Translations under genes and position numbers: made by a program
In this document: piece after piece, positions 1 through 64,000 of the stretch
Position numbering within the stretch: position 1 is the stretch's first letter
Layout of the letters: every line of letters starts with the position of its first letter
From: a virus
Lineage: Duplodnaviria > Caudoviricetes
Strand: one strand, 5' to 3'
IMG/VR virus record: IMGVR_UViG_3300033067_001009
Location: 1-64,000 of that record
DNA: 64,000 nucleotides
The notes under the pieces: generated by a model
What the model saw: only the letters and a program-made list of their open reading frames with translations
Database searches by the model: none
What the model was told of the DNA's origin: nothing

Positions 1-130
1 AATCAGCGCCGACACCGTTACCGTTACCGTTACCGCCACCGTTACCGCCACCGTTACCGCCACCGGAGCCGTAGCCGTAGCCGTAGCCGGAGCCGTAGCC
101 GGAATTAAAAAAATCAATCCGTCGTGTCAT
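1..130 (-). CDS. Gly-rich low-complexity protein, N-terminal part (runs off the window)
   Basis: Not in the ORF track. ATG at 130, GAGGAGG at 143-149. Reads MTRRIDFFNSGYGSGYGYGYGSGGGNGGGNGGGNGNGNGVGAD and explains the GCC/GTA/ACC/GTT repeats at 11-103. Confidence 0.7.
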   Translation of the reverse strand, partial: MTRRIDFFNSGYGSGYGYGYGSGGGNGGGNGGGNGNGNGVGAD

Positions 131-485
131 AGGTCGTTTGCGCCTCCTCGGATGCGGGAATGATTTCGATTTTGTTCGATAACAGGATCAGCGGCACGAC
201 TCCACTGATGCGGGACTTTGCGGTATCGATACCCTTTTCAGCGACCTCATTGAGAGTGAACGCGCCCTCCCATTTCCAGAGCCGTTTCGCGTTTTTAAGC
301 AAAACTTCCGTTTCGGTCGATTGCAGAACTGTCCCGATATGAACACCTGCCGAATAGGTTCTGACGACACAGACCTTTCCGATCACGTCTTTGTAGATCG
401 AATCGGATTCCGCGCCGATCTTACCTGAAAATAACGAGGCCAGTTGTTTAGCCTCTCCGATGGTTAAATCGTCGATATTTATCAT
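114..485 (-). CDS. DUF6948-like phage protein
   Basis: VVRTYSAGVHIGT...LKNAKRLWKWEGA...IEIIP pattern, directly upstream of a Gly-rich ORF as is typical of this family. Confidence 0.7.
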   Translation of the reverse strand: MINIDDLTIGEAKQLASLFSGKIGAESDSIYKDVIGKVCVVRTYSAGVHIGTVLQSTETEVLLKNAKRLWKWEGAFTLNEVAEKGIDTAKSRISGVVPLILLSNKIEIIPASEEAQTTYDTTD

Positions 486-573
486 TGTATTCTCCTAAAT
501 CGTATTTACATCTCCAAACCATTTGAAAATGCAGTACTGCCGCCAGTGGGAAATAAGCGGCAGGTCTGGAATT

Positions 574-786
574 TCAAACGCAGTCTGTGCATCGATGCGG
601 CTCTTCGGGTTTGTGGGCGCACCACACTTTCCATTTAACGCCACAATCGTAGCACTTGACCGAGAACAGGTCAAACTCTGTCGGGTCGAATCGTACGTCG
701 CAATATATGCATCGCCGCATCGCCAATTCGTTCTGGGTCAACGGTAATTCGCAGTACGGACACAGATACGGTACGGGTTTAGGCAT
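574..786 (-). CDS. small Zn-finger protein
   Basis: Four CxxC pairs (CPYC, CIYC, CYDC, CTDC); RBS GAGGAGGAG upstream. Confidence 0.65.
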   Translation of the reverse strand: MPKPVPYLCPYCELPLTQNELAMRRCIYCDVRFDPTEFDLFSVKCYDCGVKWKVWCAHKPEEPHRCTDCV

Positions 787-804
787 AGATGTCTCCTCCT
801 CAAA

Positions 805-1032
805 TTAATAGATTAAGTTGTTTAGTAGCTGATAGGTTATATGGAAGATGAGCGATAGACCGATGAACGCCTCGCCGGTCACGAGAGTAACGAGACGATC
901 ATCGTTGATGCCCCGTACATCGATGGCCGCTTCGAGCGCAATCAGCCAAAAGACGACGATGTACGTGACGGAATGAAAGACGAGAGCGAACAAGGCTAGT
1001 ACAGGCATAGTTCGACCTCGCGTGGAAAGCAC
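805..1032 (-). CDS. small membrane protein (start may be ATG 1008)
   Basis: Two hydrophobic stretches; co-oriented with its neighbours. Confidence 0.45.
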   Translation of the reverse strand: MLSTRGRTMPVLALFALVFHSVTYIVVFWLIALEAAIDVRGINDDRLVTLVTGEAFIGLSLIFHITYQLLNNLIY

Positions 1033-1094
1033 AGCTTATGTTTAGACATAGCAATACCTCATTGTGTTGGATTTTTGCGTTTAAGCGCAAATTT

Positions 1095-1126
1095 CGAGGC
1101 TCGAAGTTGTGGGTCTTCGAGCCTCG
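1095..1126. terminator. 12-bp perfect hairpin downstream of the 229-aa gene (terminator or RNA-stabilising stem)
   Basis: CGAGGCTCGAAG-ttgtgggt-CTTCGAGCCTCG; no clear U-tract. Confidence 0.4.
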
Positions 1127-1156
1127 CCTATTCGCCGCTTAAGCGAGCCTATGGGA

Positions 1157-1846
1157 TTAGAGCGCTTGGTACTGAGCCAACAGTGCACCGTGCATCGGGT
1201 TGGTCGGTGTGAGCGCCGAGAACTCGATGCCCATCGTCGTAAGAATCGGAGTTACCCAGTCCTTAAAGGCCGGTTTCGGTGTGCCGTCCTGCTTGGTCGT
1301 GCCGGCCGTCGTTTCCGGTTTTGCGGTTTTCGTCTTTTTGACGTACTTCACTGTATTACGGGTGTAGTAGTTCGCCGCCGAATGAATAACCGAAAGCATA
1401 TCGGTATTTGACAAGGTTAATTTGTTGCCGTTCGATTCGGTATAACCGATAACGTCCGAAAATGCCTTGACGATCCGCGCCGAAAAACCGGCGAGACGTT
1501 TGTTGCGCGATTCGGTGGAAAGCACGATCTTGTCTTTTTTCGCGTTATAGTAAAAGGTTAAAACCTCATCCATTGATTTTTTCGATGATAACGACTTGCA
1601 CAATTCGAGAAAACCGATTTTCGCGTTCGGCGTCTCTTTGTTCAAATCGGTACGGATTTTATCCATAAACGATTTAATCGTTGTATCTGCGAATTGACGA
1701 TTTACGCCACCTTTTGACGATTCGATTAATTTACCTTGAAAGGTAATATAACCTTTCGCGTCTGATTTGATCGAATCGATTAATTTGCAAACCGCGCTTG
1801 CAAAGTCCTTTGATGTTTTGATGTTTGACATTTTTTTTATCTCCAA
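1157..1846 (-). CDS. orphan Lys-rich protein, 229 aa
   Basis: Long ORF with GGAG RBS; AT-rich codon usage unlike the rest of the genome. Confidence 0.75.
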   Translation of the reverse strand: MEIKKMSNIKTSKDFASAVCKLIDSIKSDAKGYITFQGKLIESSKGGVNRQFADTTIKSFMDKIRTDLNKETPNAKIGFLELCKSLSSKKSMDEVLTFYYNAKKDKIVLSTESRNKRLAGFSARIVKAFSDVIGYTESNGNKLTLSNTDMLSVIHSAANYYTRNTVKYVKKTKTAKPETTAGTTKQDGTPKPAFKDWVTPILTTMGIEFSALTPTNPMHGALLAQYQAL

Positions 1847-1888
1847 TTAGTTAGATTTTCGTCCCTTAGGATATATCTGTAACCATAC

Positions 1889-1936
1889 AGATAAGAGCTT
1901 AAACGATTGAAAAAGTAATCGTTTAAGCTCTTATCT
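1889..1936. repeat. perfect 20-bp inverted repeat with 8-nt loop
   Basis: AGATAAGAGCTTAAACGATT (1889-1908) / AATCGTTTAAGCTCTTATCT (1917-1936). Confidence 0.95.
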
Positions 1937-1980
1937 ACATATGCTTGAATAACAGATTTTAACTTTTTGAAGTTTGAGAG

Positions 1981-2060
1981 CTAAACAGGAAAATCTATAA
2001 CCATACTAGGAAAGCCTTTTACTTTCCAAGTGAAAACAGATTTTTGATTTTCCTGTTTAG
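1981..2060. repeat. perfect 15-bp inverted repeat with 50-nt spacer
   Basis: CTAAACAGGAAAATC (1981-1995) / GATTTTCCTGTTTAG (2046-2060). Confidence 0.9.
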
Positions 2061-2383
2061 GCAAAATGTTAATTGGATTTCTTTTGTTGGTTTTACAAGC
2101 GCTGATTGACTGCGAGCGCGAACGCATCCTAAAAGCATTATCAGTCTTTTCGGTGTCTCTAAAAGAATAAAAGAGCCGTAACTGTCTGATAAAATACTGA
2201 GTGTTTCGTGGAGAGCGAAACTATCTGGAGTAAATCCGAAAAGCAAACAAGACAAGTAGTTGAGAGCTTGTACAGTAGGCGCAAAAGTAAAAGGATGTTC
2301 TGCGAGTGCCTAAAGGTTTGAATTTCGTTTTATCCGTTAGTGCCGAATCACGACAACCAACATTTGAGAGTAAAACCATAATT

Positions 2384-2411
2384 AGAATAACAAAATTTCG
2401 GAGAATGTCAA
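2384..2411 (-). promoter_or_regulatory. sigma70-type promoter
   Basis: TTGACA-N16-TATTCT with extended -10 TGn, on the - strand. Confidence 0.6.
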
Positions 2412-2462
2412 CTGGAAAATAGCGCAAAATGAAAAAACCTTGTTTTTGTTGAACATTAGGAC

Positions 2463-2492
2463 AAAAAAAAGAGCTAGGCGAGTACCTAGCTC
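2463..2492 (-). terminator. Rho-independent terminator after the 316-aa gene
   Basis: GAGCTAGG-tactcg-CCTAGCTC followed by T8 on the - strand, 28 nt after the stop. Confidence 0.8.
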
Positions 2493-2520
2493 AAAACAGA
2501 CACTCAAAAGAGCGTATAAT

Positions 2521-3471
2521 CTAGTCAATTTTCGTAGTCTTGCGCGATAGGTGGCCGAAATCGTCAAAAACGCGAACGTCCTTAGACTCGCACGAACGGC
2601 AAAACAATTCACAGCTGGGATTTTCCGACCGCATTTTATAAGCTCTTTTGTTCGCGCTTGGCGCAAAAACGTTTTTGCAATCAAAGCAATAGAATTTTAC
2701 AAAGCTATGTTTGTCTTTACGTTCTCTCAATTCATAGGTAACCGCACCATAAGACAGTGCGTAAACTGTCTTGGAATCGTCCCCAGCAAGTTTTTCCGGC
2801 AATTGCAAGGTAACCTGCCTAGTAACCTTTTTAAGCTCTGAAAAACCGGCGAGCAGCTCAATGCGTTTATAATTTTGCTGCTTAAGGTTCGTCGCATCAT
2901 TTGCGGTTATTGCTTCGATCTTGCGCGTTTGATGGGCAATAGCTCGCAAGGTTTTTCGTAGAGGTTTGCTAGGGACATCTTTCGGAATGTCGGAAAGCTC
3001 GCAAGTCAGGTTGTGCAATTTCCGATTAATCGTTGAAAGCGATTTTTCGTTATGCGGATTTACCACAGTTTCGAGATTCAAATCGTTTGCACCCAAAACA
3101 GATAAATCATTTTCAGAATGCCGAAAAGCATTCGATAACAGTTTACAGACCTGCTTTGTAACGTGATAACAAACGGAATCAAATTCAAGCTCATAACTCG
3201 CGGAGCTTGAAATAATCGTTTGTTTCGGTAAAAGCTCAACAGATGTCTTTTCGATATCCTGCGCTACTTTCGGTAGTTTCGGCAATTCAAACCCAGACAC
3301 GCTAAAATCCCGTTCGGGTAATTGAAAACTTCCAGTTACTTCTAGCTTAGACGCAATGAATAACGCAGGGAATAAGTAGTAGCGTGATAAAACCTCAAAC
3401 GAATTTAATGCTTTATAGCGTTTATGCTGTACGTGACAACCAAAGTTAAAAGGTTTGTTTTCTTTTCTCAT
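2521..3471 (-). CDS. orphan protein, 316 aa, with C-terminal Zn ribbon
   Basis: Long ORF with GGAGAG RBS; CFDC...CRSC near the C-terminus. Confidence 0.75.
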   Translation of the reverse strand: MRKENKPFNFGCHVQHKRYKALNSFEVLSRYYLFPALFIASKLEVTGSFQLPERDFSVSGFELPKLPKVAQDIEKTSVELLPKQTIISSSASYELEFDSVCYHVTKQVCKLLSNAFRHSENDLSVLGANDLNLETVVNPHNEKSLSTINRKLHNLTCELSDIPKDVPSKPLRKTLRAIAHQTRKIEAITANDATNLKQQNYKRIELLAGFSELKKVTRQVTLQLPEKLAGDDSKTVYALSYGAVTYELRERKDKHSFVKFYCFDCKNVFAPSANKRAYKMRSENPSCELFCRSCESKDVRVFDDFGHLSRKTTKID

Positions 3472-3525
3472 AAGTTAGATACTCTCCATTAGTTTAGATT
3501 GACTGGTCAAACCAGTCTTGTAAGT

Positions 3526-3534
3526 ATTCTAGCA
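3526..3534 (-). promoter_or_regulatory. extended -10 promoter for the leftward genes
   Basis: TGcTAGAAT on the - strand about 55 nt upstream of the 316-aa gene; no good -35. Confidence 0.45.
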
Positions 3535-3940
3535 CCTAACATCCGAATGTAACTAGATACAAAACACAGTATTAAGATATACGCAAGGCAAAAGAATAAC
3601 GGAATGTTTGCTAAGCCTAACAGACGCAATAACTTAGCTCATCGAGTTTCTCTCAGAGATTTTCCATTATTTGCCCGACCCACAAAGTGTACAGTGCTTT
3701 GAGTGTCCACACTCGAAAGGTAGCTAGAATGAAATAAATGTATATGTATCAATAGTTTACCGAATTTAGGGTGTGGGTGGGAGTCAAACAAGGCCGAAGG
3801 GTTGTCTCTAACCGGACGATCAGAGATATACTCTCACTCTCAAATGCCTCTGATTCCTGCAAAAGTCCATATTTCTCACACAAAATTAAGTATTTTTTTT
3901 CTCTGATCCAATGTTTTATTTACTTATCATCATAAGTAAG

Positions 3941-3969
3941 TTGACACTGATAAGCGATCTGTGCATAAT
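3941..3969 (+). promoter_or_regulatory. sigma70-type promoter for the rightward arm
   Basis: TTGACA-N17-CATAAT. Confidence 0.8.
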
Positions 3970-4016
3970 GTTGTTTGTTGGCGTATCCGGACAGGAGAAG
4001 ATGGACACGCCGGAGA

Positions 4017-4092
4017 GGGGAGTAGCTTTGCTGGGTGATGGACACCAGTCTCGTGGAAAGCGAGCAGACAGGTTCGAGTCCTGCGCTTCCCT
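4017..4092 (+). ncRNA. tRNA-like cloverleaf (non-canonical; degenerate tRNA or structured leader)
   Basis: Acceptor-like stem GGGGAGT/GCTTCCC, T-arm CAGG-TTCGAGT-CCTG, hairpin CTCG-TGGAAAG-CGAG; lacks U8, U33, a canonical D-arm and CCA. Confidence 0.45.
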
Positions 4093-4104
4093 CTTTTCAA
4101 TACT

Positions 4105-4407
4105 ATGAAAAAAGAAATAACGAAGTACTATTGTCTGTGCGACCGGTGTCAGTGGACTTGGACGACCCGAGGCGACACGCTTCCGGCTGTCTGCCCGAAC
4201 TGCAAGTCGAACAAGTGGGACTCCGGACAGAAAGAGGCTCCGAGTGTCGCCACTGGAGACGTGATCCCCACACTTACATCGACTCCGTCATACACTCCGA
4301 AAGGTGTCGAGTACGAGCCGAAGCCGAAGAACCCGTTCAAGACCAGTCCATATGTGTTGGAGGCTACCGAGGAGCTGACGTATACCGATGATGTGGAGGG
4401 CGCATAA
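4105..4407 (+). CDS. small Zn-ribbon protein
   Basis: CDRC...CPNC; first gene after the 3941 promoter. Confidence 0.7.
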   Translation: MKKEITKYYCLCDRCQWTWTTRGDTLPAVCPNCKSNKWDSGQKEAPSVATGDVIPTLTSTPSYTPKGVEYEPKPKNPFKTSPYVLEATEELTYTDDVEGA

Positions 4408-4409
4408 AT

Positions 4410-6308
4410 ATGGCTACTCGAAAAATGTGTATCTGCGGCCATACTGAATCTCTCCACGGGACTCCGCTACACCGGCCAGTCAATACTGTTTGTCGGGCGA
4501 TAGGTGAGCGCACCAGCAGCTGTGGTTGCGACGAGTTCCGAGACCGGACGGCTGCCTGTTCCTGCGGACATCCCCGCAGCTCCCACGGAGAGGGATCACG
4601 AAACTGCGTCAGCGGACTCTGCTCCTGCATCGGGTTTGCCGCCGCAGTTACTGCGACCGTCACCGCTCCTGTCGTGTTGTGTCGATGCGGTCACGATGTA
4701 GATGCCCACAGCGGAACACACGGCTGTATGATATGCTACTGCACCGAGCGGCCATCGACTGCCGGAATCGGGAGCGTGAATACTGCGGAGTGGGTAGATA
4801 GCAACACCGCACCCTGTGCGACCCGAGGGTGCGAAATCATCCTTGTCGGGGCTGGTGAGCGGGAGCGGCCTAATTACTGTATGCCGTGCGCGAGCCGTCG
4901 TCGGGAGGTGCTGGGTCGAATGGCGATCAATGCTGGTCGTTTAGGGTACGTACCGGTCTGCGACTTCGAGAATACGGCGCTCGCTGGTCGGGATATGAAC
5001 GAGCTAGTCAACGACGTGACGATCCCAACCGAGGCGCTGGAGCAGGTTCTCGCCCTCCAGATCGCCTACCAGTCCGAGCCGACACCGTTGCCGACACCTG
5101 CCCAGCTGACAGGGATCAACGTCTATCGGTCTACTGCGCGTACCGCAGACTGGAGCGATTACATTGATGGGGCAGAGATGTCGAATCCCCAGAGCGCCGT
5201 CGATGCTGCGCTGACTGCCACGTCCGTCCAAGAGGGGCTGGCGCGAGTCGCCCAGCAAGGGTATGAGATCACTACGGATGTCACCGAAGAAACCCAGCAG
5301 TGGATGCGGGAGAGTAACCGCAGATTCTACTTGGAGCGCTCCGTCCGGTATATGCGTGAGTTTACGACCACCACCAACGCTGCCGCCGCCCGACAGACGG
5401 CTGTTAATATACTGAGGGTTGTTGGAGAGCAATACGGTTTAATCGATATGAATGATGAAAGACAAGCAAATGTGTTACTGTCAGCCATCGGCAATGCCGA
5501 AACCAGAGCCGAGCTGGTGCGTATGTACGAGCAAGACCGACCACGGTTTATGGCTCTGATCCGGCAGGAGAGTACTCGCCAAGAGCAGCAGCGAGCCGCT
5601 TCCCAGTCCCACCGTGAGCGCATCCAGCAGCGGGTTATGATGGAGCGAGGTGAGTACGGCGGCGAGGCAGAGCTTCGACGCGATCTGGAGCTGCTTCGCT
5701 CCCAGATGAACGATCCGACCAACCACGTAGCGGTCGTCGAGCCGGTCGCAGTGGCCGAGGCTGTCGAACCACCCAAGCCGGTTTTCCGGAAATATTACGA
5801 TGCCGAGTGGTTGGAGACCTATCTCAAGCTGACGATTGCCGAAACGAGGAACACTGCCAAGCACAAACGTCGGGACACCGATCTGAGAGGAGTGTTATGT
5901 TGCTACTACGCCCACCCGACTGACAAGCGGCTGCCGTTCATCATTCAGAAAGACGGCACGATAGTTACCGATAAGGCGTGGAAGCTCCGGCTCAAGGATA
6001 TATTCACCGGCTCGTACCGCAAGCTGTTCCAAGATACCTGCGATCTGTTCGCAGTGCCGCTCGTCTATAAGTCGAAGCACGACGGAGACGTGTTGGTTAC
6101 GCTATGTATAGCCGACGACATCGAGCTGTCGTTCGATTCGGTCGACGTAAAACCCGACCTGAGTGCGGTTTGCGAGGTGACGGTTCGTCAGAAGCAGCCA
6201 ATCGGCTGCGATCTCGGGTTGTACACGATTGTACAGCGTGATATGCACATTAAAAAGCCGGCCACGAACGTCGTCGGCAAGCTGAATTTATCAATAAACG
6301 TAAAATAA
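4410..6308 (+). CDS. hypothetical protein, 632 aa, with Cys/His-rich N-terminal repeats
   Basis: Three CxCGHxxxxH units, then a helical region; tightly coupled to its neighbours. Confidence 0.8.
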   Translation: MATRKMCICGHTESLHGTPLHRPVNTVCRAIGERTSSCGCDEFRDRTAACSCGHPRSSHGEGSRNCVSGLCSCIGFAAAVTATVTAPVVLCRCGHDVDAHSGTHGCMICYCTERPSTAGIGSVNTAEWVDSNTAPCATRGCEIILVGAGERERPNYCMPCASRRREVLGRMAINAGRLGYVPVCDFENTALAGRDMNELVNDVTIPTEALEQVLALQIAYQSEPTPLPTPAQLTGINVYRSTARTADWSDYIDGAEMSNPQSAVDAALTATSVQEGLARVAQQGYEITTDVTEETQQWMRESNRRFYLERSVRYMREFTTTTNAAAARQTAVNILRVVGEQYGLIDMNDERQANVLLSAIGNAETRAELVRMYEQDRPRFMALIRQESTRQEQQRAASQSHRERIQQRVMMERGEYGGEAELRRDLELLRSQMNDPTNHVAVVEPVAVAEAVEPPKPVFRKYYDAEWLETYLKLTIAETRNTAKHKRRDTDLRGVLCCYYAHPTDKRLPFIIQKDGTIVTDKAWKLRLKDIFTGSYRKLFQDTCDLFAVPLVYKSKHDGDVLVTLCIADDIELSFDSVDVKPDLSAVCEVTVRQKQPIGCDLGLYTIVQRDMHIKKPATNVVGKLNLSINVK

Positions 6309-6309
6309 T

Positions 6310-7191
6310 ATGGAAGATACGATGTCGAAACAGCGGCGAGCCTATTTAGCTCGCCCGAAATGCTGGAAATGCGCGGCCAACGGCAGAAATGTACTGGCGA
6401 CGACCTCCAGTGCGAAGCGGGGAGACCCGATGTGCTGGCGCTGCGACCCGCAATATGATTCCAGCGGTCACAAATCACGTAAACAGGTCAAAAAACCACG
6501 CCCCAAGACCGTCAAAACCGGTAAAAGGTCGGAATATATGCCCGACGAGCTGGTCGATGCGTACGAATTGGTCATTACAGACAAGGAGTACACCTCTTTG
6601 CACGAGGATATTGCCACCGACGAGGCCAGAATCCGCGCCGAACTGCTGAAAATCAAGGAAAGTCCCAAATCGAGCACCCCGTTCATCAAAAAACTGGCCG
6701 AACAGCTCGGTGCCGGTAAGAAATTGATCCGTCAGGGACGCAAAAGCCCGATGACCCTGCTCGATGAAATCTCGGCCACGATCCACGGAGCGGAGGCAGG
6801 GGTCAATGTCTGGGAAAACTACGACCGCATCGTCGAGCATAAGCGTAAACTGGTCGAGTCGGAGACACGGAGGCTCGTGTCTCTCGGCTGGTCGCCCGAA
6901 ATGCTGGAGTTGCTCATCAAGGACATCGCCGGAATCTTGGAGCGGCTCGCCGCCGACAATACTCTGAGTGCGGCAGCGTTCGTCGACCGGCTCGGCAAGA
7001 GCAAACTATTCTCCGGAGCAGTCCTGCGGCTGGCTCCGGCAGAGGAAACTTCATTAGCCGATCCGGCTGCCCAGCTGACGGCTCTGGAGGTCACCCGCAG
7101 GGAAATCAACGTCACCGACCGAGGTGCCGTAGTCACGAGTGTCGACACTCAGGAGGTCGACCAGTTACTAACACTACTAGAGGAGAGTTAA
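6310..7191 (+). CDS. putative terminase small subunit
   Basis: N-terminal Cys pairs, then a KTGKRSEYMP...SLHEDIA..EARI pattern reminiscent of TerS-like proteins; upstream of TerL. Confidence 0.5.
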   Translation: MEDTMSKQRRAYLARPKCWKCAANGRNVLATTSSAKRGDPMCWRCDPQYDSSGHKSRKQVKKPRPKTVKTGKRSEYMPDELVDAYELVITDKEYTSLHEDIATDEARIRAELLKIKESPKSSTPFIKKLAEQLGAGKKLIRQGRKSPMTLLDEISATIHGAEAGVNVWENYDRIVEHKRKLVESETRRLVSLGWSPEMLELLIKDIAGILERLAADNTLSAAAFVDRLGKSKLFSGAVLRLAPAEETSLADPAAQLTALEVTRREINVTDRGAVVTSVDTQEVDQLLTLLEES

Positions 7192-7195
7192 TTTA

Positions 7196-7510
7196 ATGAG
7201 TTTAGAAAACAGATTACAAGATGCCAACAGGCGTATGAAAACAGCATCAGACCCAGTAAAGTCCGGACACGTTCAGGAGGCACTGGCTCAACACGAGACA
7301 GTTTTAATAGAGATGGGGGACTTGCTGCACGAACTGCACAGACGTGTCAGTCCGGTACTGATTCCGCAACCCGCTGACGCAGCTGACGGCTGCTGCCCGA
7401 CCGAGCAAGTCTACGCCTCGGAGCTGGAGACCGAGATCAACCGGCTGACCGACCGTGTCGGAGAAATCAACTCCCGCATCAGATACATTTTAGGAGCATT
7501 GAGAATATGA
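7196..7510 (+). CDS. hypothetical coiled-coil protein
   Basis: ORF coupled between neighbours. Confidence 0.6.
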   Translation: MSLENRLQDANRRMKTASDPVKSGHVQEALAQHETVLIEMGDLLHELHRRVSPVLIPQPADAADGCCPTEQVYASELETEINRLTDRVGEINSRIRYILGALRI

Positions 7511-7800
7511 ACAAAATAAAACCTTTAGGCAATTACATCGTCGTCACGCAGGAGAAATCCAGCGAGACTCTAGTGGACGGAGGCGTGGTGGTCGCCGCCG
7601 ATATATCCAAGACCAAACCGCTGTGGGGCTATGTCCTTTCTATCGGAGACCACGTTGCCACGGTCAAGGTCGGAGATCGTGTCCTTTTCGAGCAGTACGC
7701 CGGTAAAGCGTTCAAGTTCGATGGGGAGACGCTGCTGCTTATGAGCGTCAACAGTCTCTATGGCATTCTGGATGCCGACACCAAAGTCGCCGTCGTCTAA
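7507..7800 (+). CDS. groES: co-chaperonin GroES (Cpn10)
   Basis: IKPLGNYIVV...GGVVV...VKVGDRVLFEQYAG...LLLM..SLYGIL. Confidence 0.9.
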   Translation: MNKIKPLGNYIVVTQEKSSETLVDGGVVVAADISKTKPLWGYVLSIGDHVATVKVGDRVLFEQYAGKAFKFDGETLLLMSVNSLYGILDADTKVAVV

Positions 7801-7801
7801 T

Positions 7802-7830
7802 TTGCAAAAGAAAAGCGACTGTGTTATAAC
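7802..7830 (+). promoter_or_regulatory. sigma70-type promoter upstream of terL
   Basis: TTGCAA-N17-TATAAC with extended -10 TGn. Confidence 0.75.
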
Positions 7831-7951
7831 ATAGAACAGGCAGCGATTCTCTCCGATCATCCCCTGAAAGGAACCGTCCGAATCTGTTGTCTCATAGTTT
7901 AGATACTCATCGAGGGTCAACATCTGAATCACCGGATGTTGACCTTTTTCA

Positions 7952-9952
7952 TTGGATGGTGTTATTGTAATACCGGCGACTCGACTCACGACACCCGTGT
8001 TACAAAAATCATTTAGCGACAGAATCCTTGGAATCTTCAAGGATACGCTCGCCCCGAGCAGGTCGATGACCTCAGAGGGAGCGGAGCTTATTCAGCTGCT
8101 CGACGACCCTAACGGTTGGCGGCAGTTTTTGCCACGTGTCGGTCGCAGCTCTTTCAAATCCGCATTCGCCCCGTTCCACGCCGAGTTCTGGGACTGGTAC
8201 TGGCACCTGACCTACCTCCGCAAGAAAGGACTGCCGATCACTCAGGAGATATTGACGTTCATCGCAGCGTGGGGGCGCGGCAATGCCAAGTCCACCTCGG
8301 TCGAGTGGGCGTGTCTGACCGAGGGTATGATGGGGCTGGAGGGGTACGTACTGTATGTCTCCCTGACACAAGCCTCGGCAGAGAGCCACGTGGCCGCAAT
8401 TCGTAAGCGTCTCGAATCGTCAGACCTCGGATACTTCTTTCCCGACCTCGCAGAACCCAAAATCGGTAAGCACAAGAACCGCTACGGCTGGCGGCAGAAC
8501 TTTCTCCAGACCCAGTCGGGCTGGGCGATCCGTCCGCTCGGGCTGGATACTGCCGTCCGTGGTTTGAAAGAGGAGGACTTGCGCCCCAGTCTGATCGTCT
8601 TCGACGACATCGACGGGTACAAGATGTCTCCGGAGATTGTCCAGACCAACTTGGATACGATTGCCCGTGACATCCTGCCAGCCGGTACGTCATCGACTAT
8701 CCAGCTGGTCGCCAACAACCTCATCGGGGAGCATACTGCCGTCAACCAGATCATCGAGGGTCATACGACCGTGATGGCCGAGCACGTCCCGTCCGTCTAT
8801 CCGGCGTTCGACGTGATCGAGGTCGAGAAGAGAATCGACCGCAAGAGCGGGGAACCTGCGTACGAGATCACGAAATGCACACCGATCTGGGAGCACTTCG
8901 ATAGAGAGACCGCTCGGGTCAATCTGAACAAGCTGGGGCTGGAGGCTTTTATGGCCGAGTACCAGCACGACTTCACGCTCGACCGGACGGATAGGGTTAT
9001 ACCCGAGTACGACCCGAACCTCCACGTCATCACGTGGGATCAGTTCCGGACGTTGTTCCCGAACACCCCTCTCGACGGGTACGTTCCCCAGCACTGGCAG
9101 ATAGGTGTGGGTCTCGACGTGGGTTTCACCGACAAGCATATCTCCGGCTGGTCTTGGATCGCTATGTCGGCAGAGGACTCGGTGCTGCCGTACTGTCACT
9201 TCCGGTATCGGGTCAAGACCTACACGACCGAGGGCGGCAATGCCCACAGTATGAACGACCAAGCCCGTGACGTGCTCGGGATCATCAATTACCGTGACCC
9301 GAATACCGGAGAGATGTGGAAAGAGTCCGACCAGTACGCGACGATGAAGATGTCGCACGAAGCACTCAACGAACGGATGGTTCTCGTCAGGGAGTATGAG
9401 CTGCTGTTCTCGGTCGCCCAGTTCGGCAAAGAGGACGGGATTCCCCAGTGGCGCTCGCTCCTACGTGTCGACAGGAAACTGCCGCACCCGTTCCACAAGG
9501 ACACGTACAACGAGGCCACGGGGTTGTACGAGCTGGGTCGCCCCAACTTCTTTGATGTGGTTTTCGACACAGATGCTCCACGTTCGTCGGGCGATATGGC
9601 GATTGCCCAGTATCAAGTTATGAATTGGAAACGGGTCAAGCCTAAACTGACGGCGACCGGTATCCAAAAGTCTCAGCCGATGAAATGGGAAGATGACGTG
9701 AACGATTCGACCCGTATGATCTTGGCCGAGCAGTCGCTGGCGGCAACCCCGCTCTCCAGCGTTCAGCGAAAGCTGCAAGCGCTCCGGAGCAAGGTCGGCA
9801 GCCCCAACCCCGAATTGAAGATCGGGTATCACGACTACACGGGTCAGTTGATGGCTCGGGTAATGGATTTGCAGGAGATGGAGAGGGAGGAGGAGCGTCG
9901 GTCAGCCGCAGGTCAAGCCCTGCTTAACAGTCTGATCCGGCCTCCGATGTAA
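7952..9952 (+). CDS. terL: terminase large subunit (start uncertain)
   Basis: Walker A-like WGRGNAKST, Walker B LIVFDDID, nuclease motif GLDVGF; precedes the portal. Confidence 0.85.
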   Translation: MDGVIVIPATRLTTPVLQKSFSDRILGIFKDTLAPSRSMTSEGAELIQLLDDPNGWRQFLPRVGRSSFKSAFAPFHAEFWDWYWHLTYLRKKGLPITQEILTFIAAWGRGNAKSTSVEWACLTEGMMGLEGYVLYVSLTQASAESHVAAIRKRLESSDLGYFFPDLAEPKIGKHKNRYGWRQNFLQTQSGWAIRPLGLDTAVRGLKEEDLRPSLIVFDDIDGYKMSPEIVQTNLDTIARDILPAGTSSTIQLVANNLIGEHTAVNQIIEGHTTVMAEHVPSVYPAFDVIEVEKRIDRKSGEPAYEITKCTPIWEHFDRETARVNLNKLGLEAFMAEYQHDFTLDRTDRVIPEYDPNLHVITWDQFRTLFPNTPLDGYVPQHWQIGVGLDVGFTDKHISGWSWIAMSAEDSVLPYCHFRYRVKTYTTEGGNAHSMNDQARDVLGIINYRDPNTGEMWKESDQYATMKMSHEALNERMVLVREYELLFSVAQFGKEDGIPQWRSLLRVDRKLPHPFHKDTYNEATGLYELGRPNFFDVVFDTDAPRSSGDMAIAQYQVMNWKRVKPKLTATGIQKSQPMKWEDDVNDSTRMILAEQSLAATPLSSVQRKLQALRSKVGSPNPELKIGYHDYTGQLMARVMDLQEMEREEERRSAAGQALLNSLIRPPM

Positions 9953-9956
9953 AACT

Positions 9957-10256
9957 ATGGATCAACACAAGCTAATGGATTTATATGAGCGCGAGCCGGA
10001 CGGAAGAGTACACCTGTACCTATTCGAGATGCCGATAGACGGCGTGACCGACCGTTATGGAGGCGACATTCCGGCACTTAGCTGGGAGGAAGCCCAAAGC
10101 AAGGTCGGTCTTTTCGGAGGTACAGTCATAGGAGTGGGGGCGTGCGTGATTGTACCGTCATTATGTGCTATATGCAGTGGCGAGATCGTAAAGGATATTA
10201 CCAGTGTCGAACCTACCGGCTCTGACGAATGGGGGAGTGTGATTGGTGATGATTAA
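9957..10256 (+). CDS. hypothetical protein
   Basis: Coupled ORF between terL and the portal. Confidence 0.55.
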   Translation: MDQHKLMDLYEREPDGRVHLYLFEMPIDGVTDRYGGDIPALSWEEAQSKVGLFGGTVIGVGACVIVPSLCAICSGEIVKDITSVEPTGSDEWGSVIGDD

Positions 10257-10668
10257 CATAGTAACAGTGTTGAAGCTGCTTCGGAGACTGCCGGAGCTGA
10301 TCGAGTTTATGGACAAGCACCGACCGGTTCTTGAGAAGCTGGCGGCGACGGTCGAGCGGTTCGACGATTTCATCGAACAGGTCGGAGACCAGCTCGACAA
10401 TATCGACAAGGCTGCTCAGCTGATTACCACCGGCTACGCGCAAGCGATGCAGTTCTCGTCCCAGTTTTCCGTACTTCCCCAGACCGTCGAGTCGGTAGAG
10501 GCAGAGCTGACCACCGCTCTCGCTGCCGTCAAGACGCTCCAGATGTCACCGGCTATCGGATCGCACGAGATCAACCGCAAGAACGAAAGCCTTGCCGTGC
10601 TCCAAGATCAGATCGATAATTTGAACAAACGCAAGGAGGAGTTGAATGCAGCCCAACCTACCAGATAA
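10243..10668 (+). CDS. hypothetical coiled-coil protein
   Basis: Heptad-rich ORF overlapping the portal start. Confidence 0.6.
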   Translation: MVMINIVTVLKLLRRLPELIEFMDKHRPVLEKLAATVERFDDFIEQVGDQLDNIDKAAQLITTGYAQAMQFSSQFSVLPQTVESVEAELTTALAAVKTLQMSPAIGSHEINRKNESLAVLQDQIDNLNKRKEELNAAQPTR

Positions 10669-13195
10669 CCCCGCCGCTATGCCGTTGCAGCAGCGAGCCA
10701 AGGATCGCTTTATAGACCAGATCGAACGCCGTCAGGAACAGGGAAAGACGACGACATTCGAGGCTCTCGCTACCCGCTTGCGGGAGCACTACTCGACACT
10801 CGACAACGCCGCTCGTCGGGCATTCGCCAAGTCGGCGCTCCGAATGTTCGCCAACTACGAGAACAAATGGACGGGGTACGCGAATGTATTGACCGGCCAG
10901 TGGGTCGAGCCGACCGCATCCGGAAACGATGTCAACCTGACGGTGCCACTGCTGACAGCGCACGTTGACACGGCAATCGTCAACTACACGAAGACCAAGC
11001 CGGAGTACAAGGGGATGCCGTTCATCAACACGGAGCTGAACCGCAAGCTGGCGCGAATGTGCGCCGTCATCGCGCATCGGGAACTCAAGCGAATGCTCAC
11101 GTTCTCCGACCTCCAGCGCGAGGCGCAGTATATGGCGCTCGCCACCTTGAGCTACCGGAACATCAAGATGGATTATCGTCCCGACAGCCCGATCATCTTC
11201 AAGGAAGTCGAGCAGACGCAGGATGTCCCGATGATTCAGCTGACGTGCACCAACTGCCAGTACACCGAGAAGATTCCGGCGATGGAGCTTTCGAGTGGCG
11301 ACACTCAAGGGGCAATCAACTGTCCGGAGTGTTTGTCGCCCAAAATACAGGTGATCCCACAGACCGACCAGCAGCAGGTCAAGGTCAAGGTTCCGGTACG
11401 TCTGCCCCGTCCGGTCATCGAGATACCTAATCCGGTCAACGTCCAGCGCGATTTTAATGCGATGACGTTCCGCAAGGGCAAGTTCGTGATCGTCCGCAGA
11501 CGGGTTCCCAAGAAGACTGCCGAGTTCTACTACCAGATAGACTTGACCGGAGCGAACTCCAGCACGGCAGCCGAGTCCATCGCCACCTCTCAGATGGCAC
11601 GGGAACCGATCCGCAACGACAACTCGACCGTCCCGCTGTTCGACATCGGCGGGTACGTGACCGAGCAGAACGAGTTGATCGAAGAGACGCACCTGTGGCT
11701 CGACCCGTCCGAGTACGGGTTGTTCTTTGCCGACAGCCAGATGCTCGGAGCGGTCTACCCGCACGGGTTGTACATACTGATGTGTGGCGATCTCGTGATC
11801 CGCAAGCGATCTGCCCGACTAGACATCGAGTGGGTCGGTCTCCAGCAGGGTATGCGTCCGGCCTCGAACGGAGGTACCGGTATGGTGCATCTGGCCGATA
11901 TGAACGAGGTCATCAATAACTGCCTGTCACTGGATTACGCAGTGCTCAGAACCCACGGGTTCCCGCTCCGCATCCTCCGTGAGCGCTACCTGTCGGCGCT
12001 GCCGCAAGCCTCCCAGACGCTGCTGGCAACCAAGATTCCGGATGACGTTCCGCTCGATGCTGTGATCCATACCGAACAGCCGTCGAACACGTCCGGTATG
12101 GTCGGGATCATCCCCCAGATAATGCAGCAGCATATGAGTTTCATCGCCGGTACGTTCAACCCGATGGATGCCGGAAACGGCGCAGCGAGAGATATGCTTG
12201 GCTCTGCCACTGGAGCAGCAGCACTTGAGGGGATGATGAACTCCCGTCAGGGTTTGAATCTCCAGATGCGTCTCGAAGCGGACATCGACACGATGTACTC
12301 GATCCTGTACTTCTTGCAGCAGGACGACCGCAACCGTGAATTGTTCATCGAGGAGTTCGACGAAGCGACCGTCGATGCGTTCTTCAAGAGTACCGACCTC
12401 AGAAGCTCGTTCTATTTCGAGCCGGTAAGAGGTACTGATGAACCCCAGTCCGAATCGGCCAACGCATTCAAGATGATTACGTTCGCCCAGAACATCGCTC
12501 CGCTGACCGGTCTGCACGAGTACGATAAAGAGACGTTCTACGATCTGGTTGCCAAACTCGGAGACTCGCTCAACATCGATGTCGAAATCGGAGCAGGTCG
12601 CAAAGAGCGCAATCTGGCCGACAACAAGATCACCAGAATCAAGGAACTGTACAAAGAGTACAAGAACGATCCGATGCTTGCACAGGCCACCCCAATCGAC
12701 ATCGGCTGCAATCTGTACCAAGCAGTCACGATGAAAGATGTGATGGTTGTTTCATCGATTGCACAAGCTCTCGCGCAGAAAGAAAAAGTTGCCACGGCAC
12801 CGATCATCAACGAAGTTCAGGCAATGGCCGCTTCGATGGTGCAAGCACCTCCGGTCGAGATTTATCTCTACGACTGGGACGCTCTCGTCGTCAGCTATTC
12901 GGACTGGCTCCAATCCGATGAGGGGCAGAACGCAGCTATACCGGTACAACTCGCTGTCGGTATGCTTTTCGCCTACGCACAGGAGATGAAAGAGCAGAAA
13001 GAGTGGTACGAAAAATTGAAGATGGCCTCGATGATTCCTGCTCCGGAAGACCCTAACGCCCCTGCGGGTCAGGACTCCGGTACGTCATCCGGCAGCACGA
13101 AGAAAGACGGAAAAGCAGCGGGGTCTACCGGTCGCCCACGGCAGCCGTCAGCCAGCCGGTACGCCGAGGGAAAAACTCGGGAAACCGCTAAGTAA
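10646..13195 (+). CDS. putative portal protein with Zn-ribbon insertion
   Basis: 849 aa, between terL and scaffold/capsid; CTNC...CPEC insert; low-complexity C-terminus. Confidence 0.7.
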   Translation: MQPNLPDNPAAMPLQQRAKDRFIDQIERRQEQGKTTTFEALATRLREHYSTLDNAARRAFAKSALRMFANYENKWTGYANVLTGQWVEPTASGNDVNLTVPLLTAHVDTAIVNYTKTKPEYKGMPFINTELNRKLARMCAVIAHRELKRMLTFSDLQREAQYMALATLSYRNIKMDYRPDSPIIFKEVEQTQDVPMIQLTCTNCQYTEKIPAMELSSGDTQGAINCPECLSPKIQVIPQTDQQQVKVKVPVRLPRPVIEIPNPVNVQRDFNAMTFRKGKFVIVRRRVPKKTAEFYYQIDLTGANSSTAAESIATSQMAREPIRNDNSTVPLFDIGGYVTEQNELIEETHLWLDPSEYGLFFADSQMLGAVYPHGLYILMCGDLVIRKRSARLDIEWVGLQQGMRPASNGGTGMVHLADMNEVINNCLSLDYAVLRTHGFPLRILRERYLSALPQASQTLLATKIPDDVPLDAVIHTEQPSNTSGMVGIIPQIMQQHMSFIAGTFNPMDAGNGAARDMLGSATGAAALEGMMNSRQGLNLQMRLEADIDTMYSILYFLQQDDRNRELFIEEFDEATVDAFFKSTDLRSSFYFEPVRGTDEPQSESANAFKMITFAQNIAPLTGLHEYDKETFYDLVAKLGDSLNIDVEIGAGRKERNLADNKITRIKELYKEYKNDPMLAQATPIDIGCNLYQAVTMKDVMVVSSIAQALAQKEKVATAPIINEVQAMAASMVQAPPVEIYLYDWDALVVSYSDWLQSDEGQNAAIPVQLAVGMLFAYAQEMKEQKEWYEKLKMASMIPAPEDPNAPAGQDSGTSSGSTKKDGKAAGSTGRPRQPSASRYAEGKTRETAK

Positions 13196-13232
13196 CCTGT
13201 CGATGTGGTAGAGGAGCATCTTCTACCCACTC

Positions 13233-13261
13233 TTGACAGAATTGAAAAATAGGTGTATTAA
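13233..13261 (+). promoter_or_regulatory. sigma70-type promoter for scaffold/capsid genes
   Basis: TTGACA-N17-TATTAA, just after a hairpin at 13205-13230. Confidence 0.6.
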
Positions 13262-13320
13262 TCTAAAACTAGGTGACCGTCCCGTCACCTAACCCGATAG
13301 GAGTTAGAAACAAAAACAGT

Positions 13321-14850
13321 ATGGCAGTAGAGTTAAAACCCAACTCGCAGTACGTATCAGATGCGGCTTTTTTTGCTAATCAAGGTCTCGGCTCGTCGTT
13401 ACCTGTATCAAATCCGACCGAACCAGCCACTTCGCAAGAGCCTGTACAAGATGCACCTGCTAATCAAGGGCAACCAACCGCAGCACAACTACCGTTGAAC
13501 CCAATCGCCGCACCGTTTCCGGCCTCGGAATTGCCGCCGCCTCCGGCAGCAGAACCAACACCGGCACCGGTCGTCGAGGAACCGACCATCGATCCCAACG
13601 ATCTGTTCTCAACGGAATTACCGAATACCGTTCCCGAACCGGCTCAAGACCCCTTGAGTGTCGACACTGGAACAGTTATTCCGGACGTTTCGACCACTGT
13701 TTTCGACGAGTTCAAACCGGCAGCAGACGCTCCGGACTGGCAGCGAGAGCAGTTTGCCAATATCGTCAACGACCCGAATTTCAGCGAGCAGGACAAACGC
13801 GACATCCTCGCGCAGAATCCGCACTCGTGGGTCAAGCAACGTAAATGGCAGCGTGACTCCAGAACCCTCGGCAGATTCAGAGACCCGAACGTCCCGATCA
13901 CGGACATCCTCGGCGCTCTGAGAGAGCAGAACACCACTCGGGCTGAACAGCTTGAGATCGAGAGTGCTGCTTCTCTGCTATCGAACGCCGAGAAAATCGT
14001 ACGTTTTGCGGAGAGCCAGCCGGAAGTATATTCCCAACTGATGCTCGCGTTAATCACGGAAGCTCCGGAACAGATGACGCAGGTACTGGGAAAGCAAGGT
14101 TACCTCGTAACCAAAGCTGAACCGGCGAACGCCGACGACATCTTGGCGAAGCTGATGGAGAATCCGTATTACGCATCGATTCGGGACACCGAGTTCGGTG
14201 ACGAGGTCGTCAACACGATTCGTGATCTGGCGACAAAGGCAGGTTCCACGGAACCGACCGAGCCGACCGAGCCGAATCAACCGGCACCGACCGGCTTCCA
14301 GAACCCTGAGTTCGTCTCACGGGTCACGGAGACCGTCGAAACCACCAAGACGCAGGTGTGGGACAAAGCGTTATCGGATGGACTTGCCCGTGAGGGGATC
14401 AAACCGGCGACCAAGGAAGAGATCGCCGCCAACCCGCTCGCGTACTTCAAGACCATTATGCACAACATCGCTGTTCACGGGTTGGAGGGCGTAGTCCCCA
14501 GCTCGGACAAGCAGATCGACAAATTCGTTGGTGACAATCCGGACTATCTGGAGACCTTACAGGCTCTGGATCGGTATCTCAGCAGCGGAGAGTTGGACAA
14601 GTTCAAGGATGAAGCGAAGACGCTTGCTCCGGTGTACCACCAATTCGGTGCGGCACGAGCAGGAATCCCGTTCATCAAGGGGCTGTACAACCAAGTACAG
14701 AAACTTCTCGGGGAGAAACCGGCTGTGACTCAGCCGCCGCCTCCCGAACCGACCGTACCGCAGACCCCGACCGGCAACCCGCCGATTACACCTCGTGACA
14801 ACGGGTGGGCTTCTGACAGGTTGTTTTTCGAGAAGCAGAACCGACAATAA
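13321..14850 (+). CDS. putative capsid scaffolding protein
   Basis: Pro/Glu-rich termini with a helical core; directly upstream of the capsid gene. Confidence 0.55.
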   Translation: MAVELKPNSQYVSDAAFFANQGLGSSLPVSNPTEPATSQEPVQDAPANQGQPTAAQLPLNPIAAPFPASELPPPPAAEPTPAPVVEEPTIDPNDLFSTELPNTVPEPAQDPLSVDTGTVIPDVSTTVFDEFKPAADAPDWQREQFANIVNDPNFSEQDKRDILAQNPHSWVKQRKWQRDSRTLGRFRDPNVPITDILGALREQNTTRAEQLEIESAASLLSNAEKIVRFAESQPEVYSQLMLALITEAPEQMTQVLGKQGYLVTKAEPANADDILAKLMENPYYASIRDTEFGDEVVNTIRDLATKAGSTEPTEPTEPNQPAPTGFQNPEFVSRVTETVETTKTQVWDKALSDGLAREGIKPATKEEIAANPLAYFKTIMHNIAVHGLEGVVPSSDKQIDKFVGDNPDYLETLQALDRYLSSGELDKFKDEAKTLAPVYHQFGAARAGIPFIKGLYNQVQKLLGEKPAVTQPPPPEPTVPQTPTGNPPITPRDNGWASDRLFFEKQNRQ

Positions 14851-14886
14851 GTTTTTAATACAGGTAACGACACAGGAGACATAGAA

Positions 14887-16305
14887 GTGGCAAATAATAC
14901 AACGACACTCGAACTACCCAAGATGGTAGAAATCCTCGAAGACCTGCGTGTCCATCAAGTGTTGGAATGCAAGTTCGAGAGACGGATGCGGGAAGTCCAG
15001 ACCAGTTTGAACTGGAACCCCCGTGGAATTTTAAGCCCGTACGAAACGGAAAGTGACTACAACCACTTTGCCGTCTCGGAAGCTGGTGTGATCCAGTCGG
15101 GCGGCACGTCGGAATACCAGATTCTCAAGCAGACGATGCGGAGCCTCTGGAAATCCGTGAACATCACTGGTGAACTTGCGCGTCTCAAGAGCGAGCAGTT
15201 CGTCGGCATCAAGGAAGAATACGGTCAGGAGATCGACGACACGATGGCGATGGGCTTGGCCTCGCACCGCGCCATCGAGACCATTCTCAAGCGGTCTTCC
15301 CAGATTTACAAACGGCTCAAGAATTTCTACGCCATCAACGGCGTAGACAGCTCGCCCATCGGTTCGGTGACCGGCGCTCCGGCGGGTAACGTTGTTCCGT
15401 TCGCGTGGACGGGTGATGTCGGCAACCGGATGTTGTTCAAAGGGATGAAAATCCAGTTCTACGACATCTCGGCCACGACCCTCCGGAAGAACTCCGGCGA
15501 CTACGGCGCACCCCGCTCGGAGACGCAACAGTATTCGCAGGTGTCGGCCACGGTCGATCACCGGTATTCGATCAACGCCGCCAACAACGGTGCCGTGACG
15601 TTCGACGTTCTGCCGACCGTCGCACTGGCCGCTGGCGATACGGCGCACATCCTGCAAGGCTACGGCGCGATGCCGCAGGGCTTCTTTTACTGGGTTAGCG
15701 ACACCGGTAACCTAAATGGTTCAGCCGGTAACATCGCTCGCTCGGTCTGTCCGGAAGTCTTCTGCTCGGTCGTTCAGGACAACTCGGCCAACACAGCCAA
15801 CACACCGGCACTGATGCTGGCGATGGAGTCGATGTTCCGTGGCAAGATGTCGGAAAACGAACCGATTGCAATGGAAATCTGGATGAACAAAGCGCAGGTC
15901 TACAAGTACCAGCTGTTCGGTATGAACAGCTCGGTCGCAGGTGGCGCGGCGTTCAACGTCAGCCGGTTCGGTGATTGGACGGCTCCGACTGCGATGGATG
16001 TCGGCATCCCGCACAAGGGACTGTCGTTCAACAACATCCGGATCGAGGAAGATCGGGACGTGCCGCCGTCGAAGAACATCTGGATCGACTGGCTCGGCTG
16101 GCAGATTGACCAGCAAACGCCGGACACGATTTACGAATACCATCAGAACCAGCAGATGTTTCAGGCTCACTCGGCGTACGGCGAGCCAATCGACGCGAAA
16201 CAGATCACGATGTTCTCGCAATACAACTACCGTTGCACCAAGTTCAAAACCCAAGGGTTTCAGGACGACTTGGCGTTCGACGGCAACCAGATTGCCCAGC
16301 CGTAA
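14887..16305 (+). CDS. putative major capsid protein
   Basis: 472 aa, GGAG RBS, biased codon usage, position after the scaffold, followed by a terminator. Confidence 0.65.
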   Translation: MANNTTTLELPKMVEILEDLRVHQVLECKFERRMREVQTSLNWNPRGILSPYETESDYNHFAVSEAGVIQSGGTSEYQILKQTMRSLWKSVNITGELARLKSEQFVGIKEEYGQEIDDTMAMGLASHRAIETILKRSSQIYKRLKNFYAINGVDSSPIGSVTGAPAGNVVPFAWTGDVGNRMLFKGMKIQFYDISATTLRKNSGDYGAPRSETQQYSQVSATVDHRYSINAANNGAVTFDVLPTVALAAGDTAHILQGYGAMPQGFFYWVSDTGNLNGSAGNIARSVCPEVFCSVVQDNSANTANTPALMLAMESMFRGKMSENEPIAMEIWMNKAQVYKYQLFGMNSSVAGGAAFNVSRFGDWTAPTAMDVGIPHKGLSFNNIRIEEDRDVPPSKNIWIDWLGWQIDQQTPDTIYEYHQNQQMFQAHSAYGEPIDAKQITMFSQYNYRCTKFKTQGFQDDLAFDGNQIAQP

Positions 16306-16321
16306 GGTTGAGCAATAGCTC

Positions 16322-16354
16322 GGGGGAGCAGCAGAGGTTTGTGCTCCCCCTTTT
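16322..16354 (+). terminator. Rho-independent terminator
   Basis: GGGGGAGCA...TGCTCCCCC then TTTT. Confidence 0.8.
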
Positions 16355-16415
16355 CAGGGTTTGTATCATTGACTAAAAGTCGAGCGCTAGGTGCGAACCC
16401 TGTTTTCAAATTTTA

Positions 16416-17249
16416 ATGATAGTTGCACCAACACAATCAAAACGATTATTTACGTTTGACGAACTGGCGACCGAGGATGGTCGTCGAGAATACTACCGTG
16501 TCGATCTTAAAAATACCGACACGCTTCGTAACGGTCTCGTAGAGCCGTACCTGAACCCAGCCTTTAACGATGACTTGCTGGAACGGTACGGCTGTGATGT
16601 TCACGGGGATCAGTTGGTCAAGATCAGCTGGGCAGCCGACATCCGAGCTACCCAGTTCAAAGATGCGGGTGCGATCACGATTCCGTACCTCGGTCGCAAG
16701 TACCCGTGGCGAGGGGGGTTCCGGTTGAAAGTGACAACCGGATACTCCTACACGGATACCGATGGTAACAAGGTAACCGTCCGCACCCTGGCAGATGTGC
16801 CACAAAGAACTGCATTCATCGAGGAGTTCGAGTACGATGACCTCGGCGCACGTAAGTTCGTGGTCGAGATGAAATACACGCTGGAGCAAATGGTCAAGAT
16901 GGAGTGGTGCCCACCACCGGATACTCCGGAGGGCGAGCAGTGGTGTGTACGCAACGGTAAGCGGTACCGTGTCGCCCCCGACCCGAAAGGTGAGTACATC
17001 TTCGGGTTCTTTATCGAGGACAAAGACGGCGAGTATCGGGACGTGACCGCACTCGATGTTCAGGGCATCCACGACATTTTTAATCGCGCCCTCAACGAAA
17101 CGGACGAGGAGCGGGTAACGCGCAAGGTGGAAGAGTGGGAGCGCATCCAGAAACGGATGAAGCTGAAAGAGGCCGAGCAGGAGCTTATCTCGTGGGAGGA
17201 AGCGATTGTTCGAGTAGAAAATAAGAGGAGAGGAGTTGTTTATGTCTAA
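16416..17249 (+). CDS. hypothetical protein
   Basis: 277-aa ORF in the head module. Confidence 0.7.
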   Translation: MIVAPTQSKRLFTFDELATEDGRREYYRVDLKNTDTLRNGLVEPYLNPAFNDDLLERYGCDVHGDQLVKISWAADIRATQFKDAGAITIPYLGRKYPWRGGFRLKVTTGYSYTDTDGNKVTVRTLADVPQRTAFIEEFEYDDLGARKFVVEMKYTLEQMVKMEWCPPPDTPEGEQWCVRNGKRYRVAPDPKGEYIFGFFIEDKDGEYRDVTALDVQGIHDIFNRALNETDEERVTRKVEEWERIQKRMKLKEAEQELISWEEAIVRVENKRRGVVYV

Positions 17250-17706
17250 CAAAGCAAAAGACGAAGATAAGAAAGCGGAAGACACCACGAGTGTCGACAC
17301 TCAAGAGGTATCGGCAGCCGGAGAACCGGCAGCGGATTTCAAACCGATTCCGGAACACGCAGTTGCCGCCGCGCCGGTAGACGTTCCGGTAGGTGAACCG
17401 GTCGCCAACGCGCCGGAAGAAGAGGGGGTCAATCTGGTTAGCGATCTGACGGCGCTCACCACGGCCGCAGCCGGTAAGGTCGACAGACTGATGGAGACAG
17501 GCTTGAAGTTCCAGCAGTTCGTCCGTGAAAACGAAACCAAATTTCGCCGGATCGAGAGCATCCAGCAGGGCTATAACACGCTTAAAGAGGTATCGGATGA
17601 TCTGTCGAAAATTATCGACCTCGCCAAAATCGATGCCCTGACGAAGCAGCTGGAGGACGCTCTCGCCAGTATCCAGCGCAAGGAGGCAACCGGACAAGAT
17701 GCCTAA
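17242..17706 (+). CDS. hypothetical acidic/coiled-coil protein
   Basis: GAGGAG RBS; contains one palindrome copy (SVDT). Confidence 0.7.
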   Translation: MSNKAKDEDKKAEDTTSVDTQEVSAAGEPAADFKPIPEHAVAAAPVDVPVGEPVANAPEEEGVNLVSDLTALTTAAAGKVDRLMETGLKFQQFVRENETKFRRIESIQQGYNTLKEVSDDLSKIIDLAKIDALTKQLEDALASIQRKEATGQDA

Positions 17707-18877
17707 GATGAACAAGGTCGTGTCGGGTGCTCTTGACAGCATCCGGCGCGTCATCCAACACCACGAGCAGTGCAAGTTCGTCATTCATTTCTGGATGCCG
17801 TTCTTCAACATTGCGATGGGGGGTTTCAGATTCCCACAGATTCCGGACGATTACATACCGTCCGGAGTTTTGATTCCGCTCGTCGACATTACACAGCGGC
17901 ACATCGATTCGTTCGCCCACCCGACCACGGGCAAGTTGACGGTCTTCGAGTCGCCGTTCACCCAAACCATCGTCCAAAGCTATCTCGACCTCCAGCGTCG
18001 GTACGGCAGGTACGGACTAACGATGGTTGAGCCGCTCTCGTGCACGCTGGGTGAGGCTGAGGAGACCATCGAAGCGTTCGACTTGATGTACTCGGAGTTC
18101 AACGGGTATCTACAAGACCTTGCGGATTTCTTCCGCATCCAGTCGCCGGTCGCTCACCAGCTCGACAATCCGATCAAGCGCTGTAAGGTCACGTACGACC
18201 AAGCTCTCGACAACCTGCTGGCAAGCGGACGTATCTCCGAGGTTATGTACCAGCGGCTAATGGCTGCTGTCCACGACTTCCAGCGTTCGGTCGAGTTCGC
18301 TCACCGGACAGCCTTGTCTCCTCAGGACGGCATCCTGCCGAACTCCATCAAGTACGTCAACGCCGGTACCAAGAAAGACGGACTGGATGAGGCCGATCTC
18401 TGGATCGCTCGCCAGTTCCCCGACTTCAAGGTCAGCTCGCGTTTGCAGGGCAAGGAAGATACCAACAGCATCGACAAGCTCGTCGAGGTGTTGGCCGACC
18501 GTCTCGTCGGAACCCCGAAAGCCGCAGTCGTAAATCCGTCCGCAGCACCGACCGATCTCTGGGCGCTTCTGACGAACGCGACACCGGAAGAGAAAGCAGC
18601 GCTGCGAGCGATCCTCGGCATCGACACGCAGCCGTTGGGTACTCCCGCAGCTGTTCCGGCGACTTCGAGTGTCGACACTCAAGAGCCGGAGGCAGTCGAT
18701 TACGAGGACGCTTACGACCCACCGGCATTCACGCAGCAGTGCAGCGGTACCACCCGCAACGACACCCGCTGCAAGCTGGATGCTCGGCAGGGTCATATGA
18801 CTTGCACGGCACACGCCGATCAAGAGGAGTCGATCCTCGCAGCGATGCGGGGTTTAGCGGAGCAAGCAAGTGCATAA
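17699..18877 (+). CDS. hypothetical protein with C-terminal Cys/His motif
   Basis: CSGTTRNDTRC...CTAH near the C-terminus. Confidence 0.7.
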   Translation: MPKMNKVVSGALDSIRRVIQHHEQCKFVIHFWMPFFNIAMGGFRFPQIPDDYIPSGVLIPLVDITQRHIDSFAHPTTGKLTVFESPFTQTIVQSYLDLQRRYGRYGLTMVEPLSCTLGEAEETIEAFDLMYSEFNGYLQDLADFFRIQSPVAHQLDNPIKRCKVTYDQALDNLLASGRISEVMYQRLMAAVHDFQRSVEFAHRTALSPQDGILPNSIKYVNAGTKKDGLDEADLWIARQFPDFKVSSRLQGKEDTNSIDKLVEVLADRLVGTPKAAVVNPSAAPTDLWALLTNATPEEKAALRAILGIDTQPLGTPAAVPATSSVDTQEPEAVDYEDAYDPPAFTQQCSGTTRNDTRCKLDARQGHMTCTAHADQEESILAAMRGLAEQASA

Positions 18878-19649
18878 GACTGTCGAAAACGTAATCGCCG
18901 CAGCCCGTATCCTTATCCGTCGTCCGAGCGAGCAAAAACTCGCCTCGGACGATATGCGGTACTTGCTGCACAACGTTCTGGACGAGTTGAACGGGATGGC
19001 GCTCAAGCGCAACAGAGACTACTTCACCTCGTCCGAGCTGATTACGTTAGCGTACAGCGCTCCGTTGATCGCGTACACGATCACGTTGTCGGTGACGGGG
19101 GACACTGAGTTCTATCCGATCCATCTGGTGTATCAGAACCTGAACCAGAACCCCGACACCGACCCTTGGTACAAGGTCAACCACGTCAAGATTTCACAGT
19201 ACCCGACCGAGAGCAATAAGAATGCTCCGGTCTACGCCTTGCTGGAGACGGTGCTCGGGGCGACCAAGGCAGTCAAAATACGACTCAACCTCAAGGACGA
19301 GTTCGTCCAGCAGCAGCGCTGGAGACTTGATTATCGGGCGTTCCCGAAAGCCATCCTGCAATTTACGGACACCGTCCCGTTCCCGCAGGAGCACACAGTC
19401 CTGCTGGAGACGGCGCTGGCCGAGGAGTCCATCCAGCTTGTCAGCGACAACAGCGCCGACTGGGTCGCATTCAAACAATCAAGATACCCATCGCTCGGGA
19501 TGAAGAAAATGGTATTGATAAAGGCTTTTAACGAGTGGCTCGACCGAGACATCGAGAACATTATAATTACTGACAAACCGTACCATTACATTCGCAATAA
19601 CCCACAGATGCAAGGCCGGTTGTTGAATCTAAGGACGGAACCGCAATAA
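18870..19649 (+). CDS. putative head-tail adaptor / tail tubular protein
   Basis: Position and size; helical N-terminus followed by a beta region. Confidence 0.4.
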   Translation: MHKTVENVIAAARILIRRPSEQKLASDDMRYLLHNVLDELNGMALKRNRDYFTSSELITLAYSAPLIAYTITLSVTGDTEFYPIHLVYQNLNQNPDTDPWYKVNHVKISQYPTESNKNAPVYALLETVLGATKAVKIRLNLKDEFVQQQRWRLDYRAFPKAILQFTDTVPFPQEHTVLLETALAEESIQLVSDNSADWVAFKQSRYPSLGMKKMVLIKAFNEWLDRDIENIIITDKPYHYIRNNPQMQGRLLNLRTEPQ

Positions 19650-19655
19650 TGAGAT

Positions 19656-19874
19656 ATGAAGCAGCTATGCGAGCAATGTGAGAAGCGACCGGCCAAAATG
19701 ATGCGCCGGTCTCACAAGTATCGTGGAGCTAAAAGCAACCTCATCATAAAAGCGGACAAGCGGCACTCGATGTGCTTACAGTGCTGTCGTAGCCTGTGCG
19801 AGCCGATCAGACAGCAGGAACAGTATGAGCGTTATATTTGCAAAACCGGAGACGATACAAGGGATGCTTCTTAG
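19656..19874 (+). CDS. small Zn-finger protein
   Basis: CEQC...CLQC. Confidence 0.45.
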   Translation: MKQLCEQCEKRPAKMMRRSHKYRGAKSNLIIKADKRHSMCLQCCRSLCEPIRQQEQYERYICKTGDDTRDAS

Positions 19875-20847
19875 CATCATCAACGCTGCTCCTGTCGGGG
19901 ACTTCTCGGACAGGGTGGCGATTGACGCGAGTGCCGATAAGCGCTATTCTGACGAGTTCGTCCGTACCGCTCGTCGAATGGCCGCAGCCCGTGTACTGGA
20001 AGCCATCGGCAACAACCCGCAGCACCCGTACTGGGGATACTTGGCAACCAAGGTATCTGTCGTCAATGGTGACGCGATCCCTCCCTGCTTCGGGCAAATC
20101 GGCATCCCTGAGATTCAACCGGCCAACGGCAGCTCGTGGATTCAAGGCGACGAAGCGGCGAGCGACGAAATCGACTCGTACCGTGGGGACTCGGTCGACA
20201 ACGCAGGTCTCAACCTTTTCAGCAACCCGCTCGGTGAGGCTCGCTACTCGCATCTCCAGAAAGCAACGAGCGGGGTCAAGAACCCGATTTCTGCCAAGTA
20301 CTCGACCACGAATGGTTACATTACTTTTACAGGCTACGCTTGCCGGATGCCGATGCTCAAAGTTCCGGACGATGGCGGACGTACACTGGCAGGGACGGTC
20401 AGTACAACGTCCGAAAGCAACAGCGTGGTCGGTACGCTGGCTTTTCAATTAACCGACATCGGAAAACGTCTCATCGTAACTTATGACAACACGCTGGTCT
20501 TTACAGGTATTATTCAATCGCTTGCGACAACGAGCATTGCCAACGACACGGCAGTCACCGATACCCAGTCGGAGCTTACACAGGCCGGAGCGTCGGCGCG
20601 TACCGAGGACGTCTATCTGGCGATGGATGACACGCTCGACAACAAGATACCGGTAGAGCTGGCAGCCACGAACGTCCGGCTGGCAATCGGTTTGCTGGTC
20701 AAAGAGGGTGACAGCTTGCGCCAGATCGCCGCAGCGTACGCCGGTCAGGGAGAGGTCGATCTGATTAAGATCACGCAGGGAGCCACGGCTGTCAACGCAT
20801 TAGACGTGACCCGTGCTATTCAGTCGTTCCAGCGTTACAAACAGTAA
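19825..20847 (+). CDS. putative virion structural protein
   Basis: 340-aa ORF in the tail module. Confidence 0.6.
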   Translation: MSVIFAKPETIQGMLLSIINAAPVGDFSDRVAIDASADKRYSDEFVRTARRMAAARVLEAIGNNPQHPYWGYLATKVSVVNGDAIPPCFGQIGIPEIQPANGSSWIQGDEAASDEIDSYRGDSVDNAGLNLFSNPLGEARYSHLQKATSGVKNPISAKYSTTNGYITFTGYACRMPMLKVPDDGGRTLAGTVSTTSESNSVVGTLAFQLTDIGKRLIVTYDNTLVFTGIIQSLATTSIANDTAVTDTQSELTQAGASARTEDVYLAMDDTLDNKIPVELAATNVRLAIGLLVKEGDSLRQIAAAYAGQGEVDLIKITQGATAVNALDVTRAIQSFQRYKQ

Positions 20848-22916
20848 TGAGCAAGTATATATTAGCACAATTCAGATTCCGAAATGGGTATGCCAGTTCT
20901 CTTCCGATCACGGAGGGGAACGGTTATCTGCGTCAGGGAACCATCAACGCTATGGTCACCGGAGCGGGTTTGATTGTGCCGTTCAAGGGACTCGGAGCAC
21001 AGCTCGGACTGGTCGGCTCCAAGCAGTCCTTTATGACCGACAACTATTATGCGGGTCTAGGGTCTGGTTCCCAAACAGGACAAGGCTCGATGTTTCAAGC
21101 GATAAACTTGATGTTCTTTTGCGGTGAGGGTGCAGTAGCCGTCAAAGGGATTCAAATATCGGATGGAGTCGACCCGCTCCAAGCATCTACCAACTTGTCC
21201 TACCTGAAACGAGTCGACGGAGAGTTCACAGAGGGGACACTGGGGACTAACCAGTTTCAGGTAGGGCACCCCCGACCGGACAGCCCGAGCATCTACCTTA
21301 AGACACCCCCGTCGTCCGGCAAGTCCCCGATGAGTGCGGCGATCTCGGTCGTCGTCTGGAGAGCCGATTCTAACACTGGGCAGACCTCACTGCCGTCCGT
21401 CCCCAGCACGGTGCTGGAGCTGGCGAACGGTTCGTGCATCGTCCAGTTCGGATTGCCAGACGCGAACGGTCAGGATGTCTGGGGCATCGGAGTTCCGCTG
21501 CTGGGTCTCAGAGACTTAGGGAATTTCTATCAGTTACCTATCGACATAGGTGGAGAGGTTCTGGAGTCTACCCTCTCATATACACGCGCCATCGACAAGG
21601 CGACGATCAATCTTGGGGACACGGTGCTGACGATCCACGGAACTACTCCGGTCGATAAACAATTCACGACAGCGGACATCGGTAGACGAGTATCCATCGG
21701 AGTCGGGGGTGCCGACCTCGATTCGTGGATTGTCTCAATCACGGATGCGTTTACCGCTGTTGTTCACGATGCTGCTCTCAATACAGTGGGAGATGTCCCA
21801 CTAACAATCACCCACGCCATCGACGGTATCACGAGAGCCGTCGAAATTTCTTGGGCTGACACTGACCTGTTCGGGCAGGAGTTGGCTCCGTATTTGGCGT
21901 TTGAACCACCCGACTGCTTGTTCGCAGGGGTATTGAGGGATACGTTTTATGTGGAAGATTTGGAGGGTACCATCCTTTATTCAGTCCCTAATAGTTTGTC
22001 TTTTCCCCGTAGTCAGCGAATCTTCACCGAAGACCGAGCGACCTGTTGGATTTCCACCGGAAACGGGTACCATTGGCGAATCGCCCCGCAATCCGTGGGG
22101 AGACTCTACTACATTGGAGGACTTCAACCGATTCAACTTGACATCCTTTCCAATAACATTGGATGCCAATTTGTCCAGAACGCTTGTGTAGGGTATGGCG
22201 GGAACTTGATGCTGTGGTCTGGTAGACCGACACTCATCGGCATCGACGGCTCGATGAACTCGACATTCTACCTAATCGTCGAGCAGGACTTCGACGGTTG
22301 GGAAGACCAGACCGAGGATGAGCCTGTCGTCACTGCTTACGATCCGATAGGTCAGTATGAGGTCTGGGTTAAAGGCCGGACAGCTATTCCGCGCCACGCT
22401 CCAACCGGTAACTGGTCGAGTCCGTGCGACCTGACTCCGTGGCTGGAGAGCGAGGAGTCGATCATCGTCGGACGGGTCGTGATCCACGAACGACTGCATC
22501 TGGTCGAGAAGACCGTGTCAGGAGACCTGCTGCTCAAAGAGTGGAACGCCAACCTCGGGTCGGTGATGACGCTCCAGTCCTACTACGAGGATACCCAGAG
22601 AGCATTGGCAACCATCTCTCAGATCGATACTATTGTACAGGCCGCTGATAGGCAGACCAGCTTCAAGATGACGGTCATCAAAGACTTCGTCAAAGAGATC
22701 GAGATGGAAACCGTCGACATCCCCAGCAACCCGCACCATCAAGTCCTGACCTCATTCCGACCGAACATCCGTGGAGGGCAGGTTCTCGGCGTTAAAGTTG
22801 AGGTCTCTGGCGGCGGGGGAGCACCGGCTGACGGCAGGGCTGCGGTAGATTACATTACTTTTTACGGAGAGATTTCCGAGACGTTCGCACAGGTTGGCAC
22901 AGCCCAGCAGGTGTAG
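20847..22916 (+). CDS. putative tail/nozzle (stabilisation-type) protein
   Basis: 689 aa, beta-rich; position typical of short-tail nozzle genes. Confidence 0.5.
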   Translation: MSKYILAQFRFRNGYASSLPITEGNGYLRQGTINAMVTGAGLIVPFKGLGAQLGLVGSKQSFMTDNYYAGLGSGSQTGQGSMFQAINLMFFCGEGAVAVKGIQISDGVDPLQASTNLSYLKRVDGEFTEGTLGTNQFQVGHPRPDSPSIYLKTPPSSGKSPMSAAISVVVWRADSNTGQTSLPSVPSTVLELANGSCIVQFGLPDANGQDVWGIGVPLLGLRDLGNFYQLPIDIGGEVLESTLSYTRAIDKATINLGDTVLTIHGTTPVDKQFTTADIGRRVSIGVGGADLDSWIVSITDAFTAVVHDAALNTVGDVPLTITHAIDGITRAVEISWADTDLFGQELAPYLAFEPPDCLFAGVLRDTFYVEDLEGTILYSVPNSLSFPRSQRIFTEDRATCWISTGNGYHWRIAPQSVGRLYYIGGLQPIQLDILSNNIGCQFVQNACVGYGGNLMLWSGRPTLIGIDGSMNSTFYLIVEQDFDGWEDQTEDEPVVTAYDPIGQYEVWVKGRTAIPRHAPTGNWSSPCDLTPWLESEESIIVGRVVIHERLHLVEKTVSGDLLLKEWNANLGSVMTLQSYYEDTQRALATISQIDTIVQAADRQTSFKMTVIKDFVKEIEMETVDIPSNPHHQVLTSFRPNIRGGQVLGVKVEVSGGGGAPADGRAAVDYITFYGEISETFAQVGTAQQV

Positions 22917-22919
22917 TTC

Positions 22920-22933
22920 GAGTGTCGACACTC
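22920..22933. repeat. intergenic copy of the 14-bp palindrome
   Basis: Between TAG (22914-22916) and ATG 22942. Confidence 0.95.
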
Positions 22934-22941
22934 AAAGCACT

Positions 22942-24642
22942 ATGACAATGACTCCGAGTGAGAGAGCCGAGATACTTCGGGAAGCAATGGGATTCCAAGA
23001 CCCAGCCGGTCTGACCGCATTCATTCAACGGCAGAGCGCACTGGGTCGCCTTATCTACCCAGACTACCAGAGCACTCAGGCAATCACTGCCGGAGGAACC
23101 AACTTCTGCCCCAACTCCGATTTCGCGTGGTCTCATATGGCCGCAACCACCGCAGGTATCACCCCCGCCACAGCCGGAGACACCAATTACGAAATATACA
23201 GCGTGTTTCGGCAGGTTCAGGGAGCCAACATAGGTACCGACCGTGTCAGGTCTTCCGGTCACTCACTGTATGCGGCGAACGAGGGAGTCAGCACTTGGAT
23301 TCCAATCTGGGACAGGGTACAGGGCAACGTACATCTCGGTACAGGAACCATCGGAGCCGCCAACTACGACATCGCCGTCCAGATGACTAACTCGTGGTTG
23401 CAGAACAACAGATTCAGGTACGTCCGTGTAGCGGTTGCGACGGACGGTACCACTCCACTTCCGGTCGGCGCAAAACTCTACGCCGGTTACTGGGCAAAGT
23501 TCAGCGGCGGCACCGAGGGCTGGGTGACAGGCGACGGGTTTACTATCTCGTACCGGAGACACGCTCCGGTCGGAACCCGCCACCTGCAATACCTTGTGAT
23601 TGCCAAAACTTCGGTAGGCACTTCTCTGGAGAGTGCCGTGCTGGACGTACTAGACGCGCCGACCGACCTCGACTCCAACAACTACATCGAGCTGACATAT
23701 TCAGACGCTACCGGATTCATCCAGTTCGAGGTATACCGCAAAGACGTGGCGACCGGTCGTGTCGACTTAATCGCCAATGATGTCAACTCGTCCCAGCTCT
23801 GGGCGTATGACATCGGCCAGTCAATCCGCGTCGAGACAGCCGGATTCCCGTCCGGAGATATGACGGATCACCGAGCCTACTCAGAAGTGCTGCTGGATGC
23901 GGTGGATTACGCGCAGCAGCTCACGTTCCACGATCTCAAGGTTCGAGTACCGGCAACATTCGACACCTCTCACCTTGTGACTGTCTACCTGAGAATCGGC
24001 ATCAAGGATTTGGTCGCCGCTGACAGGCAGATTATTTTAGACACTGTGTGGGAAAGCGACAGCTTCAATGTCTGGTCACCGTCAGCCTTTGACGTATACC
24101 CCAGCCCACGCTCAACGACTCTCGCTACGGCACCACCGAGCGGGGGGACTAACCCGACAGACCATCCTCCGGTCGGAGGAGGTGTCAGCTGTCTATGGAC
24201 AGGTCACGACATCCTGACTTCCGGAGGGTGGTTAAAACTGGAGGAGTTACGGGAGGGTATGCGCGTAAAGACCGGAGCACCTCTCCCTAATCTGGTAGAG
24301 AGAATCCGATGGGCTACCGTCAGCCAGTACTTTATACTGGAGTTCAGCAACGGGGCAGTCCTCATCGCTACCGGCAGCCACCGGTTTGCCAGATCGCTGT
24401 ACGATGGCTCCGGAGTTCAGGTAGCCAATATGGAAGCCGGTGACACCGTACTGGGCGGGGATACTTCGCAAGGGGACTACGACATTACCCTGTTGTCTAA
24501 AGAGCTGGTGTCAGCTTCCGCGCAGCTTCCAGTGGCGACACTCAAGCATACCGCTAACAGCCCGAATAAGCTATACAGAGTGGGGTGTAAACTCACGGGT
24601 GTGTATGTCAATTCGCACAACCTAAAGTCACCTGACTTATAG
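22942..24642 (+). CDS. putative tail protein with C-terminal Hint domain
   Basis: Beta-rich body; C-terminal CLWTGHDILT...ATGSHRF...SHN. Confidence 0.7.
   Translation: MTMTPSERAEILREAMGFQDPAGLTAFIQRQSALGRLIYPDYQSTQAITAGGTNFCPNSDFAWSHMAATTAGITPATAGDTNYEIYSVFRQVQGANIGTDRVRSSGHSLYAANEGVSTWIPIWDRVQGNVHLGTGTIGAANYDIAVQMTNSWLQNNRFRYVRVAVATDGTTPLPVGAKLYAGYWAKFSGGTEGWVTGDGFTISYRRHAPVGTRHLQYLVIAKTSVGTSLESAVLDVLDAPTDLDSNNYIELTYSDATGFIQFEVYRKDVATGRVDLIANDVNSSQLWAYDIGQSIRVETAGFPSGDMTDHRAYSEVLLDAVDYAQQLTFHDLKVRVPATFDTSHLVTVYLRIGIKDLVAADRQIILDTVWESDSFNVWSPSAFDVYPSPRSTTLATAPPSGGTNPTDHPPVGGGVSCLWTGHDILTSGGWLKLEELREGMRVKTGAPLPNLVERIRWATVSQYFILEFSNGAVLIATGSHRFARSLYDGSGVQVANMEAGDTVLGGDTSQGDYDITLLSKELVSASAQLPVATLKHTANSPNKLYRVGCKLTGVYVNSHNLKSPDL
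24190..24621 (+). other. Hint (intein-like) autoprocessing domain, ~144 aa, no endonuclease
   Basis: Cys1 block, TxxH block B, terminal His-Asn followed by Leu. Confidence 0.75.
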
Positions 24643-24646
24643 GCAC

Positions 24647-24675
24647 TTGCATTACTGCATAGTTTGTAGTAATAT
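24647..24675 (+). promoter_or_regulatory. promoter overlapped by an inverted repeat
   Basis: TTGCAT-N17-TAATAT; ATTACTGCA/TGTAGTAAT dyad with one mismatch. Confidence 0.5.
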
Positions 24676-24729
24676 TTTGTGAGTACCCAACCCAGCACCT
24701 AGCGCTCGACTCTTTAAGGAGTAACTCCA

Positions 24730-25353
24730 GTGGGCGCAAAGCAAAGACTACGAGACCAACTTGAGCAGATGATGATGGCACAGATTCAGCGCAATAACGC
24801 ACCGAATCCGGAGCTGGAAATGCTCAAAGGTTACAACAAGAGCATCATCGACTGGCATCTCAACCCAAACAACACGGTCAAGGACATCGCCAAGCACCCA
24901 ACCATCGGCGGCAAGTTGCCGACATATCAGCTCGCCAAGTCATTCAGAGACAAAGGCCGGATCGGCAGGGGCATCGCCGGATTGGGAGGCAAAAACGATG
25001 CGGCGTATTCAAAAGACTTGGAGCAGCAGACCGACTTCGAGCGAGGGATCACAGCGTCAGGTATGCTGGAGACCGGCTTACAGAACGAGCTGGATCAGTC
25101 CGCATCCAACCTCGCCCAGCTGGAGGCGCAGGACGAGCAGCGACGGAGCAGCTCTAATAGTTTAATCCAGTATTACCACTCGGACTTGAACCGGAGAATC
25201 GCTTCCGGTGGCTGGGGCGGGTTTTTACGTGGGCTGGCTAGTACCGTAATACCAATCGGCGCGTCAATACTTACTGGCGGGCTGAGCGGTATGCTGTCCG
25301 GAGGAGGAGCGTCAGCGCAACCAAGACAAAGTAGCGCAGGAGTGCAGGGATAA
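24730..25353 (+). CDS. putative internal virion/ejection protein
   Basis: Helical, Gln-rich, with a Gly-rich hydrophobic C-terminal segment. Confidence 0.5.
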   Translation: MGAKQRLRDQLEQMMMAQIQRNNAPNPELEMLKGYNKSIIDWHLNPNNTVKDIAKHPTIGGKLPTYQLAKSFRDKGRIGRGIAGLGGKNDAAYSKDLEQQTDFERGITASGMLETGLQNELDQSASNLAQLEAQDEQRRSSSNSLIQYYHSDLNRRIASGGWGGFLRGLASTVIPIGASILTGGLSGMLSGGGASAQPRQSSAGVQG

Positions 25354-26090
25354 TGGCAATTCAAAATCAATATTCGCAGGATCGACCGAGAGTCATTTTC
25401 AAGTACACGTATCCAGCAGGTGCGGTGTACACGCTAAAGAGGTTTGTCGAGGTGGCTCTCAAGGCTGCGTCAGACCTCTTCATTAACCAAACCGTCGCCA
25501 ATGCTGCCGCTCGACTGGCGCTGACCAATATTCTGAGCGGGTATCTGGTCTACCAGACCGATACGACTGCGTTCTGGAAGTTCACCGGCACGAACCCAGC
25601 GGTCGCCGGAGACTGGACGCTGCAAGCCCAGCAGGTAGCTAACCAAGCGGCGAGGCTGGCAATCGCCGCACCACCGATTGGCACCATCGTGTACCAAGTT
25701 GACACGACCAGCTGGTACAACTACGTCGGCAACCCGAACAACACGGCTCTGAACAATCCAGCTGACAATACACAGTGGTTGATAGTCAACGCCGATATGA
25801 GTTTCACCCAGTACGTGATCGCTTTTCTTAAAGACTTGACGTGGGTTCTCGACGGGTATTCGTCCATAAAGAACGTCGACGGAGCAGCAGTGACGCTGAA
25901 AGTGCTGACCTCATTCGTCCGCAACAGCGACGGGGAGGCTCCGTACATTGCGACCCAGATGACTACCTACGGTACCGACATCGCCCAAAACGCAACCAAG
26001 CTACTGTACGGTCGGCTTGAGCCGCAAAGACTTGTGCTCTATTGCGCGTCCAACTGTGCTTTGGAATTAGACCTTTGCTTCGGAACATAA
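25353..26090 (+). CDS. structural protein with two internal fibre-type repeats
   Basis: VANAAARLAL...VYQTDT and VANQAARLAI...VYQVDT. Confidence 0.65.
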   Translation: MAIQNQYSQDRPRVIFKYTYPAGAVYTLKRFVEVALKAASDLFINQTVANAAARLALTNILSGYLVYQTDTTAFWKFTGTNPAVAGDWTLQAQQVANQAARLAIAAPPIGTIVYQVDTTSWYNYVGNPNNTALNNPADNTQWLIVNADMSFTQYVIAFLKDLTWVLDGYSSIKNVDGAAVTLKVLTSFVRNSDGEAPYIATQMTTYGTDIAQNATKLLYGRLEPQRLVLYCASNCALELDLCFGT

Positions 26091-28477
26091 TGAACAAGAT
26101 TCTGTTTACAATTTTATTCGTGCTGCTGCTTTGCGTGTCGACACTCGCAAGCAGCATTACCGTTAATCCGATCACCGTCTCGTCGTGGCGCTATCCAATG
26201 GTTCAGGGTATCAAAGTTCGCATTTACCCGAACAATACATTCCTGACATCGGACGGTTCATTGGTTAAACGTGGGCAGGTAGGTGTGTCCCAGTGGTATA
26301 AAGAGTACAGCTGTACGGTGAGCGGCACCAACGTGACCCTCCCGACAATGACGTTGGATTCGACCACGGATTCAGACGTGCCATCAGCATCATACACAGC
26401 GATCTTCTTCGACTCTAAAGGCAACAAGATAGATACTTATTACAACGCTTTCAGAGTCCCGTCTACATACGGATCGACAGTTACTTGGAACGACATCCGA
26501 GCGTACACCGAGTCCGTCAGCATCACGCTGCCGAGCGGGTATTATCCGGTTACCACGACCGATTCGAGACTGGAGAAAGACCTATCGCTGTACAGCAACT
26601 CTTTAACCACAGCAATCGCTGCTCTGGGCGTATCTGACACCACGCTGGGGTGTACCCGTGCTGTGACGGTCTCAGTCGATACCACGATACCCAAGAACCT
26701 CAAGCTCCGACCGAGCAGCGAGTGTTTGATTACGGTCGCCGCAGGTAAGACCCTGACTATTAACGCGATGGTCGAAGACCCTGTCAACTGGCGTATCTTC
26801 AACACCACCGCAGCGGGAGCCAGCGTACGATTCGGAAAGGGCGCTGTACACCGGATGAATATCAACTGGTGGACTGGCAGCGCCACCGGCGCTGCGGTCG
26901 ACGCTACCGACGCGATCTCGGAGGCACTGGCCTCGACCACTGCCAACGCCGGAGGGACAATCTATTTCCCCGAGGGCAACTACACGACGACCGGAGGACA
27001 TCAAGGAGCGGACAACGTGATTGTCGAGGGGGACTCGAACTTCGTCAGCTACGGGTATGGAGGCACCAACCTCAAGCTGGTTTCACCGACGACCACGTAT
27101 ATGTTTAAGATCGGGGAGGGGGAGTTCGGAATCCGGTTCAAAAATATTTTACTTGACGGTACAGGTACGACCGGCAAGGATGCGATTCTTTTACAGGGTG
27201 CGTACCCGAACACAAGTGGCGACCTCAAGTTCACGAACGTCACCATTCAGAACTTCGCCATCGGACTTCACTACAACTCAACCTCCGGAAGCTGGCAGTT
27301 CGCCCAGATCGGATTCGACTCGTGTATCTTTCAGACCAACACAGTCGCCGTCTCGGCCAACTCGTTGAACTCGCAGCTCACGTTCGAGAATACGAACTTC
27401 GCTGTACCAGCTTCCGGAAAGGCTTTCGATATGGCTGGCGGCGGGTTGCTGACAGTCAAAGGGTCGGAGTTCGCCGGAGGTGGTTCAACATCCAAGGTCA
27501 TCGTCATCAGCGGGGCGCACGTACAGTACGACTTCATAGGTGTGCAGGACGAGAACTTCGGGACGTTCTTGCAGAACGATGCGAGCGATGTCTCCGGCAT
27601 AACGAACATCATCGGGTCGCTGATCCAGTCGAAGATTCAGCTTAACCAGACGTGTACGCTGAACTCGTTCGGAAACAATTACCTATCTAAAGCATTCGTG
27701 TTCGGAGTCGGGGCAACTCCATTCGTCACCAGTCGTGGGGATCACATCCGAGGAGTGGATGTGGCAGACGGGGTAACCGTAGTGTCTCCACCCAGACTGG
27801 CGAGCGATGTAACTAAGCAGGACAACATCGTGATCGAAGAGAACGGTATCAATACCGAGCTGAGATACAGGCAGCCGGTTAAAGTGATCTCGCCTTTGAT
27901 CTACGACAGCACGTCGACCATACCGTTTTCGGTAGGCATCTACCAGCCGAGCGGCGTCGACAAGCCAGCGATCCGGTTCGGGAGACTGGACATCAACGGG
28001 GCATTCGATTACTACTACGACATCACCCGTGAGTACAGCACCGGACGTGCTATATTCTCCGGCAATCAAACCGGATTCGTTGGTTACGAATTTCGCAACG
28101 GTGACGTGTATGTCAGCGGTGCGATACGCGGTCAGTCCTACCAACTGACCGATGCCGCCACGATCACGTTAGACCCGAAAGCTGGTAATCACCAATACGT
28201 GACTCTGGGCGGCAACAGAACGCTGGCGATGCTGGCGTTGGGTGCAGCCGAGAAAACACGGTCGGACGGAATGAGACTCACAATCGAGATCATTCAAGAC
28301 GCGACCGGAACCCGTACCTGTTCCCTGTCGACCGGTTCGGCGGGACAGTTCGTATTCGGTACCGACATTGCAAGTATCACCTGCACGGTAACGGCGAACA
28401 AGAGAGACCTGCTCACTGTCGTCTATTCGGCTAGAATGGACAGGTGGATGGTCGTGGATTTCAAGAAAGGTTTTTAG
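26090..28477 (+). CDS. tailspike/fibre-like protein with pectate-lyase-like beta-helix and N-terminal signal peptide
   Basis: ATG overlaps the upstream TAA; MNKILFTILFVLLLCVSTLA; TDAISEAL...GGTIYFPEGNY beta-helix entry; fibre-type C-terminal domain (IIQDATGTRT). Confidence 0.75.
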   Translation: MNKILFTILFVLLLCVSTLASSITVNPITVSSWRYPMVQGIKVRIYPNNTFLTSDGSLVKRGQVGVSQWYKEYSCTVSGTNVTLPTMTLDSTTDSDVPSASYTAIFFDSKGNKIDTYYNAFRVPSTYGSTVTWNDIRAYTESVSITLPSGYYPVTTTDSRLEKDLSLYSNSLTTAIAALGVSDTTLGCTRAVTVSVDTTIPKNLKLRPSSECLITVAAGKTLTINAMVEDPVNWRIFNTTAAGASVRFGKGAVHRMNINWWTGSATGAAVDATDAISEALASTTANAGGTIYFPEGNYTTTGGHQGADNVIVEGDSNFVSYGYGGTNLKLVSPTTTYMFKIGEGEFGIRFKNILLDGTGTTGKDAILLQGAYPNTSGDLKFTNVTIQNFAIGLHYNSTSGSWQFAQIGFDSCIFQTNTVAVSANSLNSQLTFENTNFAVPASGKAFDMAGGGLLTVKGSEFAGGGSTSKVIVISGAHVQYDFIGVQDENFGTFLQNDASDVSGITNIIGSLIQSKIQLNQTCTLNSFGNNYLSKAFVFGVGATPFVTSRGDHIRGVDVADGVTVVSPPRLASDVTKQDNIVIEENGINTELRYRQPVKVISPLIYDSTSTIPFSVGIYQPSGVDKPAIRFGRLDINGAFDYYYDITREYSTGRAIFSGNQTGFVGYEFRNGDVYVSGAIRGQSYQLTDAATITLDPKAGNHQYVTLGGNRTLAMLALGAAEKTRSDGMRLTIEIIQDATGTRTCSLSTGSAGQFVFGTDIASITCTVTANKRDLLTVVYSARMDRWMVVDFKKGF

Positions 28478-28481
28478 CTTT

Positions 28482-28495
28482 GAGTGTCGACACTC
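28482..28495. repeat. intergenic copy of the 14-bp palindrome
   Basis: 4 nt after a stop codon, immediately before GAGGAGG. Confidence 0.95.
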
Positions 28496-28511
28496 AAGAG
28501 GAGGTTTAACC

Positions 28512-28823
28512 GTGCCAGTAAACAATGCCGTCTTGGCAACCTTGACGACCGAGATCACAGCCGGAGCACAGACGCTGGCGACACTGTTCGCCGCTATCCG
28601 CGCCGGTAAATATTCCAATTACACGTCGGTCGTATTCACGAATCGTGGCAGTACAACGCTGCGGTTCTTCATTACCGAGCTTGGCTACTCTGCCGTCAAC
28701 GGCAACTCGGTCACGCTTGAGGGAGGCGAGCAGCTCCCGATCAGCTCGCTTAACACCGGTACGGTTTACGTGCTGGGTGCAGGAGCCAACGATCTGTTGG
28801 AGTTCCGAGGAGAGATCGCATAA
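28512..28823 (+). CDS. small beta-rich putative structural protein
   Basis: GAGGAGG RBS, GTG start. Confidence 0.65.
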   Translation: MPVNNAVLATLTTEITAGAQTLATLFAAIRAGKYSNYTSVVFTNRGSTTLRFFITELGYSAVNGNSVTLEGGEQLPISSLNTGTVYVLGAGANDLLEFRGEIA

Positions 28824-29768
28824 ATGAAACGATTCATATACATACTAATGCTGGCAGCCGTGCTGCTGACGACGACCGTTCTCGGACAGAAACCGATCCA
28901 GACGGACTTCATCGGATTCCGAAAGACCGATCCGGCCACGTGCGGCAGGGTCGGTCTGAGGTATTTCAACACCACTGCGTTGCAGGAGCGAATGTGCATA
29001 TCTACGACCGGCTCCGGAACGTGGGTGGCTGCCGCCGCTCCGGACGGCTCCGGTCTCGACGCGTTCGGATTACCGAACATCGGCGCTCTGGGTACACGTG
29101 TGCGGATCACCGGCCAGCTGGCTGTCGGCAATAACGATGTCTACACCGTACCGGCAGGGTACCAGCTACTAACCCGCTATATATTCTACTGGGGAGTGTC
29201 GACCGGCTACTCAGTCTACTCCGGAGTAAAGGAAGCGTCGAACTACCGACGACTCAGCACGATCACCGCTGTCGGCGCTAACGCTGCCCGAGGGGACGCA
29301 TACGTATACGGAGCGGAGTCAGGTGAGGTGGTGTTCCTAAACAGCACGGTAATCAATGTCCGCTATCAGATTGACGGGTTTTTGATCCCGAACACCAGCC
29401 CTATCAATGTCGTCAGAGCTTGGCAGACAACTCAGACCGCAGCGACGGATACGCTTCTGTACACCGTACCGGCAGGAAAGACGGCTTTCTTCGTTGCGTT
29501 CGGTTCCGGTCTCTGGGTAGCCGGTGCAGGGTCGGTAGTAATTACCAACGACTCGGGTGTGTCCGGAACCGCCCAAGTGGGGTTTGTGCCGTCAGGGGGA
29601 ACCATCGGGGCGAGTTACTACGGCCTTCTGGGCGTTGCCAATAACACAGCGAGCCAAGCCGTTATGTCCACGATACCACCGTTTGGGCAAGCTGGAGATA
29701 AACTCTATTACCAGACATCGATCGCCAATGCGGGTCAGACCGCTTGGATTACGTTACTGGAGTTTTAA
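28824..29768 (+). CDS. signal-peptide-bearing fibre-like protein 1
   Basis: MKRFIYILMLAAVLLTTTVLG|Q; N-domain shared with the next gene. Confidence 0.75.
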   Translation: MKRFIYILMLAAVLLTTTVLGQKPIQTDFIGFRKTDPATCGRVGLRYFNTTALQERMCISTTGSGTWVAAAAPDGSGLDAFGLPNIGALGTRVRITGQLAVGNNDVYTVPAGYQLLTRYIFYWGVSTGYSVYSGVKEASNYRRLSTITAVGANAARGDAYVYGAESGEVVFLNSTVINVRYQIDGFLIPNTSPINVVRAWQTTQTAATDTLLYTVPAGKTAFFVAFGSGLWVAGAGSVVITNDSGVSGTAQVGFVPSGGTIGASYYGLLGVANNTASQAVMSTIPPFGQAGDKLYYQTSIANAGQTAWITLLEF

Positions 29769-30865
29769 TGAAGACATTGCTTCTGACAATTTTACTACTC
29801 AGCGCTGCTCTGGTCTACGGGCAACGCCCTACCCAGTCTGACTTCTTAGGATTCAGGGCTGTCGATCCTGTGCGCTGCTCGCGCATAGGTCTGAGATACT
29901 TCAACACGTTCACCGGAGTGACCAAGGTGTGCACCTCTGTCTCCGGCTCTGGTACTTGGTCACCTATATTGGTGAACGGAGCTAGTTACGGGCATCTGAT
30001 AGACCCCGCCTACGTACCGCTTGCTGGTGCCTTGAATGCGGATAACCTGTTCTCGGTTGCCAGCAACGACAACGTCCAGAACAATGCAGGGGTGATTACT
30101 ACCTCGAATCACTTCGTCGGCTCGGCGTTCGATCTAAAGATAACAGCCAGCGGAGCGGATAAGTGGTACTACGGTATGTACAACGCCATCCGAGTAGGCG
30201 GCAGTTACACCGGAAGTAATGGGTATATCTACGGAATTTACAATTCGGTAAACAACCGGCTAAATGTGACGGCCACTCCGAGAGTGTACGGCATATCATC
30301 CTCTATTAATTTGGAGGGCAGTGCGTTGGAAGCGGTTGCCGGAGACTTCGCGTCTTATCGTGGCAGCTCCAACACTAACCCGAAGTTCGTCGGTATTCGC
30401 TCTCAGGCAGCCAACGCTTATTCGGATGCGACAGAGATCACGGCAGGGGAGTTCTGGGCGAGAACCATCAACCCGTCATTCGCCCCTACCGCTACCTTGC
30501 TGAGATCGATCTGGGCGCACCAATCGTACGTGGCCGGCACGGTCGTGACCGCACGTGGGTTAGACATCAGCGGCTGGACTACGACTAACACCACGGTCAA
30601 CAACACAGCTGCGGTCTACATCGATAACTCCAGTAATATCGGGGTGACCAGTAATTACGCGATCCAGTCGGACTCAACCGCTCCCAGCTACTTTACCGGA
30701 AACGTCAGCGTATCCGGTACCGGAAAGTTCTACGTAACAACTCCGCAGACACCAGCCTCATCGTCAGCTGCGTGTACTACAGGTCAGCTCGCGTGGGACA
30801 CAGGATTCGTCTACGTTTGCGTAGGCACTAATACGTGGAAGCGATCAGCGCTGACCACTTGGTAA
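29768..30865 (+). CDS. signal-peptide-bearing fibre-like protein 2
   Basis: MKTLLLTILLLSAALVYG|Q; C-terminal PASSS...GQLAWDTGFVYVCVGTNTWKRSAL motif of phage fibres. Confidence 0.75.
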   Translation: MKTLLLTILLLSAALVYGQRPTQSDFLGFRAVDPVRCSRIGLRYFNTFTGVTKVCTSVSGSGTWSPILVNGASYGHLIDPAYVPLAGALNADNLFSVASNDNVQNNAGVITTSNHFVGSAFDLKITASGADKWYYGMYNAIRVGGSYTGSNGYIYGIYNSVNNRLNVTATPRVYGISSSINLEGSALEAVAGDFASYRGSSNTNPKFVGIRSQAANAYSDATEITAGEFWARTINPSFAPTATLLRSIWAHQSYVAGTVVTARGLDISGWTTTNTTVNNTAAVYIDNSSNIGVTSNYAIQSDSTAPSYFTGNVSVSGTGKFYVTTPQTPASSSAACTTGQLAWDTGFVYVCVGTNTWKRSALTTW

Positions 30866-30870
30866 ACTTT

Positions 30871-31452
30871 ATGAACCACAAATACACAGACGATCAACTA
30901 CTCACTAGAGTAGAGACAAAGGCCGAGGGGTTCACCGGTTGGAAAGCCGGTGTTTATGACATTTGGGTTAGGTCGACTGCCGACCTGCCGGACAAATTCG
31001 ATGACGTGGTATACACGTTCCTGTGCAGTCGTGACGGGGATCGACCGATATTCGTTATGAAATGCACCGGTACATCGAACGCCGGTAGCTTCGGACTGTT
31101 GCAATTCCGTACCTACAACAAGGACGGCTGCGCGGTGCTCAAGTCCGATTGCTTGGTCGAGCATTCCCACGCTTTCGGCTATCACAAGCAGAACCCGAAG
31201 AACCCAGCCTACGTTCAGGTCAAGGATTTCCCGTACTATCGGGACAACAATATGAACCTGAAAGCCGAGGAGATCGGTATCGAACGTCACGGACTGATCG
31301 GTGCCAACTGCCACAAGGCCGGTAAGTTCTCGACGATTATTTACAACTGGTCGGTCGCGTGTTTGGTTCGCAACGTACAGGCCGAGTTCGATGCGTGGTT
31401 GCTGTGGATGAACCACCGTCCGCTCTCGGTCTGCATCTTAAAAGAGTTCTAG
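30871..31452 (+). CDS. putative endolysin, L,D-transpeptidase (YkuD)-like
   Basis: GANCH-x-A...NWSVACLV resembles the His...SxxC catalytic motif; directly before a holin-like gene. Confidence 0.55.
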   Translation: MNHKYTDDQLLTRVETKAEGFTGWKAGVYDIWVRSTADLPDKFDDVVYTFLCSRDGDRPIFVMKCTGTSNAGSFGLLQFRTYNKDGCAVLKSDCLVEHSHAFGYHKQNPKNPAYVQVKDFPYYRDNNMNLKAEEIGIERHGLIGANCHKAGKFSTIIYNWSVACLVRNVQAEFDAWLLWMNHRPLSVCILKEF

Positions 31453-31455
31453 GAG

Positions 31456-31773
31456 GTGCCAGTGGCTTTTCTACAAACATTATTCGTACTGTCGGTATCG
31501 ACATTCGTACCATTATTGATTTATGCAATAACAAAATGCAAGGCCGAGTTTGATCCTGTATCATTCCTATGGTACAGCCGGACACGCCTTGTGTTGACCG
31601 TTACCATCCTGCTGATACTGGCGGGAGCAATAACCTACGACGAGGCTTGGGTCAAGATGATCCTATCTTACGTCGGATTCGACGTTGGAACTACGACCAC
31701 CGGAATCGGTCTCGCTCTCAGCGGGTTGCTGATCTCCGGCATTCGTGGCAACAACGACAAGGAGGAACAATGA
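31456..31773 (+). CDS. putative holin
   Basis: Three hydrophobic segments, charged C-terminus, GGAGG RBS. Confidence 0.65.
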   Translation: MPVAFLQTLFVLSVSTFVPLLIYAITKCKAEFDPVSFLWYSRTRLVLTVTILLILAGAITYDEAWVKMILSYVGFDVGTTTTGIGLALSGLLISGIRGNNDKEEQ

Positions 31774-32279
31774 GACAATTAATCTGTATTCTGCTGATCG
31801 CGTGTACACTGTTGTACGGGTCGGCGTGTAACTCAAAGTCGACCGTCGATTATGTCGCCAAGGCCAACGTCCGGTTATCGAACCTGACGTTTCGTTTCGG
31901 TCAGGCTCTGAACCAAGCAGCTGCGGAGGGACGACTGTCTCCGGCGACCAAGCTGGAGTACGCCAACGGGCTGCAAGCCGTGATCGACGGAGGCACACAG
32001 GTAACGCTGGCGCTGGAGGGGCTGGTCGCCAAGTATCCGGACGGGAACATACCGTCAGCGGAGCTACGTAAGATTGACTTTCTTTTCAGCGATGTCGTCG
32101 TTACACCGGTACTGTCGCTGCTAACCAAAGTCCATCTCATTACGCAGGATACTCAGGACTATCTGCTGATCGCCATCACGGCAGTCAAAGTCCTCGTGTT
32201 GGAGGTGGCATCGAGACTCGGTAAGAACTCAGTAAGCTATTACCGAGTGTACGGAAAGGAGGCACTAACCAATGGCTGA
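31770..32279 (+). CDS. lipoprotein, spanin candidate
   Basis: MRQLICILLIACTLLYGSA|C lipobox-like signal. Confidence 0.55.
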   Translation: MRQLICILLIACTLLYGSACNSKSTVDYVAKANVRLSNLTFRFGQALNQAAAEGRLSPATKLEYANGLQAVIDGGTQVTLALEGLVAKYPDGNIPSAELRKIDFLFSDVVVTPVLSLLTKVHLITQDTQDYLLIAITAVKVLVLEVASRLGKNSVSYYRVYGKEALTNG

Positions 32280-32463
32280 CACACGAATAACCACGGCTGC
32301 AAGGGACGATCTCGTGTTCTGGCTCCGGCGACTCGCGTTGCTGGTCGAGCAGGATCGGGTACAGGCAGAGGAGATTAAAGGTCTTACTCTGCCGCAATTA
32401 GTCGAGCTGGCGAAAGGAAACTGGAACGCAGCTCAAGGCGAAGTTGACAAGTTGAAATCGTAG
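32272..32463 (+). CDS. small hypothetical protein
   Basis: GGAGG RBS; coupled to the upstream gene. Confidence 0.6.
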   Translation: MADTRITTAARDDLVFWLRRLALLVEQDRVQAEEIKGLTLPQLVELAKGNWNAAQGEVDKLKS

Positions 32464-32505
32464 GAACGGTTTTTGCAACTCCCTCGGAGGAGGCTACAAA
32501 CTACA

Positions 32506-32922
32506 ATGAACAGATTAAACGAGAGAGAAGTATCGTTCTCGGGTTATAACGTACCGATTCCCGCTCCCGCTGCTGTAAATCCGAGTGTACATAAGCAAAA
32601 AGAAAAAGGACGGGCGTGGTTACGAAACAGGTTGCTGGATTTGAATTTCATAGGTATGACTACAACTAACAACAAACCTAGCGGTTTCTTCGTAAACTAC
32701 ACGACCATCACGGTAGTCATCGCTATCGTAATGTCGCTCGGCACATTGATCGGTGGGCTGTACAAGTACACCTACGATGTTGCGTACCAAAAGGGTGTCA
32801 CCGATACCAAGCAGACTCAGCTGCAACAGGAGATCGAAGCGCTCAAATTGAAACAAGCGGAGACAGAGCAGCGGCTCCCGCAAGCTACTCCCGAACCGAC
32901 CGTTGCGAAAACTAAAAAATAG
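32506..32922 (+). CDS. membrane-anchored coiled-coil protein (start may be 32656)
   Basis: One TM segment followed by a coiled coil. Confidence 0.55.
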   Translation: MNRLNEREVSFSGYNVPIPAPAAVNPSVHKQKEKGRAWLRNRLLDLNFIGMTTTNNKPSGFFVNYTTITVVIAIVMSLGTLIGGLYKYTYDVAYQKGVTDTKQTQLQQEIEALKLKQAETEQRLPQATPEPTVAKTKK

Positions 32923-32933
32923 GAGATAAGATC

Positions 32934-34472
32934 GTGGGCATCTTGAAAGACATCTTGAGTATGATACAGCCGAAAACTTCCCCCCTCGCACGGTGGCAGA
33001 ACGGTACACCTCCGTCCGTCACCGGCAACCCTTTGGGGGATGAAGACCAAGACCCCAACGATGCCGACGATCAGACTCCGCTCCCGAGAATCAAAATTCC
33101 GGATGACGAGCAGACCAATCCGGTCACGTGGCAGACGAAGTTGCCCCCCGTGAGTGTCGACACTCAAAGCACCGATCCGAGTAAAGCGTCAGGTGAGGCT
33201 GGTATGGCTCCGACCGAGGATGTTCCGACCCCACTCGTGCCGCACCCGTTTCCGACGAATCTGATTCCGCAGGTACAGGGCAGAGCACAAACACCTGTAC
33301 CGATGCCATCACTGAATCAGAACGAGTACAGCACCAAGGCTCCGATAACCATTCCGGTACCGGCGCTCAATCCGAACCAGCAGACCGACAGCAAGCAGCG
33401 TCCGACCAGATTGCCTGTTTATCGTAACCGTCTGGAGGAAGCGATCAATGCGCGGAACCAGCTGAACACAGTGAACCCGCGCGATCTCGACCGTAATCCT
33501 GACAGCAAGCTGACGAACATCGGCAAGGCTATCGCGTTGAATCTGCCGAATCTACAACAAGCGCTATTGAACCCTAACCTTACAGACAGGGAAGCGTTTA
33601 TGACTACCCTCGGGTCTCTTATCGGATCGACAGTCAGCGGACTGGTCAATCCGTACGGAGATGAGCGGCAACAGCTTGAGTACCAGAAGTCACAAGCCGA
33701 AAAGGACGTGACGGAAGCGCAGGGTATGTACGACAAGAATCTGGCGAACGAGCTGGGGGAAGCCAGAGTCGACGACATCTACACCAAGCAGGACGAACGG
33801 GAGCGCCGTCTCGACCAGCGGGATGTAGACCTGAAAAACAAGAAATTCGATTTCGCCACTCGCCGGATGAACGCATACACGAACCTGCTCAAGACAGGGC
33901 AGCTCGATGCCAAGGACAATCAAGAGCTGGTCGACTCGATGTCTGACTTGGTCGACGCGAAGATCGTTCTGAACGGATTCAATCCGGCGAAAGATAAGAT
34001 CGTCGGTGTTAAGGTCGTGGCCGATGCCCAGAACAATCGGGCATACTTGGTGACGACCAACGCCGGAGGTGTCGTCAAGACCGACTACGTACGTGACGAG
34101 AACGGCAACATCGCGTACATCAAAGACCCGAGGGTCAAGGCCGAGGAGATCAGATCGCAGACCAGTCTCGAAACGACCAAGCAGCGGATTATGTCTTCCG
34201 AGAAGCTCAAGGCTATGGAGATCACCAGCCGTGAGAAGCTCGCGCAGATGGGTATCACTCAGAAAGAGATCGACGGTGTGCAGGATGATTTCTACATCGA
34301 GTACAAGGCGACCGACGAGGATGCCGTCATCGAACGCTCAGCGAAAAAGGCCGGTAAAGACCCGCAGACCTTGACACAGGACGAGCGTGATGTAATACTC
34401 GAATCGTACTACGACACTGTCCGTGAGCGGATCGCCAAGAACCGAGGTCTCAAAACAAAAGGAACTAAATAG
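32934..34472 (+). CDS. putative internal virion/ejection protein
   Basis: 512 aa, Pro-rich N-terminus then helical; abuts the giant gene. Confidence 0.6.
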   Translation: MGILKDILSMIQPKTSPLARWQNGTPPSVTGNPLGDEDQDPNDADDQTPLPRIKIPDDEQTNPVTWQTKLPPVSVDTQSTDPSKASGEAGMAPTEDVPTPLVPHPFPTNLIPQVQGRAQTPVPMPSLNQNEYSTKAPITIPVPALNPNQQTDSKQRPTRLPVYRNRLEEAINARNQLNTVNPRDLDRNPDSKLTNIGKAIALNLPNLQQALLNPNLTDREAFMTTLGSLIGSTVSGLVNPYGDERQQLEYQKSQAEKDVTEAQGMYDKNLANELGEARVDDIYTKQDERERRLDQRDVDLKNKKFDFATRRMNAYTNLLKTGQLDAKDNQELVDSMSDLVDAKIVLNGFNPAKDKIVGVKVVADAQNNRAYLVTTNAGGVVKTDYVRDENGNIAYIKDPRVKAEEIRSQTSLETTKQRIMSSEKLKAMEITSREKLAQMGITQKEIDGVQDDFYIEYKATDEDAVIERSAKKAGKDPQTLTQDERDVILESYYDTVRERIAKNRGLKTKGTK

Positions 34473-37400
34473 ATGTTCGATGAAGAAGCTGTAAACGCCG
34501 CTGCCAACGCACTCCTGAAAATGTCGCCACAAACCGAGGCGACATTTTCTGCACCTGACGTTGTCCCCGAACCTGTTCCGGAGCCGACCCCTGTTCCGCA
34601 GCCGGAGCCTATGCCGCCGATTCCCCAGAACAATGACGATGAGGAGGATGTACAGACCCGTACAAAACGAATCGCCAAGCGGGAGGGTGTCGACCCGAAG
34701 CTCATTCTGGCGATGATGGCGAAAGAATCTTCCGGTAAAAAGAAAGCACGGTCTTGGGCTAACGCCAAGGGCTATATGCAGGTCACTCCTGACAAGATCA
34801 AGACGTACTACAAAGAGAACCCCAACGCTGATCCATACGATGCGGAGGCGAACATCACGGCAGGTGTCCGGTATATGAAGCGGCTGCTCAAACGGTACGG
34901 GGGAGACGTACGTAAGGCTCTCGCTGCGTACAACGCCGGAGAGAAGCAAGCTCTCGACCGTCCGGACTGGGAGAAGTATGCCGAGACGTGGTCGAACGAC
35001 AAAGAGGTGCAAGCCGGTCGTAAGCCCCGTGGCAAATCTGACCCGACCAACACGCTGAACTACGTCAACCATATTTACAGCAACTACAAGTCCGGAAAGA
35101 CGTTCACGGATGTCGGATACCAGATCGACGACGAAGCGGTCAACGCAGCGGCTAATGCGCTGAAAAATATGCCGCCGCCCAAGGTCGACGAGGATGCTAT
35201 AAACGCAGCGGCAGCAGCACTGAGCAAGAGCCAACCTCCGGCGACTACCATCACACCGACCGAGGGTACGACCCCGACTCCGGAGACCTACCCCCGAACA
35301 GACGTTCAAGGGTTCGACAAACAAGGCAATCCGGCGACCGTCGCCAAGTTCGGTGATACCCCTATCCCACCAGTTACACCTACGAGTGTCGACACTCAAA
35401 CGGATGACGCACTGCCGGAAGTAGCGCAGAAGACTGAGGGTATTACGAACCCTCCCGAGTTCGAGTTCTGGGACAAGACCACCGGCCAACAGTTCTGGGT
35501 CGATCCGGATCGCAAGGGTTTGAAAGATAGTCAGATACGGTTGCTGCCGGTTCCGAACGTAGTCAAGACTCCGGAGGATAAAGCCAAGCAGGACAACACT
35601 CCGCGCATTATCGAGAAAGACCCTGACGGTAACTACTACTTCGTACAGACCGGACAGGTTGCCACCAAGCAGCCGACAGTAGTTCAGAAAGTACGAAAGG
35701 TACCGACCAAAGTACCGGTATCTCAACCATCCGGCGACGGGCAGATACGCTCCCCTCTCGAAGAGTTGAAGACGACGGGACAGACCAAACTCGGCTCGGC
35801 AACCGTAAAAATGGTCGGGCAACCGGACGGGGATACCATCAAGGTCGAGGATGAAGACGGGGAGACCTATAAGATCGACGCGAAGACTGGTGATGTCGAG
35901 GACGAGTCGATGGCCGAGGTTGCCGATACGTTTAGTTTCAATCGAGTCCCGCTCAATCTGCGCCCGACTACTTCACTTGAGGATGCCAAGACACAGGCTA
36001 CCTATCAGATAGCCTCACAGATGAAGAGTAAGTACGGTATCGCCGTGCAGGACTTCGCTGCTTGGCAAGCCAATAAAGGGTTCATTGACTTCGATACCAA
36101 AGGCGAAGCAAACCCTGACTCGTTCTACCAGCCGTACACTACTGACGAGTCGACCCCCAGCACCGAGCTGGGCAAGTCCCTGCTGACGACCAACACGTAC
36201 TCCATCACCCGACGGGAGATGGCAGAGCTGCAACAGTTCTCAGCTCGACAATCTAAAGCACGTGAGGATGCCGTCTTACAGATGATCGCCAGCGGTCAGT
36301 TCCCGACCCCCGAAACACTCAATCGTCTGGAGGTCGATCTGGCGAAGATCGCCAACGACCGGCGTGACGATTATATGATGGCGCGAGAGAAGCAAGCCGT
36401 ATCTCTGGAAGACTTCGACCGCTTCAAACGCGAGAGCTATATGCGCGGGATGGACGACTACGAGGCATCGATCACTGCCGGAACCAAGCTCGGATGGTAC
36501 ACCGACAAGTTCGCCCAGACCGAGTTGGAGAACTGGAGAAAAGAAAAGCTGAATGCCCAGTCACGGGTCGACGCAGCTTACGGAGGAGACCAGAACCCCG
36601 ACAACGCAGTACGCATTCAGCTGGAGAAACGGGCAGCCGTGGGTGTGTTGCAGCAGCGAGCGCAGCAGTTCGGTACGATCACCAATCTGGTAAACATCCG
36701 TCTCAAAATGCAGCAGGAGGAAGCTGCCGCCAAGCAAGCCATCGAGGATCGGATGAATCAACTGTGGGGAGGAGGTACACTACCCAGTCTTGCTTATTTT
36801 GGAGAGGCTACCAAGAACGTAGTATTCAATTTCGGTAAGGGGCTGTACTCTACTGTCATCAGCGATATGGTGAAAGGCGCGGTCACTATCACCAAACCAA
36901 TCGCAGACGGTGCAAGTATGCTGCTCGGTGTCGAGGGTACACGCAATCTAAACGTGTCCGACAACATCGTGTACAGGGCTATGCAGACCGTCGACGACTT
37001 TGTCGACAAGGCCAAACCCAGCACCAACGACGACTTCCGACAGACCGACAGCCCTGCCGGATTCTTCGTGTCCGACATTCCGCAGGGAGTAGCCTCCAGT
37101 CTCGGGTTCCTACTGCCGTCCGTGTCTAAGTATCCGAGGGTGGCTATTGCCTTGTACTCGACGGTCGGTATGGTTTCCAACGGGTACGAAGAAGCCAAGG
37201 CAGCCGGTGCGGACGAGATCGATGCCCAGCGCTACGGCATTGTCTCTGGTGGTCTACTCGGATGGACTGAGATATTCGGATCAAGCGAAGCTCTTATTAG
37301 ATTGAACCGAGGAAGTGGCGGGGCGTTGTGGCGGCAGTTCCTTAAGAAAGCATTTGCCGAGGCTGCGAAAGAAGTTCCGGAGGAAATCTTTCAGGAGGGT

Positions 37401-40400
37401 GTGCAGACTATCGGGTCGAACGCTCTTGCGAGATTGACGTACGATCCTAATAGGGAATTAGACAGAGGGTTAGGCAGAGCTATGCTGGCTGCCGGATTCA
37501 GCGCAGGTTTGGTATCGACCGGAGTCACGCTACTCAACACTGTCAGGTATTCCAGACAGATCAAAACTGCGTTAGCGGCCGACCGTGCGAACGGTATCGA
37601 GACCTTGCGTAACTTCGGAAATGGTAACGTGTACCTGTACGGAAAGAAGATCACTGTCACCGACGAGATTCAGCCGCTGATCGACAAGCACACCGAGCTG
37701 CACGACCGCATCACGACAGCGTACAAGCTGATGGATCGGTTGAAGACGGAAGCACAAACCGTGCCGCTCGAAAAACGAGCCGAGTTTTACAAGCTGATTC
37801 AGGACATCGCCAAGAACACAGCCAAGGATGTTGTCGAACAACGCAACACGGCACAGGCTATCTTGGATCGCACCAACCCAACCAAACCGGACATCGTCGA
37901 TACGATGACTCCGGAGCAGGTAGCCGAGGTTCGTGAGGAACCGGTGCCGCCGCCCGTCGCTGCGGTCGAGGAAGAACAGAAGAAGTACATCGTTGTCGAG
38001 CCGATCAACAAGCCCGAAGAGAAAGGGCAGGGTACGTTCGTAGACAATGCTGCCGACATCGAGCAGTCCGGTGTGCCGGAACCGATCTTCAAAGGGGCGT
38101 TGCCGACCGGTGCCGCTCCGGTCGATACGAACCCAGTTCAGGAAACCGCTCCGGAACCTGCGAGTGTCGACACTCAAGGCTACACGTACGATCCGAACAG
38201 CCCGACACCGTGGCGTGATTTCGTGGAATCCAAAGGTCACAAGTTCAGGGACATCAAAGCAACCAGTCCCGAGTATCCGGCTCTGCGTGACGAGTTCAAC
38301 AAACTCAAGGAAGCGCACACGGACATAGCTCCGGCGACCGAGCCTGTTCAGGAAGACCCGAAACCGATGACTCCACGTCCGACCCAGACACAGACGGAGT
38401 ATATACAGAAATACGTCGGACTACACGGTGATCTGTTTGCCGACGCTGCACAAGCCGCAGCAGACGAGCACTATGCTGTGGTTAAAGAACACGTAAAGAA
38501 CGGGGGTACTATTACCAAAAAGGTGTACGACTCAATGCAGCCGCGACACCAACGTCATTTCGACCAGCATTACAACTCCCGAGGGGATAAGATCACTGCT
38601 AACGCTTCTATCAGTTCAACGACGGCGACCAAGCCGTACCACGTCAGTGTCGGAGATGTTATCCAAGTCGATCTTCCTCACGGAACCCACACTATGAAAG
38701 TGACGGACGTGGACGGTCGAATGGTGCACGGTCTAAAGTCCGACGCAGACGGCAACACTGTGAAAGAGCGCATCAGTGTCGAGCTGGGCGAGCACAAGGT
38801 GACCAACCTGTCGGCTCCTGAGACCAAGCTCGGCGGGGTGGACAACGCTAGCATCGTCGACGACGGCAAACTGCCCAACTCGCAGTCGGTAAAAGCTGGG
38901 GACAGTATCACGTACGGCAATCAGAAAGCCACGGTCGTCAAGGTCACGAACAAGACCGTCGTTGTTCAGCACGATGGAGACACCAAGACACGCACCATCA
39001 AGAAAGATACGTTCGATGCTTTGCCGGTCGTCAACCACACGGGTCAAGCAGAGGCCGACCAACTGACGCACGGCCGAGAGTTCGGCACCAGCACAGCCAC
39101 TCCGGAAGAGGCTGCCGACCGGCAGTGGGAACAGGTGCAGGAAGAGGAGGCCAAGTCACAGCCTGTCCAACCCAGACTGGACGGAGTCGAGACTAAAGAA
39201 TCTCCGGAGAATATGGAACCGCACGCTAACGGGGCGACTCCTCTGGAGACGTGGGCAAAGGACAACCCTGACGCTGTACGCGACATCGACACGCAGTACC
39301 CAGCTCCGACCGAGGACGAGATGACAATCGTTAAGCTGTTTGATGATCCCGAGAGCGTCGAGAACTGGGAGAAGTCTCCGGCAGCGTTGTTGAAGATGTT
39401 GCAGAAGCACGATCTGTTGGACGGACTGACAATGTCTGAGGTATCCGACGATCTCAAAGAGGATTTGAAAGAGGCCGAGGATGCAGAAGAACGCCAGCAG
39501 ATGAAGCTGGATTATATAACGGAGCAGCTCGGGTACGAGAGCAATCCGTTCGGGGACAAGTACGAAGCTCGCTGGCAAGCGTTGTACGACCGGTACACGG
39601 AGATATACAACCGCAACCAGCAGCAAGGTACGGCCACGGAAGTTGCCGCCGAGGAGGCACCGGTATCGGAAGAACCGGCAGCCAAGTTCTATGAGGGCGA
39701 CGAGGTTACACTCAAGGACGGAACGGATGCGGTCGTCTCCTCGGTGCTGCCTGACGGCAAGCTGGAGGTCGAGATGCCGGACGGCACACTCGAAACGGTA
39801 CCGATCTCCTCCGTCAAGCCGCAGGTCGAAGAGAACACGGCACCCACGTCCGTCAGCCCCGAGGCATCGATCTACGATCACGACGAGCTGGAAGCCCGTA
39901 TGGATCAGCTGTACAAGGACACTTATCTGGACACTCAGGGTCTGGAGACGATGTACCGTCTGCTGATGTCCGGCCAGCACGACAAGCTCAACGAGTTGCT
40001 GACTCTGATCGAGACCGGCATCGCCCAGACCTCGTATATGGCGAGCGAAAAGCAGCTCAAGAATATCAAGGGCAAGGTCACGGCGAACATCAGAGCGCTG
40101 CTGCGCCTGATCGGTGAGCAGATGTACAAGGGCGACATCGTCGAGATCAACGTCAAGGAAGCGTTTCAGAACTCGTTCGATGCGGTCAAGGCTGCGGTCG
40201 AGAAAGGCTTGATTACCAATCCACAAATCAAGATTGCGCTCGACCAATCTAACCGCACTCTGACGGTGACCGACAACGGTATCGGGATGAACAAGAAAAT
40301 CATTCTGGAATCGTTCTTGGTGATTGCCGGAAGCAGCAAGGAAAACACCGACCCGTCCGGAGGTTTCGGAATGGCGAAAGCCCCGCTGCTGTTCGGTAAC

Positions 40401-43400
40401 GATTGGGTCGACGTGACGACTATCCGTGACGGTGTCAAGTACACCTTTAGGATTACACCCGAACACGCTGACGGTAACAACGTCGACATCAAGCAGGAGG
40501 CTACCACGGAGCCGTCAGGAACCACATTGATTATGCGTATCCCTGAGAAAGTCCAGTCAACCAGCGGAGATGAGAAAGATGTGTGGCTGCCTTATGACCT
40601 CTCCCGAATCCAGACACTTAGCAAACCGCTGCTGGGAGACGTGGAGGTGTTGGCAGGTGATTCGTGGGGAGGCGAGACTACGTGGAAGCCGATCACGACG
40701 ATGGGTAAACACTTCGACTATTCGCAGATACCGAAGTTCACATCCGTCAACTTCTCTTGGGGGTCTGCCGACATCTACATCGGTACTGAAAAGAAAGACA
40801 AGTACGATGTCAAACACAACATTTTGTCGAACGGAATCTACCAATTCGACATTATGTTCGGTAAGTACGATAGCAGATTCCCACACGATGTAATGGTCGA
40901 CGTGCATCCGAAAGCCAAGGCTGGAGATGCCGCGTACCCGTTCGACATCCGGCGCGAGGGGTTCAACCATCTCATCGAAAAAGACGTTGCCGCTCTGAAA
41001 GCGTACATCGAGACTATCGGGTTGATAGAGCAGGTCGAGGACGAAGCCGAGACGTTCAAGTCTATGAAGCAGCTGCCGAGGGTCAAAGTCAACGGGCTGG
41101 CGATGACGACCGAGCAGAAAGAAGCGGTCAAGGATACGGTCAAGAAAGAGAACGCTCCGGTCGAGAAGCCGCAGGTCAAGTACGACAACCTCCAAGTCAA
41201 GGACGGTGTCATAAGCACGACCGATAAGACCACTGGCAAGACAGTCATTCTGATCGACACCAACGAGGGTAAAGACACCGATGAGGGTGACGGCGAGGGT
41301 GAGCGTAAAAAAGCATTCGACAAATCGTTCGATCCGGACAAGAAGCTCAAGACGGCAGCGGATATGCTGCACGACATCGGCATCGACCCCTCGCAGCCGG
41401 TGTTCCACAACAACACGAACATCGACTGGATGTCATTCCATCCGGACGCTCCGGAGTTCTTTTCGCAGATGGGTTCGCTGATGTCCGATCTGAAAGAGGA
41501 GATCGCCAAGCTCGGAGACTACGTCTCGAAAGCAGTCAAGCCGGATTTCTATTCTGGCATCTCCATCGACAAGAGCTACGCAGGTGTCAATATCAAGATA
41601 CCTTTCAGCGGTATGTTCATCAACCCGTTCTACGTGGCAGCCGGTGTCGGGACGGACTTCAACGGTATCGTCAAGTCTCTGTACCACACGATGCTCCACG
41701 AAGCTGTACATTTCTATGTACGCGCACATAACGACTCGTTCGCGTCAGGACTGTGGACTATCGATTCCAATATGGCGACGACCGGCGCACACGCCAAGAT
41801 GACTGTCAAGCTCGAAATGGTATTGAAGAAACATTTCGAGATGTACAAGGAGATGAAGAAAGAGTATGACAAATTCTCAACAAAAAATATTAGAGGCTCT
41901 CTGGAGGGGGAACGCAGCGAAAGCGATGAATCGTTTGAGCCAGAACTCAGCGACGAGCAAATCGAACAAAGGTCAGAACGGTTTTGGGGGAAACTCTGGA
42001 ATCGATACGCTAATGCTACAAGTGAACCAGTCGTTAGCGTTAGCAACGCAGAAGAGGGACGCAAGGACAGCGAACGACTTCCAAGCGATAAAAAACAAAA
42101 TCAAATCGTTCCCGACAAACAAAGCTCTGTTGACATATCTAAACTCTCTGTCGGTGACCAAGTAACTTTCCGGTCGGGAGCTAAAGGCTTCGTCGTCTCG
42201 GTAGAGGACGGCAAGGTCACGGCCGTATTGCAGGACGGCACGTTCAAGGAACTCAAGGCGATCAAGCCGAAGATCGAGAAGAATCCGAGTACGGATCAGA
42301 ACAAGACCACCTTGAGTGTCGACACTGCAAGCGCTCCGGCAGAGCCGACCGATCCTGTCACGTCACCATACGAATCGCTGGAGGATGAGGAAGTCCACAA
42401 TATGCTCATCAACGACATCAACCTGCCACTCCAGCAGCAGGTTCAGTCAGGATACGGGGGTACCAAAGTATCGAGCACCGATGTCATCAACAGCTTCCGT
42501 AAGGTATTGGAGCAAATCGGCAACACTGTTATCCGGATGGGGCGCACCGGCAACATACAAGCCGAGGGCATCTACAAGCCGAGGGTCGAGGTCATCCGGC
42601 TGGGCAGAGCCAACAAGATCACGGCTGCCGCGCACGAGGTCGGACACGCGATCCAGAAAGCCGTGTTCGGTGCTGTATCCGGCAGATCGTTGGGTGGGCT
42701 GTCTCCGATTGTCCGTCGCCAGCTGATCGATCTGGGTCGTGAGCTGTACGGGGATCGTGTACCGAAAGGCGGGTATGCCGCCGAGGGGTTTGCCGAGTTC
42801 ATCCGGATGGCTCTGACCGGAGACACCACAACCGTCAACGTGTCGGCTGTCGAGGACTGGTACAACAACGAGTTCCTCCCTAACAACCCTGAACTTGAGA
42901 CCGTACTGTGGGATGCCAGATCGACGGTAGACGACTACATCAACCAAGGTGCCAAGAGCCGGTCGGATGCCAATATGCCGGTAAAGAAATCCGTCAAGGA
43001 ACGACTGGCCGGACTCAGGAACTTTTTTAGAAAGATTCCGACTTGGATGAACGAAGACCTGACACCGTTGCTGCGGCTGACCCGACGTGTCGAATCTATT
43101 ACCGGACTCAAGCTGTCGTTCGGAGAAGACCCGTACTCGGTTGGCTCTGCCTTACGTGGCCTTGCTCCATCCCGAGTGGCCTATATGGCGTACGAGAATA
43201 TGGTCGATGCGAACGGCAATATAGTAGGCAGACCTCTGATAGATGCAACCCAGCTCGTTCGTGACTCGGAGCGAGACTTCACGCATTATCTGTGGGCGCG
43301 GCGTACTATCGAACTGCTCGACCGAACCAAGACGCTCGACGACGGAACCGTCGTACCCGATCCGAAAGCCAGCGGTATGTCGAGAGAGGATGCCGAGTTT

Positions 43401-46073
43401 CTGATCTCCGAGTTCGACACTCAGTACCCGCAGTTCGAGATCGCCGCCCAGCAGGTGTACGACTGGAACCGTGGCGTTCTTGAGTATGTCCGTCAAATGG
43501 TTCCCGACCTCGACGAATCGATCCAGCGGGTCTTGGACAGTTCTCAGAACTACGTTCCTTTGATGCGTGTGTTTGATGACGTGGAAGAGGATGTGTTGGC
43601 GGGTAAGTACAGCGGGTTCGGGAGTAATTCTCTTAAGACTTTGAAAGGGTCTGACAGGAGGGTGAAGTCGATCTTTCCGCAGCTCTTGGCAAATGCCGAG
43701 CGGCTCATTCAGATGGCGCACAAGCGCAAGGTGCTGGACACCATCGTCAGTCTGGGCGAGATCGATGGCGTTGGTCAGCTGATCGAAGAGGTGCCGCAGT
43801 CCCAGCGTCCGAACAACGTGACCATCGAGCAGATCGCCAGAGGTCTGACGGATGCCGGTGTCGATCTGGACGGCATCGATCTGGATCAAGCGATCACGTA
43901 TTTCACACCAGCCCAGCGTCCGCAAGGTAAAGACCCGATTGTACCGCTCGTCAGGGACGGCGCGATTCGCTGGTACTACGTGAATGCCGAGCTGTACAAC
44001 ACACTTTCCGGCCTGGACATACACAAACTCCATCCGATACTGGATTGGACGTTCGGCGTGTCGACACGTGCGTTCCGTCTAGGAACCACCGGACTCAAAG
44101 CATCGTTCTCTTTGTTCACTAATCCGATGCGCGACATCCCGACTCTGTATATGCAGACCCAGACTAATAATCCGGCACGGCTGGTGATGGAGTATTTCAG
44201 GGCTATTGGTTCGGCGCTCAACCCTAAACGGTTGGTAGGAGAGAATACCACTGCACTTGATTTAGTGCACCGTCTCGGTGTCTCTATGTCACAGCCTCTC
44301 GGAACTGATGAGGCAATCACGACCAAGGCATCCAAGGAACTATTCAAGTCCCCGTTCAAACGGGTCGTCACCCAGCCTATCACGATGCTGCGCGAACTGT
44401 TGAGCACACCGGAAATGATCCCACGTGAAGCAGAGGTGCGAGCTATCGCCAAAGAGATAGGTTACACTATCGGAACCCCGATGGATTTCAATACGATGGT
44501 ACAGCTGAGTCTCGCCGGTCGTCGGGCGACTGTCGACTTTGCGGCGATGGGTACGGTGGGCAGAGTAATGAACCAGATGATTCCGTTTTTCAATGCGAAT
44601 ATTCAGGGATCACGGTCGTTCATCCGTGCTTACCAAGCACGTCCCGTGCGTACTACTTTAACCGGATTGGCGGTGATGACGTTGCCGACTTTATGGCTCT
44701 GGTGGAAGTACAAGGACGAGGATTGGTGGCGCAAGATGCCGACCCGCGAGAAGTTCCAGTACTGGCACTTTCGTGTCGGTGACGAGGTGATCCAGATTCC
44801 CAGAACTCAGGATTGGGGAGGTGTGTTCGCGTCTGTCCCCGAAGCTCTGCTCGACGGGTGGTATCAACGTGACCCGAAAGGTGTGGAGAAATCAATGGGT
44901 TACCTCTTTGACAACGTCACTCCTGACATTCTCCCGACGATTGCCAGAGCCGCTGTCGAGCAGCTCGGCAACCGCATCGATTACTTCGACCGGCCTATCG
45001 TACCTACCGGCGATCTTAATAAACCGGCAGCGGAGCAGTACAGCCCGTACACCTCGGTGTTCGCTAAGTGGTTGGGTGCTCATCTTCCGAACTGGAAAGT
45101 CCTGAACATCCCGATCAACAGCCCTCGCCGGATCGATGCGCTCATCCGGACGATGGCTGGCGGGGTCGGTAGCGATCTGGCGCATCTTTTGGACATTAGT
45201 AAAAAGGATTTGACGTTAAGTGATCTGCCGGTTATCGGCAGAGCATTCAGGCAGGGTGGCGTGGAGGGTGTCGGCAGCACCGATGTCGAGAACTTCTACG
45301 ATGCTTTGGATGAAGCTAAGACCAGAGCGGCGAGCGAGGCGAATCCCGAGTCCCCGCAGGAGCAGCAGCAGCGTCAGCTTCTCGAAGACACCAGCAAGAC
45401 CATCGCTGTCGTCAGGAAGCTGGCTGTCGAAGCTCCGACCGTGAGAGAGCGGGAGCGGTACTCGCGTCTCGTCAACGCGCTGGCCGATTTGGCAGTCAAC
45501 CGCAAGCTCGACTATACGACCGAGCAGAACCGGAAGCTGCTGCCGGAGGACATCGACCTGCTCAAGCAGACCGAATCCAAGATCGCAGAAGTGACTCAGG
45601 TGACCGGCGCGTTCGATTCAGGAAAGGTCGAGGACATCAAGGAGCTGCCGAAGAGAGATCAGCGGGAGGTTTTGAAAGAGGGGCTGCTGACCGATCAGCA
45701 GCAGAAGTTCTCGTCTCTGACGAATGTGGAGAAGCTGTTCAAGTTTCGAGTGTCGACACTCGAAGACAAGGCACGGCAGTCGGCATTCATCACGAAAGCG
45801 ATCAACGATCTGAAAGCGAAGCGGGACAAGCAGCCGAACGAACAAGCATTGATTGGTGAATTGGAACGTGCTCAGTCGAACTTCGATGCGGAATTATCGA
45901 AGCAGCCGGAAGATGAGCGACGGAGGTTGGAACAGATCGACGACGAGACCGAGAAAGCTGTTTCTGTGGGAGGCAGAACTCGTCGCAGGAGTAGGCCAGC
46001 AAGAGAGGGTCGCCCCAATAAGAACGACCCTCTGAACAAACTGTTCAAGTTCTACGAGCAGAAACAGAACTAG
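34473..46073 (+). CDS. large polyvalent protein (SLT + GHKL ATPase + zincin-like HExxH x2 + LPD38)
   Basis: SLT: MAKESSG...AKGYMQV...ALAAYNAG (~34670-34950). GHKL: KEAFQNSFDA...DNGIGM...GGFGMAK (~40100-40540). LHEAVH ~41695, AHEVGH ~42630. LPD38-like IPFFNANIQG...IPRTQDWG (~44530-45200). Confidence 0.85.
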   Translation: MFDEEAVNAAANALLKMSPQTEATFSAPDVVPEPVPEPTPVPQPEPMPPIPQNNDDEEDVQTRTKRIAKREGVDPKLILAMMAKESSGKKKARSWANAKGYMQVTPDKIKTYYKENPNADPYDAEANITAGVRYMKRLLKRYGGDVRKALAAYNAGEKQALDRPDWEKYAETWSNDKEVQAGRKPRGKSDPTNTLNYVNHIYSNYKSGKTFTDVGYQIDDEAVNAAANALKNMPPPKVDEDAINAAAAALSKSQPPATTITPTEGTTPTPETYPRTDVQGFDKQGNPATVAKFGDTPIPPVTPTSVDTQTDDALPEVAQKTEGITNPPEFEFWDKTTGQQFWVDPDRKGLKDSQIRLLPVPNVVKTPEDKAKQDNTPRIIEKDPDGNYYFVQTGQVATKQPTVVQKVRKVPTKVPVSQPSGDGQIRSPLEELKTTGQTKLGSATVKMVGQPDGDTIKVEDEDGETYKIDAKTGDVEDESMAEVADTFSFNRVPLNLRPTTSLEDAKTQATYQIASQMKSKYGIAVQDFAAWQANKGFIDFDTKGEANPDSFYQPYTTDESTPSTELGKSLLTTNTYSITRREMAELQQFSARQSKAREDAVLQMIASGQFPTPETLNRLEVDLAKIANDRRDDYMMAREKQAVSLEDFDRFKRESYMRGMDDYEASITAGTKLGWYTDKFAQTELENWRKEKLNAQSRVDAAYGGDQNPDNAVRIQLEKRAAVGVLQQRAQQFGTITNLVNIRLKMQQEEAAAKQAIEDRMNQLWGGGTLPSLAYFGEATKNVVFNFGKGLYSTVISDMVKGAVTITKPIADGASMLLGVEGTRNLNVSDNIVYRAMQTVDDFVDKAKPSTNDDFRQTDSPAGFFVSDIPQGVASSLGFLLPSVSKYPRVAIALYSTVGMVSNGYEEAKAAGADEIDAQRYGIVSGGLLGWTEIFGSSEALIRLNRGSGGALWRQFLKKAFAEAAKEVPEEIFQEGVQTIGSNALARLTYDPNRELDRGLGRAMLAAGFSAGLVSTGVTLLNTVRYSRQIKTALAADRANGIETLRNFGNGNVYLYGKKITVTDEIQPLIDKHTELHDRITTAYKLMDRLKTEAQTVPLEKRAEFYKLIQDIAKNTAKDVVEQRNTAQAILDRTNPTKPDIVDTMTPEQVAEVREEPVPPPVAAVEEEQKKYIVVEPINKPEEKGQGTFVDNAADIEQSGVPEPIFKGALPTGAAPVDTNPVQETAPEPASVDTQGYTYDPNSPTPWRDFVESKGHKFRDIKATSPEYPALRDEFNKLKEAHTDIAPATEPVQEDPKPMTPRPTQTQTEYIQKYVGLHGDLFADAAQAAADEHYAVVKEHVKNGGTITKKVYDSMQPRHQRHFDQHYNSRGDKITANASISSTTATKPYHVSVGDVIQVDLPHGTHTMKVTDVDGRMVHGLKSDADGNTVKERISVELGEHKVTNLSAPETKLGGVDNASIVDDGKLPNSQSVKAGDSITYGNQKATVVKVTNKTVVVQHDGDTKTRTIKKDTFDALPVVNHTGQAEADQLTHGREFGTSTATPEEAADRQWEQVQEEEAKSQPVQPRLDGVETKESPENMEPHANGATPLETWAKDNPDAVRDIDTQYPAPTEDEMTIVKLFDDPESVENWEKSPAALLKMLQKHDLLDGLTMSEVSDDLKEDLKEAEDAEERQQMKLDYITEQLGYESNPFGDKYEARWQALYDRYTEIYNRNQQQGTATEVAAEEAPVSEEPAAKFYEGDEVTLKDGTDAVVSSVLPDGKLEVEMPDGTLETVPISSVKPQVEENTAPTSVSPEASIYDHDELEARMDQLYKDTYLDTQGLETMYRLLMSGQHDKLNELLTLIETGIAQTSYMASEKQLKNIKGKVTANIRALLRLIGEQMYKGDIVEINVKEAFQNSFDAVKAAVEKGLITNPQIKIALDQSNRTLTVTDNGIGMNKKIILESFLVIAGSSKENTDPSGGFGMAKAPLLFGNDWVDVTTIRDGVKYTFRITPEHADGNNVDIKQEATTEPSGTTLIMRIPEKVQSTSGDEKDVWLPYDLSRIQTLSKPLLGDVEVLAGDSWGGETTWKPITTMGKHFDYSQIPKFTSVNFSWGSADIYIGTEKKDKYDVKHNILSNGIYQFDIMFGKYDSRFPHDVMVDVHPKAKAGDAAYPFDIRREGFNHLIEKDVAALKAYIETIGLIEQVEDEAETFKSMKQLPRVKVNGLAMTTEQKEAVKDTVKKENAPVEKPQVKYDNLQVKDGVISTTDKTTGKTVILIDTNEGKDTDEGDGEGERKKAFDKSFDPDKKLKTAADMLHDIGIDPSQPVFHNNTNIDWMSFHPDAPEFFSQMGSLMSDLKEEIAKLGDYVSKAVKPDFYSGISIDKSYAGVNIKIPFSGMFINPFYVAAGVGTDFNGIVKSLYHTMLHEAVHFYVRAHNDSFASGLWTIDSNMATTGAHAKMTVKLEMVLKKHFEMYKEMKKEYDKFSTKNIRGSLEGERSESDESFEPELSDEQIEQRSERFWGKLWNRYANATSEPVVSVSNAEEGRKDSERLPSDKKQNQIVPDKQSSVDISKLSVGDQVTFRSGAKGFVVSVEDGKVTAVLQDGTFKELKAIKPKIEKNPSTDQNKTTLSVDTASAPAEPTDPVTSPYESLEDEEVHNMLINDINLPLQQQVQSGYGGTKVSSTDVINSFRKVLEQIGNTVIRMGRTGNIQAEGIYKPRVEVIRLGRANKITAAAHEVGHAIQKAVFGAVSGRSLGGLSPIVRRQLIDLGRELYGDRVPKGGYAAEGFAEFIRMALTGDTTTVNVSAVEDWYNNEFLPNNPELETVLWDARSTVDDYINQGAKSRSDANMPVKKSVKERLAGLRNFFRKIPTWMNEDLTPLLRLTRRVESITGLKLSFGEDPYSVGSALRGLAPSRVAYMAYENMVDANGNIVGRPLIDATQLVRDSERDFTHYLWARRTIELLDRTKTLDDGTVVPDPKASGMSREDAEFLISEFDTQYPQFEIAAQQVYDWNRGVLEYVRQMVPDLDESIQRVLDSSQNYVPLMRVFDDVEEDVLAGKYSGFGSNSLKTLKGSDRRVKSIFPQLLANAERLIQMAHKRKVLDTIVSLGEIDGVGQLIEEVPQSQRPNNVTIEQIARGLTDAGVDLDGIDLDQAITYFTPAQRPQGKDPIVPLVRDGAIRWYYVNAELYNTLSGLDIHKLHPILDWTFGVSTRAFRLGTTGLKASFSLFTNPMRDIPTLYMQTQTNNPARLVMEYFRAIGSALNPKRLVGENTTALDLVHRLGVSMSQPLGTDEAITTKASKELFKSPFKRVVTQPITMLRELLSTPEMIPREAEVRAIAKEIGYTIGTPMDFNTMVQLSLAGRRATVDFAAMGTVGRVMNQMIPFFNANIQGSRSFIRAYQARPVRTTLTGLAVMTLPTLWLWWKYKDEDWWRKMPTREKFQYWHFRVGDEVIQIPRTQDWGGVFASVPEALLDGWYQRDPKGVEKSMGYLFDNVTPDILPTIARAAVEQLGNRIDYFDRPIVPTGDLNKPAAEQYSPYTSVFAKWLGAHLPNWKVLNIPINSPRRIDALIRTMAGGVGSDLAHLLDISKKDLTLSDLPVIGRAFRQGGVEGVGSTDVENFYDALDEAKTRAASEANPESPQEQQQRQLLEDTSKTIAVVRKLAVEAPTVRERERYSRLVNALADLAVNRKLDYTTEQNRKLLPEDIDLLKQTESKIAEVTQVTGAFDSGKVEDIKELPKRDQREVLKEGLLTDQQQKFSSLTNVEKLFKFRVSTLEDKARQSAFITKAINDLKAKRDKQPNEQALIGELERAQSNFDAELSKQPEDERRRLEQIDDETEKAVSVGGRTRRRSRPAREGRPNKNDPLNKLFKFYEQKQN

Positions 46074-47095
46074 GCAGCGCCGGTGTCACCATCGGGAGCC
46101 GCAGTCGTAGTAACTTTCGGCGCGGCTTTCTTTTTGGGAGCGGCCTTGCCTTTGGCTTTCGATGCCGGTTTGGCTTTCGCCTTGGTGGTTTTCTTCGCCG
46201 CTTTCTTCGGCGCGGCTTTCTTCACGACGGGCTTCGGCGGCGGCAGGGGAGCGTCACCGAACTCCTGCTTGCCCATCTTGAGAATCCACGAAGACATCGA
46301 GCCGTACTTGCCCTGCACCTTGTCGACCACGTACTGCATCTGATCCGAGACGACGACCTGAATGTTCATCATCCGTTCCTTGACGGTTTTCTTCTTGCCG
46401 CTTTCGGCTTCCTTGAGAGCGGCTTCCCGTTCTTTCAAGTCGGCCTTGCGAACTTCGTCGATGTTCATCCCACCGTTGACCCGCTTGACATCGCGTCGGG
46501 CGAAGTCCTTGCCGTACGCCAGCGTCGACTGCCGCATTTCACGGAAGTAGTCGAGCATTTCGTCCGGCGTACACCACGTGGTGTCCTGCACCTGCAAGGC
46601 CAGCCGGTAATCTTCCCGTGCCAGCAGGGCTTCCGGCGAGTTGCCCAAGTCTTCGACGAGCTGCTTGCCGAACTGCTTGTAGATGCGGAAGTCTTCCTGT
46701 AAGGTCTGACGCTCCACCCCGACTTCCTTGCAGATGCCGCGCAGGACGGTGTCGACACCGTTACCGGCCTCGGTGTTAAATTCCTTACCGGCTTCCTGAA
46801 CCCGCAGGACGATTTCGTAGGCCGCCGCGCCCCGCAGGACGAACGCCGCTTTCTCCGTTTCGACGACCGAGCCGAACAGCCGCTTGAGCTGGTCGTCGCT
46901 CATCAGCTTCTTGCCATCTTTGTCGGTACCGTGGATGACGTTCACCAGTGTCGCCGCACGACCTGACACCGACAGGCTGGTGCTGGCTGCGTTGTACTGG
47001 ATAAGGTTCATATCTGTGGCTTCCGGCGTCTCGATGATCTCGGCATCCAAGACTTCGACTTCTTCATTTACTTTGTTGTTGATTTGTTCTGACAT
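46070..47095 (-). CDS. protein with histone H1-like Lys/Ala C-terminal tail
   Basis: KKAAPKKAAKKTTKAKAKPASKAKGKAAPKKKAAPK; stop codon overlaps that of the giant gene. Confidence 0.8.
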   Translation of the reverse strand: MSEQINNKVNEEVEVLDAEIIETPEATDMNLIQYNAASTSLSVSGRAATLVNVIHGTDKDGKKLMSDDQLKRLFGSVVETEKAAFVLRGAAAYEIVLRVQEAGKEFNTEAGNGVDTVLRGICKEVGVERQTLQEDFRIYKQFGKQLVEDLGNSPEALLAREDYRLALQVQDTTWCTPDEMLDYFREMRQSTLAYGKDFARRDVKRVNGGMNIDEVRKADLKEREAALKEAESGKKKTVKERMMNIQVVVSDQMQYVVDKVQGKYGSMSSWILKMGKQEFGDAPLPPPKPVVKKAAPKKAAKKTTKAKAKPASKAKGKAAPKKKAAPKVTTTAAPDGDTGAA

Positions 47096-47122
47096 TTTTA
47101 TTTCTCCTAACTTAAGTTAATT

Positions 47123-47143
47123 GTTGACTGTTGACTGTTGACT
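47123..47143. repeat. (GTTGACT)x3 tandem repeat
   Basis: Intergenic, just upstream of the RBS of the 341-aa gene. Confidence 0.85.
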
Positions 47144-47161
47144 ATGGCGATTCACGCCGAT

Positions 47162-47551
47162 TTATTTTCTGACCTTTGTTACGATATAGCCCGACCCGCT
47201 CACACAGGTGGCCGACAGTAATGGCTGTGTATATTCGAGCGTGACCCGCTCGCCCTTGTCTGCCGCTTCGTTGATCTGGTTGACGATGTTCGGGTCGGCA
47301 ACCGAGAAGTTCCACGTGGTCGGTACGACCGTGCCGGCACCGGTGTTGCTGGCAACACCGACGTTCATCTGACCCTCGTAGGTCTTGCAAAAGAACCCCT
47401 TGTAGGATACCTTGACCGGCACCCCGACACGTTCTCCGGAGCTGTACTCAATCGGCACACCACCGAATAACTTCACCAGTGCGATAATTACTATCACCCC
47501 CAGTATGACCAAATAGGCACATCCCTCTGTGCGGTCGTCTGATTTACTCAT
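47162..47551 (-). CDS. membrane-anchored conserved hypothetical protein
   Basis: N-terminal TM; YSSGERVG...KGFFCKTYEG...FSVAD pattern. Confidence 0.7.
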   Translation of the reverse strand: MSKSDDRTEGCAYLVILGVIVIIALVKLFGGVPIEYSSGERVGVPVKVSYKGFFCKTYEGQMNVGVASNTGAGTVVPTTWNFSVADPNIVNQINEAADKGERVTLEYTQPLLSATCVSGSGYIVTKVRK

Positions 47552-48611
47552 CGTCTTCATCCTCCTCTTCGCTGTCTGGGGAAAATCCCCAGTCACAGAA
47601 ATTGCACCTGAATCCGTCAGCTTCGGGAACCACCGCATCGTTATCGTCACAGATAGGGCAGTCCGGCATCTCGCCGTTTGCCGGAACCTGAACGGGTTCA
47701 GCCAGCGTATTCTGAACAAATTCCGCAACTCTGTCGTAGTTGCGCGAGATCGACCGCAACGTATTCTTGTGGCCGTTCTCCTCATCGATCACCTGCTGGT
47801 AGATCGCGTCGTCACGGTACTCCGAGACGTACCGTCTGACCAGCTCCGAAAGCACTGCCGGTCGTAGTGCGTCGAGTTCCCACGAACTGTCTCCGTGAAT
47901 CGCTCGGTATGCGTCGGCTCTGGGGTCGGTGACCTTGGTCGGATTCGGGGGAGGGTTATACTGCTCGATCTGATCGAAGTTGAGCGCCAATCTGCGGACG
48001 ACCACGCCGGTACGGCTGAGTAGACTGAGACGTTCCTGCACGTCTCGCGTCATATCGATGCCGCTCGGATCGTGATCTCCGAAGTGGAGAATCTCGGTCG
48101 ATTGGCTATTGCTTCTCGACCGGTTCCGAATGCGCTGGGCAGCGGCGAACATCTCCGAGATCGACGTGTACCCACGGCAAGAGAAAAGTGGCACGTCGAA
48201 CTCTTGGCAGACCCGCTCGAAGACACCGACGAGCGCATCTTTCTCGATCCAGATTTCAGGGACGACACGCTGACCTACCCACTTATCCATCCTGAAAGAA
48301 TAGTATGCCGAATCGATCACGCTGGCCGGAGTGCTCCAGTGCGTGAGTGCTCGGACTGCCCTTGTTCGATCACCGATATGTTCCCAGTCGATCAGACCCG
48401 CCAGCCGTGCGTTGTTCATCACGTCCGACAGCTTCGAGTATTCCCGCTGGTTATTGGCGATGATGTCACGTGACACCGACTGGTAATAGAGCTGCCTGAG
48501 AGTCAGGTAACCACCGCTCTCTTCGACGGACTCCTCAAGTATTGCATCGCATTGTTCGATTAAGTCGATTGTTTCAGGCTTGAACCTGAATGTCCTGAAT
48601 GCTTGTTTCAT
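47544..48611 (-). CDS. Topo VI subunit A-like / Toprim protein
   Basis: TLRQLYY...EIWIEKDAL...RGY...HFGDHDPSGIDM...ELDAL. Confidence 0.8.
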   Translation of the reverse strand: MKQAFRTFRFKPETIDLIEQCDAILEESVEESGGYLTLRQLYYQSVSRDIIANNQREYSKLSDVMNNARLAGLIDWEHIGDRTRAVRALTHWSTPASVIDSAYYSFRMDKWVGQRVVPEIWIEKDALVGVFERVCQEFDVPLFSCRGYTSISEMFAAAQRIRNRSRSNSQSTEILHFGDHDPSGIDMTRDVQERLSLLSRTGVVVRRLALNFDQIEQYNPPPNPTKVTDPRADAYRAIHGDSSWELDALRPAVLSELVRRYVSEYRDDAIYQQVIDEENGHKNTLRSISRNYDRVAEFVQNTLAEPVQVPANGEMPDCPICDDNDAVVPEADGFRCNFCDWGFSPDSEEEDEDDE

Positions 48612-48620
48612 AGTCTAGTC

Positions 48621-48905
48621 TCATCTGTTCAGGTTGCCTATGTACAAGTTCAACAAACTTTCCAGCTGCAACCTACCAAGGATGATAGCATCACAATATT
48701 TTTTATTGCAAGTGACGCGACCATCTTTTATCACCCAGTACTCATTGTGTACAAGTCTCTCGAAAATCAAATGAGTGTCGACACTCGTGATACTGTACAC
48801 GATAAGGTCTGGTTTTGCCTCGCTGTAAAGGCACTCGAACCCCAATTCCTTGAAGTCCGAATGTCTCAACGTCGGAGTTACGTTTTCGTACGATCCGTAG
48901 TTCAT
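48621..48905 (-). CDS. hypothetical protein
   Basis: Coupled ORF; contains a palindrome copy. Confidence 0.55.
   Translation of the reverse strand: MNYGSYENVTPTLRHSDFKELGFECLYSEAKPDLIVYSITSVDTHLIFERLVHNEYWVIKDGRVTCNKKYCDAIILGRLQLESLLNLYIGNLNR
48682..48711 (-). promoter_or_regulatory. internal promoter upstream of the Toprim gene
   Basis: TTGCAA-N18-TATCAT with extended -10 TGc. Confidence 0.45.
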
Positions 48906-49150
48906 ACTCCTGCCAGTTCCTCTAGCGAATCTTTGACCGACTCAAGCTCGGCCATTGCCGTACTAAGTATATCGACAGCGTCTCCGCTCTCGGTATACCT
49001 ATCCGTTTCCTGTAAAGAGTCAGGCGTATTGTTATACGCCTCTTCCTCTTCTCCGTGAATCCGCTCCACGTCAACGATCACCACGTTGAGTATTGCTGCG
49101 GCTCGTTTTATTTCTTTACGTCGTTTATCGTTCAGACTCGTTACCCCCAT
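48902..49150 (-). CDS. small helical hypothetical protein
   Basis: Coupled ORF. Confidence 0.6.
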   Translation of the reverse strand: MGVTSLNDKRRKEIKRAAAILNVVIVDVERIHGEEEEAYNNTPDSLQETDRYTESGDAVDILSTAMAELESVKDSLEELAGV

Positions 49151-49331
49151 TACTATCCCACATTAAGTATGCCCGTATCCCGTAGAACACTCCAGTCGGC
49201 GCAATAACAAGCACCAACCAATATAATCCCGCACCGAGCAGGAACACGATTGATGCCGCCACAATGTACACTGCGGACGCTATCGCTACACCTATGTACG
49301 TGAATAGCTCTCGTTCTTCGTTTTCGTTCAT
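49125..49331 (-). CDS. small membrane protein
   Basis: Two hydrophobic segments; start overlaps the dnaB stop. Confidence 0.55.
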   Translation of the reverse strand: MNENEERELFTYIGVAIASAVYIVAASIVFLLGAGLYWLVLVIAPTGVFYGIRAYLMWDSNGGNESER

Positions 49332-50725
49332 AATTTCATTTTCGGTGACATCGGAGGTATGTCTCTCGCGCCATACATCCCCGAGGCTTTACGCTGTTTG
49401 TCAAGCAGCGTGGACGAGAACGTCTGCAAGTTTTTATGAAACACCGTGGGTACCCGCCATCCGGCAGCACCGTTGCGTTGTTTCTCGCAGAGTATCTCCA
49501 AGTACATATCGTGCTCGCCCAGCTTCTCATCGTCGGGTGGCTCGACTTCCTGCAAGTGGATCAGAAGATCAGCGTCCATCTTGATCTGACGGCTCCATCT
49601 CATCTTCTTGGGTTCTTGCCGTTGCGGTCTGGGATTGTTGCCGTTCCCGTTCCGTTGCTGGTTCGGGTTATCGGCGTACTGGGACAATGCGATGGAAGCC
49701 ACCGGAGGTATGCCCCTCTTCCTGTCTCCGATGGTCAGGGACTTCCACGTCTTCGAGATCGTCGAGACACGTGTTACGTCCGAGTCTTTCGCATCCGTGT
49801 CGGCCATCTGCAAATAGTCGAGGATGGCGGCGACCACGTCACGCTTGACGGCGAGCGTCTGGACGATGCGCTTGATGGCGAAGATGTTCGAGACCCCCTC
49901 GATGATGACGATGTTGTACTTCCGGCAGTAGTCGATGGCGAACTTGACATCGTCGAAGAACTTGGGATTTTTCAGATTCTCCTGAGTCAGTCGCTTGCCT
50001 GTCAGACGTGGGGACTCCATCGCCATCCGGTAGCACAGCATTTCCTTGGACATCTCAAGCGAGGCCACTGCCGTCTTGAGCCGTCCGATCTTCGAGTTCA
50101 TCTTGGCGATGTGCATCATCATCGCCGTCTTGCCGCCACCGCTCTCACCACCGATCACGGTATATCCGGTCAGCTGGGACAGGAACAGCCAGTCGTCCAG
50201 CTCGGGGATATGGACACGGTACGGGTTCTCTCCGGCTCGCCAACCGGCGAGCATCGTCATTGCCGAGTCGGCAGTCTGTTCCATATCGAACGCATACTGC
50301 AAGTCCGACTCGCCCTCGTCGACACGGTCAAGCATTCCACGGACGGCATCTGCGATCTCGGCTGGCGGGGTGCCTCTCTTTTCGTGACGGTCGATATATT
50401 TCTTTAGCTCGCTGATACGGTTGCGAGCACCGCTCTCTTTGAACTGCTGAAATATCTCGTCCGTCAGCTCCGGTGTCTGGGAGTCGAACGCGACCGACAC
50501 CATAATACGGGTGGTCATATCGTCCGGCAGCGCAGCCGTCAGCGTCTCTCGTGTGATACGCTCGTTCGTCTGGTGCTTCTGCACGATGATATTGAATATC
50601 TTATCGTGACCGGCAAAGACGAAATCACTCTTGGTCGTCCGGTGCAGATACTTGTCTCTCGCTTCCTTGGAACTGCAAAAGTTTTGAATCACAATTCCCT
50701 CGGAGCTGGTATCATTGTTTGCCAT
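49328..50725 (-). CDS. dnaB: replicative DnaB-like helicase
   Basis: GGESGGGKT, SLEM, ILDYLQM, ALSQ, IKMDAD, KQRNG motifs. Confidence 0.9.
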   Translation of the reverse strand: MANNDTSSEGIVIQNFCSSKEARDKYLHRTTKSDFVFAGHDKIFNIIVQKHQTNERITRETLTAALPDDMTTRIMVSVAFDSQTPELTDEIFQQFKESGARNRISELKKYIDRHEKRGTPPAEIADAVRGMLDRVDEGESDLQYAFDMEQTADSAMTMLAGWRAGENPYRVHIPELDDWLFLSQLTGYTVIGGESGGGKTAMMMHIAKMNSKIGRLKTAVASLEMSKEMLCYRMAMESPRLTGKRLTQENLKNPKFFDDVKFAIDYCRKYNIVIIEGVSNIFAIKRIVQTLAVKRDVVAAILDYLQMADTDAKDSDVTRVSTISKTWKSLTIGDRKRGIPPVASIALSQYADNPNQQRNGNGNNPRPQRQEPKKMRWSRQIKMDADLLIHLQEVEPPDDEKLGEHDMYLEILCEKQRNGAAGWRVPTVFHKNLQTFSSTLLDKQRKASGMYGARDIPPMSPKMKL

Positions 50726-51053
50726 TGATTGTATCTCTCTCCTGTAAGTACTGCTCTATCTCTCTATACAGAGCAGAGTTCCTGTGCTTGCCGTAGCTGG
50801 GTCTGTAAGGCGACTGGCCTATCTTGGCAGCTTCGGGCGCTGTACGGCCTCTATAACGCTGTACAGCCACAGATTCATACACTTCCTCAACCTTGTTTCT
50901 CAGGGCATCGGCAGCTTGTTTAAGAGATTGCACGTTATCTGCGGTGGCCTTTATGCGAATCTCTACTTTAGCGGCTCGGAGTTTCTCGACCAGCTGATCC
51001 ATCCACATCAGCGAATCGAACGCGACCTCAAGTGGGGATTTCGACTTCTTCAT
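50712..51053 (-). CDS. hypothetical protein
   Basis: Coupled ORF. Confidence 0.55.
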   Translation of the reverse strand: MKKSKSPLEVAFDSLMWMDQLVEKLRAAKVEIRIKATADNVQSLKQAADALRNKVEEVYESVAVQRYRGRTAPEAAKIGQSPYRPSYGKHRNSALYREIEQYLQERDTINGKQ

Positions 51054-51297
51054 TTCTTTTCACCGCTTCTCTGTAACCGATGTGCAGCCGCTGGTCTCCG
51101 AGTAGGACGATCTCCTCGCCGTACATCGTCACTGCTCGCTCGTTTTTTCCCCAGCGGGATACGCGATAAGCGCTGTTTCCGAGCGGCTCCACAAAGAACT
51201 CGTAGTTCAAACTCGTTTTGAATTTGACCTTACGCTTCAACGTATCCGCAATGACCAGCGCATCGTGTACGCTGATCTGACTCATTAGCTTTGGCAT
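51028..51297 (-). CDS. hypothetical protein
   Basis: Likely start MPKLMSQ, with GAGGAG RBS. Confidence 0.55.
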   Translation of the reverse strand: MPKLMSQISVHDALVIADTLKRKVKFKTSLNYEFFVEPLGNSAYRVSRWGKNERAVTMYGEEIVLLGDQRLHIGYREAVKRNEEVEIPT

Positions 51298-51467
51298 TTG
51301 TTTATCTCCTCTAGTTTCTTTTTGGCCACTATCAATTTCTCTCTCGCAGTCTTGACGTGCTCCGGCAACTCTTCGATCAGTGCCTCGTCGTAACAATGCA
51401 CCGCATTGAGCAGACCATCTATCTCTTCTTTTCTCAAACGTAACGCTATGCTTTTTGCTTCTGCCAT
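51285..51467 (-). CDS. small hypothetical protein
   Basis: GGAG RBS directly after the 51479 palindrome copy. Confidence 0.6.
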   Translation of the reverse strand: MAEAKSIALRLRKEEIDGLLNAVHCYDEALIEELPEHVKTAREKLIVAKKKLEEINKCQS

Positions 51468-51720
51468 AATTTTATCTCCAGTGTCGACACTCGTGACTTG
51501 GGGAAAACCTACGGAAAGGGGTTCTTGGGGTGGACAAGAGTGATACCTGCTTGGAAGCGTAAACTTCGCTGCATCTCTTAACCCAAGAAAAAAATCTTTC
51601 GATTCTCATAAGTTCGCAAGTGTGACGTTCTTGTTATTTTTAAGGGTAAGATTCATTATACTTGATACTTCTCACCCTTGTTACTTCTAATGTCGGTCTC
51701 CTAAAGCAGCGGATGCCTAG

Positions 51721-51765
51721 GGAGACCTGTGGTGACCAGTTCACCCCTTAGGAGACCTGTGGTGA
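51721..51765. repeat. iteron-like direct repeat GGAGACCTGTGGTGA x2, 30-bp period
   Basis: 51721-51735 and 51751-51765, straddling the stop of the HTH gene. Confidence 0.8.
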
Positions 51766-52047
51766 ATCGTTGACTATCCACTCCCAGTATGCGAACATAC
51801 CTTTCTTGCGAACAGCCTCGATTCGCAGGTACCCGCACTCTTTCAAGTTAGCTGTGATCCGGTCGATGCGCTTGCGCCCGATGTCGAACCGCTCCATCAG
51901 CGTGTCTCTGCTGATCTTGAAGTTGTCGTCGTGGCTGCTGAGATACACGAGCATACCCAGTTCATCCAGCGCCAGACGTTTATCACGCATAGCCGCATTA
52001 CTGAGCACCGTGTAGTTCTTTTTGTACTGGTTACGTACTCTAATCAT
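51748..52047 (-). CDS. short HTH replication-initiator-like protein
   Basis: YTVLSN...GMLVYLSS...RITANLKECGYL resembles the N-domains of phage replication organisers; upstream of dnaB. Confidence 0.6.
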   Translation of the reverse strand: MIRVRNQYKKNYTVLSNAAMRDKRLALDELGMLVYLSSHDDNFKISRDTLMERFDIGRKRIDRITANLKECGYLRIEAVRKKGMFAYWEWIVNDSPQVS

Positions 52048-52063
52048 TTTGGTTTTATTCGAT

Positions 52064-52092
52064 TTGACTTGTGGAAACTTTCGTGGTAGCTT
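52064..52092 (+). promoter_or_regulatory. antisense (rightward) promoter
   Basis: TTGACT-N17-TAGCTT with extended -10 TGg. Confidence 0.5.
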
Positions 52093-52097
52093 TATAG

Positions 52098-52180
52098 ACG
52101 TGAACGATAGTTTCCATCACGGAACAAATTGAATTTAAGTTGTTTTAACAGGTGCAGACCATAATCTGCACCTGTTTTTT
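52098..52180 (+). ncRNA. putative ~80-nt cis-antisense RNA
   Basis: Bounded by the promoter at 52064-52092 and a + strand terminator. Confidence 0.45.
52147..52180 (+). terminator. Rho-independent terminator on the + strand
   Basis: AACAGGTGCAGA-ccataa-TCTGCACCTGTT then TTTT; no U-tract on the - strand. Confidence 0.75.
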
Positions 52181-52222
52181 CTTTCTGTTTTTCGGAGTAC
52201 TCAATCGGGATGAGTACTTAAC

Positions 52223-52251
52223 ATATTACTCCGGCTAATAACCAATGTCAA
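52223..52251 (-). promoter_or_regulatory. promoter for the initiator-like gene
   Basis: TTGACA-N17-TAATAT on the - strand. Confidence 0.7.
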
Positions 52252-52258
52252 CTGTACA

Positions 52259-53884
52259 CTAACCTCCTGACGATAAGTCCTTTAGATGGTGGTAGATAGC
52301 CCACGTCTTCGGAAAGCACTGCTCGACGATCTTGTCGACAGCCTTGGCGTACTGCTGGATTTCCCACTGGGCAGCCGGATCATCACGGAGCGACAGGAAC
52401 GCCAACCAGTTCCTGAGAACGGCAGACGCTCGCATCTGCGAATATCTGCCGACCGGAATCACGACCCTCGCCAGCTCTTTCGGAATACCGCAGGTCAGAC
52501 CGTACTGGTATAACTGCTCCGCATCATTGTAGAACGCAGCCAGAGCGTTCTCCCAGTGGGTAGCGTTGTTGTCGTTCAGCTCGGCAGCACCGATAGCGAC
52601 ACCGGCTTGCTTGTTCGTCGTACTTGTCAGGTACAGTCGCTCGCGTGTCGGCTCATAGTTGACATCCGGCAGCGGCGCGTACCGTGCAGACATCTCGTTG
52701 TATGAATTATGAATCAACAAGTTATCTGCCGCAAACCAGTTGTTTCCAGTTACCGAAATGTCGAAAGTGTCTTTCAAACCCAGAGCGTTAATGGATAGTA
52801 TCTTAACCGGAACTTCTCTTAATCGCTTTCTACCACCGTTAAGTTGACTATCATCTGCGTTGTCTTGAGCAGTGCCGAGTTTCAGATTCAGCAATCTGTT
52901 ATCTAAAGGGTTGTCGTTCTTATGTAGAACCCATTCGCTAGACCTGCCTAAGAATGCGTTAGCAACCAGCACCGAGACCTGTACCGTCTTGTTGTTAATT
53001 GAAACTACCGCTCTGTGGTCGGTGTTCACTGTTTGAGTTTTGAGGTAGGGCTGCCTCTGCTTTCTGACTCCTCTGGTTGACCAGTAAGAACGTACCCTGC
53101 CGAGATTAGATACTTCGTATCCTTCGGATACTTCTCGCCACTCTTCGTTCATTATTTCTTCATTACTGATAGCAGGGAACACCGATGCCGCACCTCTGTC
53201 ACCATTTTGTATCATCGCCATCACTTCCGTAATACCGTCCTTTAGCCTACCCGAACCGTAAGGAGTCTTGAACAAATGGTCTTCTGACACCTCTACCTCT
53301 CCGTACTTGGTACGAACCAAGTACACCTGTTTTTGCCCTGTGTGCCAAGCGCCGGTTACATTAACAAACCCGTCATTGTTTCGTAACTGCATTGCGGAAA
53401 TCCTTGCTTTGGTTTTAGGGTTTAAGAACCCAGAAACCACGTCCAGCATAGATTTTCTGTAAGCCTTTCCGTCAACAGGTCTGTTAAATACCAACGGTGT
53501 ACTACCTGAAACGCACTGTGTCCGATGACGGTGCCATTCCCTGAACACGAAGATCGGGGCGCGAACTTCGATAATCATTCCGGCGAACTCGAACGGTGTC
53601 GAGTGTCGATTCTTAAACATAAAGTTCAGCAGATTTGTGTCGTTGGCTAGTTTGCCGAAGCACTGCGCCCCAGTACGGTCATTGTGGGCTGCTATCTTAG
53701 CTATGAACTGCTTATCGCAGTCAGGACAGTAACACACGTCCCACCCACGGAAGTTCCCCTGTGTCGATTGCCTCGCAGCCTCGATGATTCCGGCCTCGTC
53801 GACTCCGGCATCACCCCCGCCCCAGTACTCGACCAGCCTGACGAACCCGTGGTCAAGCACCGGTATGTTGATTTCTTTCTTCAT
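52259..53884 (-). CDS. thyX: flavin-dependent thymidylate synthase ThyX interrupted by an intein
   Basis: VLDHGFVRLV...RHSTPFEF...EWHRHRTQ|intein|SYNEMSARY. Confidence 0.92.
   Translation of the reverse strand: MKKEINIPVLDHGFVRLVEYWGGGDAGVDEAGIIEAARQSTQGNFRGWDVCYCPDCDKQFIAKIAAHNDRTGAQCFGKLANDTNLLNFMFKNRHSTPFEFAGMIIEVRAPIFVFREWHRHRTQCVSGSTPLVFNRPVDGKAYRKSMLDVVSGFLNPKTKARISAMQLRNNDGFVNVTGAWHTGQKQVYLVRTKYGEVEVSEDHLFKTPYGSGRLKDGITEVMAMIQNGDRGAASVFPAISNEEIMNEEWREVSEGYEVSNLGRVRSYWSTRGVRKQRQPYLKTQTVNTDHRAVVSINNKTVQVSVLVANAFLGRSSEWVLHKNDNPLDNRLLNLKLGTAQDNADDSQLNGGRKRLREVPVKILSINALGLKDTFDISVTGNNWFAADNLLIHNSYNEMSARYAPLPDVNYEPTRERLYLTSTTNKQAGVAIGAAELNDNNATHWENALAAFYNDAEQLYQYGLTCGIPKELARVVIPVGRYSQMRASAVLRNWLAFLSLRDDPAAQWEIQQYAKAVDKIVEQCFPKTWAIYHHLKDLSSGG
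52706..53515 (-). mobile_element. 270-aa intein with NUMOD4/HNH homing endonuclease
   Basis: Cys1 CVSGST, block B SEDHLF, YEVSNLGRVRS (NUMOD4), HKNDNPLDNRLLNL (HNH), terminal IHN|S; AT-richer than its flanks. Confidence 0.9.
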
Positions 53885-54326
53885 TTTTAATCTCCTCCTC
53901 GATTTGTTCGACTGCCACATCGAGCGGCAGTGCTATGGTTCCGCACACGATTCCGAGCGCATTACTCAGCAACGTGTCCAGCTCGAATACAGCACCGGCC
54001 TTTTCCCACATCTCGATCCGCGCCGGACGCATATCGCTGAACCGATTTTTGTTTACCCGTTCTTGGTAGCGCCGGATGTAGGTCGATGCTTTCTTAAGAT
54101 CGTCGATCTTGTTGTCGTGCTTCCGACCGGCGCGGCAGATGTACTTTGCCGCATTACCAAGCCGGAAGTCCAAACGAAAGAACTCGATCACCTCGTCGAC
54201 GAACCACCCGTGGTAGTAGTTCCGACCGCTATGAGTGTCGACACTCGAAGCAGCCGCAGTACCTGCTGCGTTCTTCCAGCAGTAACCCTCGTCCTTTCCG
54301 CATTCTTCACATATTAACTTTCCCAT
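53853..54326 (-). CDS. DUF3310-like protein
   Basis: LDFRLGNAAKYICRAGRK...DDLKKA. Confidence 0.75.
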   Translation of the reverse strand: MGKLICEECGKDEGYCWKNAAGTAAASSVDTHSGRNYYHGWFVDEVIEFFRLDFRLGNAAKYICRAGRKHDNKIDDLKKASTYIRRYQERVNKNRFSDMRPARIEMWEKAGAVFELDTLLSNALGIVCGTIALPLDVAVEQIEEEIKNEERNQHTGA

Positions 54327-54328
54327 CT

Positions 54329-54598
54329 CTATTCTCCTGACGGTTTTCCGTACACCTTGGCGATGACTGCCAGCACCAGATAGGTCGCTTTGCTTTCTTT
54401 CGCCAGCCGTACGGCTTCTTTCTCGGCAGCCTCCTTGGTCTCGTGCTGCTTCTTGAATCGTTTGTACCCTTGAGACCCACGGGCAACGGCATAGGTGACT
54501 TTGTCACCCTGCAACTCTTTGACCTGCGGGTATCGACCCAGCAGGTGTTTGTCTTTGGCCTTGACGACCCTGACTTTCGGTTTCGGCTTTTCAGCCAT
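54329..54598 (-). CDS. small basic hypothetical protein
   Basis: Coupled ORF with GGAGG RBS. Confidence 0.6.
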   Translation of the reverse strand: MAEKPKPKVRVVKAKDKHLLGRYPQVKELQGDKVTYAVARGSQGYKRFKKQHETKEAAEKEAVRLAKESKATYLVLAVIAKVYGKPSGE

Positions 54599-55280
54599 CG
54601 ATTATTTCCTCCCACTCGTCGCCGTCTAAAGCGACCTCACCGCTTTCCTGACCGACGATCACGATGTTCCCGTCATCGGTCAGCTCGAATCCGGCGTTAG
54701 CAAAGTCTTGGTCGAAGAACGATCCGTCCCGAATCGACTGCTTGATGAACTCCGAGAACTTGGTTATGTAGCTCTTTCTCAGATTGAGAGAGACCATCAC
54801 GTCCCCGTCCCCGTCCTCATTCTGAAACTGGTTCTGGATAGCGGTCGAGACACGGTAATCCACGAATGTCTTGGCGGCATAGTTGACCGTCGACTCCTCG
54901 ACTGTCGACCTGCTCGCCATTTGCGCGGCGAACTGCTTGACCTTGTCGGACACATTGAGCGTACGCGACATCTCACACAGCTCGTACGTCACCGTCCAGA
55001 TCAGATTGATAATCAGATCGAAGTCCTGCTTGGCTCCGATATGCGGGACGAAACTTTGCAGTGTCGACCAGTAGTCGAGGGAGATAAGCGCTCGCTTCTC
55101 CCCCTCGACCACACCATCGTCCGTATGTTTGCTGATGATGTTGACGTAGTCCGTCGCCATCTCCACCGGCAGTAGTTCCGGCAGAGCTGAGACCAGCTCG
55201 TGCCGGAGGAACGGAAGCAGCGCCGAATGCAGTACCGCTCCCGTCCCGAATGCGTGTTGTTCCAAGTATGTTCTAATCAT
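54591..55280 (-). CDS. hypothetical protein
   Basis: 229-aa coupled ORF. Confidence 0.7.
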   Translation of the reverse strand: MIRTYLEQHAFGTGAVLHSALLPFLRHELVSALPELLPVEMATDYVNIISKHTDDGVVEGEKRALISLDYWSTLQSFVPHIGAKQDFDLIINLIWTVTYELCEMSRTLNVSDKVKQFAAQMASRSTVEESTVNYAAKTFVDYRVSTAIQNQFQNEDGDGDVMVSLNLRKSYITKFSEFIKQSIRDGSFFDQDFANAGFELTDDGNIVIVGQESGEVALDGDEWEEIIDG

Positions 55281-55283
55281 CGA

Positions 55284-56441
55284 TTAGCTCCGTTCCCAAG
55301 GCACGTCATTACCTGACTTGGCTTGGTTTTTCTGCATATCCTGCAAGTGTTTAATTAGCTCAGAAGCAGCTCTCTTGGAAAGATTATCTGTGCCGCACAG
55401 GAATACCTTTTGACACTCCTCGTCCGGATCGACTCCGACTTCACGGGCGATGGCTCTGACCATCCCGAGCTGTTTTGCAGTTACCAAATCCGACAGACTT
55501 CTGGCAACCGGACTCGCCGGAGTGCCGCCCCCGCCGCCATAGTTGCCGCCGCTGTCTTGGCCTCCCGCGAATCCGCCGGTCGCTGCCGCATCCTTTTCGT
55601 ACAGGTCACGACCGATACCGAACAGCACGGCTGCCCGTTTGAGAGCGTCGGACGCTGCCCCTTTGACTGCCAGTTCCCACGCATCGTCGCCAATAGTCCC
55701 GTCGCGTTTGCGAACGAGCGAGCTGGCACCGACACCGTCACGCTCGGTACGGAACCCGTCCTCCATCGTGATCGTCAGACGGCCACGGCAGATCGCCGTC
55801 GTGTCGGTGAAGTTGATGTCCACGACCGTGAAGCTCCACGCCGAACCGACGACCGAATCGAGAATGTCGGTGACCGTGTTCCACTCGATGTACGGCACAT
55901 CTCCCCAGCTCATCGAGCGGGTCTTGACGAGCTGCTTCGGTACCGGCGCTCTGAGCTGTGCCAGCCATCCCAGCTTGGTGACGGGAATGATCGACACGAC
56001 CGGTTCGACCGTGTCGTCCTGAATTTGTTGTTGACTCACTTGTTGTTTCTCCTGTTGTTTCGGAGGAGCTGCCGTTGGCCGCGCCTCTTTTACTGTGCTA
56101 TGTGTCCTGCGCTCGGCAGCCGCTGGGGCTGCTTGCGTACCTTGATCCTTGTTGGCGAAATGGATCGCCGCCCAAATGTGTTCGCATCGGAAATGCCGAT
56201 CCGTATTTGCGTCCTTGTTCTCCTCGAACTCCGGACAGTTACAGATAACCGCATTCGTATGCGGGTGTCTGCCGACGAAGTAAATTTTCTGCTTACCGGC
56301 CACGCTCGCCGTCTTGACCTCGAACTCGCTGCCGTTGCGGCTGACGTTGCCGAGCGCGACTAGCGCTTTGCCTCGCTTCTCGGGGTCTTTGTGCCAGCTC
56401 TCCTCCTGAACCGGAGTAGCTGCTTGTTTTTTAGCTGCCAT
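55284..56441 (-). CDS. Rad52/Rad22-family single-strand annealing protein with N-terminal SWIM finger
   Basis: CNC...CEH SWIM; PYIEW...LDSVVG..WSF...RDGVG...KGAASDALKRAAVLFGIGRDLY. Confidence 0.85.
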   Translation of the reverse strand: MAAKKQAATPVQEESWHKDPEKRGKALVALGNVSRNGSEFEVKTASVAGKQKIYFVGRHPHTNAVICNCPEFEENKDANTDRHFRCEHIWAAIHFANKDQGTQAAPAAAERRTHSTVKEARPTAAPPKQQEKQQVSQQQIQDDTVEPVVSIIPVTKLGWLAQLRAPVPKQLVKTRSMSWGDVPYIEWNTVTDILDSVVGSAWSFTVVDINFTDTTAICRGRLTITMEDGFRTERDGVGASSLVRKRDGTIGDDAWELAVKGAASDALKRAAVLFGIGRDLYEKDAAATGGFAGGQDSGGNYGGGGGTPASPVARSLSDLVTAKQLGMVRAIAREVGVDPDEECQKVFLCGTDNLSKRAASELIKHLQDMQKNQAKSGNDVPWERS

Positions 56442-56442
56442 A

Positions 56443-56715
56443 CTATTTTCCTCCCAACCATTTGTATAGGGAGATTATCTTCGACGCGATGGTGGGATCG
56501 CCATACGTGTACTTCGTGAACCACCGACAGATAACGTCCGGTGTCGCTGCGTTGATTCGTGCATTTACCTTGGCTTGCTCGTCGGGCGGCACTTCGTCCC
56601 AGTCGTACCACGCTGTATTGTCCATCAAGAACTCCTGAAACGTGTACAGTATTCCCATCTCTTCGAGCAGCTCGACATTCGGTTTCTTTTCATCAACCAT
56701 CTGATTCACCTCCAT
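56443..56715 (-). CDS. hypothetical protein
   Basis: Coupled ORF. Confidence 0.55.
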   Translation of the reverse strand: MEVNQMVDEKKPNVELLEEMGILYTFQEFLMDNTAWYDWDEVPPDEQAKVNARINAATPDVICRWFTKYTYGDPTIASKIISLYKWLGGK

Positions 56716-56935
56716 TCACGAATACTCCCTCGACAGCAAACAATTCCGTAGCTTCCGGATAGTTAGAGAACCATTCGGCAGCAACTTTCTCGGCCTCTTG
56801 GTAAGAGCCGAATTGCGCGGCTTCCCGTGGGTTTGTTGTGTGCTTCATAACTACCGGAACAACTCCAGTAACAAATACCGTGCCGACGTAGTAGCGGTTG
56901 CTGACTACATCTTTCAGTAGAAATTTCTTTATCAT
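56693..56935 (-). CDS. hypothetical protein
   Basis: GGAG RBS; coupled. Confidence 0.55.
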   Translation of the reverse strand: MIKKFLLKDVVSNRYYVGTVFVTGVVPVVMKHTTNPREAAQFGSYQEAEKVAAEWFSNYPEATELFAVEGVFVNGGESDG

Positions 56936-56943
56936 ATTGTCTC

Positions 56944-57249
56944 CTATTTGTTTCCGACACCATCGATAGCCAGCGCTTCCGTCAGTGTCTCTTTACACTG
57001 CCAAACCTCAACCTCGATAGTATCCCCGACTTTGTAGTAGTCTAACTGCTTACTGAATAACTGGCAGTACTGCCGCCGGTCGGAACCCCAGTTACTCCTC
57101 TGGACTACCTGAACTATGTGGCGTTCCTTATCTCGTACGTCACGCAGCTCGACGGAGTAGTGCCGGTTACAGCTACCTAGCAACGATGCCATCACCAGCA
57201 TCACACCCACGCTGGCCGCAAGGCACAGCATAATATCTATTAACTTCAT
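56944..57249 (-). CDS. membrane-anchored/lipoprotein-like small protein
   Basis: Hydrophobic N-terminus ending LLGSC. Confidence 0.55.
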   Translation of the reverse strand: MKLIDIMLCLAASVGVMLVMASLLGSCNRHYSVELRDVRDKERHIVQVVQRSNWGSDRRQYCQLFSKQLDYYKVGDTIEVEVWQCKETLTEALAIDGVGNK

Positions 57250-57560
57250 ATCATCCCCTTTATTATTTCCCAGCAGTCGTCCAGATCGTATAGGTAATAA
57301 CTGCCACGTTGACCCCTACCTACTCGGGTTACCTTGTCTCCGAAAACTCCGGAGATCGTCCAAGCCTTGAGTGTCGACACTGGAATCTCGGCCACAGCAG
57401 CCATCGTATCAGTGTCCACCTTAATCATCGTTATTGGAATATAGCGCTCATAAGTACGGTACTTTGCCGATATAAGCTGCTCTACCGGTATTTCACAATT
57501 ACGTTTCATCCTCCTCCACCCAGATACTGACGGCGACTCTGGGATTAGCCTTGTCGTCAT
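57246..57560 (-). CDS. hypothetical protein
   Basis: Coupled ORF; contains a palindrome copy (VSTL). Confidence 0.5.
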   Translation of the reverse strand: MTTRLIPESPSVSGWRRMKRNCEIPVEQLISAKYRTYERYIPITMIKVDTDTMAAVAEIPVSTLKAWTISGVFGDKVTRVGRGQRGSYYLYDLDDCWEIIKGMI

Positions 57561-58056
57561 ACCTGTAAATATGCAGCTCCTCGATCTGGGAGTCGTTGTT
57601 GTAACACTGGTGCTGCATCACGTCGAGCAACACCTTGAGAGTGTTGTCGACATCACCCTGCCTCCTCGGTCGGTACAGCTCGACGGTCACGGTTATGTTC
57701 CCACTGAGCGGTGTCACGCCATAGAGCGCTAAGTACTGGCGAACACTGTTTTTGTAGTCGCGTCCGGCCTGACTGATTGTCAGACGCTTTCCCGATACAC
57801 GATACATCTTGTTGAGAGTGATCGGATACGGCAGTACGATACGGTAGACCGGAGGCTGCCCGTCGTCGTACTCGACCGGATGCGGAATCAGCTCCACATC
57901 GTTCCGGTAGATCGGTTTGGGTTCCTCCCGTACAGCCCGTCTTTCGACCGCTGGCTGCTTGGAAGCTACCAGTCCGGTGTCTGATCTCACTTTGAGTTTC
58001 GGATTGTCGTGGAGAAACTTCTTAAGCTCCATCTCACCGCCCAGTCTCAGCGCCAT
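57499..58056 (-). CDS. rusA: RusA-like Holliday junction resolvase
   Basis: PITLNKMYR...GDVDNTLKVLLD...NNDSQI. Confidence 0.85.
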   Translation of the reverse strand: MALRLGGEMELKKFLHDNPKLKVRSDTGLVASKQPAVERRAVREEPKPIYRNDVELIPHPVEYDDGQPPVYRIVLPYPITLNKMYRVSGKRLTISQAGRDYKNSVRQYLALYGVTPLSGNITVTVELYRPRRQGDVDNTLKVLLDVMQHQCYNNDSQIEELHIYRYDDKANPRVAVSIWVEEDET

Positions 58057-58057
58057 A

Positions 58058-58345
58058 TTATCCTCTTAACTTTACCAGCAACGCTTTCGCGTCACCGAAT
58101 GCTTTTAATACCGCAGTGTCCAGCGCCGACTCGACACTGTCGAATGCGGGTACTACCCGTACAGTGGAGCACCCGATAGCGTCTACCAGCGCCTTGAGTG
58201 TCGACACTAGAGCGCTGTAATTGTTGATTGCCTCTTCAAGAAAGAGAGCCTCGCCTTTCGGCAGCTCCGAGCAATCGACGATGATCTTGTTTGTGGCATC
58301 CTCGATTGTTTCGCAGCTACCGTAGTATTTAACCGGAAGTATCAT
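58058..58345 (-). CDS. hypothetical protein
   Basis: Coupled ORF. Confidence 0.55.
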   Translation of the reverse strand: MILPVKYYGSCETIEDATNKIIVDCSELPKGEALFLEEAINNYSALVSTLKALVDAIGCSTVRVVPAFDSVESALDTAVLKAFGDAKALLVKLRG

Positions 58346-58803
58346 ACATCCTCCTCATCGAACAGTTTGAGCTGTACGTTCGGCTGGAGCTTTAGCACAT
58401 CCTCGTTGTCCGTCTCTATCGTGTACTCGACGTCGACGAATACACGGGGTACGTTTGTCCAGACGACATCTTCGTAATCCAGCCGATTGAGCGGGTACTG
58501 GAAAAGAATCTGGATGCGCTCCATATCCTCGGGAGTAGGTTCCTTATGGTAGCATTTCATCATCTCGCCCATCTTGGAAGCCCAGACCAATTCATAGGCC
58601 AGACCTCTCAGCCGGTCGAGATTCTCTCGGGACTGGGTGGCTGCGGTGATCTGGCACATTTCCCAGACCGCAATCAGCAGATCACGATTCGCTAGGCTCT
58701 CGTCGAGCGAGTACCTGAACTTGTGCTCGTCTGCCACTCTGTCCATAAATTCGATGACCCGTTTGTGCATCGGGTCTGATTCAGGTTTGAACAGTGTCAT
58801 CAC
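58342..58803 (-). CDS. hypothetical protein
   Basis: Coupled ORF. Confidence 0.6.
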   Translation of the reverse strand: MMTLFKPESDPMHKRVIEFMDRVADEHKFRYSLDESLANRDLLIAVWEMCQITAATQSRENLDRLRGLAYELVWASKMGEMMKCYHKEPTPEDMERIQILFQYPLNRLDYEDVVWTNVPRVFVDVEYTIETDNEDVLKLQPNVQLKLFDEEDV

Positions 58804-59008
58804 TCACCTCCCGTATAGCGCACTTGAAACATTCTGCGCGTATTGGGTACAGCGACTCAGACCCGAGTGTAGTTCCGACGAACGTTACTACACACAGGAA
58901 CCTAGTGCCGTTGAAAATCATATCACCAGCCTCGACGTATTCGGTCGGCATCAGCATACGATAACCCTCCGGTATTTCCACCTCGCCTGTCAGTCGAAAT
59001 ATTGTCAT
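58781..59008 (-). CDS. small hypothetical protein
   Basis: GAGGTGAG RBS. Confidence 0.5.
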   Translation of the reverse strand: MTIFRLTGEVEIPEGYRMLMPTEYVEAGDMIFNGTRFLCVVTFVGTTLGSESLYPIRAECFKCAIREVSDDTVQT

Positions 59009-59023
59009 AGCTACTCACCTCAC

Positions 59024-59800
59024 TTATCCATCATACTTTAGGCTTACTTTGTGCTTGTTGTAGTAATTGAAGATGTCCTCGATCAGTGCTAGATACTGAT
59101 CCACCGACGCGCACTTGCAAATAGCTGCCGGACGGGTCTGCAACTTCTGCACGAACTTCCGGTGATTGAACTTTTTATTGCCCATAACTTTCAGGTAGGC
59201 CGATACGAAGTTACGGTCACGGTATCCCTTGAAGTACGGCGCGATCTCCTCGATCAAACGTGCCTTGCGCTCTGCTTCGGCCAGATCGGCAACCACCAGC
59301 TGACCTCCGATGAACAAGTCACTCAGCTTGCCGTGACCACGCTCCGTCGAATGCAGCAGCTCGACCGTAATAACGTGCGGGAATTTGTACCGCGCTTTGA
59401 AATCTCGATAAATAACGTAGTTGTTATTTCCGCTGTCGATGTATGAGCTGGCGTAATCGTCCGATGTCCATTTACGCTTAATGACGTTGAACCGTTGGAT
59501 GTGCTCAAGCGTATAGTCCGGCTCAACGTAGTAGAACACTATTTCGTTGAGCCGCTTGCGAGCTTCGAGTGTGTGCTGCCCGTCGATCACCTCATTATCC
59601 TTATTGATAACGATGGGGATGCACAAATCGTTTGCCTGAATAGCTGCCATAATGCTTTTGATATGCTTCTCTACTAAGGCTCTGTTGCCTTTAACGTGTT
59701 TGAACATATCGTAATCCGTGGTCATCTCTATCGTCCTGTTGATAACCGGCTCGGTCGCCGGTTTTTTGGTATTTTTCTTTGTCATATAGTCTAGCCTCAC
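59024..59800 (-). CDS. ParB/Srx N-terminal-domain protein (start may be 59785)
   Basis: KGNRAL...IPIVINKDNEVIDGQHTLEA. Confidence 0.75.
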   Translation of the reverse strand: MRLDYMTKKNTKKPATEPVINRTIEMTTDYDMFKHVKGNRALVEKHIKSIMAAIQANDLCIPIVINKDNEVIDGQHTLEARKRLNEIVFYYVEPDYTLEHIQRFNVIKRKWTSDDYASSYIDSGNNNYVIYRDFKARYKFPHVITVELLHSTERGHGKLSDLFIGGQLVVADLAEAERKARLIEEIAPYFKGYRDRNFVSAYLKVMGNKKFNHRKFVQKLQTRPAAICKCASVDQYLALIEDIFNYYNKHKVSLKYDG

Positions 59801-61581
59801 TTCATCCAGCAGTCGTGGATGCCTCCCTCCAGTGTGATCGGTATATTCGGAACGACTTCCTCTGCGGCCAGTCGTCCCTCTTCTTTAATCAGCGGACTCA
59901 GTTCTTCCGCTACTGCTTCCGGCACTTCCCACAAGCCCTCATCGTGGACGGTGTTGACCAAGGCAGCCTCCGGATATTTATGGAACACACGTGTGATCCA
60001 CAGCTTCATTGCGTCGGCGTTCGTCGACTGGATCGGGAAGTTCTTGGATGCTTGCATCGCTTTGAACTCCTCGGTGTCGTTACGCTTCCAGTGCGGAAGC
60101 GCCCGAACCCGCCCTGACGGTGTGCGTACACAGTTGTACGTCTTGAAGTAACGGAACTGGCCGTTATGCCAGCGGACGATGTCCGGATGGTCGGCGTAGT
60201 ATTTCTTTAACCTGCGCTTCGCATCATCGCGCTCGATCCCCAGCTTGGCAGCCAGCCCGTCAGCGCCCAGCCCGTACGGCACACCGAAGTTGACCGGCTT
60301 GATGTCCTGCCGCATCTGAGCGGTCACTTCCTCGAACGGTACACCGTACTGGAGAGCAGCGTTGACTGCGTGTACGTCTACCTTGTTGGCGAACGCATCG
60401 CAGAAGTACCGGTCGTTGGTGAACTGGGCAAGGATACGCAGCTCAAACTGGGAGTAATCGTACCCGATGAATTTGTGACCATCGGCAGGGATGAATGCCG
60501 CTCGCCTTTCCGAATCCCGTGGGATGTTTTGCAGGTTCGGCTGGCTCGACGAGAACCGTTGGGTGTTGGTGTCGTTCTGGTTGAAGTTGGAGTGTATTCG
60601 TCCGGTCACCGGATGGATGTGCTCCAAGAACGAGAACCCGTAGGTCGAGACATCCTTGGCGTAGTCCGAGTATTCGAGATACTTGAGCAGCGCCGGTCGG
60701 TAATCCCTGCGGACACCGAACAGGTCGATCGTCTCTTCGTAGTTCTCTATCAGCTCGGCTATCATTCCTTTCGCTCGGCTCTTGATGTTGAGGCCGGTCA
60801 TATCCGACAGCAGCTTCCACATCTGGGGATCGGAGTTCAGGTTGACATCTCCGAATCCGAACTCGTGTCGGAGTGAGTGCTCGATCAGATGGAGTTGATC
60901 CTTGTCACGCTCGGCCATATCCATCCACTTCTGCCGGTCGACTCGGATACCGTTCAGTTCAAGCTGGGCGACAGCCGGTAGGCAGTCCATCTCCAGTATT
61001 CCGACCCGCTGCAAGTTGTTGGCGTTGATCGCTTCGCAGAGCTGACGGTACGAGGGGATCAGAGCGGCAGCGTCGAGAGCTGCGTATATCAGCTGCTCTT
61101 TGTAGAAAGGCTTTCCCCAGTCATAGGTCTGCTCGGACTTGTCCATCTCCAGTGTACAGCAATCGTACGCTACATCCTTGAGCTTGGAACCAACTGGTAA
61201 CCCACCCTTGACCAGCTTGTGCGCGACTCGGGTACAGAACAGAGCGCGTACGGTTCTCAGGTCGAGTCCGAAGTAGGTCGCCATAAACTCCAGATCGAAC
61301 TTGCCGTTGTGCATTACCTTGACCAGTCTCGGACTGGCGAGCATCGGCAGCAGGAACTCGGCCACTGGAGCTTTCGGCAGGTGCTGCATATCCAGTACGA
61401 ACGTCCGCTCGACGTTGGATATTTGGACGAGCCGAATCTTCCCGACCAGCGGGTCGAGACCATCGTTCTTCTTGGCACCGTACGTCTCGGTATCAATTCC
61501 GAACAGCGTGTACTTATCGAGCGACTCACGAACCCTGCCGAGGTTCTGCCAGTCACTGACGTACGTTATTGTTGTCTTCAT
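59797..61581 (-). CDS. polA: family A DNA polymerase with 3'-5' exonuclease
   Basis: Exonuclease motifs DTET, HNGKFDL, YAALDA; polymerase motifs DYSQFELRILA, KPVNFGVPYG, VHDE. Confidence 0.95.
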   Translation of the reverse strand: MKTTITYVSDWQNLGRVRESLDKYTLFGIDTETYGAKKNDGLDPLVGKIRLVQISNVERTFVLDMQHLPKAPVAEFLLPMLASPRLVKVMHNGKFDLEFMATYFGLDLRTVRALFCTRVAHKLVKGGLPVGSKLKDVAYDCCTLEMDKSEQTYDWGKPFYKEQLIYAALDAAALIPSYRQLCEAINANNLQRVGILEMDCLPAVAQLELNGIRVDRQKWMDMAERDKDQLHLIEHSLRHEFGFGDVNLNSDPQMWKLLSDMTGLNIKSRAKGMIAELIENYEETIDLFGVRRDYRPALLKYLEYSDYAKDVSTYGFSFLEHIHPVTGRIHSNFNQNDTNTQRFSSSQPNLQNIPRDSERRAAFIPADGHKFIGYDYSQFELRILAQFTNDRYFCDAFANKVDVHAVNAALQYGVPFEEVTAQMRQDIKPVNFGVPYGLGADGLAAKLGIERDDAKRRLKKYYADHPDIVRWHNGQFRYFKTYNCVRTPSGRVRALPHWKRNDTEEFKAMQASKNFPIQSTNADAMKLWITRVFHKYPEAALVNTVHDEGLWEVPEAVAEELSPLIKEEGRLAAEEVVPNIPITLEGGIHDCWMK

Positions 61582-61625
61582 TAATTGACCTCCTCACAAT
61601 ATCTTATCTGAGATTCCCAGATGAG

Positions 61626-61907
61626 TCAACTCTTCTTACGGTCGTTCTTGGCTATCGAGTCCGTCATAATCAAGTACTTCTCCAGCTCGGAGTCCAAGAC
61701 CGCGCCCTCGTACTTGGTGAAATCTCCCTGCTCGTTGATCTCGAACAGCCCGTTCACCTTTGTATCGAAGACGATCACACGGATGTAGTCCTTGTTGAAA
61801 TGGTTTACTTTCTTCTGAAACGAGTCGATTGCGATCTTGGCATCGTTGCTGTACATCCGCGCTATCGAAGCGATTCGACCTATTTGAATTTTATTTAGTG
61901 TTTTCAT
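61626..61907 (-). CDS. hypothetical protein
   Basis: Likely start MKTLNK with GGAGG RBS, next to a palindrome copy. Confidence 0.6.
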   Translation of the reverse strand: MKTLNKIQIGRIASIARMYSNDAKIAIDSFQKKVNHFNKDYIRVIVFDTKVNGLFEINEQGDFTKYEGAVLDSELEKYLIMTDSIAKNDRKKS

Positions 61908-62006
61908 AATCCTCCTGCCTTGAGTGTCGACACTGAAAGAGGGTGGGGCATCACCCCCACCCTCACTTTGGAGACAAGCGTATGTCAAACGCTCAAGGGA
62001 AACTTT

Positions 62007-62357
62007 TTATAAATTGACCGGCCTCGGGGCGATGCTAATACCGTGCTTGCTGGCACTGATCGCAACCTTGCCGCTGAAACATTCCGCAAACTTTTTCTGG
62101 AACTCGGAATCCGACAGCCGTGATTTCTTATCACCACCGTCGATCCAGTTCAGATGCCGTCCCGTCGTACTGCGCCAATCGTTCTCGTGAACGTACGTAC
62201 TGCCGTGGTATCTGAACGCGACGAGCGTACTGTACGAGAACCAGAACGTGAACCCCATCGTCTGAATCTTTAGGGTATGCCGACCGTAGCCCGCACCCGA
62301 GTAATCTCCGTAGCTTTCGATGCTGGTCACACCCAGCACATCTTCCGGACTGCTCAT
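62007..62357 (-). CDS. conserved phage hypothetical protein
   Basis: FWFSYSTLVAF...NDWRSTTGRHLNWID pattern. Confidence 0.65.
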   Translation of the reverse strand: MSSPEDVLGVTSIESYGDYSGAGYGRHTLKIQTMGFTFWFSYSTLVAFRYHGSTYVHENDWRSTTGRHLNWIDGGDKKSRLSDSEFQKKFAECFSGKVAISASKHGISIAPRPVNL

Positions 62358-62464
62358 TATTTTTTCCTCCTGAAATTCAAGATGGCAGTTATCACGAAGA
62401 TAACTGCCACGATAACGAATGCGTACACCTCGAACAGATGGTGCCGCAGCCACTGTGAAAACAT
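62357..62464 (-). CDS. very small membrane protein
   Basis: One TM segment, basic tail, TAATG coupling. Confidence 0.45.
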   Translation of the reverse strand: MFSQWLRHHLFEVYAFVIVAVIFVITAILNFRRKK

Positions 62465-62474
62465 TTGAACCCCC

Positions 62475-63443
62475 TTATAATTTGACGGGACGAGCCTTGA
62501 CTTCGACCCAGTTCGAGATCGAGCTGGTGATCTCGGACAACCCACGTTCGATGGCGACCTTGGTTTCGAGGTTGTTGCGGATCGCGTCGGGCGACACGCC
62601 GGAGAGAAGTTGCTGCGCCTTGGTCACCGCTTCCCGCATCTCGGTGTCGTTCGTCAGGTCTTTCGCCGGAAACGTGGCGAGGAAGTCACGGACGGTTTCG
62701 ACGTAGCCGGACTTGAACGTCTTGCGTTCTCCACGTCCGATCCCTCTGATCTTGTCGAGCATCGTCTCGACGATCTCGACGAACCCGACCCGCAGAGCGC
62801 CTCTGATCTGTGCCATATCTTCCTGTACACGTGCTCTGTCCTCTTCGACCAGCTTGGCGTGGAGCTTCGGGTCAATGTCCTTGAGTTTGTCCGGCACGGA
62901 GACGGATAGCAGCCGGTATGAGATCGAGAACTTGGAGCGGATCGCTTCCTTGCTCGGGTAGTCGGACTGCTTGAACACGGACGGGTTCCGCATCTCGACC
63001 TCACGCACCGCACGATCCCAGTTGTCGATCAAGTCGTTGACCAGTCGACCCCGCTCTTTCTCGTACAGTTCGATCATCTTGAGAGCGTGACCGACCAGCA
63101 TATTCGGCAGCAGCACCATCCCGTTACCGGCGAATGCGCTGCGGAGGGAGAGAGCGTTGAGTCGTCGCTTCATATGAGAGTCGTGCTTCGAGATCGCTTC
63201 GACGTACGTCTTGTCGATCAGTCTGGTGGTAGTCGAGATCAGATTGGTGTCGATACCCTCGTCGTTGATAAGCTCGTCGGAGTTGACGGTCTTCTTGAAC
63301 TCCGTCCCGTTGATGGTAAATTTTAACAGCATCGTGTTGTTCGGGATGACCTCACGATCTGCGGTGTTGATAACCTCGGTCGGTGTTTCTGCGAATGATT
63401 GGAACGAATCGAAAAATAAGTTGTCATTAGCTTCGGTAGCCAT
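62475..63443 (-). CDS. DUF3150-like protein
   Basis: NGMVLLP...YPSKEAIRSKFSISY pattern; all-helical. Confidence 0.6.
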   Translation of the reverse strand: MATEANDNLFFDSFQSFAETPTEVINTADREVIPNNTMLLKFTINGTEFKKTVNSDELINDEGIDTNLISTTTRLIDKTYVEAISKHDSHMKRRLNALSLRSAFAGNGMVLLPNMLVGHALKMIELYEKERGRLVNDLIDNWDRAVREVEMRNPSVFKQSDYPSKEAIRSKFSISYRLLSVSVPDKLKDIDPKLHAKLVEEDRARVQEDMAQIRGALRVGFVEIVETMLDKIRGIGRGERKTFKSGYVETVRDFLATFPAKDLTNDTEMREAVTKAQQLLSGVSPDAIRNNLETKVAIERGLSEITSSISNWVEVKARPVKL

Positions 63444-63460
63444 AATTGTAATCTCCTAGT

Positions 63461-63727
63461 TTAGCACTCTTGAAATACTGCCGCTAACGCCGCAGCGATC
63501 TCGTCGGCAGCCTTGACCACGTCCGTATCTCCGAATATCTCGGCATACCCTCCGACAGAGTATCCGAGGAGCTGGTAGAATTGCTCACGGTCTTCCTGCG
63601 GGAACGGTATGGCCTCAATCATATTTAGGTCAACACGGCTGTGGGTAGCCAATAAGAACCGGACAATCTTGTTGACCTTGAACCGAGCGGTTCCGTGCTC
63701 GTCCAAGTACACATCCTGCATAGGCAT
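63461..63727 (-). CDS. conserved phage hypothetical protein
   Basis: RFKVNKIVRFLL...LNMI...EDREQFYQLLGYS. Confidence 0.65.
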   Translation of the reverse strand: MPMQDVYLDEHGTARFKVNKIVRFLLATHSRVDLNMIEAIPFPQEDREQFYQLLGYSVGGYAEIFGDTDVVKAADEIAAALAAVFQEC

Positions 63728-63729
63728 AG

Positions 63730-63930
63730 TTATTCGCCCTCCTCTTGGCCTTGAGTGTCGCCACTCAAAGCAAGCCTGTTAAAGAATCTCTTACGGCGCT
63801 CACGGTCTCCGTCGTTGACCTCCGACCAGCCGCATCTTACCTTGGAGATCGGCTCCTCGCCATCTTCCAAGAACAGTTTATTGCGCCACCAGATCAACCC
63901 CAGCTCCCGTTCGAGCGACGGTAGGTTCAT
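63730..63930 (-). CDS. small hypothetical protein
   Basis: Coupled ORF. Confidence 0.5.
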   Translation of the reverse strand: MNLPSLERELGLIWWRNKLFLEDGEEPISKVRCGWSEVNDGDRERRKRFFNRLALSGDTQGQEEGE

Positions 63931-64000
63931 CCGGCCATAGTATTCGGCAGACGTGGGGTTCTGCGGAAAGCGACGGAGGCAGATGACGGCCAGCAGCGCA

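Follow-up and report, generated by a model that had tools for sequence, protein, structure and literature searches.

The DNA analysed here (the window) comprises the first 64 kb of a 75.9-kb (75,904-bp) contig of an uncultured freshwater phage. Its recognizable genes include those for a polyvalent protein of 3866 aa, DnaB, PolA, a stand-alone homologue of the DNA-cleaving topoisomerase VI-A/Spo11 subunit (Mini-A), a winged-helix protein, a ParB-like protein and a DUF8033-like protein; most of the ORFs scanned against Pfam, PHROGs and NCBIfam have no match, and among them no immunity repressor, integrase or ParA was recognized. Superimposed on these genes is one DNA palindrome of 14-20 bp, which recurs about every 3 kb throughout the genome of this phage and its closest relatives, both within and between genes (Table 1). 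This lattice of sites continues past the window. Contigs from four public runs (two studies) span the stretch with zero differing letters, which excludes an artefact of a single assembly.

Table 1. Copies of the palindrome in the phage contig (strand not assigned)
Position	Match to GAGTGTCGACACTC	Context	Related phages
3701..3714	1 mismatch (GAGTGTCCACACTC)	divergent intergenic region between leftward and rightward gene blocks	
4242..4255	2 mismatches	within 118-aa ORF	
7137..7150	exact	54 nt upstream of stop of 293-aa gene	orthologous site in L313 and L314
11293..11306	1 mismatch (T6>G)	within 849-aa gene	L314: same variant at orthologous place; L313: absent
13656..13669	1 mismatch (outer base)	within 525-aa gene	orthologous site in L313, not in L314
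17289..17302	exact	40 nt past stop of gene 16416-17249; near 5' end of 156-aa ORF	
18667..18680	exact	392-aa gene	orthologous site in L313 and L314
22920..22933	exact	intergenic, 8 nt upstream of ATG of 566-aa ORF	
24530..24543	2 mismatches	582-aa gene, 36 codons upstream of stop	
26133..26146	1 mismatch	811-aa gene, near 5' end	
28482..28495	exact	intergenic, followed by AAGAGGAGG and GTG (start 16 nt away)	
33152..33165	exact	512-aa gene	
35384..35397	exact	3866-aa polyvalent protein gene, read as SVDT	L263: none at orthologous place, one 162 bp away
38162..38175	exact	3866-aa gene, read as SVDT	stretch without aligned counterpart in L263
42314..42327	1 mismatch	3866-aa gene, read as SVDT	L263: orthologous place without site
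45748..45761	exact	3866-aa gene, other frame, read as VSTL	orthologous site kept in L263
48773..48786	exact	162 nt upstream of Mini-A gene; on minus strand followed by ATTTGATTTT (terminator-like)	
51479..51492	1 mismatch	intergenic; on minus strand 11 nt upstream of ATG (60-aa ORF)	
54233..54246	exact	386-nt gap between genes 54307-54615 and 52259-53920	
57369..57382	1 mismatch	small minus-strand ORF	
58196..58209	1 mismatch	95-aa minus-strand ORF	
61922..61935	1 mismatch	intergenic, between DUF8033-like gene and 93-aa gene (AAGGCAGGAGG, ATG 14 nt away)	L308 and L311: site in same gene interval
63753..63766	1 mismatch (T6>G, read along transcription)	3' end of 125-aa gene; next ATG 25 nt away	orthologous site in L308
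68493, 72767, 74738, 75874		further contig copies beyond the window	

Number, structure and spacing of the sites

The whole contig contains 15 exact copies of GAGTGTCGACACTC, 25 copies with at most one mismatch and 27 with at most two, where approximately none is expected. In the window there are 11 exact copies, ten with one mismatch and two with two mismatches (4242 and 24530). An earlier sequence-only reading had counted 11 perfect and nine one-mismatch copies; all 11 perfect ones lie where it had placed them, while the copy at 11293 (GAGTGGCGACACTC) had been overlooked. Dinucleotide shuffles yielded on average 0.00 exact copies and 0.45 copies with up to two mismatches. Synonymous-codon shuffles, the control proposed by that reading, gave means of 2.1, 4.9 and 7.8 copies (maxima 4, 9 and 13) for exact matches, at most one and at most two mismatches, far below the observed numbers, and most of these remaining copies are intergenic sites, which were left unshuffled.

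The site extends over about 20 bp, with the consensus YTY-[G/C]AGTGTCGACACT[C/G]-RAR. Its dyad symmetry is exact over 12-14 bp, the centre included, whereas the flanks are only weakly symmetric. Half-sites do not occur in isolation: all 25 occurrences of GAGTGTC and all 27 of its complement belong to full sites. At the outer position, each half varies independently of the other; the outer pair is non-complementary in eight sites of the contig and compensated in none, and hybrid G..G and C..C sites are present in all genomes. Such variation is predicted by a dimer with two independent half-site contacts, and not by a stem in which this pair is required.

The gaps between the sites of the contig range from 827 to 4740 bp (mean 3007, SD 1102, CV 0.37), and none of 20,000 random placements reached such a low CV or such a small largest gap (P<5e-5). 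The spacing of about 3 kb estimated previously is therefore correct, and the genome is covered far more evenly than by chance, but the 6.5-kb gap reported as the largest (7137 to 13656) disappears once the copy at 11293 is included. The palindromes do not form clusters anywhere in the contig. In the relatives, 21 pooled gaps have a mean of 3211 bp and the same CV of 0.37 (P<5e-5). The even spacing in both the phage and its relatives suggests that whatever reads the sites must need coverage of the whole chromosome rather than control of particular genes.

Position relative to genes and the hairpin alternative

About half of the sites lie in coding DNA, four of them within the single giant ORF of 11.6 kb, and at least 12 are deep inside ORFs. 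The two reading frames noticed previously are evident in this giant ORF, where three copies read SVDT and the fourth VSTL. Some of the other "coding" assignments are doubtful, in the minus-strand half: the site at 54233 is intergenic, and the status of the 94-aa ORF containing the one at 48773 is uncertain. The claim that selection acts on the DNA and not on the peptide nevertheless holds, given the two frames, the intergenic copies and the invariance of the core in relatives whose surrounding DNA is only ~65-70% identical.

On the other hand, six of the 27 sites end 8-25 nt upstream of a start codon, several of them abutting AAGGAGG, against a chance expectation that we estimate by simple arithmetic at ~0.6, and the same arrangement is found in L308 and L311. 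This proportion sets the sites apart from the SAS of Cluster K mycobacteriophages, which are always directly upstream of start codons and include the RBS. Several features would be compatible with a strand-specific hairpin (a stem of 5-8 bp and a UCGA loop), formed either in transcripts, where it could act as a 5' stabilizer of mRNA, a processing site, a translational operator beside the Shine-Dalgarno sequence or an antiterminator reloading site, or in single-stranded DNA at the fork, where it could serve as a priming or primosome-assembly signal of the lagging strand. The latter function would explain the Okazaki-fragment-sized spacing, and GTGTC, one of the words recognized by the T7 primase, is present on both strands of the site. 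In addition to the start-proximal copies, complementarity between the two flanks of single sites exceeds that predicted from the consensus (P ~0.001-0.01), and perfect palindromes of 24-30 bp occur at a few sites. The extensions covary, as at 74738 (GGTAC/GTACC) and 75874 (AAGGCTT/AAGCCTT) of the contig and at 1232 of L313 (CACGCT/AGCGTG, then TTTTATT). Deviations from the core are distributed 8 to 1 in favour of the half lying 5' in the direction of transcription; most of them affect the hypothetical loop or the 5' arm, and A>G, which retains a G-U pair, accounts for two of the three arm changes.

However, the stem positions never covary but are simply invariant, and none of the eight changes of the outer pair is compensated. 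The asymmetry of the flanks with respect to transcription is not significant in a test based on information content (P=0.43), and the central base of the related motif in a sister lineage (see below) is aligned with transcription in only seven of nine sites. A role in RNA would leave unexplained the four sites kept, with turnover, in one 11.6-kb ORF, while a role in priming is difficult to reconcile with relatives that possess the same DnaB and PolA and lack any lattice, which indicates that core replication does not need it. We consider the hairpin an improbable explanation, although one to be taken seriously.

Conservation and turnover in related phages

Four related phages (L263, L308/L313, L311 and L314; 70-75% identity in TerL and 60-63% in PolA) carry the invariant core AGTGTCGACACT at equal density. 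Among 11 positions that could be mapped from the studied phage to a relative, the site is kept in seven and missing in four, and the relatives also have sites at places where the studied phage has none. Thus, as the sequence-only reading had suggested might be found in related phages, the density is maintained while some of the positions move; the combination of conserved core, turnover and even density indicates selection on the DNA and on genome coverage. The outer pair is exchanged symmetrically, being G..C in the studied phage and C..G in the relatives. A more distant sister lineage (L316/L397) has a different 13-bp palindrome, TAGCGA(C/G)TCGCTA, at one copy per 1-5 kb, which shares the TTY..RAA flanks with the site of the studied phage. 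The symmetric switch and the replacement palindrome would fit a co-evolving pair of protein and site. No lattice is present in relatives with a TerL identity of at most 58% (L312, L315 and the complete record of 72.9 kb behind L020), which makes the system accessory rather than a component of the core replication or packaging machinery of the family.

These observations also bear on the possibility that the sites have no function of their own, and that the word owes its spread to a drive of mutation or repair, such as that proposed for HIP1, to a small mobile element or to copying from the host. The word can occur in mobile DNA, as metagenome contigs contain an unrelated 0.5-kb repeat with the same 14-mer in its ends; this element has no similarity to the phage. 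Correction of quasi-palindromes could lengthen palindromes, in agreement with the perfect ones of 24-30 bp. Nonetheless, a drive does not yield even spacing, and essential genes carry the sites in frame, in either of two frames. Similarity among the copies stops ~3 bp past the core, so that only ~20 bp are common to them and there is no element body; with half of the copies in ORFs, a REP/MITE-type mobile element was rejected. The site persists in L308/L313 despite a different pattern of palindrome avoidance (CATG occurs 57-66 times there and 0 times in the studied phage). Finally, in a scan of 185,579 species genomes, only single, scattered matches were found among those listed, which does not support a HIP1-like, host-wide word. 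An origin without function appears to us the least credible of all the explanations considered.

A lattice of predicted binding sites

We tentatively favour, as the leading explanation, a lineage-specific lattice of sites in double-stranded DNA, predicted to be bound by a dimeric, sequence-specific DNA-binding protein that is most likely encoded by the phage; of the suggestions made in the sequence-only reading, a sequence-specific binder is the best supported. Both the protein and a purpose that requires coverage of the whole chromosome are inferred from the properties of the sites. According to this scenario, selection would retain at least one site per ~5 kb, using a free intergenic spot where one is present, often just upstream of a ribosome-binding site, and fitting the site into tolerant codons in long genes. 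The purpose might be to control or silence transcription globally, in the manner of KorB-OB or the stoperators, to coat or compact the DNA, or to protect it. By analogy, the binder reading would also be in line with the dispersed dyad sites of a phage of similar size, which were read as sites of a dimer (PMC4351075). Several observations argue against it: no binder was found among the candidates examined (the ParB-like protein, Mini-A, the winged-helix initiator and the DUF8033 protein), the flank complementarity beyond the consensus is a hint that pairing is of importance at some sites, the 8-to-1 bias of core deviations is not predicted by a purely symmetric binder, and the start-proximal sites could point to expression, and not coverage, as their role.

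It is possible, albeit doubtful, that the lattice represents a widespread and undescribed way in which tailed phages organize or protect their whole chromosome. A private palindrome under stabilizing selection, at one copy per 2-5 kb, would be the nucleation or loading site for a fast-evolving phage protein from a family not yet recognized as DNA-binding, and site and protein would switch specificity jointly between sister lineages (GAGTGTCGACACTC, then CAGTGTCGACACTG, versus TAGCGASTCGCTA).

Candidate binding proteins

The obvious candidates, namely the ParB-like protein, Mini-A and the replication initiator, fail simple tests of co-occurrence or context. Mini-A (47544-48611) could act in dimeric form at a DNA gate with two-fold symmetry around the CG step, managing the topology of the phage chromosome or cutting it at regular intervals. 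Members of its family are 5Y-CAP proteins of ~300 aa without a B subunit, with RxxY/F-Y, the TOPRIM E and DxD, and an xWELDAL box (PMC7671362). The product has the corresponding invariant residues R39, Y42 and Y43 (RQLYY, with the catalytic tyrosine), E123 and D179-H-D181 (the TOPRIM Glu and DHD) and S243-WELDAL, and its AlphaFold model (pLDDT 80) gave Topo VI-A (1d3y_A, probability 1.0) and the C. glutamicum nuclease 8b7f_A as the best Foldseek matches. Cleavage by type IIB enzymes is symmetric on the two strands and leaves a 2-nt stagger, in keeping with a palindrome that has CG at its centre, and a role in DNA topology would suit the even spacing. However, in the lattice-bearing L308 the slot between DnaB and the 341-aa gene, occupied by Mini-A in the studied phage, lacks it, and no ~60%-identical Mini-A from the 77.8-kb contig of L308 was among the top matches listed. 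Moreover, the family is very widespread (~8000 homologues), and few of 65 Mini-A loci in viral contigs had any iterated word, no more than control loci. Recognition of the sites by Mini-A is thus very unlikely.

Hardly more can be said for the winged-helix protein (99 aa, 51748-52047), a homologue of the origin-binding N-terminal domain of phage initiators, to which the palindromes might serve as many helicase-loading or initiator-titrating sites, much as dimers of lambda O bind 19-bp dyad iterons. It is the only recognizable sequence-specific DNA-binding domain found, with PHROG matches to DnaD-like helicase loaders and replication initiation proteins (E down to 1e-11) and a weak O-like match, and a homologue is present in L308 while none was detected in L312. 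Its gene is adjoined, however, by a different word (CACCACAGGTCTCC...) in two direct copies and one inverted copy (51695-51774), followed by AT-rich DNA, which is the layout expected of its real origin. The lack of clusters of the palindrome and the replication of lattice-free relatives with the same DnaB and PolA also speak against this very improbable assignment.

The ParB-like protein (59024-59800) would load at the palindromes as a clamp of the ParB/KorB/Noc type, slide and coat the chromosome. It matches phrog_12305, "ParB-like partition protein" (E=2.5e-20), and the parS, NBS and OB sites are fully conserved palindromes of 13-16 bp, as is the palindrome studied here. On the other hand, no Pfam ParB_N match was obtained at E up to 0.01, and the sequence has a DGQHT-type ParB_N motif, which we take to be that of the DndB/nuclease-like branch, and lacks the GERRxR CTP-binding (CTP-clamp) box. 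As judged on relatives covered only in part, the parS/ParB idea of the sequence-only reading fails the co-occurrence test: a 39% identical homologue exists in the lattice-free L312, while the slot after PolA is empty in the lattice-bearing L308 and L311, and 44 kb of the L308/L313 genome contain no homologue. We regard it as a slightly poorer candidate still. For the DUF8033 protein, no DNA-binding fold was obtained.

Identification of the binder of the proposed lattice would show by what means a phage marks its entire DNA, with a bearing on self/non-self discrimination, silencing, compaction and evasion of defence. The relatives form a graded set (same site, flipped outer pair, different palindrome, no lattice), and complete genomes should reveal which gene co-varies with it.

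Relationship to known systems

Dispersed dyad repeats of phages have been on record, with no assigned function, since the Cluster O genomes, and the present case makes the question testable. Corndog and its relatives from Cluster O carry in a ~70-kb genome more than 30 near-invariant copies of the 17-bp repeat TGTTCGG-N3-CCGAACA, located between genes, near gene starts and, for about one third, inside genes, with no convincing orientation versus transcription (PMC4351075). They were interpreted by the authors as targets of a DNA-binding protein that acts as a dimer; no function was assigned, and the parB-like domain gene of these phages was judged to be unrelated to the repeats (PMC4351075). 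By analogy, this is the closest published precedent, and our sites share the features of this descriptive class of phage-private dispersed palindromes: a near-invariant dyad far above chance, intergenic and in ORFs, conserved in close relatives. However, the sites of the Cluster O phages are unevenly spaced, with a higher density toward one end of the genome, and the 3 bp at their centre are free, whereas here the whole 12-14 bp are fixed, the spacing is regular, about half of the lattice is coding (including the giant ORF) and turnover between relatives has been measured. There is no relationship of sequence or phage between the two. The stoperators of Cluster A mycobacteriophages (L5, Bxb1) consist of a 13-bp word that recurs ~20-35 times across the genome, within genes as well as in short gaps between them; a phage protein binds them and silences the whole genome, and their specificity shifts with the repressor between related phages (PMC9283540, PMC6550527). 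In contrast to our perfect dyad, they are asymmetric, bound by a monomeric repressor and oriented with transcription; here, orientation is at best weak, as the flanks show no significant asymmetry and the 8-to-1 core deviations are suggestive only.

There is no indication of a T5/phiKMV-type nickase, also considered previously, since the nick sites of T5, phiKMV and tf have an asymmetric, single-strand consensus, unlike the dyad. HIP1 (GCGATCGC), the host-wide 8-mer of cyanobacteria found at ~1 per kb or denser, is likewise an iterated palindrome within and between genes, with 0 copies in the contig. The USS of Haemophilus, the DUS of Neisseria and Chi are short words that selection maintains at a regular density in coding as well as non-coding DNA, with tolerant codons accommodating them, and display the same population-genetic signature, in which every segment needs one, yet they are genome-wide in the host, asymmetric and far more numerous, while our word is private to one small phage clade.

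The ParB-parS, KorB-OB and Noc-NBS systems are alike in having a fully conserved palindrome of 13-16 bp dispersed over a replicon or chromosome; no ParB-family CTPase with an HTH, no canonical ParB/KorB CTPase and no protein-site co-occurrence was found here. KorB, a dimeric protein acting at a distance, has 12 OB operators (TTTAGCSGCTAAA) on plasmid RK2, a replicon of ~60 kb, and compared with these the sites of the studied phage have more copies per kb and more regular spacing. The motif of the sister lineage, TAGCGA-S-TCGCTA, even shares with OB a layout of 13 bp with S in the middle.

Copy number and spacing of the palindrome

The palindrome GAGTGTCGACACTC occurs in 11 exact copies in the window, in agreement with the sequence-only reading, and in 15 exact copies in the whole IMG/VR contig of 75,904 bp, of which the window makes up bases 1-64000. 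In the contig the number rises to 25 if one mismatch is allowed and to 27 if two are allowed. Dinucleotide shuffles of the sequence gave no exact copies and 0.45 copies with at most two mismatches, and in synonymous-codon shuffles the palindrome counts never came near those observed. The gaps between copies with at most one mismatch have a mean of 3007 bp (SD 1102, CV 0.37, minimum 827, maximum 4740), and neither so low a CV nor so small a largest gap arose in any of 20,000 random placements. The largest gap of 6.5 kb reported earlier disappears when the copy at 11293, a one-mismatch site that had been overlooked, is included. Multiplication of the word by mutational drive or by a mobile element would leave the evenness of this spacing unexplained. 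The window is matched letter for letter by contigs from four sequencing runs of two studies (one riverine, one unlabelled), and over positions 17000-36999 the run contigs are identical to it, with no strain variation.

Structure and placement of the sites

Read along transcription, the site extends over about 20 bp and comprises YTY, a G, the invariant core AGTGTCGACACT, a C and RAR. There are no isolated half-sites in the contig, and mismatches are found in the outermost pair, in position 2 or in the central TCGA. The positions of the sites and of the genes among which they lie are listed in the table.

Genes, sites and other features of the phage contig
Feature	Position	Strand	Content
Low-GC block	1-3.6 kb	-	continues minus-strand direction
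Plus-strand genes	3.7 to 46 kb	+	TerL, structural genes, 3866-aa polyvalent protein
TerL	7952-9952	+	
3866-aa polyvalent protein	34473-46073	+	SLT, GHKL, LPD38 domains
Minus-strand genes	76 to 46 kb	-	Ycf46-like AAA protein, DUF2997, DUF3150, PolA, ParB-like protein; further RusA, Erf, thymidylate synthase with HNH insert, DnaB, Mini-A
Mini-A	47544-48611	-	
TCACCACAGGTCTCC-like iterons and AT-rich DNA	51650-51800		
Winged-helix protein	51748-52047		99 aa
Thymidylate-synthase-like protein	52259-53920	-	HNH domain at residues about 236-414
ParB-like protein	59024-59800	-	
DUF8033 protein	62007-62357		
Ycf46-like/DUF2997/DUF3150 module	window 62475-63443, contig 64104-67223		
Start-proximal sites	22920, 28482, 51479, 61922, 63753, 72767		end 8-25 nt before start
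Sites kept in relatives	7137, 11293, 13656, 18667, 45748, 63753		
Mini-ORFs	window 3715-3740, contig 75845-75873		ATG AAA TAA; ATG TTC ATC AGA GCA TAA

Six sites lie immediately upstream of start codons (considering ORFs of at least 60 aa), several of them adjoining an AAGGAGG-like sequence, and at least 12 are located deep in ORFs, including four in the gene of the 3866-aa protein, where they are read in two frames. At sites 3701 and 75874, mini-ORFs of 2 and 5 codons begin 12-14 nt downstream instead of a gene. Consensus scans for promoters and terminators between 46 and 64 kb revealed promoter-like sites at chance level, none of them tied to the palindromes, and a single site, 48773, with a chance resemblance to a terminator. 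The D-x-D-x-D motif of RNA polymerases was not found in the 3866-aa protein.

The proximity to start codons keeps alive the alternative that the palindrome acts as a hairpin in RNA or single-stranded DNA, and so do the extended, covarying palindromes: a few intergenic sites are perfect palindromes of 24-30 bp with differing extensions, and the two flanks of a given site complement each other somewhat better than expected from the consensus (P about 0.001-0.01, within-genome partner shuffle). The hairpin would also be compatible with a weak 5'/3' asymmetry, as inner deviations number eight in the 5' half and one in the other half; this bias is only suggestive of a real asymmetry, and an information-content test of the flanks relative to transcription was not significant (P=0.43). 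On the other hand, covariation in the stem is absent, changes of the outermost pair are one-sided (eight uncompensated sites and no compensated ones in the contig), and sites are maintained within one giant ORF, all of which speaks against pairing of a single strand.

Distribution of the lattice among related phages

Relatives were traced by protein searches with Mini-A (a stand-alone Topo VI-A/Spo11-like protein), PolA and TerL, and their contigs were fetched. The core AGTGTCGACACT is present in L263 (Mini-A 64%), L311 (PolA 63%) and L314 (TerL 70%), while L308 and L313, which are parts of a single 77.8-kb contig (PolA 60%, TerL 75%), contain 14 sites in 44 kb. In these four lattice-bearing relatives the core is bracketed mostly by C..G rather than G..C, and hybrid sites are present. 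Their 21 pooled gaps have a mean of 3211 bp and a CV of 0.37 (P<5e-5 versus exponential gaps). According to protein-alignment mapping, the site is kept at 7 of 11 own-to-relative positions and not at the remaining 4; the counterpart of 11293 in L314 has the identical T>G variant. Relatives also carry sites at places where the studied phage has none, and three of five such sites have an own site 160-610 bp away. Compensatory turnover is not claimed for these pairs, as their number is estimated not to exceed chance.

A more distant relative (TerL 54%), represented by loci L316 (1-21950) and L397 (1-20222) of a 77-kb Logan contig from SRR29078257, possesses another palindrome, the 13-bp TAGCGA(C/G)TCGCTA, in about 11 sites per 31 kb and with the same TTY..RAA flanks. 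These sites are denser in the early-gene block, about 1-2 kb apart, and the central base is oriented along transcription in seven cases and against it in two, which is not significant. The lattice is missing from L312 (TerL 55%), L315 (TerL 58%), L020 (a complete 72.9-kb record, TerL 37%) and L021 (TerL 31%), in which k-mer and palindrome-enrichment scans detected no iterated palindrome. The contigs of relatives measure 72-78 kb, so the studied contig is probably near complete and its CheckV completeness of 62% is probably an underestimate.

These comparisons show that selection targets the DNA word itself and its density, that the lattice system is confined to a small clade, with a specificity that shifts symmetrically between lineages, and that close relatives equipped with the same genes for replication and packaging can manage without it. 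Such a clade-private, lineage-shifting and dispensable pattern fits a fast-evolving accessory pair, which would consist of a putative dimeric DNA-binding protein and its sites, and argues against roles tied to the family's core machinery, for example in priming for the DnaB/PolA replisome or in packaging by TerL, both of which are shared.

Outside the clade, exact searches of IMG/VR with GAGTGTCGACACTC and CAGTGTCGACACTG returned single chance matches only, no close relative was found in that database, and megablast of the phage record collection gave 0 matches. A genome scan for the word produced, among the matches listed, single matches in unrelated taxa, and a metagenome scan produced single matches and an unrelated 0.5-kb repeat family. 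The latter contains the 14-mer in its inverted ends (GGTACCC-GAGTGTCGACACTC-GGGTAC), is 88-93% identical between metagenome contigs of several samples (L022, L046, L049, L050, L071, L088, L115, L139) and is not similar to the phage; it has the look of a MITE-like element in which the same 14-mer occurs by coincidence. Phage contigs in general often carry short iterated words. The asymmetric 11-mer GTGTATCTTTA, for instance, is found in 4-6 copies per 12-14 kb in three unrelated IMG/VR phage contigs from two samples (L007, L017, L018). The regularly spaced CGACG-N-CGTCG of the GC-rich locus L265 was dismissed, as it proved to be a coding word of low information content that has many near neighbours.

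Candidate binding proteins

Of the proposals made in the sequence-only reading, that of a lattice of binding sites is supported as the most probable one, and the nickase and HIP1 analogies are not supported; nor is parS, as the ParB-like gene fails to co-occur with the lattice in the loci compared. The ParB-like protein, recognized by a PHROG match only and possessing a DGQHT motif, has a homologue in the lattice-free L312, and the syntenic slots of L308 and L311 contain none. Neither this protein nor Mini-A matched any PDB sequence.

Mini-A clearly belongs to the published family, with all catalytic motifs, and its gene is labelled 'DNA topoisomerase' in PHROGs. The sites may be targets of an enzyme (Mini-A or a nickase) or of a host factor. 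As a binder Mini-A is not supported: it is missing from the syntenic slot in L308 and is widespread in phages without an iterated word. Iterated 11-mers are no commoner near Mini-A genes than in control viral loci, the maximum count of a dispersed 11-mer being at least 5 in 6 of 65 Mini-A loci versus 2 of 27 controls. According to the paper on the family (PMC7671362), no Bergerat-fold partner of Mini-A is known. The gene of the giant injected 3866-aa protein lies on the convergent strand at a distance of two genes, and the protein contains a GHKL (Bergerat) ATPase domain at residues about 1892-1994, which could be a candidate for this missing partner.

The winged-helix protein shows homology to the domain with which phage initiators bind the origin, and a different word, in two direct copies and one inverted, adjoins its gene together with AT-rich DNA. 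Since it has its own repeats, the protein was not retained as the palindrome binder. These TCACCACAGGTCTCC-like iterons overlap the gene at its 3' end and are followed by the AT-rich DNA, which includes a promoter-like GTAACA-18-TATAAT; judging from this arrangement, the region is likely the true origin of the winged helix and a candidate replication origin. In each of the three lattice-bearing genomes that cover the region, the DUF8033 protein is kept beside a site. It was set aside because no DNA-binding fold is seen in its low-confidence model (pLDDT 67), a fold search with which gave no match at E below 1 and, in the Atlas, DUF8033 clusters only.

Comparison with known systems

Among published cases, the 17-bp dyad repeat of Cluster O mycobacteriophages comes closest; it has more than 30 copies, one third of them in genes, its function is unknown, and the authors who described it regard the copies as sites for a dimeric protein (PMC4351075). 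Stoperators, unlike the lattice sites, are asymmetric and have an orientation. The site architecture is similar in KorB-OB, ParB-parS and Noc-NBS, but the protein that defines each of them is missing in the studied phage, and the likeness to USS, DUS and Chi is limited to the signature of regular density.

Other features of the genome

The low-GC block (window 1-3650) has 43% GC compared to about 54% and no copies of the palindrome; L313 has homologues of two of the genes in it (61% and 30%). Were the genome circular or terminally redundant, the block would run on into the minus-strand genes beginning at the contig's right end, and sites 75874 and 3701 would be separated by a gap of 3.7 kb. 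In the thymidylate-synthase-like gene, of which no homologue was found in the compared regions of relatives, the HNH endonuclease domain is inserted or fused. The module of Ycf46-like AAA ATPase, DUF2997 and DUF3150 is kept in L308, where DUF1257 is also called, and in L311; elsewhere, linkage of these families is seen in cyanobacteria, which is a weak hint as to the host.

Avoidance of palindromes is extreme in the contig: CATG is absent from its 75.9 kb, as are 25 of the 64 six-base palindromes (including AAGCTT, CTCGAG, CTGCAG, GAATTC and GGATCC). Words present in abundance are TCGA (719), GTCGAC (80, with 58 of them outside the motif), TCCGGA (72) and TGTACA (40). CATG is found 0-1 times in L263, L311 and L314 and 57-66 times in L308/L313, the lattice being retained in the latter though this avoidance is absent. 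The pattern of avoidance, together with its absence in L308/L313, suggests that the hosts possess many restriction systems and that hosts or strains differ within the clade.
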